From: a virus
Taxonomy: Duplodnaviria > Caudoviricetes
Virus record (IMG/VR): IMGVR_UViG_3300022752_000084
Coordinates: 1-56,730 of that record
Strand: one strand, 5' to 3'
Length of the DNA: 56,730 nucleotides
The notes under the pieces were generated by a model. It was not told where the DNA came from, searched no databases, and saw only the letters and a list, made by a program, of their open reading frames with translations. How positions within the stretch are numbered: position 1 is the stretch's first letter; each line of letters starts with the position of its first letter. A program made the position numbers and the translations under genes. Below are positions 1 to 56,730 of the stretch, piece by piece.

Positions 1-23
1 ACTTGAAGCTTTGTTTCAATAGC

Positions 24-52
24 TTGACAAGCCAACCCCTCTGTGGTATTTA
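24..52 (+). promoter_or_regulatory. sigma70-type promoter candidate
   Basis: TTGACA at 24-29, 17-nt spacer, imperfect -10 TATTTA at 47-52. Confidence 0.4.
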
Positions 53-176
53 CGCGTGCGTGCGTGCGCGTTCATATATCTAGCTAAGCAAACGGCAATC
101 CTTAAGAGAATCTATAGAGTAGAAACCATAACCTAACCTTAACGACAAAGGATCTGATTGGCCGTACCTTTAAGTC

Positions 177-218
177 ACCGATCCGAAAGGTATCGGTCGC
201 TCCTAGACAATCGAACAG
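177..218 (+). promoter_or_regulatory. boxB-like GAAA hairpin plus boxA-like element, copy 1
   Basis: ACCGAT-CC-GAAA-GG-T-ATCGGT hairpin at 177-197, then CCTAGACAATC at 202-212; resembles cyanobacterial rrn boxA (GAACCTTGA[A/C]AA). Confidence 0.5.
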
Positions 219-1080
219 ATCCAAGCCAAGCCGCGAACCGTTCGCCTTGCCTTGCCACGGGGTTCCCGCTTTGCCATAGCTATCTGCTGTGAGATAAGGC
301 CGAATCCTAGGACAGGCTCAGTGTAACTATGCGAGAAGCAGTTTGGATCTTTTTGATTCTATGGTTCGCGAACCTAGACAATCTAATAGTTCTCCCGTTC
401 TTAGATAGCTAGAACGGATAGCCTACGGCATGGGAGTTCTATTTACATAGCGTGATCCTTTTAACTAAGGCAAACTGTGTGCAAGTTAGTGTTAACTTGT
501 CGGCTGGTAGTTCTTATCAGTATGCAGTTTGTATAGTTAACTTGTGCAATGGGATGTTAACAGTCAGCAAGCTGAACTTAAGTAAGCCTGTGGAACTTGT
601 CGCTGTTAACATTTAGGCTCACAACTTTTAACTAGCTAAGCTTAGCAACCTTAGTTAGGGTTCTTTATAACGAAACCTACAGTTCGTAACTGTAACTAGC
701 CCACACCTTTAAGTTTACTTATCGCCAGTGTGGTAATTGAATACTTAAGACACTAACTTCTAGTTAGTTATAGTCTAGAGTATTGAGTATCTGTCTATGC
801 CACAGGTACGCAAACTGTTTACGTTCAGGCTCTCACTACATCGTTACATGTTAGATGGCGAGATTGGACAATTAAGTGGACAGACTAACTCTAGGATCTA
901 TAACTAACTAGGTGATTTATTAAACTTTCTGGCCTTATCTGTAGAGTAATCTATAGGTGGGGCCAGATTGTTTATACTTAAAACTATTTTAGTTTAAGTT
1001 ATGATCACTTTAGATCATTATAGATCATCGGGCTTAAAAGTTCTCCTCCTGTGTATTACATAGGATGAGGACCTTTTGGT
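217..1080 (+). ncRNA. candidate large structured non-coding RNA or leader
   Basis: No ORF of 60 aa or more; many nested stems (217-224/343-350, 395-401/411-417, 471-482/520-531, 554-563/603-612, 760-773/898-911, 928-945/950-967) with G-U pairs that work on the + strand. Confidence 0.6.
363..389 (+). promoter_or_regulatory. boxA-like element, copy 2
   Basis: Palindrome GGTTCGCGAACC (363-374) overlapping GAACCTAGACAATCTAATAG; the 11-nt core is identical to 202-212. Confidence 0.5.
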
Positions 1081-1111
1081 TCTCTCACTATCATCAACCC
1101 AGGTGTAAATC

Positions 1112-1423
1112 ATGACTGATTTTGATTCTGTTCTTGCGCATGAGTTAAAACTTTATGCGGACACTTTTTCATCCATTCACTATAACGGCATAGGCCGAAC
1201 ATTAAGTAAGTTTTGGCTTAAAGATACGTTCAATTATGAACGGGCTTTAGGTTATGTTTACCGCAATTTGATAATACCAGCTGCAAAGGATTATCACCTT
1301 TGCTGTGGCTCACTTACTCAAGTTTGGCACACTATGTTTCCCATTCCAGAGCGTAAACAAGCGGCAGAATGTATTCTTAACGACTTTATCGCTGAGTTTA
1401 GATTAGGTAACTTCTGGGAGTAA
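1112..1423 (+). CDS. hypothetical early protein
   Basis: 103-aa ORF, AGGT upstream, first gene of the co-oriented early cluster. Confidence 0.75.
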   Translation: MTDFDSVLAHELKLYADTFSSIHYNGIGRTLSKFWLKDTFNYERALGYVYRNLIIPAAKDYHLCCGSLTQVWHTMFPIPERKQAAECILNDFIAEFRLGNFWE

Positions 1424-1447
1424 CAACTTTTTAACTTTATTATCCAC

Positions 1448-1642
1448 TTGCACTTCAACATTATGACCGGACTTAAACCATTCGCTGGCACCTTTATCTA
1501 TAAAGGTGTGCAGGTTAATTGTATTGATCCATCACGTAGATTAGGCGGCGATTTATTCTACTTTATCTCGCCACTAACTAACAAGATTGTGTGGACTACC
1601 ACGCCTAACAAAGCCCGTAAACTTATCAAGGAAACTTTCTAA
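1448..1642 (+). CDS. hypothetical early protein (start may be ATG 1463)
   Basis: ORF tiling in the early cluster. Confidence 0.6.
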   Translation: MHFNIMTGLKPFAGTFIYKGVQVNCIDPSRRLGGDLFYFISPLTNKIVWTTTPNKARKLIKETF

Positions 1643-1644
1643 CT

Positions 1645-1821
1645 ATGGAACGCATTTATCCTTTGAAGGTAACATTTGCCTCCCTCAATATAGGCCAGCA
1701 GTTTATACCCGAAAGGGGTGGATTAGCTGTCAAGCGAACTAATCGAACCGCAGATATTTGTCACCTAACACACAATAAACGTGTGTATTTTAAGCAGACA
1801 GATATTGTTTATTATTACTAA
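1645..1821 (+). CDS. small hypothetical protein, 58 aa (not in ORF track)
   Basis: Manually translated MERIYPLKVTFASLNIGQQF...IVYYY*; fills the gap between neighbours. Confidence 0.6.
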   Translation: MERIYPLKVTFASLNIGQQFIPERGGLAVKRTNRTADICHLTHNKRVYFKQTDIVYYY

Positions 1822-1847
1822 ACCAAAATCAAACCAAGGTACTAATC

Positions 1848-2105
1848 ATGACCCGCAAAACATTCAACGTAGCAGAGTTTAAGGACTACGTAAACTCTAA
1901 GCTTGTGCTTGATTATTTATCAGATGACGAAAAGTATGGGTTGTTATCTGCACTCGATCATATACTACATGAAACCGGAAACTATAAAGGATTCGGTTAT
2001 GTTTACAAAGATGACGTAAGGCCTTGCTTTCCAGATAAAGTAGGCGCTGACGCATGTAATCCTGCGTGGGATAAATCCCGTGACGTGCGCAGAAAGTATT
2101 ACTAA
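1848..2105 (+). CDS. hypothetical early protein
   Basis: 85-aa ORF with AAGG upstream. Confidence 0.75.
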   Translation: MTRKTFNVAEFKDYVNSKLVLDYLSDDEKYGLLSALDHILHETGNYKGFGYVYKDDVRPCFPDKVGADACNPAWDKSRDVRRKYY

Positions 2106-2128
2106 ACCACTCTAAAATCACACTAACA

Positions 2129-2341
2129 ATGAACTTACAATCTCAACTTGACCATTATCTCACCCAATGGGATATGAAGCAATCCACTAAACGTGGATAC
2201 AATCCTTTTGCTCTAGGTATTTACTTAGAACGGGCAGAAAGATTAGCTAAAGATGTAGCTCAAGGCGCCACAATTAGTGACGCTATTGATGAACATTTTT
2301 GCGACAGACTTGCAGCTTTCCTTCACAAAAAGTTCTCTTAA
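2129..2341 (+). CDS. hypothetical early protein
   Basis: 70-aa ORF tiling the cluster. Confidence 0.7.
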   Translation: MNLQSQLDHYLTQWDMKQSTKRGYNPFALGIYLERAERLAKDVAQGATISDAIDEHFCDRLAAFLHKKFS

Positions 2342-2367
2342 TTCAACTTTATCCGAGGCTTAATCTA

Positions 2368-2580
2368 ATGATTACTACTAAGACTGTGTTGATTAACAAC
2401 ACCGAATATGAACTTCCTGCTGTTAATAATCTAACACGGGTCGAGATTAACAACAAGCTGCACTACTTAGGTGACCAAATACTTAAGTTACGTATGCAAC
2501 AAGACGAGCTAATTAAAATGCGAGAGGAGTTAGATAATCGACCTATAGACTTATTTGATGAGATGTTTGAAACAACTTAA
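2368..2580 (+). CDS. hypothetical coiled-coil protein
   Basis: In-frame ATG at 2368 with GAGG upstream; heptad-like C-terminal half. Confidence 0.7.
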   Translation: MITTKTVLINNTEYELPAVNNLTRVEINNKLHYLGDQILKLRMQQDELIKMREELDNRPIDLFDEMFETT

Positions 2581-2668
2581 ATCACTGTCACGTTTGTATC
2601 AGTGGGCTGCGCATACTTACCACGCAGAAATTAAACACTCACTAACTAACACCTGAGGTACTTCTCAA

Positions 2669-2836
2669 ATGACAGACACACTCAAAGAGTATCATTTCAC
2701 TGATGAACAAATTGACTTTCTGATGCGAATTGTGCGAAACAATGCACAGTTTGAAGATGGCGAAGATCGTGAGTTTATGGAAGAACTTGCGAATCAAATT
2801 GAAGATCAAATTGTAAACCACCCTACCAACGACTAA
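2669..2836 (+). CDS. small acidic protein, 55 aa (not in ORF track)
   Basis: MTDTLKEYHFTDEQIDFL...NHPTND*; GAGG upstream; TAATG overlap with the next gene. Confidence 0.75.
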   Translation: MTDTLKEYHFTDEQIDFLMRIVRNNAQFEDGEDREFMEELANQIEDQIVNHPTND

Positions 2837-3102
2837 TGACCAAAACTACCATCACTCTCAATCAATTTCACAATCTTTTGGCAGATGCTTATGCTGTCTG
2901 TGTGAATGATACTCTATACTTTGTAGGGTATGATACGGACGACAATCCTTACATTTCAGACAATGATGGGCAGGATTATGTTGATCTCTCCACTGTAGAT
3001 GGTGACATTGAAGTGGATGATTATGCTGTGTCATTTTGGGTACAAGGAGAACCCATTCGTATGCTATTTCTCAACATCAAATCTCCTATTCCAAATGACT
3101 GA
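2836..3102 (+). CDS. hypothetical acidic protein
   Basis: 88-aa ORF coupled to the upstream stop. Confidence 0.75.
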   Translation: MTKTTITLNQFHNLLADAYAVCVNDTLYFVGYDTDDNPYISDNDGQDYVDLSTVDGDIEVDDYAVSFWVQGEPIRMLFLNIKSPIPND

Positions 3103-3295
3103 CACACAAATGACTTGGTTTATACAAATCCACGACGCAGAAGGTAACGTTCTTCTGCTCAATCAAGCACTTGGAGAATACAAAAATTATTCCAAGTTTG
3201 TTGATAACAAAGCACAGAAAGTTGTCTATCAGTTTCCTACTGCAAAGCGTTGGGAAGTGCGTCCTCAACCTTATACTTCCAAGGTCATTATTTGA
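3095..3295 (+). CDS. hypothetical protein
   Basis: In-frame ATG at 3095 overlapping the previous stop. Confidence 0.65.
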   Translation: MTDTQMTWFIQIHDAEGNVLLLNQALGEYKNYSKFVDNKAQKVVYQFPTAKRWEVRPQPYTSKVII

Positions 3296-3303
3296 CCGCG
3301 CCT

Positions 3304-3351
3304 CTAAATCCTCGCTCGCTTCGCTCACTGCGGGCCACCGCATACACTAAC
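3304..3351 (+). repeat. intergenic GC hairpin repeat, copy 1
   Basis: CTAAATCCTCGCTCGCTTCGCTCACTGCGGGCCACCGCATACACTAAC; 47/48 identical to 4772-4819. Confidence 0.95.
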
Positions 3352-3373
3352 CTAACACTCACTAACTAACACC

Positions 3374-3592
3374 ATGGAAACCTACAGAGTAACTGCCATT
3401 GAATTTGATTTAGAAGATGACGAAGAGCTCACGAAGTACGAAGCAATTCGTATCAGTGAAATACTCGAAGAAAGGTATCTTTATAGTGAATGGACTGTAG
3501 AAGAGGAAGACGAAGGTTTTAGTATCGCAGATTTAATATCTAACGAATGCAAATGGTGTGTAAACTCCATTGATTACAGATTAGTTAAGTAA
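3374..3592 (+). CDS. small acidic protein, likely paralog of 6465-6770
   Basis: Shared pattern Y-x-V-x-x-I-x-F-D...RY...W...D-x-I-[ST]...[NS]S[IL]. Confidence 0.75.
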   Translation: METYRVTAIEFDLEDDEELTKYEAIRISEILEERYLYSEWTVEEEDEGFSIADLISNECKWCVNSIDYRLVK

Positions 3593-3618
3593 CCAATCCA
3601 ACCAACCAAACTAACACA

Positions 3619-3789
3619 ATGACTTACGATTTTACAACCAACAAACTCGATTTACTCACTGCTAGGGAACAATTAATGGAAGATATTGATTGTATTGTTG
3701 ATGAATACTTCCAGGAGTACGGTATTACACACGACCCTCAACTTGTTAAAGTCTTGTGTGATGCCGTATGTAGCAACTTTCCTTTTTAA
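3619..3789 (+). CDS. small hypothetical protein, 56 aa (not in ORF track)
   Basis: MTYDFTTNKLDLLTAREQLMEDIDCIVDEYF...LCDAVCSNFPF*; pattern recalled from cyanophage small ORFs. Confidence 0.7.
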   Translation: MTYDFTTNKLDLLTAREQLMEDIDCIVDEYFQEYGITHDPQLVKVLCDAVCSNFPF

Positions 3790-3820
3790 TTCACCACACT
3801 TAAACATCCAAATTATTACA

Positions 3821-4549
3821 ATGAAACGCCCCAAAGGTTTTGTTTTATGGGAGGGATTATCGCCTCTCGATAGATCCCCAATCGTATGCATCGCAACACT
3901 TAAATCAGCTAATCGCAAGACTGGCAATATGATTCAAACATTCATATTGCGCCAAGATATTAACCCTGTAGCTGCGCTTAAAAGTGGCGATGATTTATCA
4001 ATTTGTGGTAATTGTTATCACCGAGGCTCAGGTTTTGGTGACAATAGCAAGCCACACAGGAAAAGATCTTGTTACGTAAATGTAGGCCAGGCGCCTAACA
4101 GTGTGTGGAAATCATATAGGCGTAATGGTTACCTTAAATACGATGCAACTCTACACTCTAGATATTTCAAAACTCGTAAGATCCGATGGGGAAGTTATGG
4201 CGATGGCGCTATGTTGCCCGCTGAGTTAGTTACATATTTCAACGACCTTTGTATATCTCACACAGGATATACTCACCAATGGCGAGAATCATTCGCTCAG
4301 TGGAGCAAAGGTGTATTTCAGGCAAGCTGTGACGGGCTACAGGATTACATTGAAGCATCTGCACATGGTTGGAAAACCTTTGCAGTTGTAGCAGAAAACT
4401 CTGAAGCATTCAGTGGTAAACAATGCCCAGCTACAGTAGATAATAGTCAGGCGCAATGCCTAACATGTAGCCTATGCGATGGCAACAAATTAGATATATT
4501 TGTAGAAGTACATGGTCCTGGCGCTTCTAATTTTGTGGCGGCAGTGTAG
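3821..4549 (+). CDS. Cys-rich phage protein, Gp88-like or radical-SAM-like
   Basis: SANRKTG, CxxC...CY, IRWGSYGD, TGYTHQW, CPA...CxxCxLC...VHG; start reassigned to ATG 3821. Confidence 0.6.
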   Translation: MKRPKGFVLWEGLSPLDRSPIVCIATLKSANRKTGNMIQTFILRQDINPVAALKSGDDLSICGNCYHRGSGFGDNSKPHRKRSCYVNVGQAPNSVWKSYRRNGYLKYDATLHSRYFKTRKIRWGSYGDGAMLPAELVTYFNDLCISHTGYTHQWRESFAQWSKGVFQASCDGLQDYIEASAHGWKTFAVVAENSEAFSGKQCPATVDNSQAQCLTCSLCDGNKLDIFVEVHGPGASNFVAAV

Positions 4550-4599
4550 CCCAAACCAAACACAGGATGTAAACTGCCTATGAAACATAGAGCTAATCC

Positions 4600-4764
4600 G
4601 TGGCCGACAATGTAACCACGCGGCAATACAAAATTGAATTAGTTATCGTTGTTAATGCAGATAAAGCTAGCCCTTTAGTGTGGTTATCTAACTGCATCTA
4701 TGAGAACATCGACTTAAGCAACGGTGAAGACCTTAAATCATTCAACATGGAGGAACTCGCATGA
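4600..4764 (+). CDS. small hypothetical protein, 54 aa, GTG start
   Basis: Manual translation; TAAACT -10 at 4570. Confidence 0.5.
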   Translation: MADNVTTRQYKIELVIVVNADKASPLVWLSNCIYENIDLSNGEDLKSFNMEELA

Positions 4765-4771
4765 ATTGACA

Positions 4772-4819
4772 CTAAATCCTCGCTCGCTTCGCTCACTGCG
4801 GGCCGCCGCATACACTAAC
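4772..4819 (+). repeat. intergenic GC hairpin repeat, copy 2
   Basis: Near-identical to 3304-3351; TTGACA at 4766 and TACACT at 4811. Confidence 0.95.
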
Positions 4820-4850
4820 TCAACACTCACCCAATCTCATTATTATTCTG

Positions 4851-5084
4851 ATGAACACCTTTTTTGATAAAATCCCTTTCACTGCATTTTCTGCAATCCT
4901 CATAGGTTCAGCTCTAGGTATTGGCATCACAGGTTTGCTCCAAAATCAAATTAATAAACACACTGAACGTACTTGCAACGGCACAATCATCACAATCCGC
5001 ACAGTACCCACGACCTTAAAACATTGCCTACCGTTAAAACAACCTCGTCACTTAATAACTGCGGGGCGCATTTCAACACTGTAA
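4851..5084 (+). CDS. small membrane protein
   Basis: N-terminal hydrophobic helix FSAILIGSALGIGITGLL. Confidence 0.65.
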   Translation: MNTFFDKIPFTAFSAILIGSALGIGITGLLQNQINKHTERTCNGTIITIRTVPTTLKHCLPLKQPRHLITAGRISTL

Positions 5085-5097
5085 CTAACTCAAATCC

Positions 5098-5658
5098 ATG
5101 GTAAACGACGCCCTTCGCTATAACAATCCCGAACTGCGGGCTGCTGTTAAAGAACGCCTAAGTTGTGATCCTACTAAACCTAGTGGCTTAGTATGGAAAC
5201 TACCTGTGAATAACGGTAAGATGAAGGTCGGCCAGATGGCTGGCAGTTTAGATGTTACATGCGGCATATATTACATATCAATTAACAACAAGACATATAA
5301 AGCTCATAATCTCGTTTTAATCCTTCACGACGTTATATTTGGAGAGGGTGAAACAGGTGATCACATTGATGGCAACAAGTTAAATAACTCTATTGACAAT
5401 CTGCGTCTTGTTAATCAGAAGAAACAAATTTATAGAAACAGACACCGCAACAAAATCTTATACGCTTACACTTCGTGGGATAAAGTATTAGAGAAATATA
5501 AATCTAGCTATTGCGATCCAAGCACATGGCAGTTCTTTTTTGTAGGATACTTTGCAGACGCTTACGATGCGCATACAGCTGCTTGCGATCACATGCAACA
5601 ACACAACCCTCAAATACTTTGTAAGCGTCAACCTCCCTTCTCTCTATCTCAACCATGA
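5098..5658 (+). CDS. HNH homing endonuclease with AP2-like C-terminus
   Basis: YKAHNLV...DHIDGNKLNNSIDNLR motif intact; GYF...AYDAH tail. Confidence 0.85.
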   Translation: MVNDALRYNNPELRAAVKERLSCDPTKPSGLVWKLPVNNGKMKVGQMAGSLDVTCGIYYISINNKTYKAHNLVLILHDVIFGEGETGDHIDGNKLNNSIDNLRLVNQKKQIYRNRHRNKILYAYTSWDKVLEKYKSSYCDPSTWQFFFVGYFADAYDAHTAACDHMQQHNPQILCKRQPPFSLSQP

Positions 5659-5903
5659 TTTACTCGATTGATGAATCTCAGATTGAACCTACAGGTGAAT
5701 CAACACACCTTCGCACATTATTAGTTGTAACCACGCCATGTAAGTTGCAGCGCGAAGTTAAGAAAACTTTAGGTTGGAAAGGGTGTCACATTCATGCAAC
5801 ACCCATAGATAACGGATTACGTTTATCAATGAAACGCATCCTTAGGTACGCAATAGTCAAAGAAGTGGAGAATCCACTATCACAGATCAATCAAGATCTA
5901 TGA
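5655..5903 (+). CDS. hypothetical protein
   Basis: ATGA overlap with the HNH gene. Confidence 0.6.
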   Translation: MIYSIDESQIEPTGESTHLRTLLVVTTPCKLQREVKKTLGWKGCHIHATPIDNGLRLSMKRILRYAIVKEVENPLSQINQDL

Positions 5904-6038
5904 CGAATCATTTCTTCATTCCGCCTTTCTTTGTGCCTGCTTTAGTACCAGCTTTGCCACCTTTAGAACCAGTGGCGCCTTTCATACCAGCCATGATGCA
6001 AAAATCAAACAACCTTAATTATAGGAAATTTTAGCCCT

Positions 6039-6395
6039 ATGAATCAATTTCCTTGCACAAGTTGCGGCCTCTGTTGTCGCATTGTTGGTCATCTTTTGCC
6101 CAACATTGATAAGATTAAAGACCCATTAAATAAACATTTAGTCAGCACATTTCCCTATAAAACTAATGACGGTGTATGCGAAATGCTGCAACCAGATAAC
6201 ACTTGCGCAGTGTATAACGACAGGCCCGACTTGTGCAACATAAACACTGTGGCAAAACTCCGAGGAATCACAAATCTAAATGAATATCATAAACTTAACG
6301 CTCAGATATGTAACAGCTGGATTCAATTAAGTAGATCAGATCCTTCCTACTTAATCGACTTAACACAATTTGACAATATGGGAGCCACGCTCTGA
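6039..6395 (+). CDS. YkgJ-family Cys-cluster (zinc/iron-chelating) protein
   Basis: CTSCGLCC...CEML...CAVYNDRPDLC. Confidence 0.85.
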   Translation: MNQFPCTSCGLCCRIVGHLLPNIDKIKDPLNKHLVSTFPYKTNDGVCEMLQPDNTCAVYNDRPDLCNINTVAKLRGITNLNEYHKLNAQICNSWIQLSRSDPSYLIDLTQFDNMGATL

Positions 6396-6408
6396 TATTA
6401 TTACCATG

Positions 6409-6434
6409 TCCTCGCTCGCTTCGCTCACTGCGGG
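6409..6434 (+). repeat. intergenic GC hairpin repeat, copy 3 (26-nt core)
   Basis: TCCTCGCTCGCTTCGCTCACTGCGGG identical to copies 1 and 2. Confidence 0.95.
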
Positions 6435-6464
6435 GGCGTCGCACACATCTCCTGTAACTTTCTG

Positions 6465-6770
6465 ATGGATACTGAACTCACAGGCTACGAAGTAATTTCG
6501 ATCAGTTTCGATGTTTACGATGATGCTTTAACCCATGATGATCAAGCAAATTTAAGTAACAGTTTGTTAGCTCGATACAGAGGTAGCACTTGGATTTCTA
6601 ACTCTTTAGAAACAGTTGTTGATGCTATTACTAAAGAATCTGGTTATACAATTAGCTCTCTATCAATTAAATCTATCAACTTCGAGGAACTTAATGATGC
6701 CGAAGAAGAGGACTGCGATCAAGACAGCGCCCGTGTTTCGCTGTTTCAAAGTAACAATAACAACCCCTAA
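6465..6770 (+). CDS. small acidic protein, likely paralog of 3374-3592
   Basis: Sequence pattern similarity; also lies directly after a hairpin repeat. Confidence 0.7.
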   Translation: MDTELTGYEVISISFDVYDDALTHDDQANLSNSLLARYRGSTWISNSLETVVDAITKESGYTISSLSIKSINFEELNDAEEEDCDQDSARVSLFQSNNNNP

Positions 6771-6945
6771 AAAAACTTTTGAAGATTACGTACGCACACC
6801 ATTAAATTGGAGTCCAGCAAAAACTACAGCCCGTTATCTTTCAACTCATAAATATACAAATGTAGTTGATATTGTAGCCACGCGGCTACCTTTGAACTTT
6901 GTCATTACCTCACTTATTTCTTTTATCCATTACGAGGACTATTAA
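6697..6945 (+). CDS. hypothetical basic protein
   Basis: In-frame ATG at 6697 (MPKKRTAIK). Confidence 0.5.
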   Translation: MPKKRTAIKTAPVFRCFKVTITTPKKTFEDYVRTPLNWSPAKTTARYLSTHKYTNVVDIVATRLPLNFVITSLISFIHYEDY

Positions 6946-6946
6946 C

Positions 6947-7129
6947 ATGCGTTACCGAATTCGCGTATTTGTCGAAAGTAACAAAGGAGAACGTAAATGT
7001 AACACAATTGTCAGAGTTTTCTTCCAACAGAAAGATTTAGATTCTTATGTTGCGGGGTTTGCTGATGGTAGTGCAGTTGCTGTTGACGGAGTTGTTTTAG
7101 GCTCAAAAATTACACCCATGGAAAGTTAA
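6947..7129 (+). CDS. hypothetical protein
   Basis: ATG at 6947 with GAGG upstream. Confidence 0.6.
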   Translation: MRYRIRVFVESNKGERKCNTIVRVFFQQKDLDSYVAGFADGSAVAVDGVVLGSKITPMES

Positions 7130-7266
7130 GTTACTTATTATTGATTAGAGATAAATAACTTTCTGAGAGCAGGTGCAAATCATGGTAAACTTCTATTAAG
7201 TAGAAAAAGTTTTAATAAATAATGATGTTGGGGATGCTATATCCCTATAACATTAAATAAACCGCA

Positions 7267-7398
7267 ATGGATTACATGAAACTGTTAAATGTATTTGGTA
7301 GAACTTACTGGACATTAGGATTAATTACTTGGTTTTTCACAACCAGTGATCATGCTCTCCTATTATCCCTGATAGGTTTCTTCCTCATGTGCCTTTAA
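7267..7398 (+). CDS. small membrane peptide, 43 aa
   Basis: Manual translation; two short hydrophobic segments. Confidence 0.45.
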   Translation: MDYMKLLNVFGRTYWTLGLITWFFTTSDHALLLSLIGFFLMCL

Positions 7399-7410
7399 CT
7401 AGATTACCTG

Positions 7411-7439
7411 TTGACAAGAGGCTCTCGCTTAGCTATCTT
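7411..7439 (+). promoter_or_regulatory. sigma70-type promoter
   Basis: TTGACA-17 nt-TATCTT upstream of 7503. Confidence 0.75.
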
Positions 7440-7502
7440 GTTTACAGGCGGCACCGGCCTATTTAACGTGGCGCACCTCTTCCTCTATCCTATCAAAATC
7501 AC

Positions 7503-7928
7503 ATGGACACACCTTCCTTTCGCGATCTAGTGGCAGTTGGGCGCACCGCTGCCGAGTGCTGGAATGAATTCGATATAGCGCAGATGCACTGCGAGCAAGC
7601 GTTTGGCACACCCTTCAATGCAGCCAAAGGCATCCTCAACACAGATATAAATGTGGCTGAGGCTCGCGGAGTTGATCTAGCTCCTTTCCAAGGCCCTGAA
7701 TCGTCCTTTAAGTTTCCTGATCTTAGTGCGCATATAGTTGTGCGGGTTACCAGAAAACCCACGGGGCACAAAAACATCGATAAGATCAATGCCAAAATCG
7801 AGAAGCTGGAGCTCCAGCTAAAGGCTGCAAAAATTGAACGGAAAAGTTTGATTGAGCAGTTGGTTATTACCGGTGCTGTAGATCAGGTAACCGACAATAT
7901 CGGCCTAGCTTTCACGAGGCTCAAATAA
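7503..7928 (+). CDS. hypothetical protein with coiled coil
   Basis: 141-aa ORF behind a canonical promoter. Confidence 0.8.
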   Translation: MDTPSFRDLVAVGRTAAECWNEFDIAQMHCEQAFGTPFNAAKGILNTDINVAEARGVDLAPFQGPESSFKFPDLSAHIVVRVTRKPTGHKNIDKINAKIEKLELQLKAAKIERKSLIEQLVITGAVDQVTDNIGLAFTRLK

Positions 7929-8083
7929 TGTTGAAAGTCACATCTTTTCTGCTGCTCACTCTCTTGTCTGCAGTTATCACCTGCGCATCGATGGGTTACG
8001 ACCCGTTGGAGCCTAACCGCGAAAGCTCCCAGCACCTCAAAGGATTCTGTAAAGATCCTAAATTCTATGGCCCTGGTTGTTAA
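7928..8083 (+). CDS. small signal-peptide-bearing protein, 51 aa
   Basis: TAATG coupling; MLKVTSFLLLTLLSAVITCASMG... Confidence 0.5.
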   Translation: MLKVTSFLLLTLLSAVITCASMGYDPLEPNRESSQHLKGFCKDPKFYGPGC

Positions 8084-8100
8084 TCCCAATAAACTTGCCA

Positions 8101-8130
8101 AAGCGTCTGCGGAAGGCGCTTCTTTTTATT
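8101..8130 (+). terminator. intrinsic terminator
   Basis: AAGCGTCT-GCGGA-AGGCGCTT followed by CTTTTTATT. Confidence 0.65.
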
Positions 8131-8159
8131 CCCCCTACAAATTTCTTTAAGTTTTTGAA

Positions 8160-9359
8160 ATGAACTCTTATCTTCTTTCTTGCTCAATTTCGGCGAACGT
8201 CAGACAATCAATTCAAATCAAATTTGATGATTTGAAATTGCCAGCTTCAGTTATCACGACGTTGGAACGACAAAACACTGTAAGCCTTCGACCAAATCTA
8301 TCTAACGCTCTTAAGGGAGAGTTAGATGATCTCCGTGTTTTACAGCGCGAATTGTACGACAACTATTGTTTACATTTTGGAGACACACATTTTGTAACAG
8401 CAAATTATTTTGATGGTGCGAATGATATTATTGCGAAAATTCGCGCACAAGCGGGAATTGCTAACGAAAAACTATACAAAATATGGGAACAAGAGTTTTC
8501 TAAGTGGAATCAAACAGTTGAAGATTTTCTTCGACCTCTGTTTCCTACAGACGAAGAATATAAACTTGCATGTGATGCTTACATGAGAGTTTTCCCGACT
8601 CAAGAAGAATACAGAAACCCAATTCGAGTTTTTGTTGTGGGTCCACTGCCGATTAGTTTAGAAGCCGTCTCAACACCTATTGAAGGCGACTCTTTTGATT
8701 CTGTATTAGCACATAGTAATTACATTAATACTAAAGAAGTACTTGATGCTGCTCACGCCAGTGCAGCTGATAGAGCTTTACAAATTAGTGCAGAACTTCT
8801 AGATGATTTAGATACACGAACTGTTACTAAGATTGGTCGGCAACAAACTGGCGGGGACAAGAAACGAGGTTCGTGGGAGATAACAGCATCGAAGCTCAAA
8901 TTAATTAGTGATTCAGTTCCTGGGTTTGAACATCTTTCCGAGTTAGCTGAAAAACTACTGCTTGCTGGTGCTGCAATTCAATCTTCTAACCGTACAGAAC
9001 GAGACCAAGGTGCAGTTACATTTCAAGAATTGCAAACAGAAATTCGTACAGAATTAGAATCTATTGTATCCACGCGGGACAAAACTAAAGGTTTGGAGAT
9101 GTTGCAGCAATCCTTGGCGCTTTCAAATACTTACAAGTCTTTATGTGACCGTATAAAGAAAGTTGAGAATTCGAACGCTCTAAACTTGTTAATTGCTGAA
9201 TCAAACATTGAACAGGATATTTATCGTCAACGCTCCAAACAGTTACATAAACTTATTTCACAAAGGAGGGAGTTGATTGGAGCTGCAGGAGAAAATCTCG
9301 ATACACTTATTTCAACAGTGGCTACCGCCGCTGAGGATTTTGAAACCCCTGATTTCTAA
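8160..9359 (+). CDS. DUF3150-like helical protein
   Basis: N-terminal pattern (L..LR..QRELY...C..FG..HFV...I..I.....L...WE.EF..W) resembles DUF3150; lies upstream of an AAA/VWA pair. Confidence 0.5.
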   Translation: MNSYLLSCSISANVRQSIQIKFDDLKLPASVITTLERQNTVSLRPNLSNALKGELDDLRVLQRELYDNYCLHFGDTHFVTANYFDGANDIIAKIRAQAGIANEKLYKIWEQEFSKWNQTVEDFLRPLFPTDEEYKLACDAYMRVFPTQEEYRNPIRVFVVGPLPISLEAVSTPIEGDSFDSVLAHSNYINTKEVLDAAHASAADRALQISAELLDDLDTRTVTKIGRQQTGGDKKRGSWEITASKLKLISDSVPGFEHLSELAEKLLLAGAAIQSSNRTERDQGAVTFQELQTEIRTELESIVSTRDKTKGLEMLQQSLALSNTYKSLCDRIKKVENSNALNLLIAESNIEQDIYRQRSKQLHKLISQRRELIGAAGENLDTLISTVATAAEDFETPDF

Positions 9360-9589
9360 TGAGTAGAACTCGTTACGCCCTCTGTTCAACAGAGGGTTAT
9401 CTTTCTGATATTGAAAATTACGTTAGCGATCCTGAAGAAGCTGTTACTTTCAGCTGCTTTGATGTCGCTGTTCAAAAACTCAATACTTTACAACCGTTAT
9501 TAAAAAACAGTTGTCGAGTTACTGAGGTACGCATTCCTTTTCCCCTTACAAAACCTTTTAGACTCGATGGCTACTCGAATAAGCACTAA
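9359..9589 (+). CDS. hypothetical protein
   Basis: TAATG coupling. Confidence 0.7.
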   Translation: MSRTRYALCSTEGYLSDIENYVSDPEEAVTFSCFDVAVQKLNTLQPLLKNSCRVTEVRIPFPLTKPFRLDGYSNKH

Positions 9590-10265
9590 GTTCTTTCAAA
9601 CAATAGATTTGAAGCTTCCGTTAGGTGTTACATCACCTACCACTGTTGATCTATACTATTCTAAACGCGCCAACACCTTAGGTGAATTTTTTATTAAACC
9701 TTTAGTTATTGTTTATGCCGATGGCTCCACGGTGGCGACAGAACTCTTCTCACGTTTTAGCTTTGCTTGCCCTCAAGACGCAATTGATGACTTACTGCAG
9801 TTTATAGAAGTGAACATCCCTACTAAACAAGTTACATTTAACGCTTATCGAAACGATGAAGAATTTAAATTTCCTATTCTCGCTAGCCAACTAAATAGTA
9901 TTTTTGAACCAGAGATTTTACAGCGTTCTTTAAATTATAAGAAATATTATTACGGTAAAGACGAAGTGACAGGCTATTGGTACTCTAAAAATTCTACAAC
10001 ACACTCTCTGAGTTTCGCTCCTTTTTATAAAGAAGAATCAATCCCTTCTACATTTGTTCCTACAGATGAAGTTAAGGACCGTATGTTTATGAACAAAATG
10101 TCAAAACTGCATGAAGCATATCATGAAAAGTTGTTAGAGATATTGCACAAATATGAGCTTGAGTGGACAATGACTTACAATCAAGTTTATAACGATCATC
10201 TTTCTTTTACTGATAGCTCGAATTTTGGCGACATTCAAGAGATTTTAAATAATTACAAACAATGA
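9567..10265 (+). CDS. hypothetical protein
   Basis: 232-aa ORF. Confidence 0.75.
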   Translation: MATRISTKFFQTIDLKLPLGVTSPTTVDLYYSKRANTLGEFFIKPLVIVYADGSTVATELFSRFSFACPQDAIDDLLQFIEVNIPTKQVTFNAYRNDEEFKFPILASQLNSIFEPEILQRSLNYKKYYYGKDEVTGYWYSKNSTTHSLSFAPFYKEESIPSTFVPTDEVKDRMFMNKMSKLHEAYHEKLLEILHKYELEWTMTYNQVYNDHLSFTDSSNFGDIQEILNNYKQ

Positions 10266-10266
10266 A

Positions 10267-10301
10267 CCTCCGCCCGGAGGCCGCTCACCAACTGCTATAA
10301 T
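10267..10301 (+). promoter_or_regulatory. extended -10 promoter with upstream hairpin
   Basis: CCTCCG-CC-CGGAGG hairpin, then TG-C-TATAAT (10293-10301); CATCA repeats in the leader. Confidence 0.7.
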
Positions 10302-10330
10302 CTACATCACATCACATCACATCATTCATC

Positions 10331-11521
10331 ATGAACGACACCCTCTTTGCCAAGCTTCAAAACTTTCGTGGTTCCCTCAACTCCTCATCACTCGAACGTG
10401 AGCATGTAATTGACGGCCTTCTCGCAACATTACTATCACAACAAAATGCTTTCCTCCTCGGAGCACCAGGAACCGGCAAATCTGATTTAGTGCGCACCAT
10501 CTGCAATGGTATTTCTGGTGCCAACTATTTTGGTTACTTACTCACACCCACGACGGATCCTTCGGAAATCTTTGGACCAGTCGCTGTAAGCAAACTATTA
10601 AATGACGAATATACCCGTGATGTTCAAGGGTATTTACCTGACGCACACATTGCTTTTACAGACGAACTATTTCGTGGTTCATCGGCAATTTTAAACTCAC
10701 TACTTACCCTGTTAAATGAACGAACTTTTAATAACGGCAAGGAAGTTATAAACACTCCGATTCAATCGATTGTTGCAGCAACAAACAGTTGGCCTGACGA
10801 AGAATCCTTGCAAGCATTTGCAGATAGATTTCTATTTCGACCAACAGTTGAATTCTTAAAAAAGCCTGCGTCTAAACGTTTATTAGATTCGTGGGCTGTG
10901 GGTAATGAAGAAAGACCAAAAGTTGGTGTTCACCTTACATTGCCAGAGCTTAAAGCCCTTCAACAGGAAGCTAAAAACATAAAAGTTTCTGAAGAGTTCT
11001 TAGATAAATTTGTGGAGTTATGGGAAATGTTGGCCGCGAGGGCAATCGTAATCAGTGATCGCCGTCGTGTTCAAATCCTCAAGTTTCTTAAAGCTTGGGC
11101 TGTTGTGCAGGGTGATGAAGAGCTTTATCCCGAACACATGCACAACTCCATGATTAACATTGTTTATCAAACTCAAGAGGATCAAGAAACTATTGCGGAA
11201 GTCTTAGAGCACGTTGTACCGACAGCAAATCGAATGTTTGCTGATGCAAAACGAGCTGCTGCGGGGATTATGACAGAATATCATGTTTGCTCTACTAAAC
11301 AAAAATCTAAACAAGGTATTGCTGAGCTTAACGAATTCGTCGGCAACCTACGGAAATATCATAAAGATATGCAAACCGTAAAAAATAAAGTTGCAGAAAT
11401 TTTGGACACTTCTAAATTTAGAATGAATATCCTAGACAGAACGCAAGGCGTAAAGCTAGAACAACAACTGCAAAACTATTTAGATACGTTAGCTATTGCC
11501 ATTTCAGACTTCTCTAAGTAA
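10331..11521 (+). CDS. MoxR/RavA-like AAA+ ATPase
   Basis: Walker A GAPGTGKS, Walker B AFTDELFR, LNSLLTLLNER, AATN, DRF. Confidence 0.92.
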   Translation: MNDTLFAKLQNFRGSLNSSSLEREHVIDGLLATLLSQQNAFLLGAPGTGKSDLVRTICNGISGANYFGYLLTPTTDPSEIFGPVAVSKLLNDEYTRDVQGYLPDAHIAFTDELFRGSSAILNSLLTLLNERTFNNGKEVINTPIQSIVAATNSWPDEESLQAFADRFLFRPTVEFLKKPASKRLLDSWAVGNEERPKVGVHLTLPELKALQQEAKNIKVSEEFLDKFVELWEMLAARAIVISDRRRVQILKFLKAWAVVQGDEELYPEHMHNSMINIVYQTQEDQETIAEVLEHVVPTANRMFADAKRAAAGIMTEYHVCSTKQKSKQGIAELNEFVGNLRKYHKDMQTVKNKVAEILDTSKFRMNILDRTQGVKLEQQLQNYLDTLAIAISDFSK

Positions 11522-11545
11522 AATAAAGCGCATCTAAACAATTGT

Positions 11546-11725
11546 ATGCCTGAAACACAAGAAACTCTACTTGCAATCCGCACCGAGCTGGCGACATTTC
11601 TCGAAGCTGTCGAAGAGATAAAACCTTCGCAAGCTTTTGACCCTTTGGTCAAACTTTTAATCAGCTTAGATCGTAAAATCATTGATTCCAAAAAACATGA
11701 ACACCAACTTCAACAAAACCTCTGA
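11546..11725 (+). CDS. small hypothetical protein, 59 aa
   Basis: Manual translation MPETQETLLAIRTELATF...; fills the AAA-VWA gap. Confidence 0.55.
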   Translation: MPETQETLLAIRTELATFLEAVEEIKPSQAFDPLVKLLISLDRKIIDSKKHEHQLQQNL

Positions 11726-13253
11726 GTTTATTCGGCTTACACACAACGCTCCGTTAACCCTGACTTGTTCTGCACTAGCTGATTTCCTGTGGGAAGATTT
11801 TATTCGTGAGACCCGCTCCTCTGTCTCTTACATTTCAAACACACACAATATCACACAGATCTCTAGATTCGGTAAAGAACTTTTTGAACGACTTTATCAA
11901 GGTGACTCAGTTACTTGGTTAGTAAGTCTTGAAGATTACGAAGACTATTTTCGAGCAAAACAAGATGGTAGCCCCACGGCAATTTTAAAAAATTATAAGC
12001 CTGAGAATGCGTTTTGGTATTTGGTGATGAGTGCATTATCTAGTGCTTCCGCATGGACTCAGTTATTACAAAATAGTGTTGGTAATCAATTTAACGCAGG
12101 AAATAACGCCGTTAGAATCCTTAATGATTTGGCTGACTTTGTTAGAGAATTGATAGAGGATAATCAAATTGATGTAGATACACTGCTAAAAGCAGGAGAA
12201 AAACTTGAGAGTTTACGAGAAAAGTTCAAACAGGCAAAAGCAAATGGTGACGATAAAGGTGCAGAGGCTGCGCGAGCAGAGGGAAAAGCCGTTGCCCAAA
12301 CAATTCAAAATCAATTGGAACTTTTAAAAGCTTCAGTAGAGGCAGAGGTAAATAATGCGGTAGATGACGCTTTACGTACATCTAAAAATGAAAACGATGC
12401 GTTAGAGACTCTTTGGGGGACTACAGAGGGGGAGGGCTTTCACACGCAAGACTTACAAACGAAAAAAGAATTAGCGGCTAAGTTACAAAAAAATAACACA
12501 CTGAAACAAGTTGCTAAACAATTAGGGTTTTTAAAAAGAATTTGGACAGAAAGAAAACGTGCGAAAAGATCACGAGCAAACTATGAGGCGATTAACGGAG
12601 CCTGCTTTAGTAACGACATTACAAAAGCATTTCCCTTGGAACTTGCACTCGCAGGAACAGAAAAGGGCCGCGCATTATTTGCTCTTAAGCACATGCACAA
12701 AACTATACTCACTAAAGACTATGAGGCGCATAGAAAGGATCTGGGCCGAGGTCCAATAATTCTATATGTGGATACCTCAGGATCAATGTCGGGCAGCTTT
12801 GATATTTGGGCAAAGGCCATAACAATGACTATTGCGGCCCACGCGGGCAAAGATTCCAGGGATGTACATGTACACCTTTTTGACAATCGTGTCGGTGATT
12901 CTTGTATTTTAAAACATAAGAATAATAATCTTGTTCTTATAGATTTTATCTCTTCGTGGCGATTGGGCGGCGGCACTTCGTTTAACGCTGTGCTACTTCA
13001 TGCGCTGACTGCTCTTAAAGATTTCAAAAATGCTGATGTCCTTATGATTACCGATGGTTTTTCGTCATTAGACGCCCACTTGGTTACCAAATTAAATAAA
13101 CACAAAGAAACCGAAGGGTTTCAATGGACGACTTTATGCTTGGGTAGCTCACCTGTTCATACTTTGCACGACTTTTCAGATTTTGTTTACTCGGTGGATA
13201 TTTCAAATCCCGACGAAACAATTGACACTATTCAAAAATCTATAAGAGTGTAA
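11697..13253 (+). CDS. ViaA-like von Willebrand A domain protein
   Basis: MIDAS DTSGSM, GGTSF, ITDG; adjacent to the RavA-like ATPase. Confidence 0.9.
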   Translation: MNTNFNKTSEFIRLTHNAPLTLTCSALADFLWEDFIRETRSSVSYISNTHNITQISRFGKELFERLYQGDSVTWLVSLEDYEDYFRAKQDGSPTAILKNYKPENAFWYLVMSALSSASAWTQLLQNSVGNQFNAGNNAVRILNDLADFVRELIEDNQIDVDTLLKAGEKLESLREKFKQAKANGDDKGAEAARAEGKAVAQTIQNQLELLKASVEAEVNNAVDDALRTSKNENDALETLWGTTEGEGFHTQDLQTKKELAAKLQKNNTLKQVAKQLGFLKRIWTERKRAKRSRANYEAINGACFSNDITKAFPLELALAGTEKGRALFALKHMHKTILTKDYEAHRKDLGRGPIILYVDTSGSMSGSFDIWAKAITMTIAAHAGKDSRDVHVHLFDNRVGDSCILKHKNNNLVLIDFISSWRLGGGTSFNAVLLHALTALKDFKNADVLMITDGFSSLDAHLVTKLNKHKETEGFQWTTLCLGSSPVHTLHDFSDFVYSVDISNPDETIDTIQKSIRV

Positions 13254-13255
13254 TC

Positions 13256-13441
13256 ATGAAAGCAAAAAATTATCGAATTTTAACGCTGGCTGTTGAAGAA
13301 GGTGTGCGCTACGGTATTTCGCGATCAAAAAAATACGATCCTGATCCACCGGAAGAGGTTGTTATTGATACGCTGACCGACGCAGTGATGAGCCACATTT
13401 TGGAGTATTTTAGTTTCAACGAAAATGAGATTACCGATTAA
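13256..13441 (+). CDS. small conserved phage protein
   Basis: AVEEGVRYG..R..K...P...EYFSF pattern. Confidence 0.7.
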   Translation: MKAKNYRILTLAVEEGVRYGISRSKKYDPDPPEEVVIDTLTDAVMSHILEYFSFNENEITD

Positions 13442-13443
13442 TT

Positions 13444-13614
13444 CTATATACAATCACTTTTATTCTTAATCGACCGCACAAATAATTCTGTAAAAAGTTC
13501 CATCTTTTGTGCACAAACTGCATGGGGATAATAACTAATTGCATTTTTTAAACTAACTAATTCTTCCCGTTCATCCGCTGTTAGCCTTTCGTCGTTGTGG
13601 GTAGTTACCGTCAT
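13444..13614 (-). CDS. small hypothetical protein, 56 aa (not in ORF track)
   Basis: MTVTTHNDERLTADEREELVSLKNAI...KMELFTELFVRS; pattern recalled from cyanophage small ORFs. Confidence 0.6.
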   Translation of the reverse strand: MTVTTHNDERLTADEREELVSLKNAISYYPHAVCAQKMELFTELFVRSIKNKSDCI

Positions 13615-13720
13615 TAAGCTTTATCTTCTATCTCTATGTTAGCGTTTCAAAAAAGGAACCTCGTTAATGTAAACCATGCTCTAAAGAAAAGCAAGTGCGG
13701 ACTATGCGGGTTTCCGTACT

Positions 13721-16705
13721 TCATCGCCCAAATAACAATTCAGATAAACCGAACTCTCCTTTTGTAGGATTAAACCTTTCCTTAACCAGGTCGGCCCGAC
13801 GTTGCAATTCGTTGCGGTTTTGTCTGCGAATCATTTCCATCTTACTTTGATCGGATAAAGATTTGATTTCAGCAGTTAGTGGTTGATTTGGTAACGGTGT
13901 CTTGCTTGCAACTCCACTTCTTGGCGCCATACCAATAAGCTGCCGTACTTTGGGTACTATACCTTCGCCAGTTTCTTGGCGAACAACTTCATTTGCAGCT
14001 CTGGCAGCAGCCGACCCAATAAACCCTAAGCCCACGCCGGGTGCCGCTGGTGCTAATACAGGAGTGGATAAAGCTGCAGCAAAAGCTGCTCCCGTAGGTA
14101 AACTTTCAATAAATTCACGACCCATTTGTTTACCCATCGCAGCAGGCCCCTGCTTATATCCTGTTTGAATTGCTTCTGGACTGGGGATTAAATCTGCAGC
14201 TCCTGGCAATAGAGAAGCTGGTGTTCTTTTAATTGCGCGGCCCATCTCAAGCGCTCCCGCAGCAGCGCCCATTACTGGATCAACTGCATAGTAAGTCTTG
14301 TTACTCGGTAAACTACTTTGGTTGACTTTTGCTTGACCCCCGCTAAAGCTCAATTGTCCTCGAATTGGTGTCTCAGCAGGTTTCAGCTGTAGTGGAATTA
14401 CTTTTCCTTCTTTATTTATATATGCATATTGGGATTTCTCAGTACCTTGCATTGGTCCAAAACCGCCACGCTGATAGGCCACTCCTCTTTTATTTGCTGG
14501 AGTTCCAATAACCTCTTGTTGTTTACGGAAAGTTGAACTGGCGTCTCTTTTTCTTTCGGCGGCCTCCTCCAAATCAAACTCCTGTAAAGGTTTATTCACT
14601 ACCAAAGTTCCGGGAGGCATTCCAGCCAACGCATTTTTAGAAACAAATTCTGTGAATGCTTTAGAAACAGCCGGTGGTAAATCTTTGGCATCGTAAGTAA
14701 ATCTATTTTCATCAGGAGAAAGTGTTTGAAAACTTATTGAGGACGTCCCTAAAATAGGATTTTTCGCGAAAAACTTTAAAGCATTTTCTGAAATATCGCC
14801 GGAGATCTCAGTAGAGTCAGCTATTGAAGGCATCATAGGCGGAGAATTAGCTATATTTAGTCCATATATTTCACCAATATCATCTATTTTTGCTGGAGTG
14901 ACTTCATCCGTATCTGGATTGTACCTCACATATAATTGCGTAGGGTTATCTACACTTTGGGTATACTTATCGAAAAGCCTGTTCTTAGCTTGAGGCGATA
15001 AATCGTTAAAGGCTTTTTTAAAAACGCGAGCGCGGTCGTCAATCCGACTCATTAATTCTCTTGCTTCTGGATCATCCCGCCCCACATATTTACCTCCTCC
15101 AATCAAAGGTCTGACCGTGGATGCAGCTTGTGATGAAACCCTACTTAATTTTTCAACCGCTTCGGGATTTAACTGACTTAAACGTTCGATAGCTCTCTGC
15201 TGCCGCTCCGTACTTCCGCTAGTGTAATCAAACTCTATTCCAGCTAGCTCATACTGAGGTATCCCACCTTCTGTCATCAAGCTGTTATAAATAGCAGCCC
15301 GATCTTTTGGATCAGATATTTGTTGAACTGAATCTATAAACTTTGAATACTTAGAAATCTCTTCTTTACCTCCCACGGGGGCTGTTGTTCTAGGTGCATT
15401 TGATAACAAAGGAATCATTTCAGGATACTGTTTTAATGCCTTTTCGAGTCGATTGATTGCTTCTTGATCTACGCTCTCCATCACCTTTTCTTGTAGTTCA
15501 GGTATAACTAATTGTCCAGTTCTACGAGAACGTTGTTCTAAATCACCAAGCGTATTGCGCATCTCTGCTGGAGAGTAATCCAACGATCTTCGCATTCTTT
15601 CAGCATCGTCAGGTGTTTCCCAACGCCGCAGAAAGTTTAACCTAGAAGGTCCTGCAATAAAATTTGGTTGATCAACATCTGGCGGTGTGGGAATACCCGT
15701 ATCAAACATTGTTGATTGTCGATCTCCCTCAACCGCTCTCGTGATTGCGTCGACAATCTCGCCACCACGAGGAGACTCTCTAATTTCGGGAAGTACTTGA
15801 TTGACTCGTTGCTCGCGACGTCTAGAATTGGCGTTTCGTACTATTGCATTTAGGTCTCGACCCAAAGTAACTAATCTATTATTATTCGCTATATAATCCT
15901 CAAACGAAGCTGGTGGGCGATCTATTAATCTCGCTGCCTCTGTCACCAGTTTTTCTCGGGGGTCGATTTCATCAACAAAATTTAATCTTTGTTGTTCAAT
16001 TCCCGGAGAAAAAGGTACTTTTAATGCAGCAGCGGAACTTGCTATGTCACGACTTCTCGTTTGAAAGTCCCTCTGCTGCTGCTGAACAAAACTAACTTCG
16101 TCTCGTAGTTCACGGCTTATTTGATTTACAGGTGCGTATAAATCTGCAATCGAAGGGGCGTTGGGTTGCCCACGTCCGATTCGGTTTATCTCGTCAAGAA
16201 TTTGCCTTCTTTCATCACCTTCAAAACCTTCATAAATATCTGAAGTACCAGCACCCCTTTCAAGAGCCGTTCTAATCAGATTTATTTCATCAGCAGGAGC
16301 ACGGGAAAACCCTTCATATATACTTTGAGTAGTTTCAGGCGATACTATACGGCTATTTAAAAAATCAAGAGCTTGATTTGGTTGTGATGCAGCAATGTTT
16401 GCGAGGTCAAATTCATCTAAATCTGAATCTATATCTGAACCTCGAAACGGAATCGCGTCACGAAAATCCTCTATGTCGGCATTACTCCTAAGTTCCTCAG
16501 AACCTTCAGGGAAATAATCATCAGACCATTGTTGATTATCGTAAAGAGCCTCGTCTAAATCACCTTCATTAAGTGCCTCATTAAAAATATATCTTCTTGC
16601 TCTATTCTGGTCATATCTGTTTGGACTTCGCCTTTCCTGTTCAACTTTGCCCTGAACCCTTTGCAAATCCTCAAAAGTTACAGGTCTTATAGGTACAGGA
16701 GGCAC
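13721..16705 (-). CDS. large orphan protein, possible internal virion/ejection protein
   Basis: 994-aa ORF, no Cys, charged N-terminus, Ala/Gly-rich hydrophobic C-terminal segment; TACTAT -10 at 16727-16732. Confidence 0.6.
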   Translation of the reverse strand: MPPVPIRPVTFEDLQRVQGKVEQERRSPNRYDQNRARRYIFNEALNEGDLDEALYDNQQWSDDYFPEGSEELRSNADIEDFRDAIPFRGSDIDSDLDEFDLANIAASQPNQALDFLNSRIVSPETTQSIYEGFSRAPADEINLIRTALERGAGTSDIYEGFEGDERRQILDEINRIGRGQPNAPSIADLYAPVNQISRELRDEVSFVQQQQRDFQTRSRDIASSAAALKVPFSPGIEQQRLNFVDEIDPREKLVTEAARLIDRPPASFEDYIANNNRLVTLGRDLNAIVRNANSRRREQRVNQVLPEIRESPRGGEIVDAITRAVEGDRQSTMFDTGIPTPPDVDQPNFIAGPSRLNFLRRWETPDDAERMRRSLDYSPAEMRNTLGDLEQRSRRTGQLVIPELQEKVMESVDQEAINRLEKALKQYPEMIPLLSNAPRTTAPVGGKEEISKYSKFIDSVQQISDPKDRAAIYNSLMTEGGIPQYELAGIEFDYTSGSTERQQRAIERLSQLNPEAVEKLSRVSSQAASTVRPLIGGGKYVGRDDPEARELMSRIDDRARVFKKAFNDLSPQAKNRLFDKYTQSVDNPTQLYVRYNPDTDEVTPAKIDDIGEIYGLNIANSPPMMPSIADSTEISGDISENALKFFAKNPILGTSSISFQTLSPDENRFTYDAKDLPPAVSKAFTEFVSKNALAGMPPGTLVVNKPLQEFDLEEAAERKRDASSTFRKQQEVIGTPANKRGVAYQRGGFGPMQGTEKSQYAYINKEGKVIPLQLKPAETPIRGQLSFSGGQAKVNQSSLPSNKTYYAVDPVMGAAAGALEMGRAIKRTPASLLPGAADLIPSPEAIQTGYKQGPAAMGKQMGREFIESLPTGAAFAAALSTPVLAPAAPGVGLGFIGSAAARAANEVVRQETGEGIVPKVRQLIGMAPRSGVASKTPLPNQPLTAEIKSLSDQSKMEMIRRQNRNELQRRADLVKERFNPTKGEFGLSELLFGR

Positions 16706-16813
16706 GACTATCGTTTCGCTTCTTAAATAGTAGCAGCAATTGCCCGTCGGTTAACCACACTTGCTTTTTCGACCTGCTAGCTTTACTGTACTTTTGCATT
16801 ACTTTTTAATCAC

Positions 16814-17185
16814 ATGAACAACTCCATGCTCATCATTCAACTTTATAAATATGCAGGAACCTGGGCCTTCACAGACGAAGCTCGTGACCTAACGCACGAA
16901 CCTTTTGTACTAGGCATCCCTGAAATTATTGACAAAATTTTAGAAGATAACGGTATAGTTTCAGAGCAACCTAAGATTCTATTTTCAGCTAAACCCTTTC
17001 CTTATCATCAAGGCTACCTTCATTATACAAACTTTGAAGCTGACGGGGTTTGGTATAAATTATTCTCGACAACTAGCGGAGAAGAAAAGTATGTAGACAA
17101 AAATCTAATTGGTTGGCTTTGTCCTGCGACTCTAAAATACTTCCCAGTACATCCCGAATACATTTACTTTAAACTCGAAGCTTAA
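16814..17185 (+). CDS. DUF6717-like protein
   Basis: YKYAGTWAFTD...EPFVLG..EIID...FSAKPFP...GWLCPATLKYF...P. Confidence 0.7.
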   Translation: MNNSMLIIQLYKYAGTWAFTDEARDLTHEPFVLGIPEIIDKILEDNGIVSEQPKILFSAKPFPYHQGYLHYTNFEADGVWYKLFSTTSGEEKYVDKNLIGWLCPATLKYFPVHPEYIYFKLEA

Positions 17186-17239
17186 CCACGCGGATCAGCA
17201 GTCGATGGCGTCGGCAAATTTGGGTAGGGTTTTGAGATG
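17178..17239 (-). pseudogene. 3' remnant of a tail-fibre chaperone gene plus conserved cassette arm A
   Basis: 17178-17212 is identical (35 nt) to 40656-40690; 17195-17239 encodes HLKTLPKFADAIDC* versus HLKTLPEFKDAIDC* in 40673-40939. Confidence 0.85.
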
Positions 17240-17257
17240 GAGGTGAAAAAGGTTATT

Positions 17258-17440
17258 TCATGTGATTGCATTAAGTTGCTCTTCGGTAGGTTGCGGCAAA
17301 GTCGGGTGTGTCCATTTGGCAATATACTCACCTCTTTCGTCATGGTCGTTCCTAAGAATGATATGGCGAGGTGGGCAATAATCCGCGTGAGTCAAAGATG
17401 GGTAGATCTCACGAATCTTTTGATCAAGGGTTTTTTCCAT
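17258..17440 (-). CDS. XkdW-like tail fibre assembly protein
   Basis: IYPSL...I.LRND.D.RGEYIAKWTHPTLPQPTEEQL. Confidence 0.75.
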   Translation of the reverse strand: MEKTLDQKIREIYPSLTHADYCPPRHIILRNDHDERGEYIAKWTHPTLPQPTEEQLNAIT

Positions 17441-17446
17441 GGTTAA

Positions 17447-19465
17447 TCAAGAAATTGGGTTGGCGCAGAAGAAAGCCCCTGCGTAAACAGTTTTGGCTGC
17501 AGTTGCAGTAAAATCGTATTGGTAAAGGTAGATCGCAAGAGAATCTCCTACATCTGCATAAACAATATCGGCAATGGTAACAAAAAGATCACCCGCCGCT
17601 CCAGAAGGTCCATTGTTTTGGGTGTAACTAGCGGTAAATAGTGAACCGTTTTTGTATATCGCAATTTGCAACACGCAATCATTCGCTCCGGTTATGATTC
17701 CAGCTTTAGCTTTAATGTCATAATATCCAGCACGTGTTACAACAATAAAGCCCGATGCAGGATTGTATATGCCGCCTGTATCGTAATCTTCTACATCAAA
17801 CACAATGCGAGTAAGAGTATTGTTTGCAAGCGAAAAGGTGGCGGTTGTGCGTGCGCGAACAATCTGTCTTGGACTGCCTCCTCCAATCCTTGTTGCCACT
17901 GCAGCGCCAGCACCTGAAACGACCCCCGTGCAATTTGTTAATACAATTTGACTTGACGGAGATGACAAGCTGAGGCTTATATCTTCTAAAAGATTTAAGC
18001 AATTTAGCTTTGTAGAATTTAATGAGTGAGTTGGCGAGTTGCCATAATTAACCCAGTTTTCAACACTTTCCGCTATTACTACTGATGTGTTGTCTATGCC
18101 ACTAAAAGAAGCACTTGCGGAATTGGTATAAATGTTTCTAGCGATCAAACTAGAAATCGTATTTTGACTGGTTTTTATTAGCGTTGAAGCGTTATCTGCT
18201 AAATAAACCCCGTTTTCTATTAGCACGGAACTTGTAGCTTGAGAAGCAGTAGCGCGTACACCAAAATATGGTTTATTGTTTGTGCCATGCACGTTGGCAT
18301 AAAAACTAAGAAAGTTAATGTTTTTGCAATCGCTAATCTTGACATATTCGTCAGCAGTCAATAAAGCGGTTTGAGAGTTTTCAGAAGTAAAATTAACGAG
18401 TGTGATATTAAAGGAATTTTGAAAGAAAGCTAGGTGAGAGTAATTTACATCACCAGTTTCAATAGTAAGGCCATTGATTCTAATGTTAGAGCCCAAGTTG
18501 CAATATAAACCAGTGCCTGTATAATCTCCGATTGTGACCTGCTCCAGTGTCACATAATTTGTTGGGTTAGTTTGACCTAGCGCAATACCATTAGAGCAAT
18601 TAGAAATTATTATATCTTCTAAATGAGCCAAAGTTGATCCATCGACAACTAGAGCATATTCGTTGCCGGTTTGATTTTTTATGTATAGACGCTTTGTGTT
18701 TGTATGTTGCCCCCCTTGGCGAAAGGCAATTCCTGACCCTTGATTATTGTTAATTGTAAAATCTGAAACATAACTAAAACCTCCCGCGAGCCTAAGACCT
18801 GCGCCGGTTGCGCTGGTATTCTTTAAAATTGTCTTTTCGACACCAGCGCCAATTATTGTAATTGGTAGACCAGAATAAAGACCGTATCCTGATGGGTACG
18901 GTTGCACCTGGCTGCTTTCGCTAAAACAATAAGTACCTGTAGGAATATAAAGGATTGCACCACTACCTGTCCCTTGGCAATAAGACAAGCTAGCTTGTAG
19001 GGCAAGCGTATCATCCGTTACTCCATCCCCAACTGCACCAAAGTCCTTAACACTAACAACATCTTTCAGCTTGCTATCAACCGTCCTGGCAACAGCACTA
19101 GCTCCAGCTTGCAAGAAGTTTAACTTAGTCGCATTAATAGCTCCGCTTATATTTACATCAGCATCGATTATCGTACCGCTAGCAATCATTGTGCTAGTTA
19201 CAGTTTCAACATCACCTACAGTTACGACATTATACCCGTTTCTAGATAAAGTTCCAGATACAACTACACCTGATGCTGCGAATAACTGCCCGGTCATGTA
19301 GCCACCGGAAATCGGAACCTTGTTTGATGCAGATACTAACGCAGCATTACCCGAAGCCTGTGCTGTTGTATCAGTTCCAGGTACGGTATCGTTCGCCTCT
19401 AAAGTACGAAAGCCTCGCGGATAAAAGCCGCCACTGTATAGAACTACAGGAATTTGCACTACCAT
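17447..19465 (-). CDS. tail fibre / receptor-binding protein A (beta-helix)
   Basis: Shared N-terminal anchor; VSVKDFGAVGDGVTDDT pectate-lyase-like start; C1q-like C-terminus. Confidence 0.88.
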   Translation of the reverse strand: MVVQIPVVLYSGGFYPRGFRTLEANDTVPGTDTTAQASGNAALVSASNKVPISGGYMTGQLFAASGVVVSGTLSRNGYNVVTVGDVETVTSTMIASGTIIDADVNISGAINATKLNFLQAGASAVARTVDSKLKDVVSVKDFGAVGDGVTDDTLALQASLSYCQGTGSGAILYIPTGTYCFSESSQVQPYPSGYGLYSGLPITIIGAGVEKTILKNTSATGAGLRLAGGFSYVSDFTINNNQGSGIAFRQGGQHTNTKRLYIKNQTGNEYALVVDGSTLAHLEDIIISNCSNGIALGQTNPTNYVTLEQVTIGDYTGTGLYCNLGSNIRINGLTIETGDVNYSHLAFFQNSFNITLVNFTSENSQTALLTADEYVKISDCKNINFLSFYANVHGTNNKPYFGVRATASQATSSVLIENGVYLADNASTLIKTSQNTISSLIARNIYTNSASASFSGIDNTSVVIAESVENWVNYGNSPTHSLNSTKLNCLNLLEDISLSLSSPSSQIVLTNCTGVVSGAGAAVATRIGGGSPRQIVRARTTATFSLANNTLTRIVFDVEDYDTGGIYNPASGFIVVTRAGYYDIKAKAGIITGANDCVLQIAIYKNGSLFTASYTQNNGPSGAAGDLFVTIADIVYADVGDSLAIYLYQYDFTATAAKTVYAGAFFCANPIS

Positions 19466-19557
19466 TATTTAACTCCGCAGATGCCAGACATAGTTTCTAA
19501 GACCGGCAAGACTTGCTCCTTACAGTTTAACTGGTTTTTGTAGTTTCAGCAAACACT
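19463..19557 (-). promoter_or_regulatory. duplicated promoter/leader of fibre cassette A
   Basis: TTGCTG-17 nt-TAAACT on the - strand; 19481-19515 is identical (35 nt) to 36543-36577. Confidence 0.85.
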
Positions 19558-19576
19558 ATTAAAAAATAAGCCTCGG

Positions 19577-19885
19577 TTAACCACGCGCAATCTGCCTCTC
19601 AACACGGTGGTGAGGAACTCCTTGTTCTAATCCGCTCATTGCTCGCTGCAGTGGAACATCACCACCGAAGGGTTCTGTATACCCTTCGACCCCAAGTATC
19701 GAAGCAATAGGTCCAAACGGACCAGTCGCTTGAGAAATATTTCTTGTAAAGTCTGTAAACCCAGGATATCTGGATCGATACTTCTCATACTGCCCTGCCT
19801 TAGTTAGTTCGTCCCCAGAAGGGAGCGCAGATAATCCCAATCGACTACCTGCCATTCTAAATTTCCGAACAATAGGTAACGCCAA
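19577..19885 (-). CDS. hypothetical protein with RMAG motif
   Basis: 102-aa ORF. Confidence 0.65.
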   Translation of the reverse strand: MALPIVRKFRMAGSRLGLSALPSGDELTKAGQYEKYRSRYPGFTDFTRNISQATGPFGPIASILGVEGYTEPFGGDVPLQRAMSGLEQGVPHHRVERQIARG

Positions 19886-19887
19886 GA

Positions 19888-20109
19888 TTAAACAAAGGGT
19901 AAGGAGGGACGAATTGATTGCTGCATGTAAGGCATCTCCCTCTGTTCACCTGGCATCACTGGTTCCCTAAAAGGCGATTTACCACCAGGAATTGCACCTC
20001 CTTCGCGTATTCTCCTGCCAACAGAAGGATCCACATTAGGCAAAGCCGCCATCAACAACTCTGGATCACTTAGATACATTTCTAAAAAAGCCACTGCTTG
20101 AGGATCCAA
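19888..20109 (-). CDS. hypothetical Pro-rich protein
   Basis: 73-aa ORF; TATACT -10 at 20132-20137. Confidence 0.6.
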   Translation of the reverse strand: MDPQAVAFLEMYLSDPELLMAALPNVDPSVGRRIREGGAIPGGKSPFREPVMPGEQREMPYMQQSIRPSLPFV

Positions 20110-20183
20110 AACAATTATTAAAGCTATTAAAAGTATAACTTCAAAACAAAAACCTACACAAGCTTAAGAAAGTCTAAAAAAAC

Positions 20184-20211
20184 TTGACGTCATAAATACA
20201 CCACATACACT
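20184..20211 (+). promoter_or_regulatory. sigma70-type promoter
   Basis: TTGACG-16 nt-TACACT. Confidence 0.6.
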
Positions 20212-20215
20212 GCAT

Positions 20216-21064
20216 TTGTCTATCACTCTTCCAATGGATTTTCAATTCAATCTCAGAGGCACAGCATTAGAACACCGAGAAGCCTCGGCGCTCTTGCAAG
20301 CATCAACTCCAAAAACAAAACAACCTTTTTCAATTGATCTTGAGAAACTTATAGATGTCAAAATACTTGACGCTAATAAGTTATTCTCCATGAGCGTCGA
20401 GCAGCAGAACCCTGTCCTAGCTTCGCTAGCTGTAAAGCTTGCAATCGAAAACAAAAAGACTCCGACAACCAAGCTTGCAGTTGCGAGCAAGAAAAAAGCA
20501 ACAACAAAGCTTGTTGCAACTCCAATCAAAACCCCGCCGAAGAAGGCCGCAAACACAACGGATGACATCATTGACTATTTGTTAATGCATCCTTCATATC
20601 GTTGCTGTGGCGCAGCAATGCTGCTTCTCAAAGGCAACACTAAGGACTGGCAAGCCATCAGAGACGTCGCTATCTCCGTCGTAAACGAAGCGGCTGATGA
20701 TCTGAAGCTCCCTTTATCTTCACCCTTATTTAAGGGCTTCACGCTTGATGCAGAGACGGATACCCTAATTCCGATCGAGAGCAATCAAGCCACGCGCAGA
20801 TGCGACACCTACTACGTTTCGCCTATGTACATCAGTCTTCGGGCTGGTCTTATGTTCTGCATTAAGCACAACCTCGTCAGCATCTCAGAAAATTGGACCG
20901 TTGGTTCTAGGAACGAAGAGTACAATGAAAAGTCAGGCCATCTAAAACGCCGCTACTACCTCTACAAGTTGACCGAACTTGGTGAGAAAATGTGTTCATC
21001 CTGGAGTGATATGGATAAATACATCTACAACTATTACACCCCTAAATCAGGTACTAACCGATGA
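20216..21064 (+). CDS. putative winged-helix DNA-binding protein (start may be ATG 20234)
   Basis: C-terminal RRYYLYKLTELGEK wing motif; Lys-rich linker. Confidence 0.55.
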   Translation: MSITLPMDFQFNLRGTALEHREASALLQASTPKTKQPFSIDLEKLIDVKILDANKLFSMSVEQQNPVLASLAVKLAIENKKTPTTKLAVASKKKATTKLVATPIKTPPKKAANTTDDIIDYLLMHPSYRCCGAAMLLLKGNTKDWQAIRDVAISVVNEAADDLKLPLSSPLFKGFTLDAETDTLIPIESNQATRRCDTYYVSPMYISLRAGLMFCIKHNLVSISENWTVGSRNEEYNEKSGHLKRRYYLYKLTELGEKMCSSWSDMDKYIYNYYTPKSGTNR

Positions 21065-21447
21065 CGGAACTTGTTAAAGACGTTCCCGGAGATCAAGAAG
21101 CGTTTATGTCCGGCATAGCGGACCTTTTCATGGACTACAGCACACTTTTGTCTCCCGAGACAATGTGTACTTTAATAAAGACCGTTATAACGGATCATTT
21201 AAACCACCATATAGACGAAGCCTGCACCTATTTAGCTCTAAGTAGACTTTTTGACGTGGACGTAAACGAGGAGGATGAGGACGAGGAAGAGGAGGATGAG
21301 GACGAGGATGAGGAAGAGGAGGATGAGGATTTCATAAATGAGGAGGGCTTTATGGCTGAAGTGGGTGTATACCACGAGGAGGCAGATGAGGAGAACGAGG
21401 AGGATGCGCCTAGCATAAAAGAAAGAGTAACTAACGATATATTTTAA
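21061..21447 (+). CDS. highly acidic protein
   Basis: D/E run of about 21 residues encoded by GAG/GAT/GAC repeats. Confidence 0.7.
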   Translation: MTELVKDVPGDQEAFMSGIADLFMDYSTLLSPETMCTLIKTVITDHLNHHIDEACTYLALSRLFDVDVNEEDEDEEEEDEDEDEEEEDEDFINEEGFMAEVGVYHEEADEENEEDAPSIKERVTNDIF

Positions 21448-21478
21448 GAGTTACGTTGAGTAAACTCTGTTAGTGTAA

Positions 21479-21510
21479 GCGTCCTCGCTGCTTCGCAGCT
21501 GCGGGGGCGC
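21479..21510 (+). repeat. intergenic GC hairpin repeat, divergent copy 4
   Basis: GCGTCCTCGC-TGCTTCGCAGCT-GCGGGGGCGC directly upstream of polA. Confidence 0.8.
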
Positions 21511-21527
21511 ATTCACTATTTAACACC

Positions 21528-23423
21528 ATGCAAACAAATTACGTTACAACACACGATCAATACGAAGCTTCCCTTGCAAAGCTTTCCCAACATAAAAAAC
21601 TTTGCCTCGACTTTGAAACCACGGGGCTCCAAGCTGGCATTGCTAAACCTCGCTTACTCCAACTTTGTGACAGTGATCCATCTGTTGAGGATCGTACTGT
21701 TCATGTTTTGGACTTATTTAAAGTTCCGCCTGACAACACACTCAAAGAACTGATTGAATCAAGGGAAATGATCATCGGTCATAACCTTAACTTCGATCTC
21801 CAGTTCTTGTACTACTTAGACATAGACTTCAAAAACAAAATCTTTTGTACATACATTGCTGAACGAATCCTACGTGCAGGCTTTAAAGAAAAAAGAGTAA
21901 GTCCTAAAGCTCAGAAAGCTTACTTCGCCGATGTTTCCTGTTCCCTTAAGGCTGTGGCTGATCGACGCCTCTCCTTGAAACTGGACAAAACACAACGGAT
22001 GACAGATTGGAGTCAGCTCGATCTAACCCTAGAACAAGTTGAATACGCCGCTGGTGACGTAGATATTCTTCCTCAAATTGCTTCAGATCAATTAGCAGAG
22101 ATGCGCGAAGAAAACTTGTTAGCAATATATAGTATTGAATCCAAATGTATACGTCCCGTTGCAAAGATGTGCTACACAGGTTTCTGTGTTGATATTGAAC
22201 TACTAAAAAAACTAAAAGAATCTATTACAAAAGAACTAGAGGATAAAAGTAATCAATTTATAACTCAACTAGACTCCAATCTTCCAGATGATTCTAAATT
22301 ACCTAGAACAGTAGATGGTGCTGTTGCGATTGGAAAAAAACCTTTAAAGGAATTTAACCCAGGATCACCAACTCAGATTGTCAAGTACTTTACTGCCTGT
22401 GGTATCGCACTACCTGCTGATTCCGATACCGGTAAAGCTACTTTGAACCAGGTTGCCTTATCCGAATTTGATAGCGACGATGCCACGCTGAATTTATACC
22501 GAGAAAGGGCGAAAGTTGAAACTCGTTTAGAACATGTAAATAAACTAATTGATAACATCAATCCTGTAACACACAGGATTCATTCCGGTTACAACCAGGT
22601 GGGCGCGAATTCTGGCAGATTCACAAGCAGCGGTGCCCCAAAGACAACCAAAAAAGCCGGGAAAACGGTCTTTTCAATAAATCTGCAACAAGTTCCACGT
22701 TCTAAAAACTTCAGAGAGTGCTTTATTGCGGCGCCGGGATACAAACTTGTGATTTGCGACTGGGCACAAATAGAACTGAGGTTGGGTGCCGAGTTGATTA
22801 ACATCCCGCAAATGAAACAAGCTTTTGTATCTGACATTGATTTGCATACGATGACCGCAAGCTTAATCTATAAAAAAGATATAAATCTCGTTACAAAAGA
22901 GGAAAGACAGGATGGAAAAACACTGAACTTTGCGTTGCTTTACGGAATGGGTTTTCGAAAATACAAAACTTATGCTGCGCAGAGTGGCAGAAACCTGACC
23001 TTATCAGAAGCAAAAATTGCCCATGCGGCATTTCACTCTGCTTATCCTCGTTTACGTTCATGGCATCAAGAACGAGCTGCTCTTGTACAAGATGGTTGGA
23101 CTTACATTCGTACACCGTGTGGTCGTCGCCGGTTACTCAGTTACGATGACGCAACCATGATGTGTGCTGCCAACACTTTGATTCAGGGTAGTGGCGCAGA
23201 TATTCTAAAAATTGCTATTGCAAATTTAGATAAACATTTAGATGACACAGTGCGGTTAGTAGCTGCTGTACATGATGAAATCGTTTTAGAAGTCGAAGAA
23301 TCTAAAGCTGAGACCTATAAACATATTCTTGAGACGACAATGATCCACGCTGCGCAAACAGTGCTAAATTCTGTTCCAGCATCAGCAGATGCGAGTGTTG
23401 GATCCTCTTGGGCAGCAAAATGA
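21528..23423 (+). CDS. polA: family A DNA polymerase with 3'-5' exonuclease
   Basis: ExoI LDFETTG, ExoII GHNLNFD, ExoIII YAAGD; motif A DWAQIELR, motif B KTLNFALLYG, motif C VHDE. Confidence 0.97.
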   Translation: MQTNYVTTHDQYEASLAKLSQHKKLCLDFETTGLQAGIAKPRLLQLCDSDPSVEDRTVHVLDLFKVPPDNTLKELIESREMIIGHNLNFDLQFLYYLDIDFKNKIFCTYIAERILRAGFKEKRVSPKAQKAYFADVSCSLKAVADRRLSLKLDKTQRMTDWSQLDLTLEQVEYAAGDVDILPQIASDQLAEMREENLLAIYSIESKCIRPVAKMCYTGFCVDIELLKKLKESITKELEDKSNQFITQLDSNLPDDSKLPRTVDGAVAIGKKPLKEFNPGSPTQIVKYFTACGIALPADSDTGKATLNQVALSEFDSDDATLNLYRERAKVETRLEHVNKLIDNINPVTHRIHSGYNQVGANSGRFTSSGAPKTTKKAGKTVFSINLQQVPRSKNFRECFIAAPGYKLVICDWAQIELRLGAELINIPQMKQAFVSDIDLHTMTASLIYKKDINLVTKEERQDGKTLNFALLYGMGFRKYKTYAAQSGRNLTLSEAKIAHAAFHSAYPRLRSWHQERAALVQDGWTYIRTPCGRRRLLSYDDATMMCAANTLIQGSGADILKIAIANLDKHLDDTVRLVAAVHDEIVLEVEESKAETYKHILETTMIHAAQTVLNSVPASADASVGSSWAAK

Positions 23424-23917
23424 ACGATTTGATTGAACTTTCGGTAGAGACTAAAAAGGATATATCAACAATTAAACAAAATAATGGCTTTTGCGGAGTT
23501 ATCCGAGCCGAAAAAACAATCTACATAACTACAGAAACATTCCCTAATGCTTTGCAGGCAGCAAACAGTGCCCGAGCTCTCCGTAAAAAATACAAAATAG
23601 CTGGAAACATTAAGAAAAAAGAAACTACCAAATCTCTTGTTAAACTTCAGACGACAAAACCCACAGTCCTTCTGACCGAATTTGAAATGGCCAACTCGCC
23701 AGATTTAAGAGTTAAAGAGGTCTGGGTCTTGCTTTCTCCTAACAAGAAATATATTAAAACGGCGTTAAGCAATTCAAAAGTGGTCACTTACACCACTGAT
23801 AAAACACAAGCACAAGTATTTAACACTTACGAAGAAGCTGCTATCTTACAAAAAACTTTAGATGTGGTACTCCAAAAAGGGCATATCCTTAAAAGATTTT
23901 TTCTTCGCTTACATTGA
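23420..23917 (+). CDS. hypothetical basic protein
   Basis: ATGA overlap with polA. Confidence 0.7.
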   Translation: MNDLIELSVETKKDISTIKQNNGFCGVIRAEKTIYITTETFPNALQAANSARALRKKYKIAGNIKKKETTKSLVKLQTTKPTVLLTEFEMANSPDLRVKEVWVLLSPNKKYIKTALSNSKVVTYTTDKTQAQVFNTYEEAAILQKTLDVVLQKGHILKRFFLRLH

Positions 23918-23948
23918 GCTAATATAAAGAAGGTTACGTTAGCAGCTC

Positions 23949-24608
23949 GTGGCAGAGTCAGACTTATTTTCAGATTTGCTGGGTTCCCAATCTTCGGGAT
24001 TCATGCAGAAGTTTAGGTACGGTGGTTCGTTTAAGCCTCGTGCTAAAACCGAGGGCGGCACAACAACCACTACATTTGAACAAGATAACAATCCGCCAGC
24101 TTCATTTCAGCAACCTTCCGATCTGAAGGAAGGTGAAGTATATGCTATGGGATCTTCTACCACGCCGACAGAAACCCCTCGTTTTGCTGGTACAGCATTT
24201 AACGTTGATTTAAGAGATTATGCTCCTAGTTTTAAAGTGACCCGAGCGGCCAAAGGCTCTCGTGGAGGTGCGATCGGAGGCGGGCGACCCATGGATACGC
24301 AAGAGGTCTCAATTGCCCCTGTACAAAAACCAGCTCAGTTTACTTTTAATCAAACGATTCAAGAACGCGAACAGCAACCCATAAATATCCCAAACTATTC
24401 ATCTCAATTAGATGACCTTAAAAAACAACTTGAGGCTTTAAATACAAAAAAGCCTGAGCCTGCTCCAACACTACCTCCCGCTCCAGAGCCTCCCCCCGCT
24501 CCAGAGCCTTCCCCCGCTCCAGAGCCTCCCCGACCTGACAATAGCGCTAGAGACGCATGGAATGCTGTAGTAGCTCAACAGGGTAAATGGAATCTGTGGT
24601 TGTGGTAA
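23949..24608 (+). CDS. low-complexity Pro-rich protein with RFAG motif
   Basis: 219-aa ORF; PAPEPP repeats; TAATAT -10 at 23920. Confidence 0.65.
   Translation: MAESDLFSDLLGSQSSGFMQKFRYGGSFKPRAKTEGGTTTTTFEQDNNPPASFQQPSDLKEGEVYAMGSSTTPTETPRFAGTAFNVDLRDYAPSFKVTRAAKGSRGGAIGGGRPMDTQEVSIAPVQKPAQFTFNQTIQEREQQPINIPNYSSQLDDLKKQLEALNTKKPEPAPTLPPAPEPPPAPEPSPAPEPPRPDNSARDAWNAVVAQQGKWNLWLW
24477..24530 (+). repeat. 18-bp tandem repeat x3
   Basis: CCCGCTCCAGAGCCT[C/T]CC units encoding PAPEP[P/S]. Confidence 0.9.
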
Positions 24609-25180
24609 TAAATAACAAAGACGAAAACTATACTTTAAAAATACATAAAAACTTACAAAACTGTAAAATTGCACTAACTGCAAACGACAGTAGCCACGCG
24701 CAGGCACAAGCAGAGGATATATGCAGATCACTAGATGCTACTTCTTTTAATTTATCTTATGGCCACTGCAAATTCACTTCTCTTTCTGAGTTATATAAAG
24801 ATCTGTCTTCAAACAATTTTAACCATAAAAAATGTTCTCCTTGGTTGGGAAAATTCTCTAATAATGTTCCATGTATATACATATTCAAACAGCGTTATTA
24901 CGTACGTAGTTTAATTCTTAAATACTTAGATATTCCAAGAGAGGATGTATTTGCTCGTCCCAGCTGCAACTGTAAGTCCTGTATAAATCCATATCATTTT
25001 GCATACGAGATTGGAAAAAACACAAAACTTGGTAGCGGAGATTGGAATCTCGTATTAGCATTCTTAGGCCAAGGCACTGGCGTTGACCAGATCGCCGGGG
25101 CTTTTAAAATTCACCGTTCAACCATTTACCGAAAACTCAAAAATGAACGTATTCTTGCTGGGGCTCAAAATCACAGCTGA
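24587..25180 (+). CDS. degenerate His-Me finger (HNH) plus C-terminal HTH
   Basis: C-x-x-W-x-G...RPSCNCKSCINPYHF, with Pro at the usual catalytic His; IAGAFKIHRSTIYR HTH. Confidence 0.65.
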   Translation: MESVVVVINNKDENYTLKIHKNLQNCKIALTANDSSHAQAQAEDICRSLDATSFNLSYGHCKFTSLSELYKDLSSNNFNHKKCSPWLGKFSNNVPCIYIFKQRYYVRSLILKYLDIPREDVFARPSCNCKSCINPYHFAYEIGKNTKLGSGDWNLVLAFLGQGTGVDQIAGAFKIHRSTIYRKLKNERILAGAQNHS

Positions 25181-25790
25181 GGCCCAAAGCGCCGATGAAG
25201 AAACGGTTAATGTTTTAGGGGAGATGCTTCCCTCTAACGATAAACGTGTGAACACTAAAGTTCAGCTCCTCCAACAAAAAAACCACTACATCGGCAAACT
25301 TTTAAAGGAACTAAAAACAGGACAAACAGCTTTAGCAATAGGACCCACGCGGGCAACACCAGATGGGATCTTGCAAATGCAACCAATGCTAATCGTTACC
25401 CCTGAAAACTTTAACGATTTACTTGCATTCAATTTGTTTGTAGCTACTGGTGGTTTAGGACCTAAAGCCGAAGAAGTTGAGCTCTCCGATACCACCGTTA
25501 CCAACCGTTCTTTAGCTTGGACTTCCGAGGAAAAAGAAACAAATTGGTTCAAGCTCACTGCTTGGGGCGAAAACTCTAAACAGCTTTCCGATTTACCTCC
25601 AGGAACACCTACAATCGCTGTGGGCAAAGTTTCTACAAGCGAAAAGGACGAAAAGCATTATCTCAACTATACCGTTGATAAAATTCTTTATCTTCCTAAG
25701 ACTTCTAAGTCAATGCCTAAAAAAGCTGTAGATCCCGACAAAGGTCAGATTTCTGCAGCAGCCATTGGTTCTATCGATTTCTCCCTCTGA
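25143..25790 (+). CDS. ssb: single-stranded DNA-binding protein, possibly tandem OB fold
   Basis: NLFVATGGLG...ETNWFKLTAWGE...G..TIAVGKV; acidic/aromatic tail IDFSL. Confidence 0.7.
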   Translation: MNVFLLGLKITAEAQSADEETVNVLGEMLPSNDKRVNTKVQLLQQKNHYIGKLLKELKTGQTALAIGPTRATPDGILQMQPMLIVTPENFNDLLAFNLFVATGGLGPKAEEVELSDTTVTNRSLAWTSEEKETNWFKLTAWGENSKQLSDLPPGTPTIAVGKVSTSEKDEKHYLNYTVDKILYLPKTSKSMPKKAVDPDKGQISAAAIGSIDFSL

Positions 25791-25800
25791 TTTTCCTCCC

Positions 25801-26610
25801 ATGACTTTTATTGCTGGCAATTTTTCGGCTGACGAAATTCTCTGTAACATCCCGCCGCACGTTTTACGTGTTGATCTTCAGGCTCGCCGTTGGAAATCTG
25901 ACGTAGACCCAGACTCTGCCATCATTGATGGCAATGAAAACGGGATACCTATCGAGTTTATCCTGTTGGGATTCAAACCCTTTTATGGAAATTTAGGGAT
26001 GCGAAACCAAGAAGAGTTTCTCCGAATTTCTTTTATTGGTGTGTCGCCTAAACATCGTTTATTACCACCGCGTTGTGTAACCACGGCGATGATTTCTGGT
26101 AAATCCAGCCAAAAAAACTTTATCTCGTATTTTCAAACTCTGTACAACAACCGCATCAACTGCGCAAGCGTTGTTACTTGTAGCAAATTTGTTACTCGTA
26201 GTTTTAATGAACGGGATCCTGTTACCGGTGCGGATGGTAACAAGATCAATTTCAACGCTTTAGAGTTTGCAGATCGTCCTGCTTCCGGCGAAACTGAAAT
26301 AAAACTCATCGAAGATATTTCGGACTGGATTGAAGGTAAGGGCGGCACGTTTATCAGTGCGGCACTGGGAAGTCACATTCCAGGTTCGGATTTGGTGGAG
26401 CTCCCACTTGGCACTGACCACGCGGAAGTAAAAAAATTGTTCGCGGAATCTCGTGAACAATCTTCTGCTTCCCAATTCTCAAAGGCTCTGCCGACTGCTA
26501 CAGCTGCGGTAGAGGAAGTGGTGGTTGTTGAACCTCCTGCACCAACTAGGAAGAAGAAAGCCGTGGAGCTCAGCGAGGAGCAAGCAAAAGCTTTGGGAAT
26601 CGACTTTTAA
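25801..26610 (+). CDS. hypothetical replication/recombination protein
   Basis: 269-aa ORF after ssb; tail ends GIDF like ssb. Confidence 0.6.
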   Translation: MTFIAGNFSADEILCNIPPHVLRVDLQARRWKSDVDPDSAIIDGNENGIPIEFILLGFKPFYGNLGMRNQEEFLRISFIGVSPKHRLLPPRCVTTAMISGKSSQKNFISYFQTLYNNRINCASVVTCSKFVTRSFNERDPVTGADGNKINFNALEFADRPASGETEIKLIEDISDWIEGKGGTFISAALGSHIPGSDLVELPLGTDHAEVKKLFAESREQSSASQFSKALPTATAAVEEVVVVEPPAPTRKKKAVELSEEQAKALGIDF

Positions 26611-26628
26611 CTTAAACTCCCTTTTTAC

Positions 26629-26656
26629 TAGGCGGCCTATGCCGCCTTATTTTTTT
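26629..26656 (+). terminator. intrinsic terminator
   Basis: AGGCGGC-CTAT-GCCGCCT followed by a T tract. Confidence 0.85.
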
Positions 26657-26672
26657 ATCTATCTGAACTATT

Positions 26673-27032
26673 ATGTGTTTTTGTCCTAAATGTGAATTTT
26701 TAAAATCTCAGGTTTTGGAAAGCAAATTTGTTTACACGAGAAAAAGTATACGTAGGCGGAGGAAGTGCTTGCGTTGTGGCTTCAGATTTACAACTGAGGA
26801 AATCGTTTCTTCGACGCTTCCTGTTGGGCCAAAACTTTTTATTAAAAAACCAAAACGAACAAAACTTTTTGGCAGTAAAAACCCGCGCTCAGTTTTAATT
26901 GAAGATAATGTAAGAGATTTGAGATTACGCTATGAGAAAGGAGAGACGATGAAAGAACTTTCTATCGTTTTTGGAATTAGTGTTTCTCATATATCAAGGA
27001 TTGTCCGTCGCGAATCTTGGACACATGTTTAA
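26673..27032 (+). CDS. NrdR-like zinc ribbon fused to HTH
   Basis: CPKC...VLES...IRRRRKCLRCGFRFTTEE; C-terminal FGISVSHISRIVRRESW. Confidence 0.75.
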   Translation: MCFCPKCEFLKSQVLESKFVYTRKSIRRRRKCLRCGFRFTTEEIVSSTLPVGPKLFIKKPKRTKLFGSKNPRSVLIEDNVRDLRLRYEKGETMKELSIVFGISVSHISRIVRRESWTHV

Positions 27033-27268
27033 CAGGACTCTTTTTCCACTTGATCTGGGTCGATCAACTCAGTGATCGGAGGCAGCATCATACCTGATCT
27101 TGCGCACCATGTTACGAGAGAGGTAAACATTTTATTTTTCAGTAAAAACTGTTGGTGTATATTATCAAAAATTTCTAATAACTCGTCATGACTTGTCTTT
27201 TTAGCATCCTGCATAATTCTAAAATGTAAAAATTTCTGTTCGGTGCTTAACCAGGGTACACTTGGCAT
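27029..27268 (-). CDS. nblA: NblA-like phycobilisome degradation protein
   Basis: LSTEQKF...SHDEL...IHQQFLLKNKMFTSLV matches the NblA L-S/T-x-E-Q-x-F helix-loop-helix pattern. Confidence 0.65.
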   Translation of the reverse strand: MPSVPWLSTEQKFLHFRIMQDAKKTSHDELLEIFDNIHQQFLLKNKMFTSLVTWCARSGMMLPPITELIDPDQVEKESC

Positions 27269-27331
27269 TGATCCTCCTTGTTTTGTTTTAATTTACTAGA
27301 AATTTTCAAGATTCACCACACCTAAACCGCT

Positions 27332-27907
27332 ATGCTTCCATCGCCTGACATCGAAATTTTGTCTAGTTTTTACACGTTGCCAACTGGCGTCACCCACGCC
27401 TTGGCCAAACACTCGTATTTAGAAGGCACGATTTTGGTGCCGCACGACGATGAAGAGCAACGACTGAGCAATCAATTGCGAGCTCACAATTACGCGGTAG
27501 CTACTAATCGCGATGAAGAAAATGTAACTAACCCAATTTGGTGGGTATCTCAGCAACAAAAATATGATTGGATCATATCGTCGCTGCTTGGAAAGAAAGA
27601 ATTGTCCAGCTACATCCTTGAGTATGGGATGCAATCCGCAGTTAAAGGAATTGCAATTTTGGAAAGGTTATCTTTTTTAGAGCCAACAGCAAAACGCCGC
27701 GATTTTTTACTTCAACACAAATTATCAAATATCATAATTTTATCTCCACGTCCCAATTTTAGAGCTGTTGGATCAACAAAAGATTCAATCACTAGCGCCT
27801 GGTTCATTTTTCAAAAACCAGAATTTTGGCGCGATGGGACTTTTGTCTCTTATGCGGTAAACTGGGACAATATCCCTAAGTTACCAGAGGTTACCAATGA
27901 AATCTAA
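27332..27907 (+). CDS. DNA methyltransferase-like protein, catalytic motif degenerate
   Basis: FYTLP...DWIIS-SLLG (no NPPF)...LERLSFLEP...RPNF...KDSITSAWFIF. Confidence 0.65.
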   Translation: MLPSPDIEILSSFYTLPTGVTHALAKHSYLEGTILVPHDDEEQRLSNQLRAHNYAVATNRDEENVTNPIWWVSQQQKYDWIISSLLGKKELSSYILEYGMQSAVKGIAILERLSFLEPTAKRRDFLLQHKLSNIIILSPRPNFRAVGSTKDSITSAWFIFQKPEFWRDGTFVSYAVNWDNIPKLPEVTNEI

Positions 27908-28265
27908 CCCTCAGCACTTTAGAGATTTTCAAAAAACATTGATCGAATTAATCCAAAAGCAAAATGAAAAAATCGACAAACTTTGCGCCATTTTGGTTTC
28001 AGCCCAGCTTCTACAAGAATGCGTCTCACCAGACGGAGAAGGGCGAACTGCCGAAGACTGCGGACAGATTGTTGTTGAAAGTTTTTGTGCAAGCCTGTGC
28101 CTCAACGAAGAATTAAACAGTCATTACCGCGATTTTGATTATCAAAAATCAGAGTTTTTTCTTGACGCTGATGAGGGTGATGAGGACGATAAAGATGATG
28201 ATGACGATGATGACGACACGCCTGATTCATTTCCATCCGCGCCGCACCCTTTGTTGTCTTTGTGA
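27897..28265 (+). CDS. hypothetical protein with acidic tail
   Basis: 122-aa ORF with poly-Asp stretch. Confidence 0.7.
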   Translation: MKSNPQHFRDFQKTLIELIQKQNEKIDKLCAILVSAQLLQECVSPDGEGRTAEDCGQIVVESFCASLCLNEELNSHYRDFDYQKSEFFLDADEGDEDDKDDDDDDDDTPDSFPSAPHPLLSL

Positions 28266-28303
28266 CTTTTTAAACTAGAATATAACTACTTCGACACATT
28301 CTT

Positions 28304-29083
28304 GTGTCTCAAACTCGTTTAACGCTTAATGGTCTAAGACACTACAATTGCGCTGGTGTTGATAAACCTCTACCCTCTGTAACAAGTATTCTCTCGGCCA
28401 CACAATCCGAAGAAACTCAACGTAAACTTTCCGCTTGGAATAATTTAAATCCTGGCGTAGCCGATAAAGCTGCTGAACGAGGAACTTGGATTCACAACGC
28501 AGTAGAAAATCACATTCGTGGCTTAGCGGTTTGTCCTCCCGCAGACTACGCACCCTACTGGATTGATGTTCCTGAAAAAGTAGATGAACTACTAGAAGGT
28601 GGCAAAGTTCTATGGTCTGAAAAACCATATAACATGCCGAGTTGGTCTAAATACGTAGGTGATGATGGTATCGGGCGCATCCATCATTACGACAAAGAAA
28701 CTGGTTTTGGTTGGGCTGGTTGTTGTGACATTATTTACAAAGATAAAAACGGCGAATATATACTTGGCGACTTTAAAACTTCAGCAGGTCCTTACTCAAA
28801 ACAATTCCCAAGATCCACGGCGCCATTAAGCGAGCAAACGCGCAAAGCTTTAGTCTCCGGCGTATTTAAACTTAAAAAAACACAACTACAACTTGCTGCT
28901 TATAAAATTGCTGCAGAGCGCTGCCTCAATATATCAATTGATAAAACTCAAATAATTGTATCTACGGCTGTTCCCGATTTCTCTGTACAGGTGTTTACGT
29001 TTGGCCAATCCGAAATTGAAAAACACGAAGCCCAATGGCACTTACTTGTTAAGGATTTCTACAGCAAATTGCAGCAAGCTTAA
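28304..29083 (+). CDS. PD-(D/E)XK exonuclease
   Basis: PSVTSIL, ERGTWIH, AGCCD, DFKTS, QLAAY. Confidence 0.9.
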   Translation: MSQTRLTLNGLRHYNCAGVDKPLPSVTSILSATQSEETQRKLSAWNNLNPGVADKAAERGTWIHNAVENHIRGLAVCPPADYAPYWIDVPEKVDELLEGGKVLWSEKPYNMPSWSKYVGDDGIGRIHHYDKETGFGWAGCCDIIYKDKNGEYILGDFKTSAGPYSKQFPRSTAPLSEQTRKALVSGVFKLKKTQLQLAAYKIAAERCLNISIDKTQIIVSTAVPDFSVQVFTFGQSEIEKHEAQWHLLVKDFYSKLQQA

Positions 29084-29143
29084 CGCAACCTTCGGTGGCT
29101 GGCTTCAGTTTTACGTGCCAGAATGTCAGAACGGAGGGAGGTC

Positions 29144-31879
29144 ATGAGGTTTTTTTGTTCACTGAACAGCGAAGTTAAGAAATATTTAGGCGCATCGGGC
29201 AAGATCCCTAGTGGGGGGAATTTTAAAGCATTCAACGAGAATTGGATTCCTGGCGAAAGTTCAATTAAAGAGATTACAGCGGCTGTTTGCTCTGCATCGG
29301 GTTTGTGTGCGTGGCACTTGATTGACGGGCGTAGATCTAAGAACGATACAGGCGCAATTAAAGCAGGTCTTATTATTATCGATGTTGATAATCAAGATGA
29401 TAAAAAAGATAGCGACGGTGAAAAAGTACAACGACAAGAATTAACGCCAACGGAATCGATAACTTTAGAGTTATCAAAAAAGTATTTAAGTTTGGGTTAT
29501 TTTTCTCCAAGCAGTACTGCAACTTGGCCTCGGTTTCGATTAGTTTTTGGTTTAGAGAAACCAATTATTGATCCAGAGTTTTTTCAATGGTTCACTCGAT
29601 TTATTGCTGAGCAAATTCCTGGTTCTGATCGAAGGGCCACGCAGATCGTGAATTTGTTCTACGGTGCTAACCCCAATGAAAAAAATTCCATATTTTACCT
29701 TTCAGAGAACTTTATTCCTGCCGCAAAAATTGACGAAGCGTATCTAGCTTATTTAGCTGCGCCAAAACAAGTTAAGACCAATGAAGACGCCGAGGATTTT
29801 ATAAAAATTCCTGTGGATGAAAATGGGGTTGATATTTCACGCTTGGTTTCCTCTACAGTTCAGGGGATTTTGAACGGCGAAGCCGTAGAGGACCGATCTT
29901 TCGCCATGGCTATGGCTTTTAAGGAAGTTATCGGATGGTGCAATTGGTTAAACGAACAGAATATTGCGGTTCGGCAAGACCCCTTGACAATGTGCCGCCT
30001 GATATTTGAGAATATCTACGAATACAGCTCCGAACTGGATGGCAAATTTAATCGAATTTTAAGCAGCATAACCGATGCTGCCACCCTGCGCCCGGCAATA
30101 GCCCTCGCCTCTGAGGATGGCGAAACCGCTTTATGGAAAAAGTTAAAGTATCAAAACAAAGATCTGTACAAAGACAAATGTCCAGATTCAATTAAAGAAC
30201 AAATTCAAATCAAGAAACCAGCACCAAAAAACTCGGTGCTAAACATCAACGATTTAACAACATCAACATCAAACTCAAATTCAACTCCTTCAATGACTCA
30301 AACCACCCCGGCATCTCCTGCTCAATTAATCAATCTTCAACAAGAAAATCGACAGTTTTCTGAGAACGATATTGCTGAAGTAATAGTTAATAACTATGGT
30401 GATTCTTTTCTCTATGACTCAACACTTGATGAGTTTTTTACTTACGACTCTGATGAAGGTATTTGGTACATTCAAGATGAACAACATATCAAACGACGGA
30501 TTGTAAAAACCTTAGATACTTTTGTAGCGGCGGGTGTGTTGCCTAGATACAACGCGGCCACGGTGTCATCGGTGTTTCAATTATTGAAGGCCAAACTTTT
30601 GCGGTCGTTAAATAATGGTAGAACCGCTATTTGGCAAAAAAGTTTTGGGTACATACCCTTTGAAAATGGCGTCTTGGTAAGCGAAACTCAGAAATTTATA
30701 GACGGCAATCAACAAGATTTGTATTTTCGCACCAAATTACACTACCCGTATGACGTTAAGGCGTCGTGCCCTCAGTTCTTAGCTTGGCTTGATTCATCTG
30801 TAGGTGCCGACAAAGCTATTTTGATTCGAGCTTTTTGCAGAGCTCTACTAACGAGCTATACCACAGGTGAGCGGTTCCTTCACCTGGTTGGTCCGGGTGG
30901 CACAGGTAAGTCAACGATGCAGCAGATTTTAATTGCGTTGGCTGGTTTTGCTGGCACTCACACCAGTAGTTTGGAGATCATTGAAACGAATAAATTTGAG
31001 TGCCATAACCTGATTGGAAAAAAACTTTTGCTATTGACTGACGAGTCAAATTTCAACAAACGCTTGGATGTTTTAAAAAAGATAACTTCGGCATCCGACA
31101 CATTACGTGCAGAACGCAAATACGGAAAAGAAGTTATAAATTTCAAGCCAGAATTGCTGGTTTGCATTGCTTCTAATGAACACATTAGTTCCAGCGATAT
31201 AAGTAGTGGTCTTGAGCGTCGCCGACTTACGATCCTTATGGACAAAGTTGTACCTCCTTCTCAAAGACGCGATTTGTTAAACGTTTACGCAGATCATGTA
31301 GATGGAGATTTTGTACCAGAACTTTCAGGAATTGTTACTTGGGCGCTGTCCATGCCATTTGATGAGATGCGCGATGTGTTGGCGAATCCTGTAAAACATG
31401 TACCCACGCTGAATGCTACGAATCTAGAAGCTCTCATCTTCAACAACCCTTATGTTGCTTGGTTAGCAGAGTGTACATTATATGCGCCTAATCAATCTTC
31501 AATAATTGGCGGTGGCGCATTCAGACCTAGTACAGATGAATCAGAACGCGGACTTTTTGTTAAGAATGCCTATAGCGAGCTTTATGCTTCCTACGTAAAC
31601 TTCTGTAAATCAAATGGTTATAAACATTCGGCTAAGCCTCGGTTCGTGGACCGACTTAAAGAAACGATTAAAAATGTACTTCGAGTACCGGGTGTTGAAC
31701 CTCGGTTTATAAATGGCAAAGCAACCTTTGTTGGATTGCGATTGAAGCCCTATGATGTGACCACAGACCGTGCTTCGTCTGGCGAAGACCGGCTGCCATC
31801 GCCAGTGGAATTTGCCTCTAACCCAAGCCATGACTTTTGGAAAATCTCTTTTAACAAACATGACCCTATCCCTGCCTAA
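29144..31879 (+). CDS. primase-SF3 helicase (AEP-like N-terminus, D5/P4-type C-terminus)
   Basis: IIIDVD, SPSS...PRFRLVF; IPFENG; Walker A GPGGTGKST, LLLTDE, ASN, RRRL; GGAGG RBS. Confidence 0.9.
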   Translation: MRFFCSLNSEVKKYLGASGKIPSGGNFKAFNENWIPGESSIKEITAAVCSASGLCAWHLIDGRRSKNDTGAIKAGLIIIDVDNQDDKKDSDGEKVQRQELTPTESITLELSKKYLSLGYFSPSSTATWPRFRLVFGLEKPIIDPEFFQWFTRFIAEQIPGSDRRATQIVNLFYGANPNEKNSIFYLSENFIPAAKIDEAYLAYLAAPKQVKTNEDAEDFIKIPVDENGVDISRLVSSTVQGILNGEAVEDRSFAMAMAFKEVIGWCNWLNEQNIAVRQDPLTMCRLIFENIYEYSSELDGKFNRILSSITDAATLRPAIALASEDGETALWKKLKYQNKDLYKDKCPDSIKEQIQIKKPAPKNSVLNINDLTTSTSNSNSTPSMTQTTPASPAQLINLQQENRQFSENDIAEVIVNNYGDSFLYDSTLDEFFTYDSDEGIWYIQDEQHIKRRIVKTLDTFVAAGVLPRYNAATVSSVFQLLKAKLLRSLNNGRTAIWQKSFGYIPFENGVLVSETQKFIDGNQQDLYFRTKLHYPYDVKASCPQFLAWLDSSVGADKAILIRAFCRALLTSYTTGERFLHLVGPGGTGKSTMQQILIALAGFAGTHTSSLEIIETNKFECHNLIGKKLLLLTDESNFNKRLDVLKKITSASDTLRAERKYGKEVINFKPELLVCIASNEHISSSDISSGLERRRLTILMDKVVPPSQRRDLLNVYADHVDGDFVPELSGIVTWALSMPFDEMRDVLANPVKHVPTLNATNLEALIFNNPYVAWLAECTLYAPNQSSIIGGGAFRPSTDESERGLFVKNAYSELYASYVNFCKSNGYKHSAKPRFVDRLKETIKNVLRVPGVEPRFINGKATFVGLRLKPYDVTTDRASSGEDRLPSPVEFASNPSHDFWKISFNKHDPIPA

Positions 31880-32447
31880 AGATCTTCTTGTTGTGCTGGC
31901 CGCACTTAGCGCGGGTAGCATCGGAATTTCATCCTATTTAAATCCAAATTTGGTTCCGACTTTTTTGGCTGGATCCGGTGGTCTGTTGGCCGGTTCCTCT
32001 TTAATGCTTTCGGCAACATCAAAAAGAGAGGATGAGCTCTTAGAGTCTGCCCGAGTTTCTAACTCCTTTAAATTTCTTTATGACATTAATCGTGGACTAA
32101 TTTCGCCAGATCAACTCGCCTATCACTCTGGGGTAGAACTCTCCCAAATAATTCTGTTTCTGGACGTTTTGGCTGACGAACAAAAAGGACAGCGCATTCC
32201 CACGGAACGTGGAGTTTTATATTCCTTTCCCCACCCTGACAATGCTCTTTCAAAATTAACTGATAACGCTAAGAACTGGGCAGAAGCGCAGCAGCAACCA
32301 CTGCTTTCGCAGCTTCAAGATCTGCAAACAAAATTTAATCAGTTGTTGGTTTATCAGCAGCAACTCACAGCAAAACAACAACCATCAAAATCTGAAACAA
32401 ATTTTAACACCCCGGAAGGGATTGACCCTTGGAAGAACTTGCTATAA
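31860..32447 (+). CDS. membrane protein with coiled-coil tail
   Basis: Two N-terminal hydrophobic segments; Gln-rich C-terminus. Confidence 0.7.
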   Translation: MTLSLPKDLLVVLAALSAGSIGISSYLNPNLVPTFLAGSGGLLAGSSLMLSATSKREDELLESARVSNSFKFLYDINRGLISPDQLAYHSGVELSQIILFLDVLADEQKGQRIPTERGVLYSFPHPDNALSKLTDNAKNWAEAQQQPLLSQLQDLQTKFNQLLVYQQQLTAKQQPSKSETNFNTPEGIDPWKNLL

Positions 32448-32475
32448 TTACTGAGCGTAAGCAACAGGGCATTAA

Positions 32476-32503
32476 TAGGTGGGCCTAATCTCAAGCCCAC
32501 CTA
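32476..32503. terminator. hairpin between convergent genes
   Basis: TAGGTGGGC-10 nt-GCCCACCTA. Confidence 0.7.
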
Positions 32504-32513
32504 AGCCCGATTT

Positions 32514-33200
32514 TTACAATTGAAGCCAGCCACGGAGACTCCGATCGTTTTCCGCTGCTAATTTAACAGATTCTGCAATGATTGGTACGCAGTTCTGAAG
32601 AGAGTTTGCAATTTGTTTAGCTATAATTCTGTGTTCTGCCTGAGTTTCAACGGACGCTCGCAAACCAACATAATGTAAAAAACTACGAATACTACCCGTC
32701 ATATATATCTTTGTAGGGGCGCACATTGGCAAGATATTTCTAGCTGACTCTTTCGCCACGCCGGCTTCGAGCATATCTTTATACAACTTTTTAATTTCCC
32801 AGTATGTATCGTAAATCCTTTGTTTAAATTTAGCCGTAATTTCAATATCTAAATCGGCGGTCGAATTTTGCCGATTTTTTACATCTTGCCTTCTTAAATC
32901 AAAATCCCAACAAATTTCCTCTTCCTCCTCCAGCACATCCAATGGGTCACAATACCGTTGACTGGTTTCTTGAAAATTAAAAGATTTGTGGCGCATTATT
33001 TGCGCAGAAATCGCCCGTGATGTTATAATTTCAAACGATGCGCTGGCTTGTTCAAATACACTCCAATGTCCGTGCCTTATGCAATAATTTAAAAGTTTTG
33101 TAAACTCCTCTTTATCGGGGTTTTTCGCGCTCACTCGCGCATGACGAGCAATTACCCTTTGTGCATCTGGTGTTATCCAGTCCAGCTTGACATTATGCAA
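32514..33200 (-). CDS. thyX: FAD-dependent thymidylate synthase
   Basis: HWSVFEQ, RHKSFNFQETSQRY, AKESARNILP. Confidence 0.97.
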   Translation of the reverse strand: MHNVKLDWITPDAQRVIARHARVSAKNPDKEEFTKLLNYCIRHGHWSVFEQASASFEIITSRAISAQIMRHKSFNFQETSQRYCDPLDVLEEEEEICWDFDLRRQDVKNRQNSTADLDIEITAKFKQRIYDTYWEIKKLYKDMLEAGVAKESARNILPMCAPTKIYMTGSIRSFLHYVGLRASVETQAEHRIIAKQIANSLQNCVPIIAESVKLAAENDRSLRGWLQL

Positions 33201-33204
33201 AATT

Positions 33205-33366
33205 TTAAGGTGCCGGAACTTGAACTACTTTAGCTCCCGGAACAATATTCGCTGTTATTTTTTCAATCAATCCAGGATTTTTGGCTGTTACCGAACCAGC
33301 CACGCGGGCAGTTGTAACCGGCATCGTCCGTGGATCCATATTTAATTTTTGCCCGGCAGCTCGCAT
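33205..33366 (-). CDS. small protein, 53 aa, with RAAG and RVAG (not in ORF track)
   Basis: MRAAGQKLNMDP...ARVAGS...VQVPAP*; tiles between neighbours. Confidence 0.6.
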   Translation of the reverse strand: MRAAGQKLNMDPRTMPVTTARVAGSVTAKNPGLIEKITANIVPGAKVVQVPAP

Positions 33367-33367
33367 A

Positions 33368-33499
33368 TTAATAACTGGGATTTGCAGCTTGATAACGGAG
33401 ACGCTTCGTTACATCTGAGGGAGTTAAACCAGCGAGTTTGTATGGCTGCAAACTCAACCGTTGCCCCGCCATTCGCACTGGAAAATCGTTATCGGTCAT
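33368..33499 (-). CDS. small protein, 43 aa, with RMAG motif (not in ORF track)
   Basis: MTDNDFPVRMAGQRLSL...NPSY*; ATGA overlap with the upstream gene. Confidence 0.65.
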   Translation of the reverse strand: MTDNDFPVRMAGQRLSLQPYKLAGLTPSDVTKRLRYQAANPSY

Positions 33500-34029
33500 T
33501 TTACTACCTTCTTTGCGCGAGCCAAGTTCATAAGGCTATCAGCCATATTATAACTTTGCACCATCTTGGTGTCGTTCATCTGCTGGGCATTAAGGAAATA
33601 TTGTTTGTCGCCTAATAGACCGACTTGCAGAGCCTTGCGAGCACTAGGAGTATTGTCGGTTATAGATTGTATATATTCCTGCTGGCTCATATCGTCCGCA
33701 CTATCTTTCAGTGGGATTTGCTTTTGATTGTAACCCGCCACACCGGTTAATTCGGTGCTTTTCTTAATGTTGCCTTCACTGTACTCAACAGGCCCCACGG
33801 GTTGCCGCATGTAGATCCCGCGATCATGCGCTGCTTGAGCCGATACCCGAGATAAGCTATCGAGCTCCATAGCCCGACGTAAACCTATCTCGGCTGGTTG
33901 GTTCTTGCCTCGTAGACCCAATGGAAGGAGATTTAAACCACCGATCGGTTTCATTTCGGGTGTAACACGATCACCGTTTGGCTTTGGAATGATTGCCATA
34001 GTCGAGACTTTGACGGGACCGTCGTACAC
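33496..34029 (-). CDS. hypothetical late protein
   Basis: 177-aa ORF; true start may be the internal ATG (MAIIPK). Confidence 0.7.
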   Translation of the reverse strand: MYDGPVKVSTMAIIPKPNGDRVTPEMKPIGGLNLLPLGLRGKNQPAEIGLRRAMELDSLSRVSAQAAHDRGIYMRQPVGPVEYSEGNIKKSTELTGVAGYNQKQIPLKDSADDMSQQEYIQSITDNTPSARKALQVGLLGDKQYFLNAQQMNDTKMVQSYNMADSLMNLARAKKVVK

Positions 34030-34046
34030 TTCTAAGTTTATCTTAG

Positions 34047-34271
34047 CTAACGATTATCTGCGCGATTCGTTGATCGAGAAATAACTCTTAAATTATCGTT
34101 TTCTCGATTATGGGGATTGTGATCTTTATGATCTACATCCTTGCCATCGCCTTTATGAACACGGCCTTCTTTTTCTAAGTAACGACGAGATTTATTTCGT
34201 GCGGATCTACGTGCTATTTCCGCATCACTGCTTTGGAACTTGCGGTACTCGTCTTTATAATCGCGGGGCAT
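34047..34271 (-). CDS. small HNH protein
   Basis: RDYKDEY...GDGKDVDHKDHNP.N....NLRV.SRSTNR. Confidence 0.8.
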   Translation of the reverse strand: MPRDYKDEYRKFQSSDAEIARRSARNKSRRYLEKEGRVHKGDGKDVDHKDHNPHNRENDNLRVISRSTNRADNR

Positions 34272-34294
34272 AGAGTAAATGACTAGCTTGGTTT

Positions 34295-34324
34295 AAGCTT
34301 AGCCACGCGGATCAGCAGTCGATG
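34295..34324 (-). repeat. conserved downstream arm of fibre cassette B
   Basis: AAGCTTAGCCACGCGGATCAGCAGTCGATG, 29/30 identical to arms A and C; retains IDC* codons. Confidence 0.9.
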
Positions 34325-34325
34325 A

Positions 34326-36527
34326 TTATAAAGTCGCCATCATAAACATTAGAAGTTCTTCATATCGAATGCCGTAGCGATCTCCAGCAGGTTTTAATTC
34401 AATACCCTCCTCATCGTATTCGGCTTCCCATTGGTCATAACAAACAATGCCATAGCGGAAAGGATCAAGCTGTTCCTCCTCAAAAATTTCCATAACTTCT
34501 TGAGTAAGTACACCTATATGTATTCGCGCATTTTCGCCTTTCAACAAAACAGCATCTTTAAACAAAAACTTTTTAATTATTCTTTTAATTTTTTTAGCTA
34601 CTCTTTTTTCTGCTTCATTTAATTCTTCAATGTTTTGTTTTTCGCGTTTATCAGATGTATTAATGGTGCCAGTTGCCGCGTAAACGGTACTCCAGCGATA
34701 AGCTGAATCCCCTAATTTTGCAACATTATCAGCGCCAGGCAAAAGATAATTATACTTAAGGTAATATATGTCTCGTGATCCCGAAGAATCTTGAAAAGTA
34801 AACCGACGGGTATTGTCATAAATAGTAAATACACAACCATTATTGGCATCGTTTGTATTTGTAATAATGCTAATTTTAAGAGTTCCCGCTGTGGATATTT
34901 TTAATCCTGCCACGTTGGATGAAAAATGGTCAATTATAAGATGTGTTTGATCATTTGTAACAGTAGAATACGCAGAAGAATCTCCTACAACTACATTTAC
35001 GCCAGTGTTACTATAAGTATGTAAAGTATTTCCTAAGATTTGATTACTAACAGTTAAATTACCTAAAATATTTTGAGAACCAAGGCTTTGGCTTCCTTTT
35101 TGATAAAAATTAGCATAATCAATACTTGTATTAGCTAACGCCGTTGCGTCTGGAGTGCCAATAGCAAGTACCCCTGAAGGAGGTGTATAACTCAAATAAC
35201 CTTCAATATAAGACAACGCAGGGTTATATCCTATCCCGTAATTATCTCTAATAGCCGCTCCAATTCCCCCAGCAATTAAAATAGTGTCATAATTTCCTTC
35301 AAACCAGTTATTATTAATAAAAGAACTTTCTCCGTCTAATCTAATTGCTCTGCCTTTATTATTGTTTTCAAAAACACAGTTAGAAATAAACCACGTCTGT
35401 GTTCCACTAAGATCTAACGCTTCACACTCGTTTCGGTTTATAGCTGTTGATTTACCAACGCTAAAGTGGCATGCAGTAATTGCAAAGCTAGTGCCAGTTC
35501 TCATAGCACCCGTAGTCTTACTATAAGCTAAACCTTTATTAGATACATATTGAATATCGCAATATTCAACGCAACACGATATGCAATCATCAAACTGTAA
35601 AGCAATCCCCGCCCCAACATCAGTGGCACCCGGCCTAGCTAAACCTCCTATTGAACATTGACAAACCAAACAACGATCTGTTCCTTCAATCCATAATTGC
35701 GTAACATTAACAAAATTGGCAAATGTGTATATAGCAGAAGGCTGATACAACTTGAGTGCAAGACCTGCTATTTGAGAGCGATTTTGACCTTTATAAACAA
35801 CAACTTTTTTGCTAGTTCCTTGAAAGGAAGCCGCCTTACCATAAATGCCTATGCCAGTTTCAGCTCCTCCTCCAGTATTATTTCCAAAAATACTTAAACT
35901 TTTACCTCCTCCTCCTCCGTAACTTGCCCCAGAAGTGTTCCAATCAACAGTATCAGAAACAAGAATTTTGCCAATAATTAATAAGGGCAAACTAGAATTT
36001 ACTGCGGCAACAGCAGCATTTTTTAATCTAGTATGGTTATTGCCATCATCAGTCAAATCTCCAGGAATCCCAAAATCTGCTGTGCTGATAAAATCTTTCA
36101 GCTTACTATCAACAGTTCTAGTAGCGGCCCCAGTACCAGCTTGCAAGAAACTAAGTTTAGTTGCATTAATAGCTCCACTTATATTGACATCCGCATCAAT
36201 GATCGTACCGCTAGCAATCATTGTGCTAGTTACAGTTTCAACATCACCGACAGTTACGACATTATACCCGTTTCTACTTAACGTACCTGATACAACTACA
36301 CCTGATGCTGCAAATAACTGTCCGGTCATGTAGCCACCGGAAATTGGCACCTTATTTGATGCAGATACTAATCCCGCGTTACCCGACGCTAGTGCAATAT
36401 TTGCTAGGACTAATGCAGCATTACCCGAAGCCTGTGCTGTTGGATCCGTCGCTGGTCCAATAGTATCCCCAGGAGGAAGAGTACTAAAAGCACCACTAAC
36501 AAGAACTAAAGGAGTTTGAAGTGCCAT
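34326..36527 (-). CDS. tail fibre / tailspike B with peptidase S74 intramolecular chaperone
   Basis: Shared anchor; beta-helix; YRWSTVYAATGTINTSDKREK...HIGV.TQEV...YGIRYEEL. Confidence 0.9.
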   Translation of the reverse strand: MALQTPLVLVSGAFSTLPPGDTIGPATDPTAQASGNAALVLANIALASGNAGLVSASNKVPISGGYMTGQLFAASGVVVSGTLSRNGYNVVTVGDVETVTSTMIASGTIIDADVNISGAINATKLSFLQAGTGAATRTVDSKLKDFISTADFGIPGDLTDDGNNHTRLKNAAVAAVNSSLPLLIIGKILVSDTVDWNTSGASYGGGGGKSLSIFGNNTGGGAETGIGIYGKAASFQGTSKKVVVYKGQNRSQIAGLALKLYQPSAIYTFANFVNVTQLWIEGTDRCLVCQCSIGGLARPGATDVGAGIALQFDDCISCCVEYCDIQYVSNKGLAYSKTTGAMRTGTSFAITACHFSVGKSTAINRNECEALDLSGTQTWFISNCVFENNNKGRAIRLDGESSFINNNWFEGNYDTILIAGGIGAAIRDNYGIGYNPALSYIEGYLSYTPPSGVLAIGTPDATALANTSIDYANFYQKGSQSLGSQNILGNLTVSNQILGNTLHTYSNTGVNVVVGDSSAYSTVTNDQTHLIIDHFSSNVAGLKISTAGTLKISIITNTNDANNGCVFTIYDNTRRFTFQDSSGSRDIYYLKYNYLLPGADNVAKLGDSAYRWSTVYAATGTINTSDKREKQNIEELNEAEKRVAKKIKRIIKKFLFKDAVLLKGENARIHIGVLTQEVMEIFEEEQLDPFRYGIVCYDQWEAEYDEEGIELKPAGDRYGIRYEELLMFMMATL

Positions 36528-36619
36528 TATTTATCTCCGTGTATGCCAGACATAGTTTCTAAGACCGGCAAGACTTGATTCCCTAAGTTTAGCTGGTTTT
36601 TGCAGTTTAAGCAAACACT
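36525..36619 (-). promoter_or_regulatory. duplicated promoter/leader of fibre cassette B
   Basis: TTGCTT-17 nt-TAAACT; homologous to 19463-19557. Confidence 0.85.
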
Positions 36620-36649
36620 CTGCATAATCTCCACATGGGAACAGATTCC

Positions 36650-37891
36650 TTACTTTTTCGCCTTAATAAACCAACCACTCCCGGCACCTTCTACTTTCCA
36701 TCGAGGGCCAAGATTTTTCTTCGAGTACACTAATTGCTTACCATTTGAACTCAAATAATTTCCATTAACCAGATCTAAATCCCCATTCGGGTCGTTGACA
36801 ATATATGCGTCATTTTTTTCATTTCTACCCACAATAATAATCCAATGACCTCCACCAACGGGAGCTCCCACTGGGCCATGATGCAAAATTCCAATCGGAA
36901 CAGGAATGCCTGCAACTAACTGCGAATCAATATCGGACCAATCGCCATTTTGCCTAAACGTTGCTTCAACCCCATAATGAGCTAAAGCTTCAATTTGAGC
37001 CCCGGCATCCGTCGTATCCCCATATTTAAATACGGTAACTATGTACTCATCATCTGATTTAATACTATTAGGTTTCAAATACTTCAACAACATCCCACAC
37101 GAGCTTGAAAAACAAGTTCGAAGTGGGTCGCGCATATTATCCCTCTGCGAGTAATAAGGAACATTCAAAATTAACTTGGAACTGTGTTGCACCTGTGTAG
37201 GAATGCTTTTTGGAGCTGCATCATTAATTATTTTCCAATGTGACGGGTAGAACCACCAAGTTTGGTCTGGTTGAGCCTCTAAAACAATTTTATAATCCGA
37301 TTCGCCAGGAACAATAGTTATGGAATTCCATTCATGTGCCACGCCCTTGGGCACAAAAAGCTTTTCTTCTGGTGTTAAGTCATTTGCTTGCGCCGGTTTG
37401 CGTTTTAACCAAGTATCCTGCTGAGCTAAAATACTGTGCGCCAAAACAGCATTTTTAACACTTGTTAAAAACAAAGCTTGCTCATCTTTACGACGATTAA
37501 GAAGACCTTGAACAACCACGCCGTCGGCTTTACTCCACCTCGGAAATTCAGCCGCAACTATGGTTTTATCCGTCTTATCATTAAGCAACTTCAATAATGT
37601 AGATTCTTTAAACGCGCCCAACCCGACATTGTAGCTAAAGCTAACAAGGGCATCGAACTGATTTTGGTTGACGGGAACTTTTAGCGCCTCGGTAACCCCA
37701 TTTTCAAAAAAACTTACATCTTTACGCAGCATTTCCTCAGCCTCTGCCGCCGAAATTACCTTACCTGGCGTTACATCCGAGCCCGTATGTCCATAACCTA
37801 TGGTCCAAACCCCAGCAATATCCTGATATGCTGTAAGTTCGCACCCTTCAAATTTCTTAATCAGCGTTAATCCGGCTGAAGATATTTTCAT
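36650..37891 (-). CDS. endolysin: GH24 lysozyme plus C39-like peptidase
   Basis: [39 protein letters not shown]; VPYYSQRD...TCFSSSC...GHW...NDP. Confidence 0.92.
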
Positions 37892-37894
37892 GGC

Positions 37895-38329
37895 TCAATA
37901 CACGTCAACTCCAACCCGATATTCACAACCACTGCGGCCTTTTAGTGCTACATACATATAATGAGCACCAGATGCGTTAATTGTAGTTTTAGTTACCGCG
38001 TTATTGCGTGAGCTTAATTTAGAAGGTTTAGCTTCCATAACCAAACTGCCGGCACTATTTAAGATCGCAACATTACCAACACTGTTTATATTCCGAATGT
38101 TTACTTGTAAGATCCCAGTCGCATTCAATGTCAGTGGATAATAATCGGATATTGAATAAAATCCGTCTGCAACATATTCCCTAGATGTTTGAGTATTCAC
38201 AACCACGCCGCTGTTACTTACCACTCGGCGCTGGTCGAAATGTGTCGAAGTGTCACGCTGGCGTCCGCCTGTAGATACACCACTAGCAAGGACTACATCC
38301 AGTTCTAAATTTTTAGTAAACTGCGACAT
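37895..38329 (-). CDS. putative virion structural protein
   Basis: Start reassigned to MSQFTK; TAGAAT -10 at 38355-38360; beta-rich. Confidence 0.6.
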   Translation of the reverse strand: MSQFTKNLELDVVLASGVSTGGRQRDTSTHFDQRRVVSNSGVVVNTQTSREYVADGFYSISDYYPLTLNATGILQVNIRNINSVGNVAILNSAGSLVMEAKPSKLSSRNNAVTKTTINASGAHYMYVALKGRSGCEYRVGVDVY

Positions 38330-38430
38330 TTGGCAGACAGGTCTAACTTTCCATATTCTACTCGGTATTCGTAAGCATGGCTCTTTTAATTTTTTAGTTA
38401 GACTGACGTAGAGATCTACCCGGCAAAACA

Positions 38431-38685
38431 ATGTTTGTCACTATATTAACAGGTGTTGGCGGTGCTATTGCCCTGTTTACCTGGCTTCATGAGCAGCGTC
38501 AACAGGTTTTGAATGCGCGTTTTGAAAATATAAAAAAGCGGCTTTCTTATATCGAAAGAAAACTTGAAGAATTACCCATAAATTTTGTTTTAAAATCCGA
38601 TTTAAATGACGAACTAAATGATATTAGAACTTGGCTCCGTTCGATAAACGACAAGCTAGACCAGCTTATTCTTAACAAAAGATAA
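38431..38685 (+). CDS. membrane-anchored coiled-coil protein (holin-like)
   Basis: N-terminal TM helix plus heptads; near the endolysin. Confidence 0.55.
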   Translation: MFVTILTGVGGAIALFTWLHEQRQQVLNARFENIKKRLSYIERKLEELPINFVLKSDLNDELNDIRTWLRSINDKLDQLILNKR

Positions 38686-38690
38686 AATAC

Positions 38691-39359
38691 TTAGGATATT
38701 TGATTAATTGTAACAATTAATGAAGGGATGTCAGGTCTTGTTGGATTTGTTAAACCGCTGTAAGCGGCAATCTTGACATTTACATCTGCAGAAGACCAAG
38801 CTAACTGGATATTATCTCCTTCACCCGCATTAACAAAGTAATTCCACGCGGCAACGCTTTTTGCGTTATTTCCTTGTAAAGTTATCCGTGTATTTGTATA
38901 CGGAACATTTTGATTATTTTTAACAACCCAAATATCTATTTCGTCTGTTCCCCCATCTGTTTTAATTAGTTGAGCAGAAAACTGAACATCATAAACTCCA
39001 GATAAAGGTACAACCATCCGTGAACCAGAAACCAGAGTAACTCCGTCAGTAGAAGACACGGAATTAAGTGTCATTATATTTACACCAGTTGCTGTTACAT
39101 TATTTTGAAATGTTGTATCAAAAAAAGCGCCATATTGGTGCGAGGTTTGTACAGCCTGCGCAAAAACTGGTAGGGTGCTCATGGAGTTCACCACACCGCT
39201 CAACGTTATTTGCTTAGGTTGGGCGTCAGCTTGAATTTCATTCGTATCTAGAACTAAAAAAACATCGTTTTCCCCAATATTTGCAGTAGAAACTAGGTCA
39301 GTTAGACGCGAAACGGAACGACTAAAATCACGAGCATCGTCTAAATTCCTGCGTACCAT
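38691..39359 (-). CDS. putative tail/virion protein with C1q-like beta domain
   Basis: YGAFFDTT.Q...GVYDVQFSAQL...AAWNYFV...PSLIVTINQI. Confidence 0.7.
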   Translation of the reverse strand: MVRRNLDDARDFSRSVSRLTDLVSTANIGENDVFLVLDTNEIQADAQPKQITLSGVVNSMSTLPVFAQAVQTSHQYGAFFDTTFQNNVTATGVNIMTLNSVSSTDGVTLVSGSRMVVPLSGVYDVQFSAQLIKTDGGTDEIDIWVVKNNQNVPYTNTRITLQGNNAKSVAAWNYFVNAGEGDNIQLAWSSADVNVKIAAYSGLTNPTRPDIPSLIVTINQIS

Positions 39360-39378
39360 GAATTTTAAAAATTTAATC

Positions 39379-39789
39379 TTATTCTACTTCAGTTTCGCCT
39401 TCTGGCGAAGCAGACAATTTTAACGGTTTTTTACACAATTCTTCGTAATTTCGTGCAGCAATACTTTGTTCATGATTATAACTAAGCCAATTCCATATAT
39501 TGCTTTCTCGTTCCTCGGTCCAAAAAAATTGTTGGCGGAACCATGTAAACCATTCTTCGTCGCTTTTTTGTAAGTTGCAGGTTGGGCAACACGCTAATAA
39601 ATTTCCTCGTTTTGTTGGGCCGCCACGCGCTCGGGGAACTATGTGATCCAGGGTGTAGGCGCGATCAGATCCGCAATACGCGCAAGCGTCTCCCCAAGCT
39701 TCAAGTATATCTTTACGAAATCTTTTACGTGCATTCCTACGTTGTAAACAAGAAAGATTAAAAACTAAATCATCTTCGGAGGCGGTCAA
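39379..39789 (-). CDS. HNH endonuclease (McrA-like)
   Basis: CAYCG...TLDHIVPRARGG...NLLACC..CN..KS. Confidence 0.9.
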   Translation of the reverse strand: MTASEDDLVFNLSCLQRRNARKRFRKDILEAWGDACAYCGSDRAYTLDHIVPRARGGPTKRGNLLACCPTCNLQKSDEEWFTWFRQQFFWTEERESNIWNWLSYNHEQSIAARNYEELCKKPLKLSASPEGETEVE

Positions 39790-39846
39790 ACCAACATTCC
39801 GACTAACCTATTCTACTTATAAAAAAGTACCAGTTGACTCTTTAAT

Positions 39847-40044
39847 TCAATAAAATTTCTTTTTGATCTCTTCAATTTTGTCATCTTCGGTTCTGAAATT
39901 TTTAAGAATACGCACTCCTTTTATAAAGAGCTGCGCTACGCTATTCTGACGTAACTTGCTAAGTCCGATCACTTCTGAACTAATAAATAATAGAAAGAAG
40001 AATAGAGCTTCCCACGAGATTTTAAACCCAAGAATCGTTAACAT
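39847..40044 (-). CDS. small membrane protein (possible holin)
   Basis: Hydrophobic N-terminus, SEVIG...NSVAQL, basic tail. Confidence 0.6.
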   Translation of the reverse strand: MLTILGFKISWEALFFFLLFISSEVIGLSKLRQNSVAQLFIKGVRILKNFRTEDDKIEEIKKKFY

Positions 40045-40137
40045 AGTTGTGAGATAACTACGTCTAGTCTAGCTTAATTTTTTAATAGAGGATTACTTCC
40101 TTTCCTTGAGCCCTTTCATCGGGCCATGCCTTGGGTC

Positions 40138-40653
40138 GCTAAAGATCATTATCGCACGCATTGAAGCCGCTCTAGTACGTGTTGCTGAACACAAATCGCT
40201 GGTTTGCTTCGCATTTCTCTCATGGCCCCAGTAAAGGTGACTACTCGTGATTGGGAAGTTGTTCAAGGGCGCGGCAGATAGTGTCAAGTTCGCTGATATT
40301 CTACTTTTCTTTCCCGAAGTTAAAGGGAGTTATAACTCCCGTATTGACCTTCGTTGCGGGAGTTATAAGTACTGCAAAGAAGAAATGATAACAAAAATAG
40401 AGGCATTTATCAATGCTTACCGGAATTAGTGCAATATTGGGAAGGTGACTACTCGGATTCCCGATAGTTGGCGTTTATCGAGAAAACAAGTTCGTCGGCA
40501 ATGTCGAGCACATCTTGACGGATGGCATCAGCACCAACTATCCGGTAATTCCAGATAGTTGCTAAAGCTCATTATCGCACGCATTAAAGCCGTTCTTGTA
40601 CGCATTGCTGAACACAAACCAATACCTGCCAGACCCAGTAACGAAGGTGACTA
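40138..40653 (-). repeat. mosaic repeat region with gene-end remnants
   Basis: AAGGTGACTA at 40234, 40442 and 40644; 58-nt duplication 40138-40195 / 40561-40618 (52/58); palindromes at 40330-40368 and 40536-40561. Confidence 0.8.
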
Positions 40654-40655
40654 TT

Positions 40656-40690
40656 AAGCTTAACCACGCGGATCAGCAGTCGATGGCGTC
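40656..40690 (-). repeat. conserved downstream arm of fibre cassette C
   Basis: 35 nt identical to 17178-17212; includes the chaperone stop codon. Confidence 0.9.
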
Positions 40691-40939
40691 TTTAAACTCG
40701 GGAAGAGTCTTCAGGTGCTCGTAGGCCTGTTTGATGGGATTTGGCCCATCAAGATCCACGGGGAACTCGAATGACTTGATAGATAACGGCACGGCGGTGT
40801 TGGCAGCCTCGCTATTCAGATAAATGCTGGCTGAAAATGTGCCGCTTGTTTTCTTTTCTATTAGGACGGATTCAATCCTGCAATAACAACCGTCTGCCTG
40901 GAAGCCAAAAGGCGTTGTGGTGCTGATCAAAAGGGCCAT
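40673..40939 (-). CDS. tail fibre assembly chaperone-like protein
   Basis: Directly downstream of fibre C; NPIKQAYEHLKTLPEFKDAIDC C-terminus. Confidence 0.75.
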   Translation of the reverse strand: MALLISTTTPFGFQADGCYCRIESVLIEKKTSGTFSASIYLNSEAANTAVPLSIKSFEFPVDLDGPNPIKQAYEHLKTLPEFKDAIDC

Positions 40940-40988
40940 GGTTTTGCTGCGTAAATAATTTTCAGAGTAGCACCGCTGAGTGCTGGGA

Positions 40989-42992
40989 CTAGGTTGTGCT
41001 CAGAAGGTAGCCATCAAGACGACACCCTGCTGGACTTGTGCTTGGCGTCCCCACCACAAGCACATAAAGCTCTACTGTTTCGTTGACGGCCAGCTTCAGC
41101 ACTGCGCTTACTGAGCTGCCATACCCGGTCATCAATGGAGTCTTGGAGCGCAGTACGCCGTTTTGATAAAGGGCTACCGTGTTAATTGCGGATGCATCCA
41201 GCTCAACCGAACCGTTGAACTGGTAATAGCCTGGCACAATGGCAGTAAATGTGCTGCTTGCGAATTCACCAAATGAATCCCATGTCTCCGTTCCATCCAG
41301 GATGACTTTTGTCCATGTGATATTTGCCAATGTTTGAACCGTGCTGCCAATCGCTCTGAAGGTTGACGTGTTGTTGAGCGGCCTAGCAAGGAGATACCTA
41401 GTCGGCTTGGTTGTTTCAATGAAGCCGATGTTCTTCAGTGACTGCCCTGATTGGTTATTGACGATGTAACCGGAAGCTCCGCAGTCTGCGTATCCGCCAA
41501 CCACTGAATTGCTTGCGCCGGTGATGTAGTAGGCGGTGTCATAAGCGCCTACCTGGTTAAATGAAAAACAGGCAAAGAAAGCGGCAGACTTGATGGAGTA
41601 GTAATGGTTCTCAATACTGTTATTGGCCACCACCGCCGCTGGAGCATTGCTGGTCAGCTCAACGCCAATTGTGTTTGCACCAGGGGTTCCAGAGTGCACC
41701 AGTGTGTTAGCAGAAATTAGAAAGCTGCCTGTCTGGTTGTTCGGTGCAATTTTGATGTAACTTTGTCCAGTGCCAATGGCGTCCGTGGTGCTTGAAATCA
41801 GCGTGCAACCCAAAACTTTACTTTTGCCAGCGGCTCCTTCCAGGCTAATTCCAGTACTTTTAAATCCTTCTGAATGGCAATTCTGAAAGATTGCATAACC
41901 AGCACTGCTTGAAACTCCACTTCCTTGGACTTGGTAAGCAATTACACCACCATCAGATTTGCAATTAAAGAAATGAGCAAACGGCCCCCTAACATGATAT
42001 GCTGCATAAAGAGGAGCTGATGGATATTGCCCGTTTGGCATATTGACATAACATTGATTAAAGTCCCAAGCATACGAATCAAGATAATCGCTTGGATTAT
42101 CCATGTAAAAGCCGTATTCACGGCAACGCATGACAACTACTCGTTCAAATCTAGACCCACGTGCGTATTGAAAATAAACACCTCGCGTAGCTATATTTTG
42201 TCCATCAAGAAATAAATCATAAAGTCCGTTTTGAAACTCGCCAGCAGGATTTTGTGTTTGGCTAATCATATAAATAGATTGATCTGTAGTTATTGTTGCT
42301 CCGTACCTTGTGGCATTTGGTGCATTTTCAGAAGTCAATCCCCTTAAACCCACGTTGGGTTTTAAAATAATTGGGGAAGTTATATAATAAGTGCCTGCAG
42401 GAAAACAAACATCAGAATAACCGTATCCAGTTGCGGCAGCGTTGATTGCATTATTAATAGCGTTTGTACAATCTACTGCTCCATTAGGATTAGCTCCAAA
42501 ATCTAAAACACTAATAAAATCCTTCAGCTTACTATCAACCGTCCTGGCAACACCGCTTGCGCCAGCTTGCAAAAAATTAAGTTTAGTTGCATTAATAGCT
42601 CCACTTATATTTACATCCGCATCGATTATCGTACCACTAGCAATCATTGTGCTAGTTACAGTTTCAACATCACCTACAGTTACGACATTAAATCCGTTTC
42701 TAGATAAAGTTCCAGATACAACTACACCTGATGCTGCGAACAACTGCCCGGTCATGTAGCCACCGGAGATTGGCACCTTATTTGATGCAGATACTAATCC
42801 CGCGTTACCCGACGCTAGTGCAGTACCTGCTAGAACTAATCCAGCGTTACCCGACGCTAATGCAGTATTTGCTAGAACTAACGCAGCATTACCTGAAGCC
42901 TGTGCTGTTGTATCAGTTCCAGGTACGGTATCTCCGGGAAATAACTGGCTAAAGAAACCACTAGCCAATACAATGGGACTTTGTATAGTCAT
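40989..42992 (-). CDS. tail fibre / receptor-binding protein C (beta-helix)
   Basis: Shared anchor with ASGNAxLVLA repeats; ISVLDFGA.P.G..DCT.AI; C1q-like C-terminus. Confidence 0.88.
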   Translation of the reverse strand: MTIQSPIVLASGFFSQLFPGDTVPGTDTTAQASGNAALVLANTALASGNAGLVLAGTALASGNAGLVSASNKVPISGGYMTGQLFAASGVVVSGTLSRNGFNVVTVGDVETVTSTMIASGTIIDADVNISGAINATKLNFLQAGASGVARTVDSKLKDFISVLDFGANPNGAVDCTNAINNAINAAATGYGYSDVCFPAGTYYITSPIILKPNVGLRGLTSENAPNATRYGATITTDQSIYMISQTQNPAGEFQNGLYDLFLDGQNIATRGVYFQYARGSRFERVVVMRCREYGFYMDNPSDYLDSYAWDFNQCYVNMPNGQYPSAPLYAAYHVRGPFAHFFNCKSDGGVIAYQVQGSGVSSSAGYAIFQNCHSEGFKSTGISLEGAAGKSKVLGCTLISSTTDAIGTGQSYIKIAPNNQTGSFLISANTLVHSGTPGANTIGVELTSNAPAAVVANNSIENHYYSIKSAAFFACFSFNQVGAYDTAYYITGASNSVVGGYADCGASGYIVNNQSGQSLKNIGFIETTKPTRYLLARPLNNTSTFRAIGSTVQTLANITWTKVILDGTETWDSFGEFASSTFTAIVPGYYQFNGSVELDASAINTVALYQNGVLRSKTPLMTGYGSSVSAVLKLAVNETVELYVLVVGTPSTSPAGCRLDGYLLSTT

Positions 42993-43501
42993 TACTGATA
43001 CAGAGCAACAGGTGCATCTATCTCTACTTCAAGCTCAGCGGCACTCAACGCTGTCCCAATCAAAACTAAAGCTTGATACTGATTAGTACCCGAATTTGTA
43101 ACCAATCCAGAGGCTGTAGAGTACCTGGTTATTTGACCAGGGAATTTAGATAAATAGTAGGGCTGCCCAGGAACAAGTGAAGTTTCTGCAGTAATATTTG
43201 CACTGCTGATGGTAGCAGCATCATCAAAGATAACATTAACACCCGAGTTAGTGACAGCTGCTTGCCCGGTTATACCAAACGCCCCATAATTGAAAGATGC
43301 GATTCCGCTTAAAGCACTGGCATTAAACACTTTTAAGCCACTTACATATACCGCTGCTCCTTGAACAAGAGTTTCGCCCGCAACAAATGCTGCAGAACTA
43401 GGTAAAGATGTTACAACTCCCGCGCCATTTACCAAATAAACTTCCTGCGTACCGGAGTTAAAACTCGTGTACCTACGATTAAAAATAGAACGATCAGTCA
43501 T
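42992..43501 (-). CDS. putative virion structural protein
   Basis: AGETL..G.AVY...L.PG..YYLS..PG.IT pattern; TAATG coupled to fibre C. Confidence 0.7.
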   Translation of the reverse strand: MTDRSIFNRRYTSFNSGTQEVYLVNGAGVVTSLPSSAAFVAGETLVQGAAVYVSGLKVFNASALSGIASFNYGAFGITGQAAVTNSGVNVIFDDAATISSANITAETSLVPGQPYYLSKFPGQITRYSTASGLVTNSGTNQYQALVLIGTALSAAELEVEIDAPVALYQ

Positions 43502-43542
43502 GCGCAGAAATCACGATTCTCCTCACTTAATAATAGCTCAAT

Positions 43543-43926
43543 TTACTTATTAATGAAAACAGGTTGCTGTATCTCAATATGCACCCCAGAAGTAGATATG
43601 GCTGGTCCAAGTTCTGTCAAATACGCACCAGATAACGTAGTGCCTGATAAAGCAGTATAAAACGCTGCATAATCCGCGTAAAGTTGACCTGATGTTAAAG
43701 ATAAGTAGGTTCGAGTTCCAGGAGTTAAACCAGAAAACTGGGTGTATATAGAATCTTTATTTACTAAAACCAAATCCAGGGGAGCTGCCGAATTTAAAGC
43801 CACACCGACACAAATGGATGAATCAAGCGCAACAGCGGATGCTTTTGTTAAAAAACCTACAGAATCGACTCGAACCAAATCTCCTGCTGTAATCGAGGAT
43901 TTTGCTCGGAAGGATACAAGGGACAC
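43543..43926 (-). CDS. putative virion structural protein, paralog of 42992-43501
   Basis: GLTPGTRTYLS..SGQL and G.A.S...[VL].[IV]EI..PV shared with the neighbour. Confidence 0.7.
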   Translation of the reverse strand: MSLVSFRAKSSITAGDLVRVDSVGFLTKASAVALDSSICVGVALNSAAPLDLVLVNKDSIYTQFSGLTPGTRTYLSLTSGQLYADYAAFYTALSGTTLSGAYLTELGPAISTSGVHIEIQQPVFINK

Positions 43927-43953
43927 GTAAAAAATTGCGGATTTACTTACAGT

Positions 43954-44076
43954 TTACTTCCCTTGACCACGAAGAAGTTTTTTTCCAGGTTTAGCTTTTG
44001 AATGCTTTCCTTGGCCTTGGGCCGTCCTTTTTGGTTTTGAAACAATTGTCTTTGTTGAATCTTGATTTTTGGCCAT
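43954..44076 (-). CDS. small basic protein, 40 aa, ending RGQGK (not in ORF track)
   Basis: MAKNQDSTK...KRTAQGQGKHSK...LRGQGK*. Confidence 0.7.
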   Translation of the reverse strand: MAKNQDSTKTIVSKPKRTAQGQGKHSKAKPGKKLLRGQGK

Positions 44077-44104
44077 TTACAAAAGAACTAGAGAACCCTA
44101 CGTA

Positions 44105-44923
44105 CTATATCGCAGTGGTCCAGGTCGTGCCATCCCAAATACGAAGATCAGGATTAACCGTGTCATACCACAAGCTGCCTAAGCTATCTGGTGCAGGGGC
44201 AGCAGCACCATAAGCGGCGGTAGCATTACGCTGCGCTTCATACCAACCACTGGATGTCGCATCATAAACAAACAAAGACCCGAGCAAAGTATTAAACCAA
44301 AGAGAACCATCTCGAACCGGGGCATTGAGTCCAGTTCCACTTGGCGGATACTGACTGATATTTGCTAAAGCTTCAGCGTTGGTTTGATACCAGTCTGGAG
44401 TAGACACACTGCCGCCACTGGCGTAAACCAACAAACGACCTTGGTTTGTGTCGAACCAAAGGTCTCCTGTGTTATATCCACTAGGAGGGGATCCCGAAAT
44501 GGTGACGGAAGCTCCTCCTCCAGTTTCACTGCCGCTAATGACTACAGAGTTTCCACTATAAGAAACACTAACAGTACCCTTTCCAATAACATGCCCAGAT
44601 ACAGAGTTCTGAAACACATTAGGGTAATTTACGTTAACTACAGAAGTACCTCCACTGGGCGTAACATAAATACCTGAGCCCCCGACTACGCCGGAAAGAA
44701 TTACAACAGCACTAGAAAACAATCCGCTAAGCGTAAAATTTAAATCCTCAATACACTGCACAATCCCTTCAAAATTTGAAGCGTACCCCGATGGGTCAAT
44801 CGTGAAAGAGGAAGTTCCCACACCGGATACCGTATAGAGACATTCTACCAACGCAGAGACAATACCCTCGAAATTCGCGGTATGAAAAGCGTGACGACTA
44901 GGGTAATGCGGACACGCTGGCAT
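44105..44923 (-). CDS. tail fibre-like structural protein
   Basis: Three G[DS]LW[FY][DN]T...L.[VI][YW] repeats. Confidence 0.75.
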   Translation of the reverse strand: MPACPHYPSRHAFHTANFEGIVSALVECLYTVSGVGTSSFTIDPSGYASNFEGIVQCIEDLNFTLSGLFSSAVVILSGVVGGSGIYVTPSGGTSVVNVNYPNVFQNSVSGHVIGKGTVSVSYSGNSVVISGSETGGGASVTISGSPPSGYNTGDLWFDTNQGRLLVYASGGSVSTPDWYQTNAEALANISQYPPSGTGLNAPVRDGSLWFNTLLGSLFVYDATSSGWYEAQRNATAAYGAAAPAPDSLGSLWYDTVNPDLRIWDGTTWTTAI

Positions 44924-44976
44924 ATTGTGTGTTCCTAAAAAGTCTCCTCCTTACAGTTTAGCTAAATTTCAGTATT

Positions 44977-45147
44977 TTAGAGCCTACCAATATTTGAACG
45001 TTTTGTCCTTTTTGGATGTTGGTAGCTATCTTCCGCCAATTTCCATGCAGGGACATTTAAAACCGCAGCTCGTTTTCGACACTCGCTCCAAAAAGCAGCG
45101 TCAGGATCATCCAGTTCCTTAAGAGTTGCAGGGAGCTCTACAGCCAT
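44977..45147 (-). CDS. small hypothetical protein, 56 aa (not in ORF track)
   Basis: MAVELPATLKELDDPDAAFWSECRKRA...; GAGG upstream. Confidence 0.55.
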   Translation of the reverse strand: MAVELPATLKELDDPDAAFWSECRKRAAVLNVPAWKLAEDSYQHPKRTKRSNIGRL

Positions 45148-45525
45148 TGGTGCCTCTAGAGATATGAGGATACCTGTATGTTATCACAAACTTTAAGATT
45201 ATGCCAAGAGTTGACTCATGACGCCCACGTTGTTTACTAACGTCGTTTTATTCATGATTTCCAACAACTACTGCGTTGTGAATCAATATTTACCGCAATT
45301 TGCACCTTGTCTGCAAATTTTAACTTTATTAAAAAAACGTATTAGTATTACTATAAGGCAACTATTAAAGGCGCTAAATAAAACCCGAACTGGGTCTCAA
45401 TAATATAGCTAAGTGAGTTCGAGTGCAGTTTCTGGGCAAAACTCTAAAAAGGAATAGAAATTCTATTTAAAGACAAGCTGGTCGTGCTATTCTCGTATGA
45501 CAATCAAATCACATCACACCACTTT

Positions 45526-46218
45526 ATGACACAACAGGCTCTAGTCTCAGTCTTTGGCTTACTAGACCCGCAGGTTTTAGGCCCTAAAACTGATGCGCCA
45601 ATCTTATCTCAATACACCTTAGACTCATTTTACGTCACAGAACACACAGATCGTATTGTCTGCACTTGTAAATGCCTTAGATCGGAGCCCGTTGAAATAA
45701 ACAAAGTTGATCTAGACAAAATCTATAGAATCAACGGCACGTACGCTTGTAATATTTGTTTACGCGAGTGGCGCACTGCTCGGACAACTGCTGAAAAACT
45801 AATAGTCTGGCTGCGGCAAAACAAGTTTGAAATACAAAAAGATAAACACCTGTATCTGTCCAACCAAATATTTAGATTATACGATCCCGATAAAAAACAA
45901 ATGGATCGGCCACGGCGGTTTGTATATAAAACGTACTATGGCGCTGAGCTAACTTCAGAGGACAACATACTAACTAAATGCGGAGATCCGCTTTGCGTAA
46001 ATCCCCTTCATTTGATGGCGGCAGCCAGTCCCGCCACTAAGATAACACCAGAAATCATCCAGGATGTGTCTAATTGGACTCAGAAGAAAACACCGAACAA
46101 AACGATGCAGGAACTTATAGAGCTCAAGTACAAAAAATCAATTTCTTTACGCTCTCTCATAAACATAAAAAACTCGTTGCGTGTATCAACCACAACCGAC
46201 AGCTTTTGTACGTGCTAG
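45526..46218 (+). CDS. zinc finger plus degenerate His-Me finger (HNH) plus HTH-like tail
   Basis: CTCKC...CNIC; RRFVY...ILTKCGDPLCVNPLHL, with Thr at the usual catalytic His. Confidence 0.65.
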   Translation: MTQQALVSVFGLLDPQVLGPKTDAPILSQYTLDSFYVTEHTDRIVCTCKCLRSEPVEINKVDLDKIYRINGTYACNICLREWRTARTTAEKLIVWLRQNKFEIQKDKHLYLSNQIFRLYDPDKKQMDRPRRFVYKTYYGAELTSEDNILTKCGDPLCVNPLHLMAAASPATKITPEIIQDVSNWTQKKTPNKTMQELIELKYKKSISLRSLINIKNSLRVSTTTDSFCTC

Positions 46219-46409
46219 TATCGCAAGGACCTCTACCAGCAACACAGCTTGGGGAATTTTTAGGGTGGTCAAAACACAGGATTGCCCGCCAACTCAAACA
46301 ACTGCATCTTTTTGAACTTATCAAAAAAACAAAGTTTGAATCTCATGTCTTATACGCTGTCAACGGTCACCACCTCCATCTCATTCAAGGACTTTTAGAA
46401 AATGATTAA
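46074..46409 (+). CDS. winged-helix DNA-binding protein (start uncertain)
   Basis: LVSQGPLPATQLGEFLGWSKHRIARQLKQL...LI. Confidence 0.65.
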   Translation: MDSEENTEQNDAGTYRAQVQKINFFTLSHKHKKLVACINHNRQLLYVLVSQGPLPATQLGEFLGWSKHRIARQLKQLHLFELIKKTKFESHVLYAVNGHHLHLIQGLLEND

Positions 46410-46821
46410 TTTACAAGAACCCAAAAAACCTCTTTGGGATCCTAAATATATGATCGATAATTTACCTCCTTGGTTATATACAGATAATGAAGAACCTACA
46501 TCGTTAGTTGAATGTGAAGCAAAAGTTAAATCTTTAGAATTTACACTGCAAGACATTGATCTTCAAATTCAGATACGAGAGCTAGAACTCAAAACAGGCA
46601 GTAGCCGCTATGGATCCTCATTTGAGTTTGAAAAGTGGCAAGCGCAAGCACTGAAAGCCAAACAAACGCATTTGTATTTACTTAATGCGTACACCTACTG
46701 GTTTTTACTTAATAAAGAGCCTTCCTCTGAAATAGGAGAACATAAAAATTTTAAAAAATTAATCCGAATTTTGATTGAAGATCCCACGGACATCGTTGAA
46801 CAGTTGACAAAACTACTGTAA
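46402..46821 (+). CDS. hypothetical helical protein
   Basis: 139-aa ORF. Confidence 0.7.
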   Translation: MINLQEPKKPLWDPKYMIDNLPPWLYTDNEEPTSLVECEAKVKSLEFTLQDIDLQIQIRELELKTGSSRYGSSFEFEKWQAQALKAKQTHLYLLNAYTYWFLLNKEPSSEIGEHKNFKKLIRILIEDPTDIVEQLTKLL

Positions 46822-46830
46822 ACTCTACGT

Positions 46831-46957
46831 GCGTTGCTCGGTAAGAAGGGTCCGGCATCGTTATTGGGAGGTGCTAGATTTTTTCATCCTTTCCGTCTAG
46901 CGGTAAGTGCTCGTTATTGCCAGGCGCCTGGTGACTACGCGGCCTCCTCATTTTTTT
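46831..46957 (+). ncRNA. candidate small structured RNA or attenuator
   Basis: TAAACT at 46819; stems GGAGG/CCTCC, GCTAGA/TCTAGC and CCAGG/CCTGG; T7 tract. Confidence 0.45.
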
Positions 46958-46976
46958 AACTTCTACAAAACTTACC

Positions 46977-47279
46977 ATGAACTTAAAAGAACTTATCGAA
47001 TGCCTACGCAGCATTGACACCTCATTACAAGTCATTGCAAGCACCCATTCAGGGAACATAACTACAGCATTTGTAAACAAAAAAACAATGGCTGCGAGGA
47101 TGAGCGTCCCTCCCGTAACCATAGATAAATTAATCCATCAGGGTCTTATCTCTGGTGGGGCTTCTGGGTTGGTCGAAGGAAAACACTATTGCAAAATCGA
47201 TCCTACGGAAAACAACACCAACAATTTTTTGTTTGATGCTGTTAAAGTAATGGCAGACGCATGGAACTCTTTCCAGTAA
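46977..47279 (+). CDS. HTH/excisionase-like DNA-binding protein
   Basis: MAARMSVPPVTIDKLI...LVEGKHY. Confidence 0.55.
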   Translation: MNLKELIECLRSIDTSLQVIASTHSGNITTAFVNKKTMAARMSVPPVTIDKLIHQGLISGGASGLVEGKHYCKIDPTENNTNNFLFDAVKVMADAWNSFQ

Positions 47280-47280
47280 A

Positions 47281-47703
47281 ATGTTCAAATTTCTATCTAA
47301 CCGGACTAAAAAATTCGCCTCTACCTTATTTGGCAAAAGCGAATTTCAGAATCGTATGGCATTGAATACAGTTAAATTAATTTTAAACGACATCGATGTC
47401 CTCTATAAAGAATATCGCACCCACGTTGGACCAGGCGTTTTATTTTTTAACCCAGAATCCCCTAATAAAAGCTCTTATTTAAACGTTAAGCAAATAAAAG
47501 AAGACCTAGCTAGGGCTGAAGAATTTTGCGATGAAGGGACTGCATCCTTTTTAAAAAAAGTGATTTCTATGGCAGAACGCACCAAGTTAAAAGATCCTGT
47601 TGTTGTTATGGTCGAACCAGCACGACTCAGTGTTCATGTTTTGAATATTGAGGAGTCGACAAAACAACTAGAGGAATTAGCGAGTGCCGTTGGCAAATAT
47701 TGA
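47281..47703 (+). CDS. hypothetical protein
   Basis: 140-aa ORF. Confidence 0.7.
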   Translation: MFKFLSNRTKKFASTLFGKSEFQNRMALNTVKLILNDIDVLYKEYRTHVGPGVLFFNPESPNKSSYLNVKQIKEDLARAEEFCDEGTASFLKKVISMAERTKLKDPVVVMVEPARLSVHVLNIEESTKQLEELASAVGKY

Positions 47704-48262
47704 TTTTGTTTCTCCACCAGAAGTAATCGGAACAGTAACGTCTTTTTTTGGAGGGGAAATCGGATTAGATCCGTGTTCAAGCGAATTTGCGAACACTATG
47801 GTTTGTGCAAATCGCTATTTTTCATGGGAACAAAACGGGTTAAAACAAAAGTGGAAATCAAAAAATGTTTATGTATATCCACCCAGAGATTTTTTGACCC
47901 CTATAGAGCAGCCGCCAGACAGTGTGTTGTTTCGTAAAAAACGAAGGTTCACAAAATCTGCACAACGAATTTGGTTAGAAGAATGTGTGAGGCGTTATCA
48001 AAGAAACGAATTTGATGAGGCGATAGTTTTTTTAACGTCTACCGAAGTTGCGCTTCTGGTGACTCAAAAGTTAAACATAGATTTTCCCCTTTGTATTTTA
48101 AAAGAAAGACCCGAACTTTATTTAGATGAGCCTGGTTTGCCAAAGTTAGGTCCTACCAAATGTTTTGGTTTTATCTTATATTTACCTAAACTTATAAATC
48201 CGCAGAAAGCCGTGTTTGAGTTTCGGGAGATGTTTAGTAATATTGGACGTGTGTATTGTTAA
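47684..48262 (+). CDS. phage N6-adenine methyltransferase-like protein, motif IV degenerate
   Basis: I.LDPCSS..AN..V.A.RYF....NGLKQKW...VYV-YPPR (normally NPPY). Confidence 0.7.
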   Translation: MPLANIDFVSPPEVIGTVTSFFGGEIGLDPCSSEFANTMVCANRYFSWEQNGLKQKWKSKNVYVYPPRDFLTPIEQPPDSVLFRKKRRFTKSAQRIWLEECVRRYQRNEFDEAIVFLTSTEVALLVTQKLNIDFPLCILKERPELYLDEPGLPKLGPTKCFGFILYLPKLINPQKAVFEFREMFSNIGRVYC

Positions 48263-48530
48263 GGGATTCTTTAGTGGCGTAATTGTCGTCTGGTCCGAAA
48301 CCGTCGCCCACACCAAAACCCACGCCGACAGGAGACGCTTTCATTTTTTTACGAGTTCTTTCTTTTGCTAACCTGGATCCTCGTTCCTTTAAACTTTCCT
48401 CCCATATCTCTCCCGCTAATCGAATAGTTCTGATTCCCCTGTATTTATAGTCGTGCTTTGCCTCTGGGGCGTGTGAATGAAAATCTACCTTGCGCTCATG
48501 TAACGAGGGCCTTATTTCATAATCAGACAT
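48234..48530 (-). CDS. hypothetical protein with RLAG motif
   Basis: 98-aa ORF. Confidence 0.65.
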   Translation of the reverse strand: MSDYEIRPSLHERKVDFHSHAPEAKHDYKYRGIRTIRLAGEIWEESLKERGSRLAKERTRKKMKASPVGVGFGVGDGFGPDDNYATKESLNNTHVQYY

Positions 48531-48951
48531 TGTAGGTATACAAATTTCTCATAGAATCCGTATCCGCTTTCAAGTATTGTCCAGGAACCTTACCAGTGGC
48601 ATAAGCCATAAAATTAGGATCGTTAAGATTACTGAGTCCTCGTAAGTCTTTCAATCGATTTACATAAGTTTCATACTGAGAAGTTAAATCTGGTTTAAAC
48701 TCATCTAATTGAGTTTCATATTTAGTTGTTAAACCGGGGATAACTGTAGAGAACATTTTTTTATATTCTTCAATTGCGCCAGGAGCTGTGATTCCTGTTA
48801 AACCTTTTATGTTTGCAATAGATTCTTGAGCTCGGCTATAAGCTTCTTGAGCTGCTTGGTTTGCAGCATCTGTAGCTTGTCTTTGAGCATTGGCAGTATT
48901 CTGAGCAGAAATAATAGCTGCGTACATTGCAGCAGAATCGTTTTTAGCCAT
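48523..48951 (-). CDS. putative internal virion protein
   Basis: Ala/Gln-rich helical N-terminus; TAGAAT -10 at 48980. Confidence 0.6.
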   Translation of the reverse strand: MAKNDSAAMYAAIISAQNTANAQRQATDAANQAAQEAYSRAQESIANIKGLTGITAPGAIEEYKKMFSTVIPGLTTKYETQLDEFKPDLTSQYETYVNRLKDLRGLSNLNDPNFMAYATGKVPGQYLKADTDSMRNLYTYNV

Positions 48952-48999
48952 GAATCTTTTCGTTAAAAACCCTACTGTTATTCTACAAGCTTTTTTAAA

Positions 49000-50427
49000 T
49001 TAGCCCATACCTGGACTTGGGCTGTAAGGAAGACCTTTGCGAATCGTATCCCTTAGTTGATTACGCACTTGTAAAGTTTCAGCACTTGCTGTTGATTTAC
49101 CTGGATCAAAGAAATCCATTGAAACATGAGCCCCAGTGGTAGACCCAGATCTACCTTGTTTACCTAAGTAATACCCAGTAGGAATCTTCATTCCTGGTTT
49201 TAATGATGGGTTAAGTTCGTCAAAGTGAGCAATCAAAGTATCTACTTCTTTTCCTTGCGGAGTGCGAAAACGTAATTCAACGGCATTTCCATAACCACGA
49301 CGGGTATCACCCTCCTCTAGCCTGTACTCTCCAGGGCTTTTACTAACTTTTAAAACTTCAGCTTCGACCGGAGACACAAAAGGAGCTCCCCGCTTACCAC
49401 CTGCGATAACAAAATCAAATCCAGGTTGTCCCGGATCCGCCTCGGATGTTATCTGTACTCCAGCAAAGCGCACCGGTCCCGTAGTTCCAGGGACACCTTG
49501 AGCAGGTTTGGCTGCTGTTTGCGTGTTGACTGCAACTGCCTGAGCAGCTTGATTAGCCTGCAAACCTTTTAAAGTTTCTTCAATTCGTTTAACTTTTTCA
49601 TAATATGCTGCCTCTTGATTTTGAAGTCCGACGATACTGGAAGCTATTTCTGTGGGATCCACTACAGGATTAGGTCCTAAAGCCACGGTGCTACTGGCTT
49701 GGGAGCGGAGAATGTCAGCCAACTGTGATCCCTGATCGCCTCCCTCTAGTTCTAGCTCATCGGCTTGAGCCATGAGATTGCTGTATTTAGAAATACTCTC
49801 TATTTCAGAAGGGTCACTAACACCCTGCACCAACTTACCCAATAAGACACCTTCTAACTTGGTGTTAAAATCAAAAGGTTTAACATCTAGTGCAGCGGCA
49901 ATTGGAGCGGGGATCGCGTCACTAGGAGAAGGTTTCTCAACCGAGACTTCGCTTTGACGTGGGAAATTAGGTACGGACTGCTTTGCATATTTTTGTAAAT
50001 CAGCAAACGATTTAACCGGCTGGTTGTAGTAGCTCTTACCAGCTAATGTTGGCAAAGAAGCCCATTCCGGTGCAAGCTTAGCAATTGTTTGAGGCGTAAT
50101 TGGATCTTTATAGGGATCCACGCCTCGTTGGCGCATTAATTCAACTGCAGCTAGATCTTGCGCAGCGGGGCCAAAATCAGATAAACCTAATTTTTTAGAA
50201 ACCTCACTCCAAGTATCTGGCATGAATTGATAACGCCCAGCTGCGGCACTAGCAATACCGGGGGCCTTAACTACTACATCAGGATGACGTCGTAAATCTT
50301 TAAAGGTTCCTCCGCCAAACATGACGTTATATCCCTGCCCCGTACGGGATTTGTCCGTACCTTCGGCGTAGGCAAGTAAATCAAGCCATTGACGGGCTTT
50401 TGGGTCACGGATCGGCTGGACAGGCAT
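49000..50427 (-). CDS. virion-associated muramidase (lambda R-like) plus M23 peptidase
   Basis: LAYAEGT...YNVMFGG...AAGRYQF..DTW...QD.AA...EWASLP; GYGN...AHF...G.QG.SG.TTGAH. Confidence 0.88.
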   Translation of the reverse strand: MPVQPIRDPKARQWLDLLAYAEGTDKSRTGQGYNVMFGGGTFKDLRRHPDVVVKAPGIASAAAGRYQFMPDTWSEVSKKLGLSDFGPAAQDLAAVELMRQRGVDPYKDPITPQTIAKLAPEWASLPTLAGKSYYNQPVKSFADLQKYAKQSVPNFPRQSEVSVEKPSPSDAIPAPIAAALDVKPFDFNTKLEGVLLGKLVQGVSDPSEIESISKYSNLMAQADELELEGGDQGSQLADILRSQASSTVALGPNPVVDPTEIASSIVGLQNQEAAYYEKVKRIEETLKGLQANQAAQAVAVNTQTAAKPAQGVPGTTGPVRFAGVQITSEADPGQPGFDFVIAGGKRGAPFVSPVEAEVLKVSKSPGEYRLEEGDTRRGYGNAVELRFRTPQGKEVDTLIAHFDELNPSLKPGMKIPTGYYLGKQGRSGSTTGAHVSMDFFDPGKSTASAETLQVRNQLRDTIRKGLPYSPSPGMG

Positions 50428-50650
50428 CTTCGTCGTGGAATAACTGCATATTTGTATCTACACATATTCCAACTTCATCCATCACGGACTTGTAAGCCCG
50501 CTCTCTACATATTAGTCGATAAACTATGGTCCACAAATACGTATCCCGTTCTTTACCTTTTAGAGACGATGCTTTATTTTTTATTCGCGTTAAAACGAAC
50601 TCATCTTCCATGGTGAGCCCGCAAGTAACTCTGTTGTCGGCTTTTTTCAC
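50405..50650 (-). CDS. second, more divergent NblA-like protein
   Basis: LTMEDEF...YL......L.CRERAYKSVM aligns with NblA LSLEQQF...FL..LY.QM..RE..Y..LL. Confidence 0.5.
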   Translation of the reverse strand: MKKADNRVTCGLTMEDEFVLTRIKNKASSLKGKERDTYLWTIVYRLICRERAYKSVMDEVGICVDTNMQLFHDEDACPADP

Positions 50651-50710
50651 AATCGGAAGCGAAGCTGCCCTAAGCCTAGCTAAGAATAGGGCAGCCCCCT
50701 TAAACTCAAA

Positions 50711-50980
50711 TTACGGCACATTAGATTTAGACTCCCACATCTTACATGACCAATACCCAGGTGTTAATTTGCTTTTTTGCTCATCACAGCTATGACGTGC
50801 TCTAAAGTTACTTCTACGCTCTGGATCATCCCTTTTTATCTCCATATTTGCGTCCCCAAAGCGAACTAACTTGATTTTATCGCCTTCTTTTGCAGCCACG
50901 GCGAATTTTTTACCTCCCTCCACATCCCTTTTTGGTTGGTTATATCCCTTAAAAATTTCCCCAGCAAGCCGAATAGACAT
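50711..50980 (-). CDS. conserved phage protein (DUF6321-like) with RLAG motif
   Basis: KKFAV..K.G.K.KLVRFGD.NM.IK...P.RR.NFRARH.C...K.K.TPGYWSCK.W. Confidence 0.7.
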   Translation of the reverse strand: MSIRLAGEIFKGYNQPKRDVEGGKKFAVAAKEGDKIKLVRFGDANMEIKRDDPERRSNFRARHSCDEQKSKLTPGYWSCKMWESKSNVP

Positions 50981-51110
50981 AACAAAATTCCCTTTTCCTT
51001 AGTTTAGCTATGCAAAAAATAAAAAAGGAGAAGCTTTCTATTTTTTTTGTGGCGCACACAGTAAATCAAGCTAGTATTTAGGCGTTCACAGACACGCAAT
51101 CGCACACAAG

Positions 51111-51377
51111 ATGTCGGACAAATCCATGCTCACAATTGCCGAGACTGCCGAGCTCTTAAACTGCAGCGCCGGTTTCGTTCGTAAGAGAATCGCTCTTTCA
51201 GAATCAAACCTTGCAGGAGGTTGGCCAAAAACCATCTATGTAAACCTCCAACCAAACGGCGCCAAATCTTTATTCCGAATTAATAAAGGAGCGCTTGAAG
51301 AATATCTTCAAACTAACGAAACTTCCCCTACAATTGAAGAACAAACAGAAGTCGCCTGCGCTTTTCGCTCCGTTTAA
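51111..51377 (+). CDS. HTH_17 excisionase-like DNA-binding protein
   Basis: MLTIAETAELLNCS..FVRKRI...FRI....LEEYL. Confidence 0.75.
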   Translation: MSDKSMLTIAETAELLNCSAGFVRKRIALSESNLAGGWPKTIYVNLQPNGAKSLFRINKGALEEYLQTNETSPTIEEQTEVACAFRSV

Positions 51378-51380
51378 CCA

Positions 51381-51911
51381 ATGAATACCCCAGACTCTTT
51401 TGACTATACCGAAAATTCGCCATTACCAGAAGAGTCTGGGCAATTTATGGTTGCCGATGAGCCCACGCTGGAATTAAGTGTTCTTATAGAGAACTTGATT
51501 TCTTTTTCGTCTTATCTAAATCAAATGTACCTCCAATCACACTTAATTCATCTAAATGTGGAGGGTCCTTTGTTCCTTCCTGTTCATGAGTTTTTGAAAA
51601 AACAGTATTCTGCTCACATTGAGCAGTTTGACAGCATCGCTGAGTACGTTCGAAGCATGGATTATCTCATGCCTATGTGCGCTAAAGGACTTTTACAAAC
51701 TTTTAAAGGTTTTAAACATGTTAAGTCCTACGATACTCGTGAAATGTTGACTATATATGTAAAAAATTTAGAAACTGCAGGCATGGAAGCTAAAAATTTA
51801 GCAAAAATGTCCGAATGTGCCGGGGCTGTAGACGTTGCGAATTATTTACAGGAACTTGTAGGGGATATGTTTAAAGCTGCCTGGTTTGTTAAAGCAACTT
51901 TACGCGGCTAA
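51381..51911 (+). CDS. dps: Dps/ferritin-like protein
   Basis: H..H.NVEGP.F..VHEFL..QY......FDSIAEYVR; K.AWF. Confidence 0.88.
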   Translation: MNTPDSFDYTENSPLPEESGQFMVADEPTLELSVLIENLISFSSYLNQMYLQSHLIHLNVEGPLFLPVHEFLKKQYSAHIEQFDSIAEYVRSMDYLMPMCAKGLLQTFKGFKHVKSYDTREMLTIYVKNLETAGMEAKNLAKMSECAGAVDVANYLQELVGDMFKAAWFVKATLRG

Positions 51912-52588
51912 ACCTTAATCCAAGCGCCTTTCGCAGACACAAATAAACCACTTGGCTGCGCACCTGAGGGAATTACGTTATAAACCATCGTACCTGAGGC
52001 ACCTACAGCAGGTAATCCACTAGAAACGATGGTAACCACGGGCAAACCAAGAGCTGTGACTACTCCAGACGCTAAAATTGCACCAGAAGCTAACAGTGCA
52101 GTTTGACTTGTTATAGAACCCGAAGCTAAAATTGCACCAGAAGCTAAGATTGCACCAGAAGTTAACAGTGCAGTTTGACTTGTTATAGAACCCGAAGCTA
52201 AAATTGCACCAGAAGCTAAAATAGCCGTATTGGCTGTATTAGCCGTGGCCGCAGTTGTTGCGGAAGTTGCAGTATCTGCAAAACCAGCGCCAACTTTTTG
52301 CCAAATGGAACCAGTCCACACTTGTAAATAGTATGGGCTTGACGAAGTAGTCCAAGTTTCTCCGATTGAATTCCCAGGTAAGCCAATTGGAGTGGAGTTT
52401 GGCGCTGTGCTCCCATAAAAATTGGAACCTACTTTACGAATATCTCCGGCGCTATCCTCAAAGTACATGCCGGGATCGGCGGCGCCAAAGGAAAGAGCCA
52501 TCTCTCCCGCTTGAATAGTGACGCCACTTGGCCTATCGGAAGCTTGACCAGTCCGTTTTAGTAGAAGAATAAAAGGAGTGCTTGTCAT
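51908..52588 (-). CDS. tail fibre-like protein with LASGAI repeats
   Basis: LLKR.G.A..RP.....AGE.ALSF.A.DPG.YF.DS.G.IRKVG N-terminus. Confidence 0.7.
   Translation of the reverse strand: MTSTPFILLLKRTGQASDRPSGVTIQAGEMALSFGAADPGMYFEDSAGDIRKVGSNFYGSTAPNSTPIGLPGNSIGETWTTSSSPYYLQVWTGSIWQKVGAGFADTATSATTAATANTANTAILASGAILASGSITSQTALLTSGAILASGAILASGSITSQTALLASGAILASGVVTALGLPVVTIVSSGLPAVGASGTMVYNVIPSGAQPSGLFVSAKGAWIKV
52071..52222 (-). repeat. tandem coding repeats
   Basis: GCTAAAATTGCACCAGAA units and duplicated AACAGTGCAGTTTGACTTGTTATAGAACCCGAA. Confidence 0.9.
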
Positions 52589-54115
52589 TTAATAAGTACC
52601 ACCGTTGATTGTACCACTTGGAATAAAAGTGGGAGATACGATACCGGAAGCATAGAGACCTCCAAGAATAATATTAACTGGTTGGGTGACTAAAACTCCG
52701 CTGCTATAAGTGCCTCCATCTATAATAAGGCGCTGAAAAGCGTCTGGAGCAAAAGGATTAAATTCAGGAACAGTAAACATTTGAAAATTATCAACACTTA
52801 AAGGTCCTCCTATTCCTGAGCCTCCTACATTCATAACTTTGACCATAAGATTTTGCATATCCTCATACATCATGTGTACAGGCATATTGTCTTTTGCTGG
52901 TGACTGTCGTTGCCACCAACTAAGATTTCGCTCGCGTTTTAAGAAGTCCAATTCTTTTTTTAATTTTCTATCAAACATTTCTCGATAATATTCATTTAAT
53001 GGTTCATCCGTTGGCTGTACAAGCCACGGTTTAGTAAAGTCCCCTTGATTGTATTTAATTTGCATATCCCACATAGCTGCATAAATATGCTTGCACCATT
53101 TGGGTTGATGGTAGTACAAGTTAGGATCTGAGAAAGAAGCTTCTGAAGAAGTAGGTATGTCATAAATTTGATTTAGATAAATAACACCAAAATCTCGAAC
53201 AGCTCCTGGATTATCTTTAGACCCTAAATTGGTCGGGCTATTACTACCGTTGTAATAAATTCCTGGGGTAACATTTAATGCTTGAGTTACTGGATACTGA
53301 CCTTTTTGTGTGCGTTTGTATAAGTTAAAACTTTCCCTTGCTAAGAAATCAGGACACGTACATCCATAACGCATTTCTGTTTGCAGGTATTCTCCAACTA
53401 AAGGAGGTCCTGAAGCAGGAATTGTTAATGTAGTCGCATCAACAACACTCCAACTATTCTCTGCAGAAGTAGAAAGAAAAAGAGTGTTAAAAATAGGGGC
53501 AAAAGTGGGAGTAAGAGGAACGTTATTAAAACCAACTGCGACAACTGTATAGTTATTAAAGCCATACGTTTTTTGTGTACCGTTCGCATTATAAATATTA
53601 GAAACAACCTCTCCTGTAAAAAAAGAAATAGGTGCTCCAAATCTTGAATTTAATTTAACCGCAAGTGTTGTCGCATCATATTGAGTAACAGCAGAAATCG
53701 CATATCCAAAATCAAGAAAGTTAAAACTACCGCGTGGACGTATACCCACCATGTACATACGCATATCCGTTTGTGAAGACGGATACATAAAAGCTATCCC
53801 CGGTACAAAAATACCAGTGTTTACTCTATTAATAAAATATTTAAAAGAATAAGTCAAACCTTCGTACGCCTGATTGGCATACATAGATAATTCATAACCA
53901 CGCCGCCAACGAGTCCAGAGAGAAACGTAGTTGTACTCGGCTTCAGGTGAGTAATTCTTAGTATTTAAAGTCGGACGAAAGCGACGTTCAAAAGGTAGTG
54001 GACGTAAGAGTTGTTGAGAATTATCCGCACCCGTAACATTCTTAAAAGTTTTAAAATCGTCTAATTTCTTTAAATTACGAAACCCGAAATCATCGGAGCC
54101 CTTGTGTCGGGCCAT
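52589..54115 (-). CDS. SWIM zinc-finger-containing late protein
   Basis: CTCPDF...WCKHIYA with a long insert; C-terminal DGGTY/GGLY/NGGTY repeats. Confidence 0.65.
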   Translation of the reverse strand: MARHKGSDDFGFRNLKKLDDFKTFKNVTGADNSQQLLRPLPFERRFRPTLNTKNYSPEAEYNYVSLWTRWRRGYELSMYANQAYEGLTYSFKYFINRVNTGIFVPGIAFMYPSSQTDMRMYMVGIRPRGSFNFLDFGYAISAVTQYDATTLAVKLNSRFGAPISFFTGEVVSNIYNANGTQKTYGFNNYTVVAVGFNNVPLTPTFAPIFNTLFLSTSAENSWSVVDATTLTIPASGPPLVGEYLQTEMRYGCTCPDFLARESFNLYKRTQKGQYPVTQALNVTPGIYYNGSNSPTNLGSKDNPGAVRDFGVIYLNQIYDIPTSSEASFSDPNLYYHQPKWCKHIYAAMWDMQIKYNQGDFTKPWLVQPTDEPLNEYYREMFDRKLKKELDFLKRERNLSWWQRQSPAKDNMPVHMMYEDMQNLMVKVMNVGGSGIGGPLSVDNFQMFTVPEFNPFAPDAFQRLIIDGGTYSSGVLVTQPVNIILGGLYASGIVSPTFIPSGTINGGTY

Positions 54116-54118
54116 GGC

Positions 54119-54676
54119 TCAATAGAACCCGCCTTGCGCGAATAGAGAAAGACCTGATGGACTTAAACCACCCGACACCGCTGTTCTTCCTGCTCCAATG
54201 TACCCAGCACAGAGAATGTAGCCTTTTTCTAAGTAAAGTCCTTCTCCTTTACCGATCTCAATTGGTCGAGTTAAACCAGTAGCATCTCCTACCGCAGGAA
54301 CAGGAGCATTAACTGCGGGCAACTCAAAGTGTTGAATTAAACCAGCAGTACCACTTTCTAAAACAAATTCTGCACGGGTAATTACCAATGGAGCTGAGGT
54401 GGCAGGCGCAGATTGGTTGGGGGCATAAATATAGAGACCGAGTTCAGCTGTCCTTCGACCAGCATTAGTAGGATAAAATTCATTACTTACTAAAAAAATG
54501 TCTTCAACAAAAGCCCCATCCTCACTTGGTAAATCTCCGACTCGTACAAGTTGTACTAAGTCAGAAAAATTAGGATTGGAGGGGTTGACTGTTGTAGTGG
54601 CGCTATTAATCTTACCACCACGCAAAAACGGGCGGTCAATCAGACAGGGTTGTTTGTTGGTACTGGTGCTGCTCAT
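54119..54676 (-). CDS. putative virion structural protein
   Basis: MSSTSTNKQP.LIDRP...AQGGFY; beta-rich. Confidence 0.65.
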   Translation of the reverse strand: MSSTSTNKQPCLIDRPFLRGGKINSATTTVNPSNPNFSDLVQLVRVGDLPSEDGAFVEDIFLVSNEFYPTNAGRRTAELGLYIYAPNQSAPATSAPLVITRAEFVLESGTAGLIQHFELPAVNAPVPAVGDATGLTRPIEIGKGEGLYLEKGYILCAGYIGAGRTAVSGGLSPSGLSLFAQGGFY

Positions 54677-54690
54677 AAAAACTCCTTTGG

Positions 54691-55194
54691 TTAACCTATC
54701 TTAGTTCTAGCAGAAGGTTTGAAAGCCTCCAAGCCAGTCATAGATCCGTAAGCAATATTTGATCCAAGATTTTTACTAAGTCCGCCAAATAACATTCCCA
54801 TTAAATCTGCGGTCTTGTCTGCTGGGTTGCTTTCACGATAACGTCCCATTTCTTCCCCTGCCATTCGTTCTCTTTTAGAAGTTAGTCCGCGTTTTTCAAG
54901 TTCTCTTTGAAGCTGCCCAGTGGCTCCTTCAAACAATCCTCTTAAAAGTGCGTCCCCTATACCTTCAGTTTTTCCTCCAGTAGCGGCTTGAGTAAATTTG
55001 GTAGGACCAGCTATAGAAGGGTCTACACCAAATTGAGGATTCTTACCAAAGATTTCAGCATCCCTGATGACATCTTGATACTCTGGATAATTTTCTATTC
55101 TAAAATCTTTAAACTCTTTTACAGGGAGATCTGCGCGATACATATCTCCACTAATGCCGCTTTGAAAATAAGGATTAAATTTAAAACTATCCAT
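54691..55194 (-). CDS. hypothetical late protein with RMAG motif
   Basis: 167-aa ORF. Confidence 0.7.
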   Translation of the reverse strand: MDSFKFNPYFQSGISGDMYRADLPVKEFKDFRIENYPEYQDVIRDAEIFGKNPQFGVDPSIAGPTKFTQAATGGKTEGIGDALLRGLFEGATGQLQRELEKRGLTSKRERMAGEEMGRYRESNPADKTADLMGMLFGGLSKNLGSNIAYGSMTGLEAFKPSARTKIG

Positions 55195-55198
55195 TAGT

Positions 55199-56730
55199 TC
55201 ACCTCAAAGAATAACCGGTTGGTTCTAGTGTAGCGCTGACATTCCTGTTAAGGAAAGCTCTAGCTAAATCTCGACTTCGTGCGCCGGCCTCTTTCTCGTA
55301 ATTATTTTGATTAATCAGGGTAGGTTGTACAAGGGGATTGTAGACATCCCTTAAATCAAAGTTACCTTCTTCTGGATTAAAAGCAGCCTCAGCGGCAGCT
55401 CGTGGTTGTATGTTCATGTTTTCTTGTAAATTTGAACCCGCTGCAGTATTAACCATCTCCCCCATAACGTTTTCTGGGCTTTGCTGAGAAGCTCCCACAG
55501 GTTGAATTTCCTGTGGAGCCGGGAAAGAAGAACGAGCATTTAAATTAGTACGGGCTGCTTGTTCTTGTTGTCTAACAACTTCTCTAAACGCTAATCCTTG
55601 ATTAGCTCGCGCCCACTGTTCTAAGTCAGTGCCACGAACTCCAAGTCGATCAATGACTCCCTCAATATTTGCTTTTCCTACTTGTTGCTGTTTCCCGTAG
55701 AAATCAGACAACTTCATTGAGCCGGGAGCGGCATATTGTTGGATCTGTTCAGTTAATGCTGATCGACCTCCATCCCCAGGCGTAACAATACGAGTCTGGG
55801 AAACAGGATCAGTATATTGAGACATAGCTGCCGCAAAAGCTGGATCGGTAAAAGCTGTTGCGACTGCAGGGTTCATTACACCAGGATCCCTTACGGTATT
55901 TTCTACGGAAGGAGTTTCAGTTCCTCCTTGTTCTCCCGCACCTGGCATTGCTATTGCTGATGTATTTTTCCCAGGCTCATTAAATGCACGAGTTATTAAT
56001 CCTCCGCCAAGACCGCCAAGACCCGCAGCAAGTAAAGCTTTTAAATTTACACCGCCACCAGCAGGCATATTCTCTAAAGTACGTCCTACAGCGTTCGCCA
56101 TTTCCTGTGGCAATACCTTTACATCCACGGATTGAACGTCATCCGCCATACCGGGTCGACGCATAACCTCCCCTCCTCTAGGAGGCATCTCTAAATCAAT
56201 CCGAGGAGAACCTTCGGGAGTGTAATAACGTCTACCTGCTTCTCCTACTTGTTCATAAGCGTTAACAGGACGACCAAGAGGTCCACCTCGAAGAGCAGGT
56301 TCGGGCCTTGGCTCTAAAATACCGGGTCTCCCTATAATTTGCGGTTCTTGGGAACGTCTTAAGAAAGCGGGAGATACTGCAGTACCGGGAACTTGAGGCG
56401 GACCAAAATCTGCCGCACCCATTCCACCAGGAGAAGTGACTGTTCCACGGTAACCTTCTAAGGGCTCCCCGGCCCTCATACGCTCATAAAAATTTGGAGC
56501 TACTCCTTGTACTTGAGGGCGTCCAGTTAAGGGAAGAGCTCCTCCTGTTTCGCGAAATTGAGGTACTAAAGCACCTCCCATTCTAGGAATTTCTAGTTGT
56601 CCGGGAGAGGCACCTACACTTGGTGAACGAAGAATATCTACAGCGCGAGGATCAAACATAGCCCGATTTTCAGGCAATGCTTGAACTTCTCTAGACACAG
56701 TAGGTGATACCAGTCGACCCCGATCACCAC
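55199..56730 (-). CDS. large Pro/Gly-rich protein, 5' end outside the window
   Basis: Frame stays open to the window edge; hydrophobic LLAAGLGGLGGGLI segment; possible ejection protein. Confidence 0.7.
   Translation of the reverse strand, partial: GDRGRLVSPTVSREVQALPENRAMFDPRAVDILRSPSVGASPGQLEIPRMGGALVPQFRETGGALPLTGRPQVQGVAPNFYERMRAGEPLEGYRGTVTSPGGMGAADFGPPQVPGTAVSPAFLRRSQEPQIIGRPGILEPRPEPALRGGPLGRPVNAYEQVGEAGRRYYTPEGSPRIDLEMPPRGGEVMRRPGMADDVQSVDVKVLPQEMANAVGRTLENMPAGGGVNLKALLAAGLGGLGGGLITRAFNEPGKNTSAIAMPGAGEQGGTETPSVENTVRDPGVMNPAVATAFTDPAFAAAMSQYTDPVSQTRIVTPGDGGRSALTEQIQQYAAPGSMKLSDFYGKQQQVGKANIEGVIDRLGVRGTDLEQWARANQGLAFREVVRQQEQAARTNLNARSSFPAPQEIQPVGASQQSPENVMGEMVNTAAGSNLQENMNIQPRAAAEAAFNPEEGNFDLRDVYNPLVQPTLINQNNYEKEAGARSRDLARAFLNRNVSATLEPTGYSLR

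Follow-up and report, generated by a model that had tools for sequence, protein, structure and literature searches.

A predicted modular RNA at the head of the early genes of uncultured freshwater phages

Large structured RNAs are rare, and most of them have no known function. In T7 the early region is headed by a long non-coding stretch with host-type promoters, where long irregular hairpins precede the first gene and cleavage by RNase III stabilises the mRNA; this leader is not known to amount to ~0.9 kb of conserved structure. Put-type antitermination RNA, a two-hairpin element of ~70 nt, works on the elongating polymerase and lets it read through downstream terminators, and a 6S-like RNA is recognised by a rod of ~180-200 nt with a large central bubble. 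The RNAs of P4, P1, P7 and N15 are ~70-100 nt long, are cut from an early or immunity leader, contain repeated complementary segments and act by pairing with mRNA leaders. Rfam includes the GOLLD and ROOL families. These are large RNAs of phages and prophages, whose function is given as unknown in the sources consulted (PMC7567579; bioRxiv 10.1101/2024.12.08.627333). The first of these sources also presents the leader-derived regulatory RNAs of P4, P1, P7 and N15, and describes in the lytic Vibrio phage ICP1 a non-coding RNA of ~800 nt that arises from an ORF-less gap of ~1 kb, adjoins the lysis cluster, is the most abundant transcript and is assigned no known role there (PMC7567579).

Here we analyse an element at positions 177-1085 (+ strand) of the window, by which we mean the whole 56,730-bp stretch under study. 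As far as GOLLD and ROOL are portrayed in the sources above, the element is like them in being hundreds of nt long, phage-borne and composed of conserved blocks and variable parts; unlike them, it heads an early operon instead of lying near tRNAs, and it consists of a rod and hairpin cassettes, with no multi-way ornate core seen. It shares with the ICP1 RNA, by the same account, a gene-free gap of ~1 kb and a similar length, predicted in our case, whereas the ICP1 RNA is a neighbour of the lysis cluster and abundantly transcribed, and our element stands at the head of the early genes and is known from sequence. Segment/complement/segment triplets (198-211/352-368/369-383 and 1040-1046/1066-1073/1078-1084) recall the RNAs of P4, P1, P7 and N15, but no convincing complementary target was found within the window: a blastn-short search of 101-1111 against the rest of it for antisense targets gave nothing above 13 nt. 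Long hairpins before the first early gene are also found in the T7 leader, although cleavage is only proposed here. Finally, the covariation screen of IMG/VR intergenic regions by Fremin, Bhatt and Kyrpides (2023) reported 8,495 motifs of DNA viruses; since these are described as 29-151 nt long, the 0.9-kb whole is not among them, and single hairpins of it may already be catalogued there (PMC10690425).

Locus, relatives and known families

The window is a linear viral contig with an estimated completeness of about 70%. Its source phage is uncultured, its family-A DNA polymerase reaching at most 28% identity across 50,697 cultured-phage records, and lake and freshwater runs contain DNA related to it. 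The earlier note on this DNA had pointed to 1.1 kb devoid of ORFs of 60 aa or more, and this is indeed so: the longest ORFs in 1-1111 have 54 aa (452-616, +), 44 aa (158-292, +) and 40 aa (102-224, -). In relatives the ORF-free gap is ~1.28 kb and starts upstream of window position 1. Past 1112 the genes lie on the + strand and are small and without known family, which is the typical early-gene picture. In one relative, G002 (58 kb), the element is found mid-contig, at ~41.4 kb, after a short block of + strand genes for methyltransferases and glycosyltransferases, and marks the switch point from leftward late genes to rightward early genes. GC skew of the window falls steadily along its length, and ARAGORN found no tRNA or tmRNA in it.

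Related contigs were gathered by protein and pattern scans, and the same element was recovered at 11 loci from ten related phage contigs. A covariance model of the first domain, D1 (model R1, 190 positions and 61 pairs), was run over 27 sources. It scores 202 bits on the window and 167-212 bits on 8 other full-length + strand matches from these sources; an end-truncated locus (L025) gives 101.5 bits and a further full-length match (L038) 183 bits, while the best score on the - strand is 24.7 bits. The element is present as a single copy in each of 5 viral records searched whole. The evidence base consists of 11 loci from about three sub-lineages (the window with L008; the L003 group; L005 with L023), all of them from uncultured freshwater phages, and the RNA is predicted from sequence. 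Blocks corresponding to 107-451, 672-750 and 986-1085 of the window are conserved, and the stretches V1 and V2 between them cannot be aligned across sub-lineages. A degenerate D1 pattern hit prokaryote genomes at 6 places, none of which matches the model, and the upstream glycosyltransferase gene as query returned only the same contigs or near-identical ones.

Among close relatives, whose glycosyltransferase genes are 96-100% identical, identity is 79-100% in D1, 58-99% in D2, 98-99% in V2 and 69-70% in gene 1, which is a mosaic. In DNA runs, contig depth at D1 and at the conserved block B3 is several-fold above that of the adjoining cassettes, as fits blocks common to many co-occurring strains.

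Comparison with known RNAs was negative. Rfam 15, the check proposed in the earlier note, gave no match at gathering score in the whole window, its families of large RNAs, introns, riboswitches, 6S and phage pRNA included. At E up to 10, 5 weak matches appeared in 1-1300, all far under threshold, the best being mir-1245 (24.2 bits against a threshold of 79); RAGATH-7, on the - strand, reached 16.1 bits against 111.8. No processive antitermination RNA model matched in 1-1300, the relatives' elements had no Rfam match, and blastn against cultured-phage records found no match to window 1-1110 or to L021 1-1400. The best explanation is that the element represents a new RNA family. Three other identities were considered and rejected. 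A 6S-like polymerase decoy is suggested by the 190-nt rod of D1, but its internal loops are small (the largest, near the base, has 9 nt opposite 7 nt), so the central bubble is lacking, and there is no Rfam match. A protein-coding gene is contradicted by the 54-aa ORF being broken in L008, where 43 columns are missing, and by frame-breaking indels in D1. A leader peptide starting at 1064 was discarded because its start codon is not kept, the ATG being ACG in L022 and GTG in L005.

Folding and covariation on the + strand

Seven stems had been proposed with coordinates in the earlier note, and all of them pair as claimed, G-U counts included (Table 1). The final hairpin described there also exists, but in a different register, 1032-1054 pairing with 1058-1080 and not 1037-1054 with 1060-1077. 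Perfect inverted 10-mers within 200 nt number 6; in 300 dinucleotide shuffles they average 0.26 and never exceed 4. Perfect inverted 12-mers number 3, compared with 0.02. For 177-1085 the MFE of the + strand is -317.8 kcal/mol, against -241.5 +/- 6.9 in shuffles (z = -11.08; none of 20 shuffles as low), and G-U accounts for 42 of the 330 pairs of the predicted fold. Folding both strands of 200-1100 against shuffles, as had been suggested, gives z of -10.61 on + and -4.59 on -. There is no folding excess in 1-176 (z ~0 on either strand), and coding controls (1112-1423 and 1448-2105) lie between -1.6 and -2.7 across both strands. By block, z on + and - is -4.4 vs -0.45 for D1, -10.3 and -6.0 for V2 and -4.75 vs -2.3 for the 3' block. 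V1, at -3.4 and -3.5, is without strand asymmetry.

Covariation among homologs, the other check proposed earlier, came out in favour of the RNA: compensatory changes keep the helices in D1, D2, B3 and the 3' block. In D1, 96% of 497 cells are paired and 14 of the 61 pairs are double-changed, whereas partners slid out of place pair in 24-40%. The corresponding figures are 94.7%, 5 of 22 and 27-47% for D2; 100%, 4 of 18 and 21-45% for B3; and 94.9%, 6 of 27 and 41-50% for the 3' block. In each block 0 of 500 shuffles did as well, a figure that concerns cell counts (paired cells) and overstates significance, since the sequences stem from about three sub-lineages. The double-change count alone was reached in 13 (D2), 65 (B3) and 2 (3' block) of 500 shuffles. 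It should be noted that alignment A6 had been fitted to the covariance model, and that indels of 1 nt and 5 nt occur in D1 (alignment A5).

At many pairs G-U takes turns with G-C or A-U, and D1 has three invariant G-U pairs. Read on the opposite strand or as DNA, each G-U would become an A-C mismatch, which argues for an RNA of the + strand. The earlier proposal of a + strand RNA rather than DNA cruciforms is thus borne out by folding that differs between the strands, by the conservation of G-U pairs and by compensatory changes in four blocks, and we hold the structured RNA to be well supported, with high confidence. Two observations speak against the structural case: V1 has neither strand asymmetry nor a substitution bias, and helix 1 of D1 (15 pairs) has 0 double changes.

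Table 1. Features of the element and its immediate surroundings, in window coordinates
Feature	Position	Strand	Remarks
Alternating CG/TG tract	51-70		Outside the folded RNA; length varies among relatives (alignments A2, A7)
Short repeats phased at ~11 nt	107-141	+	Directly upstream of the promoter; alignment A7, by eye
Candidate sigma-70-like promoter	142-170	+	-35 ACGACA 142-147, 17-nt spacer, -10 TACCTT 165-170
Possible 5'-terminal hairpin	177-197	+	GAAA loop; read from sequence and alignment A7
D1, conserved rod-like domain, ~190 nt	187-377	+	61 pairs, 7 helices
Stem	217-224/343-350	+	8 WC pairs; part of D1
D2, conserved hairpin domain	385-443	+	RNAalifold on A8; includes the CCGTTCT/AGAACGG stem
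Stem CCGTTCT/AGAACGG	395-401/411-417	+	7 WC pairs
V1, first variable hairpin cassette	452-671	+	Includes stems 471-482/520-531 and 554-563/603-612
Stem	471-482/520-531	+	9 WC and 3 G-U pairs
Stem TAGTTAA/TTAACTA	534-540/628-634	+	
Stem	554-563/603-612	+	10 WC pairs
B3, conserved block	672-750	+	Hairpins 678-694 and 701-733; unpaired conserved tail 734-750; RNAalifold on A9
V2, second variable cassette	751-975	+	14-bp stem, then 18-bp hairpin 928-967, then T-rich tail
Stem	760-773/898-911	+	14 WC pairs; closes a branched module of V2
Stem	928-945/950-967	+	14 WC and 4 G-U pairs, GTAA loop
Three GATC boxes 10 bp apart	1003, 1013, 1023 (999-1028)		Kept in 11/11 aligned sequences (A10)
Terminal hairpin	1032-1080	+	Invariant apex TGTATTACATA; ~30 nt upstream of the ribosome-binding site of gene 1
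Alternative hairpin	1067-1084	+	Base of the terminal hairpin's 3' arm can pair instead with a further 5'-arm copy lying downstream
Ribosome-binding site of gene 1, AGGTG	1100-1104	+	Sequence
Gene 1, first early gene	1112-1423	+	103 aa, no known family

Modules and edges of the element

In its anatomy the element is a string of independently folding modules, unlike one ornate fold. Their order is D1, D2, V1, B3, V2 and the terminal hairpin with its competing alternative. At the 5' end, the possible hairpin 177-197 would form at the expense of the outermost part of helix 1 in D1. D2 opens with a second copy of the GAACCTAGACAATC motif (371-384); the second segment copy, placed at 369-383, varies without compensation, and L012 has a different sequence at the place of D2. 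Three tail-spike paralogues contain, in the sense direction, the 13-mer 688-700 of B3 (E 0.7 each), probably by chance, and the ACTAACTAAC leader motif is mildly enriched (11 vs 4.5).

The two cassettes behave differently. Covariation is hardly testable within them because sequences inside a sub-lineage are so alike: the L003 and L005 groups are each 97-100% identical internally, and the window and L008 share 89-92%. Support for the structure of V2 comes from elsewhere. Its z is extreme and asymmetric in three versions, the non-homologous ones of L003 and L005 giving -5.5/-2.5 and -9.4/-4.0 on +/-; substitutions between the window and L008 avoid paired positions (3/118, against 10/42 unpaired), and the three pairs that did change are all retained through wobble. 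For V1 such support is missing: between the same two sequences 12/115 paired and 8/60 unpaired positions are substituted, which is no bias with respect to structure.

Cassettes are swapped, deleted or added between relatives. L008 carries between intact modules a 270-nt insert with an ORF of 90-100 aa and no known family; it is flanked by duplicated 37-mers (equal to window 876-912), so that the neighbouring modules stay whole. L038 has an extra hairpin module, and its B3 is chimeric between two sub-lineages. A more radical exchange is seen in a sister lineage (L006, L015, L016, L021, L026), which has in common with the window's relatives the upstream block, the GATC boxes (two, 10 bp apart, in the L021-type element), a hairpin before gene 1 and the flanking genes. 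Between these shared edges lies a different predicted RNA of ~0.9 kb, with z of -5.8 (+) and -3.4 (-), 8 of 112 predicted pairs double-changed among 4 sequences, and GNRA loops; upstream of it, a good promoter-like site and phased repeats were seen by eye. With filters off, R1 gives at best 11.6 bits (E 0.14) on L021, L015, L014, L027, L028 and L030, so the L006-type element is not detectably homologous to D1.

Upstream of the fold, the CG/TG tract grows to ~100 nt in L005 and L023. The phased repeats are of the TAACC type in the window and most relatives, of the GGTTCAC type in L021, and in L038 consist of a different 11-mer in three copies. The candidate promoter that follows them is a weak form in the window (7/12 against the sigma-70 consensus); a consensus promoter scan of the window left 142-170 unlisted, below threshold. 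Of nine sequences scanned, six have TTGACA, a spacer of 17-18 nt and a -10 box with A2 and T6, at one aligned place, where the -10 forms CATGCT, CATGAT and TACCTT are seen. L008 equals the window there (alignment A7), and L038 has no promoter at the aligned place. Transcription would start near 177, at an invariant CA (176-177) lying 6-7 nt past the -10 box.

At the 3' edge, the terminal hairpin is formed in 12/12 sequences at -18 to -24 kcal/mol, with 3 of 19 pairs of its helix double-changed. The alternative hairpin is likewise found in 12/12 when the 5' arm is omitted (-9.5 to -16.4 kcal/mol), and is kept in L005 and L023 despite changed letters. The tail of the terminal hairpin, with 4 T in 8, falls under the threshold of the terminator scan and is unlisted.

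Possible roles at the head of the early genes

We favour, with moderate confidence, the reading of 177-1085 (+) as a modular, structured, non-coding leader of an immediate-early operon. Host RNA polymerase would initiate near 177 at the sigma-70-like promoter, with the phased repeats ahead of it, make ~0.9 kb of RNA and continue into gene 1 and the small early genes. The dense structure could shield this long untranslated 5' stretch from Rho and RNases, and the long near-perfect helices together with the terminal hairpin might be sites of RNase III-type processing or stabilisation. Such sites would leave the mRNA with a 5' end that is protected, and may set free a stable structured RNA.

The leader is favoured by the element's position, immediately before the early genes and on their strand, by the candidate promoter at one aligned place in 6/9 scanned sequences (weaker in the window), by the ORF among the modules of L008, which is natural in a polycistronic leader, and by the added hairpin module and chimeric B3 of L038. 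It is also favoured by the want of a conserved internal terminator or promoter: the terminator-like hairpin 928-967 is absent from the L003 and L005 sub-lineages (alignment A2), and between V2 and gene 1 no promoter-like site keeps a constant place across sub-lineages. Against the leader stand the weakness of its promoter in the window and the lack of it in L038. In addition, 928-967 with its T-rich tail could end a separate RNA in the source phage: together with TTGTTTAT it passes the terminator scan and is the longest-stemmed terminator-like site in the first 14 kb, those downstream of the element on the + strand (scan of 1-14000) being few and weak.

This brings us to the main rival, which we regard as possible, if doubtful: a free-standing, trans-acting large non-coding RNA of the GOLLD, ROOL or ICP1 kind. 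Such an RNA would extend from ~177 as far as a terminator at 967-975 or 1072-1085, leave the early genes to a promoter of their own within the GATC boxes (978-1028), and have its target, early in infection, in the host or the phage. In size, and in combining conserved blocks with variable modules, the element resembles the known large phage RNAs, including the ~800-nt RNA out of an ORF-less gap of ~1 kb described for ICP1 (PMC7567579). A promoter-like site (978-1005; 9/12 in the window, 10/12 in L008) lies directly behind the terminator-like hairpin, and D1 diverges faster (79-93%) than the flanks (96-100%) among close relatives. However, both this promoter and the terminator 928-967 are displaced or absent in the L003 and L005 sub-lineages, and the terminal hairpin, besides its poor tail, is able to refold into another hairpin. 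An ORF amid the modules and modules swapped as independent units also fit a free-standing RNA poorly. Contigs of a relative in metatranscriptome X20 cover 1-112, 293-928 (one contig, of 613 nt), 1316-1638 and 1842-2114; their depths are 6-14, and adapter+GGG ends point to + sense at 293 and to - sense at 2114. They are compatible with transcription and nothing more, as DNA carry-over is possible, and stretches lacking cover are uninformative; the depth of the element is not above that of neighbouring genes, which goes against a free-standing RNA insofar as contig depths, which cannot rank genes, can be used at all.

We find it very improbable that 177-1000 is purely a DNA-level element (an origin, a packaging or entry region, or a palindrome or cruciform array of protein sites) with incidental RNA structure, even though features of that sort are present. 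The phased 11-nt repeats and the variable CG/TG tract lie just upstream, L021 has an AT-rich stretch with three palindromes, and the intergenic region is where several assemblies break (the window, L021, L006, L015, L016). The conserved helical phasing of the GATC boxes, in a genome where GATC is of ordinary frequency (3.56/kb vs 3.67 expected), suggests a protein site in the DNA, and the first two boxes also form a small hairpin (999-1020). Against such a role, only the + strand shows G-U pairs that persist or alternate with G-C and A-U. D1, V2 and the 3' block fold much less well on the - strand, and in G002 cumulative GC skew has no extremum at the locus. The DNA features border the folded part, at 1-176 and 999-1028, and so can coexist with an RNA, which DNA sites probably flank. 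Chance inverted repeats or a decayed coding region, for which one could cite the lack of a known function and small ORFs of up to 54 aa, can practically be dismissed in view of the z of -11, an inverted-repeat excess reached in 0/300 shuffles, compensatory changes across 11 loci and frame-breaking indels.

Beyond the leader that we favour, a further-reaching and rather unlikely idea is that the element belongs to a new class of large modular phage RNA, made before any other product of infection and working in trans as an untranslated molecule. In that case a host factor would be bound by the conserved rod and hairpins, and the swappable cassettes of long, near-perfect dsRNA would be decoys for host RNA-targeting nucleases or defence sensors. 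Such a decoy role would account for how quickly D1 and the cassettes turn over where genomes are otherwise nearly identical. The sister RNA of the L006/L021 type in the same slot would, if the trans-acting idea is true, make the locus a general 'RNA-first' slot in this group of phages.

Each well-supported new RNA family is a candidate for new RNA biochemistry. Here, covariation in four blocks, a defined slot, natural module swaps and a sister RNA provide ready comparisons for experiments. As a leader, the element would give a phage operon a structured 5' region of unusual length; acting in trans, it would be an RNA that these phages make ahead of any phage protein.

Alternative pairings within the element

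Near the 3' end of the element, the segment at window 1066-1073 has two possible partners, namely 1040-1046 or a downstream copy at 1078-1084, so that a fold over 1067-1084 stands against one over 1040-1072. Both options are retained in 12/12 sequences; in L005 and L023, two loci of one sub-lineage on related phage contigs, the pairing segments have changed in concert. From the sequences, the alternative pairing at 1067-1084 may act as a switch.

The motif GAACCTAGACAATC occurs twice, at window positions 202 (segment 198-211) and 373 (segment 369-383). Its first copy pairs with 352-368 and thereby closes D1, the conserved rod domain. The second copy lies immediately 3' of 352-368, which gives a 20-bp near-palindrome centred at 368/369; this copy is variable (A/T at 376), and the change is uncompensated.

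Conserved block B3 holds, at 688-700 and in sense orientation, a 13-mer that recurs in tail-spike genes of the window (Table). This identity is probably due to chance together with paralogy.

A different RNA in the same slot

In the sister lineage the place of the element is taken by a different structured RNA (Table). It folds with a z of -5.8 on the + strand versus -3.4 on the - strand, contains GNRA loops, and in a comparison of four sequences shows both sides changed in 8 of 112 pairs. A TCGACAGGCTG-like motif recurs in it at a distance of ∼175 nt, an arrangement reminiscent of the two GAACCTAGACAATC copies at window 202 and 373.

The AT-rich stretch of L021, a locus of this lineage, carries three copies of a palindrome of the type AAACAG..CTGTTT, and its sequence is suggestive of an operator array or of a feature resembling an origin. 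Independent assemblies, namely the window, L021, L006, L015 and L016, start (each at position 1) inside the intergenic region of the element, and these starts adjoin simple repeats such as a CG/TG tract. Assembly breaks at repeats or nearness to genome ends could account for the shared starts.

Surroundings of the element

Features of the window and of related loci
Feature	Sequence	Position	Strand
Insert, 270 nt, G+C-richer	L008	13451-13721	
ORF in the insert, 90-100 aa	L008	13455/13485-13757	
Intergenic repeat, 59 nt, three copies	window	3304-3362, 4772-4830, 6404-6462	+
HNH endonuclease among early genes	window	5098-5658	
MoxR-type AAA ATPase (396 aa), then VWA-domain protein (523 aa)	window	10331-13253	+
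13-mer in three tail-spike paralogues	window	19193-19205, 36225-36237, 42651-42663	-
tRNA gene (56.7 bits), block upstream of element	L005	849-921	-
AT-rich stretch upstream of promoter-like site	L021	120-420	
Different structured RNA, ∼0.9 kb, same slot as element	L021	1-1400	
	L006	1-860	
	L015, L016, L026		

The insert of L008 is bordered by a duplicated 37-mer identical to window 876-912, and its ORF matches no known Pfam family. Unlike L005, the window has no tRNA gene.

The 59-nt repeat of the early region, of which window 1-1111 holds no copy, has a short hairpin and a GC-rich core; identity to the reference copy is 95% and 61%. Copies 1 and 2 stop ∼20 nt or less before the gene starts at 3374 and 4851. 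Judged by sequence, the repeat may serve the early region as a regulatory signal of some kind, for instance as a phage-specific promoter or a site of processing.

Follow-up and report, generated by a model that had tools for sequence, protein, structure and literature searches.

The 56,730-nucleotide window analysed here (the whole stretch of DNA, part of the genome of an uncultured lake phage) carries a short, strongly strand-polarised motif. The hexamer CCACGC occurs 36 times on the + strand and three times on the - strand over the whole window (binomial p 3.6e-8; 7.4e-5 after Bonferroni correction over 2047 hexamer pairs), making it the most skewed of all hexamers present. We favour, at about even chances, the reading that its copies are preferred sites for priming the lagging strand of a genome that is replicated in one direction, and that they are read by the phage's AEP primase-helicase.

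Extent and polarity of the motif

The initial annotation described the longer word CCACGCG. All 15 + strand positions listed for it are exact and its single - strand copy was confirmed, although at 53731-53737 rather than 53730 (recount 15:1); the 11 + strand copies of the form CCACGCGG were likewise borne out (11:1), as was the + bias of the shorter CCACG (75:27 in the window). As the unit, however, CCACGCG is too narrow: an order-5 Markov model expects 11.25 copies compared with the 15 seen, and the 7-mer skew is not significant once corrected over 4228 7-mer pairs. The related CCACGG is also skewed (21:6 in the window); the other 16 single-mismatch variants of CCACGC show no comparable skew, the largest being that of CCACAC (13:6). 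Position 8 is informative, with G in 25 of the 36 CCACGC sites, and the refined 8-mer CCACG-S-N-G gives 38:2 in the window. The figure for CCACG may be compared to those for CCACA (32:37), CCACC (38:24) and CCACT (53:43).

Together the 36 CCACGC and 38 CCACG-S-N-G sites form a + strand field at 255..54623. The CCACGC sites start at 1599, 2620, 4616, 5731, 6385, 6878, 9070, 12839, 14032, 14466, 17186, 19581, 20790, 22483, 23345, 24160, 24694, 25345, 26418, 27394, 29637, 31404, 32756, 33300, 34303, 37339, 37516, 38203, 38844, 39623, 40664, 48320, 50118, 51463, 53898 and 54618; the first and last CCACG-S-N-G sites are at 255 and 53898. The three - strand CCACGC copies lie at 2064..2069, 29309..29314 and within 53731..53737, the last being the core of the sole - strand CCACGCG. 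The limits first assigned to the field, 4616-40671, were too narrow, since + CCACGC sites span 1599 to 54618, and there is no switch of polarity after 41 kb, five + CCACGC sites lying beyond that point. In all 12 5-kb windows CCACGS is more frequent on the + strand. The polarity does hold in both gene orientations, as originally stated, with 17 CCACGC sites in 26.6 kb of + strand genes and 14 in 25.2 kb of - strand genes; five of the 36 are intergenic.

The sites are evenly spaced. Gaps between + strand CCACGS sites have coefficients of variation (CV) of 0.78, 0.65, 0.70 and 0.64 in the window and three complete relatives, compared with about 1.0 for random placement, and equally low values were reached by 0/111, 0/259 and 0/138 control motifs in the three complete relatives and by 4/317 in the window. 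Mean CCACGS spacing is 0.76-1.0 kb, and the density of the 8-mer is about one copy in 1.5 kb for the window and about one in 1.3 kb for relatives.

Enrichment relative to expectation

For CCACGCG, Markov models of orders 0-3 expect 1.5-1.6 + strand and 1.0-1.3 - strand copies against the 15:1 found, and dinucleotide shuffles yield 2.59 +/- 1.56 on both strands summed (maximum 7; none of 100 reaches 16). The 36 + strand copies of CCACGC compare with 7.6-10.3 expected under Markov orders 0-3, a 3.5-4.7-fold enrichment, and with 13.1 +/- 2.6 (maximum 21) in 500 synonymous-codon shuffles, while the 38 copies of CCACGSNG, set against 9.8 +/- 1.9, are attained in 0/500. On the - strand the three CCACGC copies are near expectation, both under Markov models (4.2-5.8) and in shuffles (4.8 +/- 1.9, with 130/500 equally low). 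The signal is therefore a gain on the + strand, not a depletion on the - strand, and codon bias is rejected as its cause.

It might still be supposed that the skew arises without any function, from base composition, codon usage or repeated sequence. C and A are in excess along the entire + strand, giving an expected skew of 1.4-1.5-fold (7.64 vs 5.25), and the order-4 Markov expectation for CCACGC is as high as 25.9, although only because 5-mer sub-words carry the same signal. Three 32-nt direct repeats, all on the + strand, do carry the motif in all three fibre-cassette arms, as the initial annotation noted: at 17176..17207 (holding CCACGCGG, downstream of the tail-spike gene 17447-19465 (-)), at 34293..34324 (immediately downstream of the fibre gene 34326-36527 (-)) and at 40654..40685 (at the 3' end of the ORF 40673-40939 (-), below the spike gene 40989-42992 (-)). 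Three of the 36 CCACGC sites thus fall in one repeat family and are not independent. Such a by-product is nevertheless very improbable, being contradicted by the codon-preserving shuffles, by the skew in both gene orientations, which code different amino acids, by the other 16 one-mismatch variants and by a flat reversed-word control.

Conservation in related phages

The motif tracks the phage lineage, and the strand that carries it is always the one coding for the primase. On that strand the 8-mer is in excess in 40 of 41 non-redundant IMG/VR relative loci, the exception being a tie (pooled counts 512:96, control 67:42; GC 0.36-0.52), and in all 13 loci of a sister clade with primase N-terminal identity of about 46-55% (77:15, control 8:18). 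Relatives represented by whole records give 57:22, 54:15, 54:23, 53:19 and 64:25, the reversed-word control giving 12-22 on each strand. Among CCACN words in the 41 relatives only CCACG is + skewed (1104:580), the ratios for CCACA, CCACC and CCACT being 0.50-0.77. The skew is kept only when position 6 is S and position 8 is G (CCACGC.G 328:68, CCACGG.G 184:28); other bases at position 8 give ratios of 1.15-2.5. The hexamer alone is less skewed in relatives, at about 2.5:1, inside a general A-rich strand asymmetry. Individual positions turn over, with 70/429 homologous hexamers kept at position compared with 7% for control hexamers. An orientation-dependent signal distinct from codon bias, as originally proposed, and its selection at the DNA level are supported by the codon shuffles, the equal density in both gene orientations and this polarity in relatives.

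The primase-helicase and a priming-site reading

The proposed reader is a 918-residue primase-helicase encoded at 29123..31879 (+), comprising an AEP catalytic domain, a helical domain, D5_N and an SF3 helicase. Residues 384-877 match phrog_1156 and other primase families, with domain matches to D5_N, DUF5906 and Pox_D5. Structure comparison places an AEP (prim-pol) catalytic domain at residues ~8-218 (29144..29776, +), which superimposes on the RepB' catalytic domain (Z 9.6, rmsd 3.7, 144 aligned) and on the cyanophage S-2L PrimPol (Z 9.6, rmsd 3.8, 150 aligned); its D87 and D89 are invariant among 16 relatives. The helical domain that follows (residues 218-372; 29774..30238, +; pLDDT 89.4) is conserved, with 32 columns invariant among the lake relatives and those of the sister clade. 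Of 48,161 chains compared with its predicted structure, those ranked 2, 4 and 5 are helix-bundle domains (HBD) of pRN1 (3m1m, Z 5.0; 6gt7, Z 4.8) and NrS-1 (6a9w, Z 4.5), tied with unrelated helical proteins. The Z values are low, and the domain is a candidate HBD, the module by which the pRN1 and NrS-1 primases recognise their template. A family A DNA polymerase with 3'-5' exonuclease lies on the same strand as the motif (21528..23423, +). Several HNH endonucleases are also encoded in the window.

Three signals had been suggested initially without a choice among them. A primase site fits best, given the AEP-fold primase-helicase, the GTGG ending of the motif complement and the even 0.8-1 kb spacing; a Chi-like site remains a rival, and a packaging or ejection cue is unsupported. 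The complement on the - strand reads 5'-C-N-S-C-G-T-G-G-3'. Its 3' GTGG would be the recognition element, itself not copied, and the primer would begin opposite the next base 5' of GTGG on the template, so that its first four bases, 5'-G-S-N-G-3', would equal + strand positions 5-8 of CCAC|GSNG; the S and G required at positions 6 and 8 fit a purine-initiated, GC-rich primer start. Sites on only one strand genome-wide would make the - strand the lagging-strand template everywhere, implying unidirectional replication, by a rolling circle or one-way theta mode, with forks that would travel the same way as the late and structural genes of the - strand are read. Selection may maintain one good site per 0.8-1 kb, approximately an Okazaki-fragment length, while exact positions turn over. 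The lagging-strand template is usually G-rich, having leading-strand sequence; here + strand GC skew is negative in 25 of 28 2-kb windows, the GTGG-bearing strand being the G-rich one. In C. difficile, the strand bias of the primase trinucleotide reportedly mirrors GC skew (PMC5204125).

Some observations sit less easily with priming, among them the weaker skew in relatives and the low Z values of the HBD matches noted above. Bare GTGG is already common on both strands of the window (CCAC 199:131), which makes selection for an 8-nt site hard to explain, and the skews from which replication mode and direction were inferred are weak in relatives. Phage T7, whose primase sites are known, failed as a positive control, none of its sites being strand-polarised (GGGTC 39:55, TGGTC 79:62, GTGTC 43:42); a sequence-specific primase thus need not imprint its own genome. 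The NrS-1 genome has a modest GTGG skew (112:69; GTGGA 48:18), confounded by gene orientation.

Alternative explanations

Unlikely, yet deserving attention, is that 5'-CNSCGTGG-3' or its complement is a Chi-like site for host RecBCD or AddAB, slowing the degradation of rolling-circle concatemers from their single free end or aiding restart of broken forks, roles in which one orientation alone would be useful. Like known Chi sites, this 8-nt motif has a polarity, is enriched and is rich in G on one strand. Each of the three fibre cassettes has it in its conserved 3' arm, as would suit a recombination hotspot. It has GTGG in common with E. coli GCTGGTGG and GCGTG in common with the GCGCGTG of lactococci and streptococci, although it is identical to none of the Chi sequences in Table 3 of PMC5959072. 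Conservation over two phage clades differing in GC content (0.36-0.52) points instead to a phage-encoded reader. No Chi-like excess is seen in the only candidate host lineage, with 38 copies against 62 of the control in the MAG holding the one genome_contigs relative and motif-to-control ratios of 0.5-2.9 in 121 Verrucomicrobiota genomes, although the link to that host is weak and the comparison therefore not decisive. The sites are also evenly spaced, which is not a known property of Chi. Another phage-encoded one-strand or oriented DNA-binding function unrelated to priming (for example a KOPS/SRS-like translocase orienting signal, a site where ssDNA binding nucleates or a mark for telling the strands apart) would need only a directional reader to account for polarity, enrichment, lineage conservation and spacing. 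We consider this doubtful: no FtsK/SpoIIIE-like or other candidate reader was found among 89 ORFs scanned with PHROGs, 42 of them also with Pfam, and the agreement between GTGG and the sites of AEP primases would have to be coincidental.

Localized single-strand interruptions, described for phages T5, tf and the phiKMV group (PMC3517423), raise the slim chance that the motif marks sites of a phage-encoded nickase acting on one virion DNA strand. Strand-exclusive motifs have precedent there: the 14 nicks of tf lie at 5'-TACT/RTGMC-3' and only in the top strand, T5 sites follow the consensus 5'-R/GCGCRGG-3' and phiKMV-like phages are nicked in the non-coding strand (PMC3517423). The HNH endonucleases encoded in the window would also be in favour. 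The nick motifs described in that source are, however, longer, nearly invariant and few (14 in tf, four major in T5), compared with 38-57 graded sites per 57 kb here; site positions in the LUZ24 group are alike among relatives (PMC3517423), unlike the turnover noted above, and a strand cut each kilobase would be unusual. Finally, Type III and Type ISP restriction enzymes are known to cut only with two inversely oriented sites, so that sites in one orientation give immunity, and the EcoP15I pattern of T7 was reproduced on recomputation (CAGCAG, 0 top and 36 bottom). Avoidance of such an enzyme predicts loss of one orientation and is contradicted by the + strand enrichment; with the - strand not significantly depleted in the window and above control in relatives (96 vs 42-67), and even spacing left without explanation, it is highly improbable.

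Comparison with known systems

As in T7, (nearly) all copies of an asymmetric hexamer share one orientation, the figure of 36 being common to both by coincidence; T7 has lost one orientation, whereas this phage has gained one, with the other at expectation. Like the nick motifs described for tf, T5 and the phiKMV group, the motif keeps to a single strand of the phage genome, but those are at least 7 nt long, while the motif here is short and graded, has 38-57 copies and turns over in position. It resembles Chi (E. coli GCTGGTGG; L. lactis and streptococci GCGCGTG; P. syringae GCTGGCGC) in being short, G-rich, orientation-dependent and over-represented, and differs in tracking phage lineage rather than a known host, in its even spacing and in its density, P. 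syringae having one Chi per ~3 kb (PMC5959072).

The closest cultured relative, Synechococcus phage S-EIV1, has in common a D5-type primase (30% identity over 47% of the query), PolA, ThyX, a Dps-like protein and an M23 peptidase, and its TerL and portal-like protein match complete relatives at 43-54%. Unlike this phage, it has no CCACG skew (15:12; 8-mer 6:9).

Among AEP primases, pRN1 ORF904 requires template 5'-GTG-3' and starts its primer immediately 5' of it (PMC2034472), while the most efficient sites described for the NrS-1 primase are 5'-GTGG-3' and 5'-GTGA-3', with synthesis from the first base upstream and site binding credited to the HBD (PMC8718748). The motif complement ends in the GTGG of NrS-1 and includes the GTG of pRN1, and its conserved bases just 5' of GTGG on the template coincide with the primer start described for those enzymes. 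Our literature search turned up no description of pRN1/NrS-1-type primases leaving such an imprint on a genome, and, unlike their sites, the signal here spans 8 nt, extends over the whole genome on one strand, is evenly spaced and is selected at synonymous sites. The phage enzyme is about 10% identical to theirs over aligned parts, and shares with ORF904 the layout of AEP catalytic domain, helical domain and SF3/D5 helicase.

A strand-polarised word in the window

The analysis confirmed the presence of an evenly spaced 8-nt word, lying on one strand, selected at synonymous sites and conserved across an extensive lineage of uncultured phages. In the window it takes the form of a short, asymmetric, orientation-dependent sequence, near-confined to the primase-coding (plus) strand, with plus:minus counts of 38:2 for the refined word CCACG-S-N-G (CCACGSNG) and 36:3 for the hexamer CCACGC. 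The initial annotation had drawn attention to a plus-polarised CCACGCG. Automated search found all 15 of its plus strand positions to be exact, while the minus strand copy, placed at 53730, actually occupies 53731-53737, one base away. Taking both strands, CCACGCG was observed 16 times against 2.59 ± 1.56 in dinucleotide-preserving shuffles, none of 100 reaching 16, and CCACGCGG is distributed 11:1 (plus:minus). The polarity of the 7-mer therefore stands, but not its status as the real unit, a place taken by the hexamer CCACGC: the 7-mer's own 6-mer sub-words lead to an expectation of 11.25 copies compared with the 15 observed.

CCACGC shows the top skew among 2047 hexamer pairs (binomial p 3.6e-8; Bonferroni 7.4e-5), although three of its 36 plus strand sites fall within one 32-nt repeat family and are thus not independent. 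The suggested comparison with a Markov background upheld the skew: orders 0-3 predict 7.6-10.3 copies on the plus strand and 5.3-5.8 on the minus, so that the former is about four-fold enriched and the latter simply at expectation. The limits originally assigned to the field (4616..40671) proved too narrow, since plus strand CCACGC sites span 1599 to 54618, with five beyond 41 kb, and the switch of polarity past 41 kb that had been envisaged does not occur in the window. CCACGG is skewed likewise (21:6); the remaining 16 single-mismatch variants of CCACGC show no comparable skew in the window. A G occupies position 8 in 25 of the 36 CCACGC sites.

Tests against codon bias and composition

Sites were assigned to gene orientations with the help of 89 called ORFs, which together span 91% of the window. 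As the initial annotation had stated, the polarity is present in both, with 17 sites in 26.6 kb of plus strand genes, 14 in 25.2 kb of minus strand genes and five in intergenic DNA, and CCACGC ranks first among window hexamers when the same sign of skew is demanded in each orientation. Selection at synonymous sites was assessed through 500 shuffles in which synonymous codons were permuted within each gene, preserving the proteins and per-gene codon usage. These yielded 13.1 ± 2.6 plus strand copies of CCACGC (maximum 21) against the 36 observed, and 9.8 ± 1.9 of CCACGSNG against 38. The minus strand is ordinary by the same measure, its three copies of CCACGC comparing with 4.8 ± 1.9 and 130 of the 500 shuffles being equally low. 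An artefact of composition or codon usage is ruled out by the codon shuffles, the split by gene orientation, the mismatch variants and the flat control provided by the reversed word.

The phage and its relatives

The window encodes a family A DNA polymerase, a 918-aa D5/SF3-type primase-helicase (29123-31879, plus strand), an exonuclease, ThyX and a Dps-like protein, as well as a MoxR/VWA pair, several HNH endonucleases, an endolysin and three paralogous tail-fibre or spike genes. GenBank phages contain no near DNA match to the window and no tblastn match for its 499-aa ORF. Among cultured phages Synechococcus phage S-EIV1 comes closest: its gene set is similar, and its primase shows 30% identity across 47% of the query. 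In complete relatives, which measure 75-87 kb, homologues of TerL and portal are encoded on the minus strand; the window has neither and is consequently a partial genome, the record probably representing around two thirds of the whole. One complete relative, G005, bears a 127-bp terminal repeat. In S-EIV1, residues 1-200 (1-265 in the comparison with G003) and 531-846 of TerL (KJ410740.1 54080-56620) align with neighbouring or overlapping stretches of DNA in the complete relatives G002, G003 and G005, indicating an S-EIV1 insertion of roughly 270-330 residues missing from these three, which is possibly an intein.

The 20 source runs containing window DNA are all lake, freshwater or sediment metagenomes. 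Among features sought as hints of the host, tRNA genes are absent from the window, and HIP1 (GCGATCGC), which would hint at a cyanobacterial host, has 0 copies in both the window and S-EIV1. A single relative was encountered in binned genomes, as a contig within a Coraliomargarita metagenome-assembled genome (MAG), and this is the sole, weak link of Verrucomicrobiota to the phage.

Conservation of polarity, density and spacing

A relative of the primase N-terminus is encoded by 325 IMG/VR contigs, the best 80 of which were covered, and each locus was oriented with the primase on the plus strand. CCACGC counts are 585:208 over the first 49 loci. Split by gene orientation in the 33 loci that are 10 kb or longer, a set not de-duplicated but excluding the near-identical L001-L004, they are 316:149 in plus strand genes, 135:23 in minus strand genes and 32:11 between genes. 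Five whole records gave 57:22, 54:15, 54:23, 53:19 and 64:25 for the primase strand versus the other, with 12-22 copies of the reversed-word control on either strand. Across 41 de-duplicated loci (688 kb, GC 0.36-0.52) the hexamer stands at 548:223 (control 136:118) and CCACGSNG at 512:96 (control 67:42), the plus count of the latter exceeding the minus in 40 of the 41, with one tie. The same loci support the refined form of the word: CCACGC.G is distributed 328:68 and CCACGG.G 184:28, other bases at position 8 give ratios of 1.15-2.5, with A at position 7 the ratio is about 1.2, and CCACA, CCACC and CCACT show no plus skew in the relatives.

The polarity extends to a sister clade whose primase N-terminus is about 46-55% identical to that of the window and which takes in the Coraliomargarita MAG contig; here all 13 non-redundant loci show it (77:15, against 8:18 for the control). 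S-EIV1 lacks it (15:12; 8-mer 6:9). Within three complete relatives, plus strand CCACGS outnumbers minus in 16 of 18, 15 of 17 and 14 of 16 5-kb windows, the remainder being ties and never reversals. The motif is not the lone outlier in the relatives, where it ranks with several other strongly skewed words within a broader A-rich asymmetry of the same strand. At the level of single bases, A exceeds T on the primase-coding strand in nearly all 5-kb windows of G002, G003 and G005, irrespective of gene orientation, and in the window phage C exceeds G on that strand in 11 of 12, a genome-wide strand asymmetry independent of transcription.

Turnover was measured by projecting window sites onto the relatives via protein alignments. 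CCACGC is retained in 70 of 429 homologous hexamers (16%), compared with 7.0% for all hexamers, a low figure which means that position as such is not the conserved property: the density of the motif is conserved, its position mostly not. Plus strand CCACGS sites have a mean spacing of 0.76-1.0 kb and are more regular than random placement, for which the coefficient of variation of the gaps would be about 0.97-0.99; the observed values are 0.78 in the window and 0.65, 0.70 and 0.64 in three complete relatives. Of control motifs matched in abundance, 0/111, 0/259 and 0/138 were as regular in the relatives, and 4/317 in the window.

Other repeats and genes in the window

The paralogous tail-fibre or spike genes lie on the minus strand in three copies (17447-19465, 34326-36527 and 40989-42992). 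Their 5' parts have roughly 300 nt in common (19038-19337, 36070-36369 and 42496-42795; 85-87% identity), their 3' parts differing and containing pectate-lyase-like or S74 chaperone domains. The same 32-nt element closes each cassette (17176-17207, 34293-34324 and 40654-40685) and, among the sequences compared, belongs to this phage only, save for a copy with five mismatches in the near-identical L002. The arrangement resembles a modular system of receptor-binding cassettes, with recombination arms as its boundaries. In the early plus strand region a 59-nt direct repeat occurs at 3304-3362, 4772-4830 and 6404-6462 (95% and 61% identity to the reference copy); it has a GC-rich core (CTCGCTCGCTTCGCTCACTGCGGG...) and may be an early regulatory element. 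A MoxR-type AAA+ ATPase (PF20030, E 2.6e-56) adjoins a VWA-domain protein at 10331-13253. A GAGGA-type repeat run at 21253-21401 encodes a highly acidic Asp/Glu tract, which forms the end of the ORF at 21061-21447, just upstream of the DNA polymerase.

Fold of the primase-helicase

The first 420 residues of the primase-helicase were modelled from 16 relatives (pLDDT 78.8). Sequence search of this N-terminus against the PDB gave nothing meaningful (best E 0.45), and matches came from fold comparison alone: residues 8-218 resemble the archaeo-eukaryotic primase (AEP) fold of the RepB' catalytic domain (Z 9.6, rmsd 3.7, 144 aligned) and of cyanophage S-2L PrimPol (Z 9.6), with Foldseek E values for the AEP-domain matches of 5.8e-4 and 1.2e-3. 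Two Asp residues of the domain, D87 and D89, are invariant in the 16 relatives, and the Pfam families D5_N, DUF5906 and Pox_D5 are recognised downstream. On the evidence of the modelled fold, the phage encodes an AEP-type primase. The helical domain that follows, modelled alone (pLDDT 89.4), has 32 invariant columns across the lake and sister clades. Among 48,161 chains its fold ranks 2, 4 and 5 are helix-bundle domains (HBDs), from pRN1 (Z 5.0 and 4.8) and the NrS-1 primase-polymerase (Z 4.5), tied with unrelated helical proteins at Z below 8.

Possible function of the motif

A reader of the motif would need to act strand-specifically, or directionally, over the genome as a whole and to travel with the phage lineage, for which the primase-helicase would be the obvious candidate. 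We consider the chances about even that the motif is a priming signal for the phage's own AEP primase. With GTGG on the template, the bases to its 5' side would template a primer starting 5'-G-S-N-G, accounting both for the selection of G alone after CCAC, as a purine start, and for the information at positions 6 and 8. Under such priming the motif density would fit Okazaki-fragment length, which is typically comparable to the motif spacing. GC skew of the plus strand is negative in 25 of 28 2-kb windows, so that the strand carrying GTGG is the G-rich one, as expected of, though no more than consistent with, a lagging-strand template. Motif strand, composition and priming taken together would imply that replication runs one way, as a rolling circle or as unidirectional theta, with forks travelling in the direction of the minus strand late genes. 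More tentatively, and at somewhat short of an even chance, the lineage may inscribe its own Okazaki map, in the form of evenly spaced one-strand 8-nt starts (GTGG and the four bases that open the primer) read by the AEP primase-helicase. Were this so, genome sequence alone would reveal strictly unidirectional replication, the lagging strand and a rough fragment length. Literature searches turned up no earlier account of an imprint of this kind, and searches by motif string gave primer-sequence noise only.

Several observations count against priming or fail to provide a parallel. Even without the rest of the motif, GTGG is frequent on either strand (CCAC 199:131 in the window), and the GTGG skew of the NrS-1 genome is modest (112:69) and confounded by gene orientation. 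T7, a positive control with known primase sites, has no strand polarity in these (GGGTC 39:55, TGGTC 79:62, GTGTC 43:42).

A Chi-like recombination site would likewise be polar, enriched, 8 nt long and G-rich, and the motif has GTGG or GCGTG in common with known Chi sequences, yet it is identical to none of those compared. Its tracking of the phage lineage across two clades and the even spacing of its sites also make this explanation unlikely. The Coraliomargarita MAG, sole candidate host through a weak link, has 38 copies versus 62 of the control, and over 121 Verrucomicrobiota genomes the motif/control ratio is 0.5-2.9, with no excess above 2.9-fold, a scan that is not decisive because the host link, one binned contig, is weak. 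Strand-exclusive motifs also mark localized nicks in phages tf, T5 and the phiKMV group, where they are longer, few and positionally conserved (PMC3517423). Confinement to one strand is shared (38:2, 36:3), but the 38-57 graded sites here are not few, long and near-invariant, and their positions are poorly kept (70/429 against 7% for control hexamers), unlike the published description of tf and LUZ24; we regard a nick motif as improbable. Another oriented reader encoded by the phage is rather unlikely, and the remaining explanations together very improbable. Avoidance of one orientation, of the Type III or Type ISP kind, was rejected, as it predicts the purge of one orientation (compare T7 CAGCAG, 0:36) and not a four-fold gain of the other: the minus strand is not purged (3 versus 4.8 ± 1.9; 130 of 500 shuffles as low), the plus strand is enriched (36 versus 13.1), and the minus strand of the relatives lies above control.

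An evenly spaced one-strand 8-nt word across an uncultured lineage would offer a new handle on phage replication. As a priming signal it would assign a new AEP primase a specificity open to testing and make replication direction and fragment size readable from metagenomic contigs without a cultured host. As a Chi-like site it would yield the recognition sequence of the host's break-repair nuclease, and hence a tool for host prediction. On either reading it is a compact marker with which to orient and recognise contigs of the lineage.

Comparison with known systems

Polar genome-wide words are already familiar from bacteria in the form of Chi, KOPS and primase trinucleotides. For the last of these, strand bias has been noted in C. 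difficile (PMC5204125). Among the closest parallels are AEP-type systems. The pRN1 protein ORF904 requires 5'-GTG-3' on the template and begins its primer immediately 5' of it (PMC2034472). The phage NrS-1 study gives 5'-GTGG-3' and 5'-GTGA-3' as the most efficient sites, with synthesis from the first base upstream, and credits site binding to the HBD (PMC8718748). The complement of our motif, 5'-CNSC-GTGG-3', holds the core of both the pRN1 (GTG) and NrS-1 (GTGG) primase template sites.

What the first reader, a model, noticed from the sequence alone, without database searches (positions are those of the whole stretch)
17178..42992. Three dispersed tail-fibre cassettes with conserved arms and swapped middles: a candidate receptor-exchange system
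Seen: fibres A (17447-19465), B (34326-36527) and C (40989-42992) share a near-identical N-terminal anchor ending at RTVDSKLKD, then diverge completely. Each uses a different chaperone solution: an XkdW-like gene, a fused S74 domain, or a separate DAIDC-ending gene. All three cassettes nevertheless end in the same 30-35 nt arm, AAGCTTA[A/G]CCACGCGGATCAGCAGTCGATG (17178, 34295, 40656). That arm is the 3' end of the C-type chaperone gene, which is intact in C, a 14-codon remnant in A and 3 codons in B. A and B also share a 95-nt promoter/leader, whereas C sits in the structural operon. The variable parts differ visibly in base composition (B is AT-rich, distal C is GC-richer). Inference: constant 5' and 3' homology arms let whole receptor-binding modules be replaced by recombination at three loci. 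No invertase or reverse transcriptase is visible, so this differs from shufflons and DGRs.
Basis: partly seen in the sequence, partly recalled or inferred. Interest (0 to 1): 0.85.

Follow-up and report, generated by a model that had tools for sequence, protein, structure and literature searches.

The report
Swappable tailspike cassettes in lake phage
An uncultured lake-water phage carries three tailspike genes that share the same attachment end and the same short sequence at the far end, and its relatives carry many unrelated receptor-binding middles between those ends; this is a clear natural case of modular host-range exchange, a kind of system already described in other phages.

Summary
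Three minus-strand tailspike genes (A 17447-19465, B 34326-36527, C 40989-42992) share a ~135-158 aa N-terminal anchor. Each cassette ends in the same 30-nt arm (3 of 3 sites, 0 expected).

In related viral and metagenome contigs the flanks are 90-96% identical but the middles differ: 22 anchor-bearing fibres fall into 18 unrelated body types. Two body types sit at different loci in different genomes. One 94-96% identical relative lacks cassette A altogether; in the window that cassette is bounded by an 11-bp direct repeat.

The 3' arm has two parts:
- the invariant C-terminal coding end (KTLPEFADAIDC*) of a small, widespread, fibre-adjacent gene of unknown function (phrog_18037);
- a 15-nt core, CGCGTGGYTAAGCTT, found only at cassette junctions (11-nt form CGCGTGGYTAA: 16 occurrences vs 0.9 expected).

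Best reading: evolutionary module exchange by recombination at conserved coding arms, not a programmed switch. No invertase, integrase or reverse transcriptase was found among the ORFs scanned. Conserved motifs flanking receptor-binding domains are already published for multi-tailspike coliphages (PMC10408124), so this is a new variant of a known kind. Chaperone and promoter roles remain unproven.

The parts
17447..19465 (-). Tailspike A (672 aa): shared anchor (residues 1-135) followed by a pectate-lyase-like beta-helix body
   Evidence: ORF. Pfam PF12708, E 4.5e-15. PDB sequence hits to Sf6 tailspike and pectin lyases. The body is 75% identical (aa) to the locus-B fibre of L017.
19038..19465 (-). 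5' arm of A (anchor coding DNA)
   Evidence: Repeat families D1 and D6; protein alignment.
19466..19557 (-). Leader of A, shared with B
   Evidence: Repeat D5: 134 nt at 81%; sequence. No promoter consensus found.
19577..19587 (+). Upstream copy of the core (TTAACCACGCG). Together with 17182-17192 it brackets the 2395-bp A cassette.
   Evidence: The empty site in L102 has a single copy.
17258..17440 (-). XkdW-like 60-aa ORF behind A
   Evidence: Pfam PF09636, 28.1 bits against a cut-off of 24.6. Function unknown.
17178..17257 (-). 3' arm of A: a remnant of the constant end of the small gene, plus the core at 17178-17192. The remnant reads NNLFHLHLKTLPKFADAIDC* in frame behind the TGA stop of the XkdW-like ORF.
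34326..36527 (-). Tailspike B (733 aa): shared anchor, an AT-rich body, and a C-terminal S74 intramolecular chaperone domain (residues 625-685, about 34473-34655)
   Evidence: Pfam PF13884, E 3.7e-9. PDB hits to T5 L-shaped fibre, phi29 appendage and endosialidase chaperone domains.
36070..36527 (-). 5' arm of B (anchor coding DNA)
   Evidence: Repeat families D1 and D3. Homology with G001 resumes at window 36070.
36528..36619 (-). Leader of B, shared with A
   Evidence: Repeat D5; sequence.
34295..34324 (-). 3' arm of B: 3 codons plus stop of the small gene (out of frame with B), and the core
   Evidence: Homology with G001, L023, L025, L027 and L028 starts or ends at 34310-34311.
34047..34271 (-). 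HNH_3 endonuclease gene (74 aa). It is the constant downstream neighbour of locus B.
   Evidence: Pfam PF13392. Present behind every locus-B allele seen.
40989..42992 (-). Tailspike C (667 aa): shared anchor followed by a GC-richer beta-helix body. It lies last in the structural operon, and its start overlaps the stop of the 169-aa gene upstream.
   Evidence: Pfam PF12708 and PF13229; PDB hits. The body has no relative among the 22 fibres.
42493..42992 (-). 5' arm of C (anchor coding DNA)
   Evidence: Homology with L017 and L019-L024 ends at window 42493.
40673..40939 (-). Small fibre-adjacent gene (88 aa) with a variable N-terminus and a constant C-terminus, GPNPIKQAYEHLKTLPEFKDAIDC
   Evidence: phrog_18037, unknown function. 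Family alignment. AlphaFold2 model at pLDDT 84 with no PDB match.
40656..40717 (-). 3' arm of C: the last ~15 codons of the small gene plus the core at 40656-40670
   Evidence: repeat D10.
40097..40655 (.). Variable, repeat-rich spacer behind the C arm. It is replaced by other genes in L017 and G002.

Best explanation
The window is about 70% of the genome of an uncultured lake-water phage. It encodes three paralogous tailspikes, which are probably polysaccharide-degrading receptor-binding proteins.

Each cassette has a constant-variable-constant layout.
- The constant 5' part encodes the anchor and neck that attach the spike to the tail.
- The variable middle encodes the beta-helix body together with its body-specific accessory. 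That accessory is the variable N-terminus of a small phrog_18037 gene, an S74 domain, or XkdW-type or fibre-assembly genes.
- The constant 3' part is the invariant C-terminal coding end of the small gene plus a 15-nt core, CGCGTGGYTAAGCTT.

Because both ends are kept alike, co-infecting relatives can swap whole middles by homologous recombination. Foreign cassettes that lack the small gene enter by one homologous and one illegitimate or microhomology crossover, which leaves a short stump of the old 3' end. Over time this gives a population in which each locus holds many alternative specificities, and cassettes move between loci or are gained and lost.

Shown here: the repeats, the different middles between the same flanks, the transfer of body types between loci, and the presence/absence of cassette A with direct repeats.

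Inferred: that recombination uses the arms, that the spikes bind different receptors, and that all three are mounted on virions.
For: Arms:
- The 3' arm occurs at 3 of 3 cassettes with 0 expected by chance. The anchors are repeated x3.

Different middles between like flanks:
- G001 is 96% identical to window 20163-34311 and 90% identical to 36070-37569, with another body in between.
- G002 is 91% identical to 48210-42792, then differs until 40096.
- Loci L017-L031 show the same pattern.
- The 22 fibres form 18 body clusters.

Same body type at different loci:
- The winA body is 75% identical to the L017 locus-B fibre.
- The locus-B body of G001 and L025 is 80% identical to the locus-C body of L031.

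Arms far better kept than their surroundings:
- L031 is 64-75% identical in the structural genes, 88-93% in the neck, and 100% over the 32-nt arm.
- G003, an otherwise unrelated 79.8-kb phage, shares the neck at 83-87%.
- Within the lineage the last 12 codons are 90% identical at DNA level. In the wider family the figure is 77% for pairs of like protein identity.

Stumps of the 3' end behind other accessory solutions:
- winA, winB, L017_C and L022/L030 each have a stump with a different junction.
- L022/L030 carry a 45-aa ORF that joins a spike-neck-like start directly to KTLPEFADAIDC. This looks like an emptied cassette.

Breakpoints inside the 5' arm at several places: G002 at about aa 67, L027_B1 at about aa 108, and G003, L029 and L031 upstream of GVVVSGTL. 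The anchors are a patchwork of A-, B- and C-like segments.

Cassette A indel: L102 lacks window 17193-19576, and an 11-bp repeat flanks the cassette in the window.

Core at junctions: the core occurs 16 times in 968 kb against 0.92 expected, always at a junction.

Other lakes: runs X6 and X9 cover the flanks but have depth 0 over the bodies.

No alternative machinery: no recombinase or reverse-transcriptase domain was found among the ORFs scanned.
Against: - No recombination event was observed. Everything rests on comparing short-read assemblies.
- The anchors share exact runs of 47-54 nt and Logan contigs break there, so some body-to-upstream-flank links could be chimeric.
- The arms are short (30-60 nt at the 3' end).
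- No single-strand annealing recombinase was identified. The only candidates are an exonuclease (phrog_298, 28304-29083) and a sub-threshold SSB hit. The window is only ~70% complete.
- Conservation of the 3' arm in intact genes is largely explained by selection on the protein. The C-terminal 24 aa are nearly invariant across 21 aligned family members.
- Some exchanges ignore the 3' arm, as in G002 and in the different continuation after the stop in L019-L022 and L030.
- Only one close relative spans locus A.
Confidence: 0.75

Rival explanations
1. The arms are by-products rather than tools. The anchor and the C-terminal tail of the small gene are conserved only because the proteins need them, and the core is some local signal. 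The middles were replaced by illegitimate recombination and then selected, and the arms did not raise the exchange rate.
For: - The C-terminal 24 aa of the small protein are nearly invariant across 21 aligned family members.
- Other lineages follow the gene with their own conserved hairpins rather than with this core.
- Some swaps end outside the arm.
Against: - Non-coding stumps of the arm are kept at about 97-100% identity in winA, winB and L017_C, where no protein constraint applies.
- All four independent stumps are at most ~52 nt of a ~270-nt gene.
- DNA identity of the arm within the lineage (0.91) exceeds that of family pairs with like protein identity (0.77).
- Homology breaks cluster at 42493, 36070-36090 and 34310-34311.
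Confidence: 0.12
2. The cassettes are moved by a dedicated mechanism acting on the core CGCGTGGYTAAGCTT. This could be a nuclease-stimulated repair event (for example by the HNH gene beside locus B), or excision and re-insertion of small circles, as described for PeSL elements in T4-type phages.
For: - The A cassette is bracketed by 11-bp direct repeats of the core, and the empty site in L102 keeps one copy.
- In G001, L023 and L025 a 61-aa ORF is bracketed by two cores.
- In L028 an unrelated accessory gene abuts the core exactly.
- The core occurs 16 times against 0.92 expected, only at junctions.
- An HNH_3 gene lies ~25-35 nt downstream of the core at locus B in every allele seen.
Against: - No integrase, invertase or transposase domain was found in the ORFs scanned.
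- Breakpoints are scattered over both arms, as expected for general recombination.
- The core is absent from the L019-L022 and L030 arms and from relatives L097-L101.
- A deletion between two short direct repeats explains L102 equally well.
- No circles could be looked for, because only contigs were available, not raw reads.
Confidence: 0.1
3. Assembly artefact. The repeated anchors caused chimeric contigs, so the three-locus layout, or the apparent variety of middles per locus, is not real.
For: - All data are short-read assemblies.
- Logan contigs stop inside the anchors at 36181-36548 and 42607-42903.
Against: - Exact repeats between the anchors are only 47-54 nt long.
- The 3' joins cross only a 30-nt repeat, and independent assemblies agree on them: IMG/VR contigs, JGI and other metagenome contigs, and Logan contigs of other studies.
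- The first 120 nt of each anchor are locus-specific and match the flank in 8 of 10 relatives. The two exceptions, L017_B and L027_B2, carry diverged sequences, not copies of the window's A.
- L102 and the window agree on both sides of the A site.
Confidence: 0.03

Closest known systems
Conserved DNA motifs before and after the receptor-binding domain in multi-tailspike coliphages (Kutter-, Gamaleya-, Kaguna-, Kayfuna-, Justusliebig-, Nouzillyvirus). Source: PMC10408124; section 20 and passages read.
   Same: - Several tailspike genes per genome.
[quoted passage not shown]
- These motifs were proposed as recombination hotspots for swapping receptor-binding domains.
   Different: - Here the loci are dispersed over 25 kb rather than adjacent.
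- The 3' arm is the constant coding end of a separate small gene, kept as a stump when that gene is replaced, and is not a terminator-like non-coding motif.
- There is an extra 15-nt core with direct-repeat indels.
- The variety of alleles per locus is documented directly from metagenomes.
- The paper's supplementary figures with the motifs were not seen.
Anchor/enzymatic-domain modularity of Klebsiella phage depolymerases. Source: PMC8262889; abstract and passages read.
   Same: An N-terminal anchor module with an exchangeable C-terminal specificity module. Horizontal transfer is the driver.
   Different: That work is experimental domain swapping in cultured phages. It describes no 3' arm and no dispersed paralogous loci.
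PeSL regulatory cassettes that mediate modular shuffling and mini-circle formation in T4-type phages. Source: PMC2839356; abstract read.
   Same: Short conserved repeats at the borders of insertions, deletions and replacements. The idea that a repeat-bounded gene can leave and re-enter a genome.
   Different: PeSLs are a promoter plus a terminator stem-loop. No promoter, terminator or conserved fold was found in this arm. Circles were not testable here.
Invertible tail-fibre segments of Mu (G segment) and P1 (C segment), and plasmid shufflons (recalled from general knowledge; not checked in any call).
   Same: A constant N-terminal fibre part, with a variable C-terminal part and its accessory gene exchanged as one unit.
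   Different: Those systems use a site-specific invertase and inverted repeats within one genome. Here all arms are direct repeats, no invertase was found, and the alternatives lie in other genomes.
Metaviromic islands. Source: PMC3909814; search listing and start of abstract only.
   Same: Host-recognition genes that fail to recruit reads from other samples while the rest of the phage genome does.
   Different: That is a pattern rather than a mechanism. The present case shows the borders of such islands at base resolution.

Membership tests
Modular tailspike / receptor-binding protein with conserved anchor and exchangeable body | N-terminal anchor conserved among paralogues and relatives | tested here: met
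   85-90% aa identity to the window's C anchor among window B, window A, G001 and G003 (G003 over the neck only).
Modular tailspike / receptor-binding protein with conserved anchor and exchangeable body | Beta-helix or otherwise unrelated C-terminal bodies downstream of the anchor | tested here: met
   Pfam PF12708 and PF13229 in A and C, S74 in B. 18 body clusters among 22 fibres.
Modular tailspike / receptor-binding protein with conserved anchor and exchangeable body | Receptor binding or depolymerase activity, and presence in the virion | not testable with these tools
   The host is unknown and there is no isolate.
Recombination-hotspot motifs flanking receptor-binding domains (PMC10408124) | DNA motifs up- and downstream of the variable part that are better conserved than their surroundings, across genomes | tested here: met
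   In L031 the arm is 100% identical, against 64-75% in the structural genes.
Invertible fibre segments / shufflons | Site-specific invertase gene | tested here: not met
   No Resolvase or integrase domain in the ORFs scanned. ORF 24587-25180 has only HTH_7 plus an HNH-like motif. The window is ~70% complete, so absence is not proven.
Invertible fibre segments / shufflons | Inverted repeats bounding the variable segments | tested here: not met
   All three arms and all anchors are in direct orientation.
Diversity-generating retroelement | Reverse transcriptase plus a template/variable repeat pair | tested here: not met
   No reverse-transcriptase hit. The middles are unrelated proteins, not point-mutated repeats.
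PeSL-like mobile regulatory cassette | Strong promoter plus terminator stem-loop in the repeat | tested here: not met
   No site at the arms in the scans. Consensus fold is -10 kcal/mol with a covariation term of 0.1.
PeSL-like mobile regulatory cassette | Repeats at the borders of indels between close relatives | tested here: met
   A cassette compared with L102. Two cores around the 61-aa ORF in G001, L023 and L025.
Peptidase_S74 intramolecular chaperone (fibre B) | Match to the domain model above its cut-off at the C-terminus | tested here: met
   PF13884, 37.2 bits against a cut-off of 22. PDB chains 4uw8, 3gud and 3gw6 matched. Autocleavage was not tested.
XkdW (60-aa ORF behind A) | Match to the Pfam model above its cut-off | tested here: met
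   28.1 bits against 24.6, covering profile positions 17-47 of 57. The family has no tested function, so 'chaperone' is a guess.
phrog_18037 (small gene behind C) | Match to the family profile over most of its length | tested here: met
   E 1e-7 to 9e-9 for three members. The family function is unknown. There were 0 PDB fold matches at E<=0.001 and 21 matches to uncharacterised viral proteins.

The most novel reading that the evidence does not exclude
The 15-nt core CGCGTGGYTAAGCTT, with the adjoining arm, is a portable attachment site. Under this reading, whole tailspike cassettes (leader, spike, accessory gene) leave one locus and enter another core elsewhere in the genome. This could happen through small circles or through nuclease-stimulated repair involving the neighbouring HNH gene. 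Phages of this lineage could then vary not only which spikes they carry but also how many, and where.

A weaker side idea: the in-frame stumps behind the stop codons of the XkdW-like ORF and of the L017 spike could be read through, adding the constant KTLP.FADAIDC tail to other accessory modules.
Probability: 0.15. Interest if true: 0.7.

Novelty: new variant of a known kind. Interest (0 to 1): 0.5.

Why it matters
- It gives base-level borders for a natural plug-in system of host-recognition modules in an uncultured freshwater phage lineage, with at least 18 alternative modules already catalogued.
- The constant parts are coding on both sides: the spike anchor and the tail of a partner gene. 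This suggests a general design rule, in which the variable spike body and the variable half of its partner travel together between two constant halves.
- It explains why such genes appear as gaps when one phage genome is used to recruit reads from other lakes.
- The small partner gene family is widespread (111 viral contigs) and uncharacterised, and is worth a functional study.
- The arms are ready-made landing sites for anyone who later cultures this phage and wants to study host range in laboratory strains.

Tried and rejected
- Complex prediction of full-length spike C with the small protein (alignment A4): the first call found the queue full. This says nothing either way about binding.
- Exact 22-nt arm in viral contigs: 0 hits. 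Relatives were reached through protein searches instead.
- Megablast of the A region against isolated phages: no match. The best DNA-polymerase relatives among isolates are Pseudanabaena phages at 28% aa, then mycobacteriophages at 26%, so no host is assigned. One family member of the small gene is labelled as coming from an Actinomycetota MAG; this is only a lead.
- Arm as terminator, promoter or RNA: nothing at the arms in the consensus scans, 0 Rfam matches and 0 tRNAs in the window, and a weak consensus fold with no informative covariation.
- TAGTCACCT motif: only 3 copies, all in 40235-40653, and no more than chance in number.
- The 102-aa ORF ending in the upstream core and G001's 61-aa ORF are not homologous.
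- Host search with two patterns from the repeat-rich spacer 40100-40650: 0 hits in genome contigs and 0 in viral contigs.
- Fold search of the small protein against the PDB: 0 matches at E<=0.001.
- ORF 24587-25180 as an invertase: rejected. It has HTH_7 only and no catalytic domain.
- Using window C's own arm as the reference for DNA conservation understated the lineage's homogeneity. A first pairwise run included a spurious hit and was redone.


Full report
WHAT THE WINDOW IS

The window is a whole IMG/VR virus record of 56,730 bases, classed as linear and ~70% complete.
- It encodes a family-A DNA polymerase, a primase, thymidylate synthase, an exonuclease, a MoxR/VWA pair, a lysozyme-type endolysin and a minus-strand structural block.
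- It has no tRNA and no Rfam match.
- No isolated phage is close. Megablast found nothing, and the best polymerase relatives are Pseudanabaena phages at 28% aa.
- Runs that hold it are lake-water or freshwater metagenomes.

CHECK OF THE OBSERVATION

- The 30-nt arm is at 17178, 34295 and 40656, all in the same orientation. None of 100 shuffles gave a match.
- ORFs A (17447-19465), B (34326-36527) and C (40989-42992) are on the minus strand. They align almost perfectly up to RTVDSKLKD and not at all afterwards.
- A and C then start a pectate-lyase-like beta-helix (PF12708). B ends in a Peptidase_S74 chaperone domain. PDB sequence hits agree: Sf6-type tailspikes for A and C, and T5, phi29 and endosialidase chaperone domains for B.
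- Behind A lies a 60-aa XkdW-domain ORF. Behind C lies an 88-aa ORF ending in DAIDC.
- The arm is the end of that 88-aa gene in C, a stump in A and three codons in B.
- A and B share a ~92-nt non-coding leader (D5).
- The composition differences are as described.
- Refinement: the first ~120 nt of each anchor are locus-specific (52-67% between paralogues). The remainder is 82-98% alike.

The anchor protein found three viral contigs. An anchor alignment found 268 metagenome matches, of which the best 80 were kept. Fifteen of those 80 (L017-L031) have anchors at least 60% identical to the query.

Flanks alike, middles different (blastn against the window):
- G001 is 96% identical to window 20163-34311 and 90% identical to 36070-37569, but carries another 724-aa spike plus an intact 99-aa DAIDC gene in between.
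- G002 is 91% identical to 48210-42792. It then has a different multi-gene fibre block until window 40096.
- L017 links a different locus-C spike (S74-type), the arm, a different spacer, and 4 kb at 92% identity to 40096-36090. At locus B it then carries a spike whose leader, N-terminus and body resemble the window's A (80% nt, 75% aa).
- L023, L024, L025, L027 (two spikes in tandem) and L028 are further locus-B alleles. L018-L022 are further locus-C alleles.

Clustering the bodies of all 22 anchor-bearing fibres gives 18 clusters, using at least 40% identity over at least half the shorter body. The only repeats are:
- winA with L017_B;
- G001_B with L025_B and L031_C;
- L022 with L030.

Two of these three clusters span different loci.

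Logan contigs from two further studies (X6, X9) cover 32000-34311, 35906-40245 and 42416-45000. Their depth is 0 to 0.87 over the B body bins (34604-35905) and 0 over the C body bins (41114-42415). Their contigs run on, unlike the window, from 34311.

ANATOMY OF THE 3' ARM

A fuzzy search of the window and 83 other sources found the arm in 14 places. The universal part is about 42 nt, AAAACCCTNCCCGARTTYGCCGACGCCATCGACTGCTGATCC, which encodes KTLPEFADAIDC*. After it come three continuations:
- the core and TAATARTCACC (winC, L017, L018, L029, L031);
- the core, then a 61-aa ORF, then a second core and the HNH gene (G001, L023, L025);
- a different sequence leading into an 83-aa gene (L019-L022, L030).

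Where the small gene is intact (81-109 aa), its N-terminus varies with the spike body. G001 and L031, which share a body type, also share this part.

Where another accessory solution is used, only a stump remains, and each stump has a different junction:
- winA: XkdW-like ORF;
- winB and L017_C: S74 domain;
- L022 and L030: two other small genes.

In L022 and L030 the stump forms a 45-aa ORF. Its start looks like the neck of a spike (FTQSGAGAIQRSVKNKL) joined straight to KTLPEFADAIDC, that is, a cassette with its middle deleted.

THE SMALL GENE FAMILY

- The gene matches phrog_18037, of unknown function.
- It has 27 clusters in the large protein collection. About 60 N-terminal residues are hypervariable and the 24 C-terminal residues are nearly invariant.
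- 111 viral contigs encode a relative, and 80 loci were fetched.
- In 74 loci an ORF of the family was recognised. In 57 of those 74, a same-strand ORF of at least 400 aa ends within 400 nt upstream.
- Of the 50 distinct upstream proteins, 39 match PF12708, 15 match Beta_helix and 8 carry a T7 tail-fibre N-terminus. So the gene is a general companion of beta-helix spikes with various anchors.
- Its AlphaFold2 model (pLDDT 84: four strands plus a C-terminal helix) has no PDB match. It matches 21 uncharacterised viral proteins at E<=0.001.
- 'Chaperone' is therefore a reasonable guess, not a finding.

Protein constraint explains why intact genes keep the arm. It does not explain the near-identity of the non-coding stumps. 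Nor does it explain why DNA identity of the last 12 codons is 0.91 within the lineage, against 0.77 for family pairs of like protein identity.

THE CORE AND THE A INDEL

- Viral contig L102 is 94-96% identical to window 5279-17192 and 19577-29058, and lacks everything between.
- Its junction reads ...CTCGAAGCTTAGCCACGCG|CAATCTG.... In the window the 2395-bp cassette is bracketed by TTAACCACGCG at 17182-17192 and 19577-19587.
- CGCGTGGYTAA occurs 16 times in the 968 kb of window plus loci, against 0.92 expected from length alone. Every occurrence is at a cassette border. This includes L028, where an unrelated accessory gene abuts it.
- The core is missing from the more distant relatives L097-L101. 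In those contigs homology to the window stops exactly at 17178, and the fibre module lies next to the DUF6717 and 994-aa genes.
- The direction of the event, insertion or deletion between repeats, cannot be decided.

HOW IT MOST LIKELY WORKS

The variable unit is the spike body plus the body-specific half of its partner gene. The constant units on either side are coding: the anchor/neck and the partner's C-terminal tail. Selection on those proteins keeps 60-450 nt of DNA alike among co-occurring phages, and recombination between co-infecting genomes swaps what lies between.

Evidence that the crossovers are general rather than site-specific:
- 5' breakpoints lie at several places in the anchor: G002, L027_B1, and the different N-termini joined at GVVVSGTL in G003, L029 and L031.
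- The anchors are a patchwork of A-, B- and C-like segments.
- The 3' junctions are scattered.

Evidence that the arms travel or are homogenised beyond vertical descent:
- L031 has the arm at 100% and the neck at 88-93% identity, with 64-75% identity elsewhere.
- G003, an otherwise unrelated complete 79.8-kb phage, shares the neck at 83-87%.

No invertase, integrase or reverse transcriptase was found among the ORFs scanned. ORF 24587-25180 has only an HTH_7 plus an HNH-like motif.

The arm is not a recognisable terminator, promoter or structured RNA.

Whether A, B and C are mounted together is open. Their locus-specific first ~40 residues could mean separate docking sites.

COMPARISON WITH WHAT IS KNOWN

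[quoted passage not shown] It proposes them as recombination hotspots. That is the same idea.
- PMC8262889 (passages) shows experimentally that anchors and enzymatic domains are true modules.
- PMC2839356 (abstract) describes repeat-bounded gene shuffling and mini-circles in T4-type phages. This is the nearest analogue for the core-bounded A cassette.
- The read-recruitment gaps match 'metaviromic islands' (PMC3909814; listing only).
- Mu/P1 invertible segments share the constant/variable logic, but their defining invertase and inverted repeats are absent here (recalled, not checked in a call).

What differs here:
- the loci are dispersed;
- the 3' arm is coding and survives as a stump;
- there is a core with direct-repeat indels;
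- emptied cassettes occur;
- the allele variety per locus is read directly from natural populations.

LIMITS

- All comparisons use short-read assemblies. Exact repeats between the anchors are 47-54 nt and Logan contigs break there, so long reads are needed to phase the loci.
- Only one close relative spans locus A.
- The host is unknown.
- The complex prediction gave no answer.

VERDICT

This is a well-documented new variant of a known kind of system, of moderate interest.

Noticed in passing
window 40097-40679: The spacer behind the C arm has no sizeable ORF. It holds two ~100-nt repeats (61 nt at 89%: 40135-40195 and 40558-40618), a 33-nt periodic unit and a 16-nt perfect palindrome. In runs X1 and X2 the bin 40246-40679 has ~30 times the depth of the rest of the phage (2630 vs ~90, and 219 vs ~7), with many joints and loose ends, like a multi-copy dispersed element. 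Two patterns from it found nothing in genome contigs or viral contigs.
   Followed up: partly
window 17195-17257; L017 4243-4293: The arm stump behind A is in frame with the XkdW-like ORF and separated from it by a single TGA. The stump behind the S74-type spike of L017 is in frame behind its TAA. Both carry the same E-to-K change (LPKFADAIDC). Two of three stumps being in frame is within chance. Read-through was not tested.
   Followed up: no
L022 2571-2708; L030 2214-2351: A 45-aa ORF joins a spike-neck-like start (GGGFTQSGAGAIQRSVKNKL) directly to the constant tail KTLPEFADAIDC. It looks like a cassette whose middle was deleted between the two constant parts.
   Followed up: partly
L011 (G001) 14146-14405; also L023 and L025: A 61-aa ORF sits between two copies of the core (CCGCGTGGTTAAGC ... 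CCGCGTGGCTAAGC). Its homologue in L099 (73 aa) ends differently, so the ORF is cut or fused at the core.
   Followed up: partly
L102, between the counterparts of window 13253 and 13721: The close relative has an extra ~1.55 kb with a 397-aa minus-strand ORF containing a LysM-like stretch. It is absent from the window.
   Followed up: partly
window 3304-3362, 4772-4830, 6404-6462: Three copies of a 59-nt intergenic repeat (CCTCGCTCGCTTCGCTCACTGCGGG...) in the plus-strand early region (family D7).
   Followed up: no
window 10331-13253: A MoxR-type AAA ATPase (PF20030 bpMoxR, E 2.6e-56) is followed by a VWA-domain protein that also has an HNH-like phrog hit. This is a MoxR-VWA pair inside a phage.
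   Followed up: no
window 51381-51911 (+) and 52045-52242: A ferritin-like gene lies on the opposite strand inside the structural block. A 54/72-nt tandem repeat lies inside the neighbouring 226-aa ORF (family D2).
   Followed up: no
L097-L101 compared with the window: More distant relatives (65-88% nt identity) have a different gene order. The fibre module lies directly beside the DUF6717 and 994-aa genes, there is no spike at the locus-B position, and homology stops exactly at window 17178.
   Followed up: partly
window 5098-5658, 24587-25180, 34047-34271: Three HNH-type genes are in the window: two clear HNH_3 hits, and one ORF with an HNH-like motif plus HTH_7. One of the HNH_3 genes is the fixed neighbour of locus B.
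   Followed up: partly
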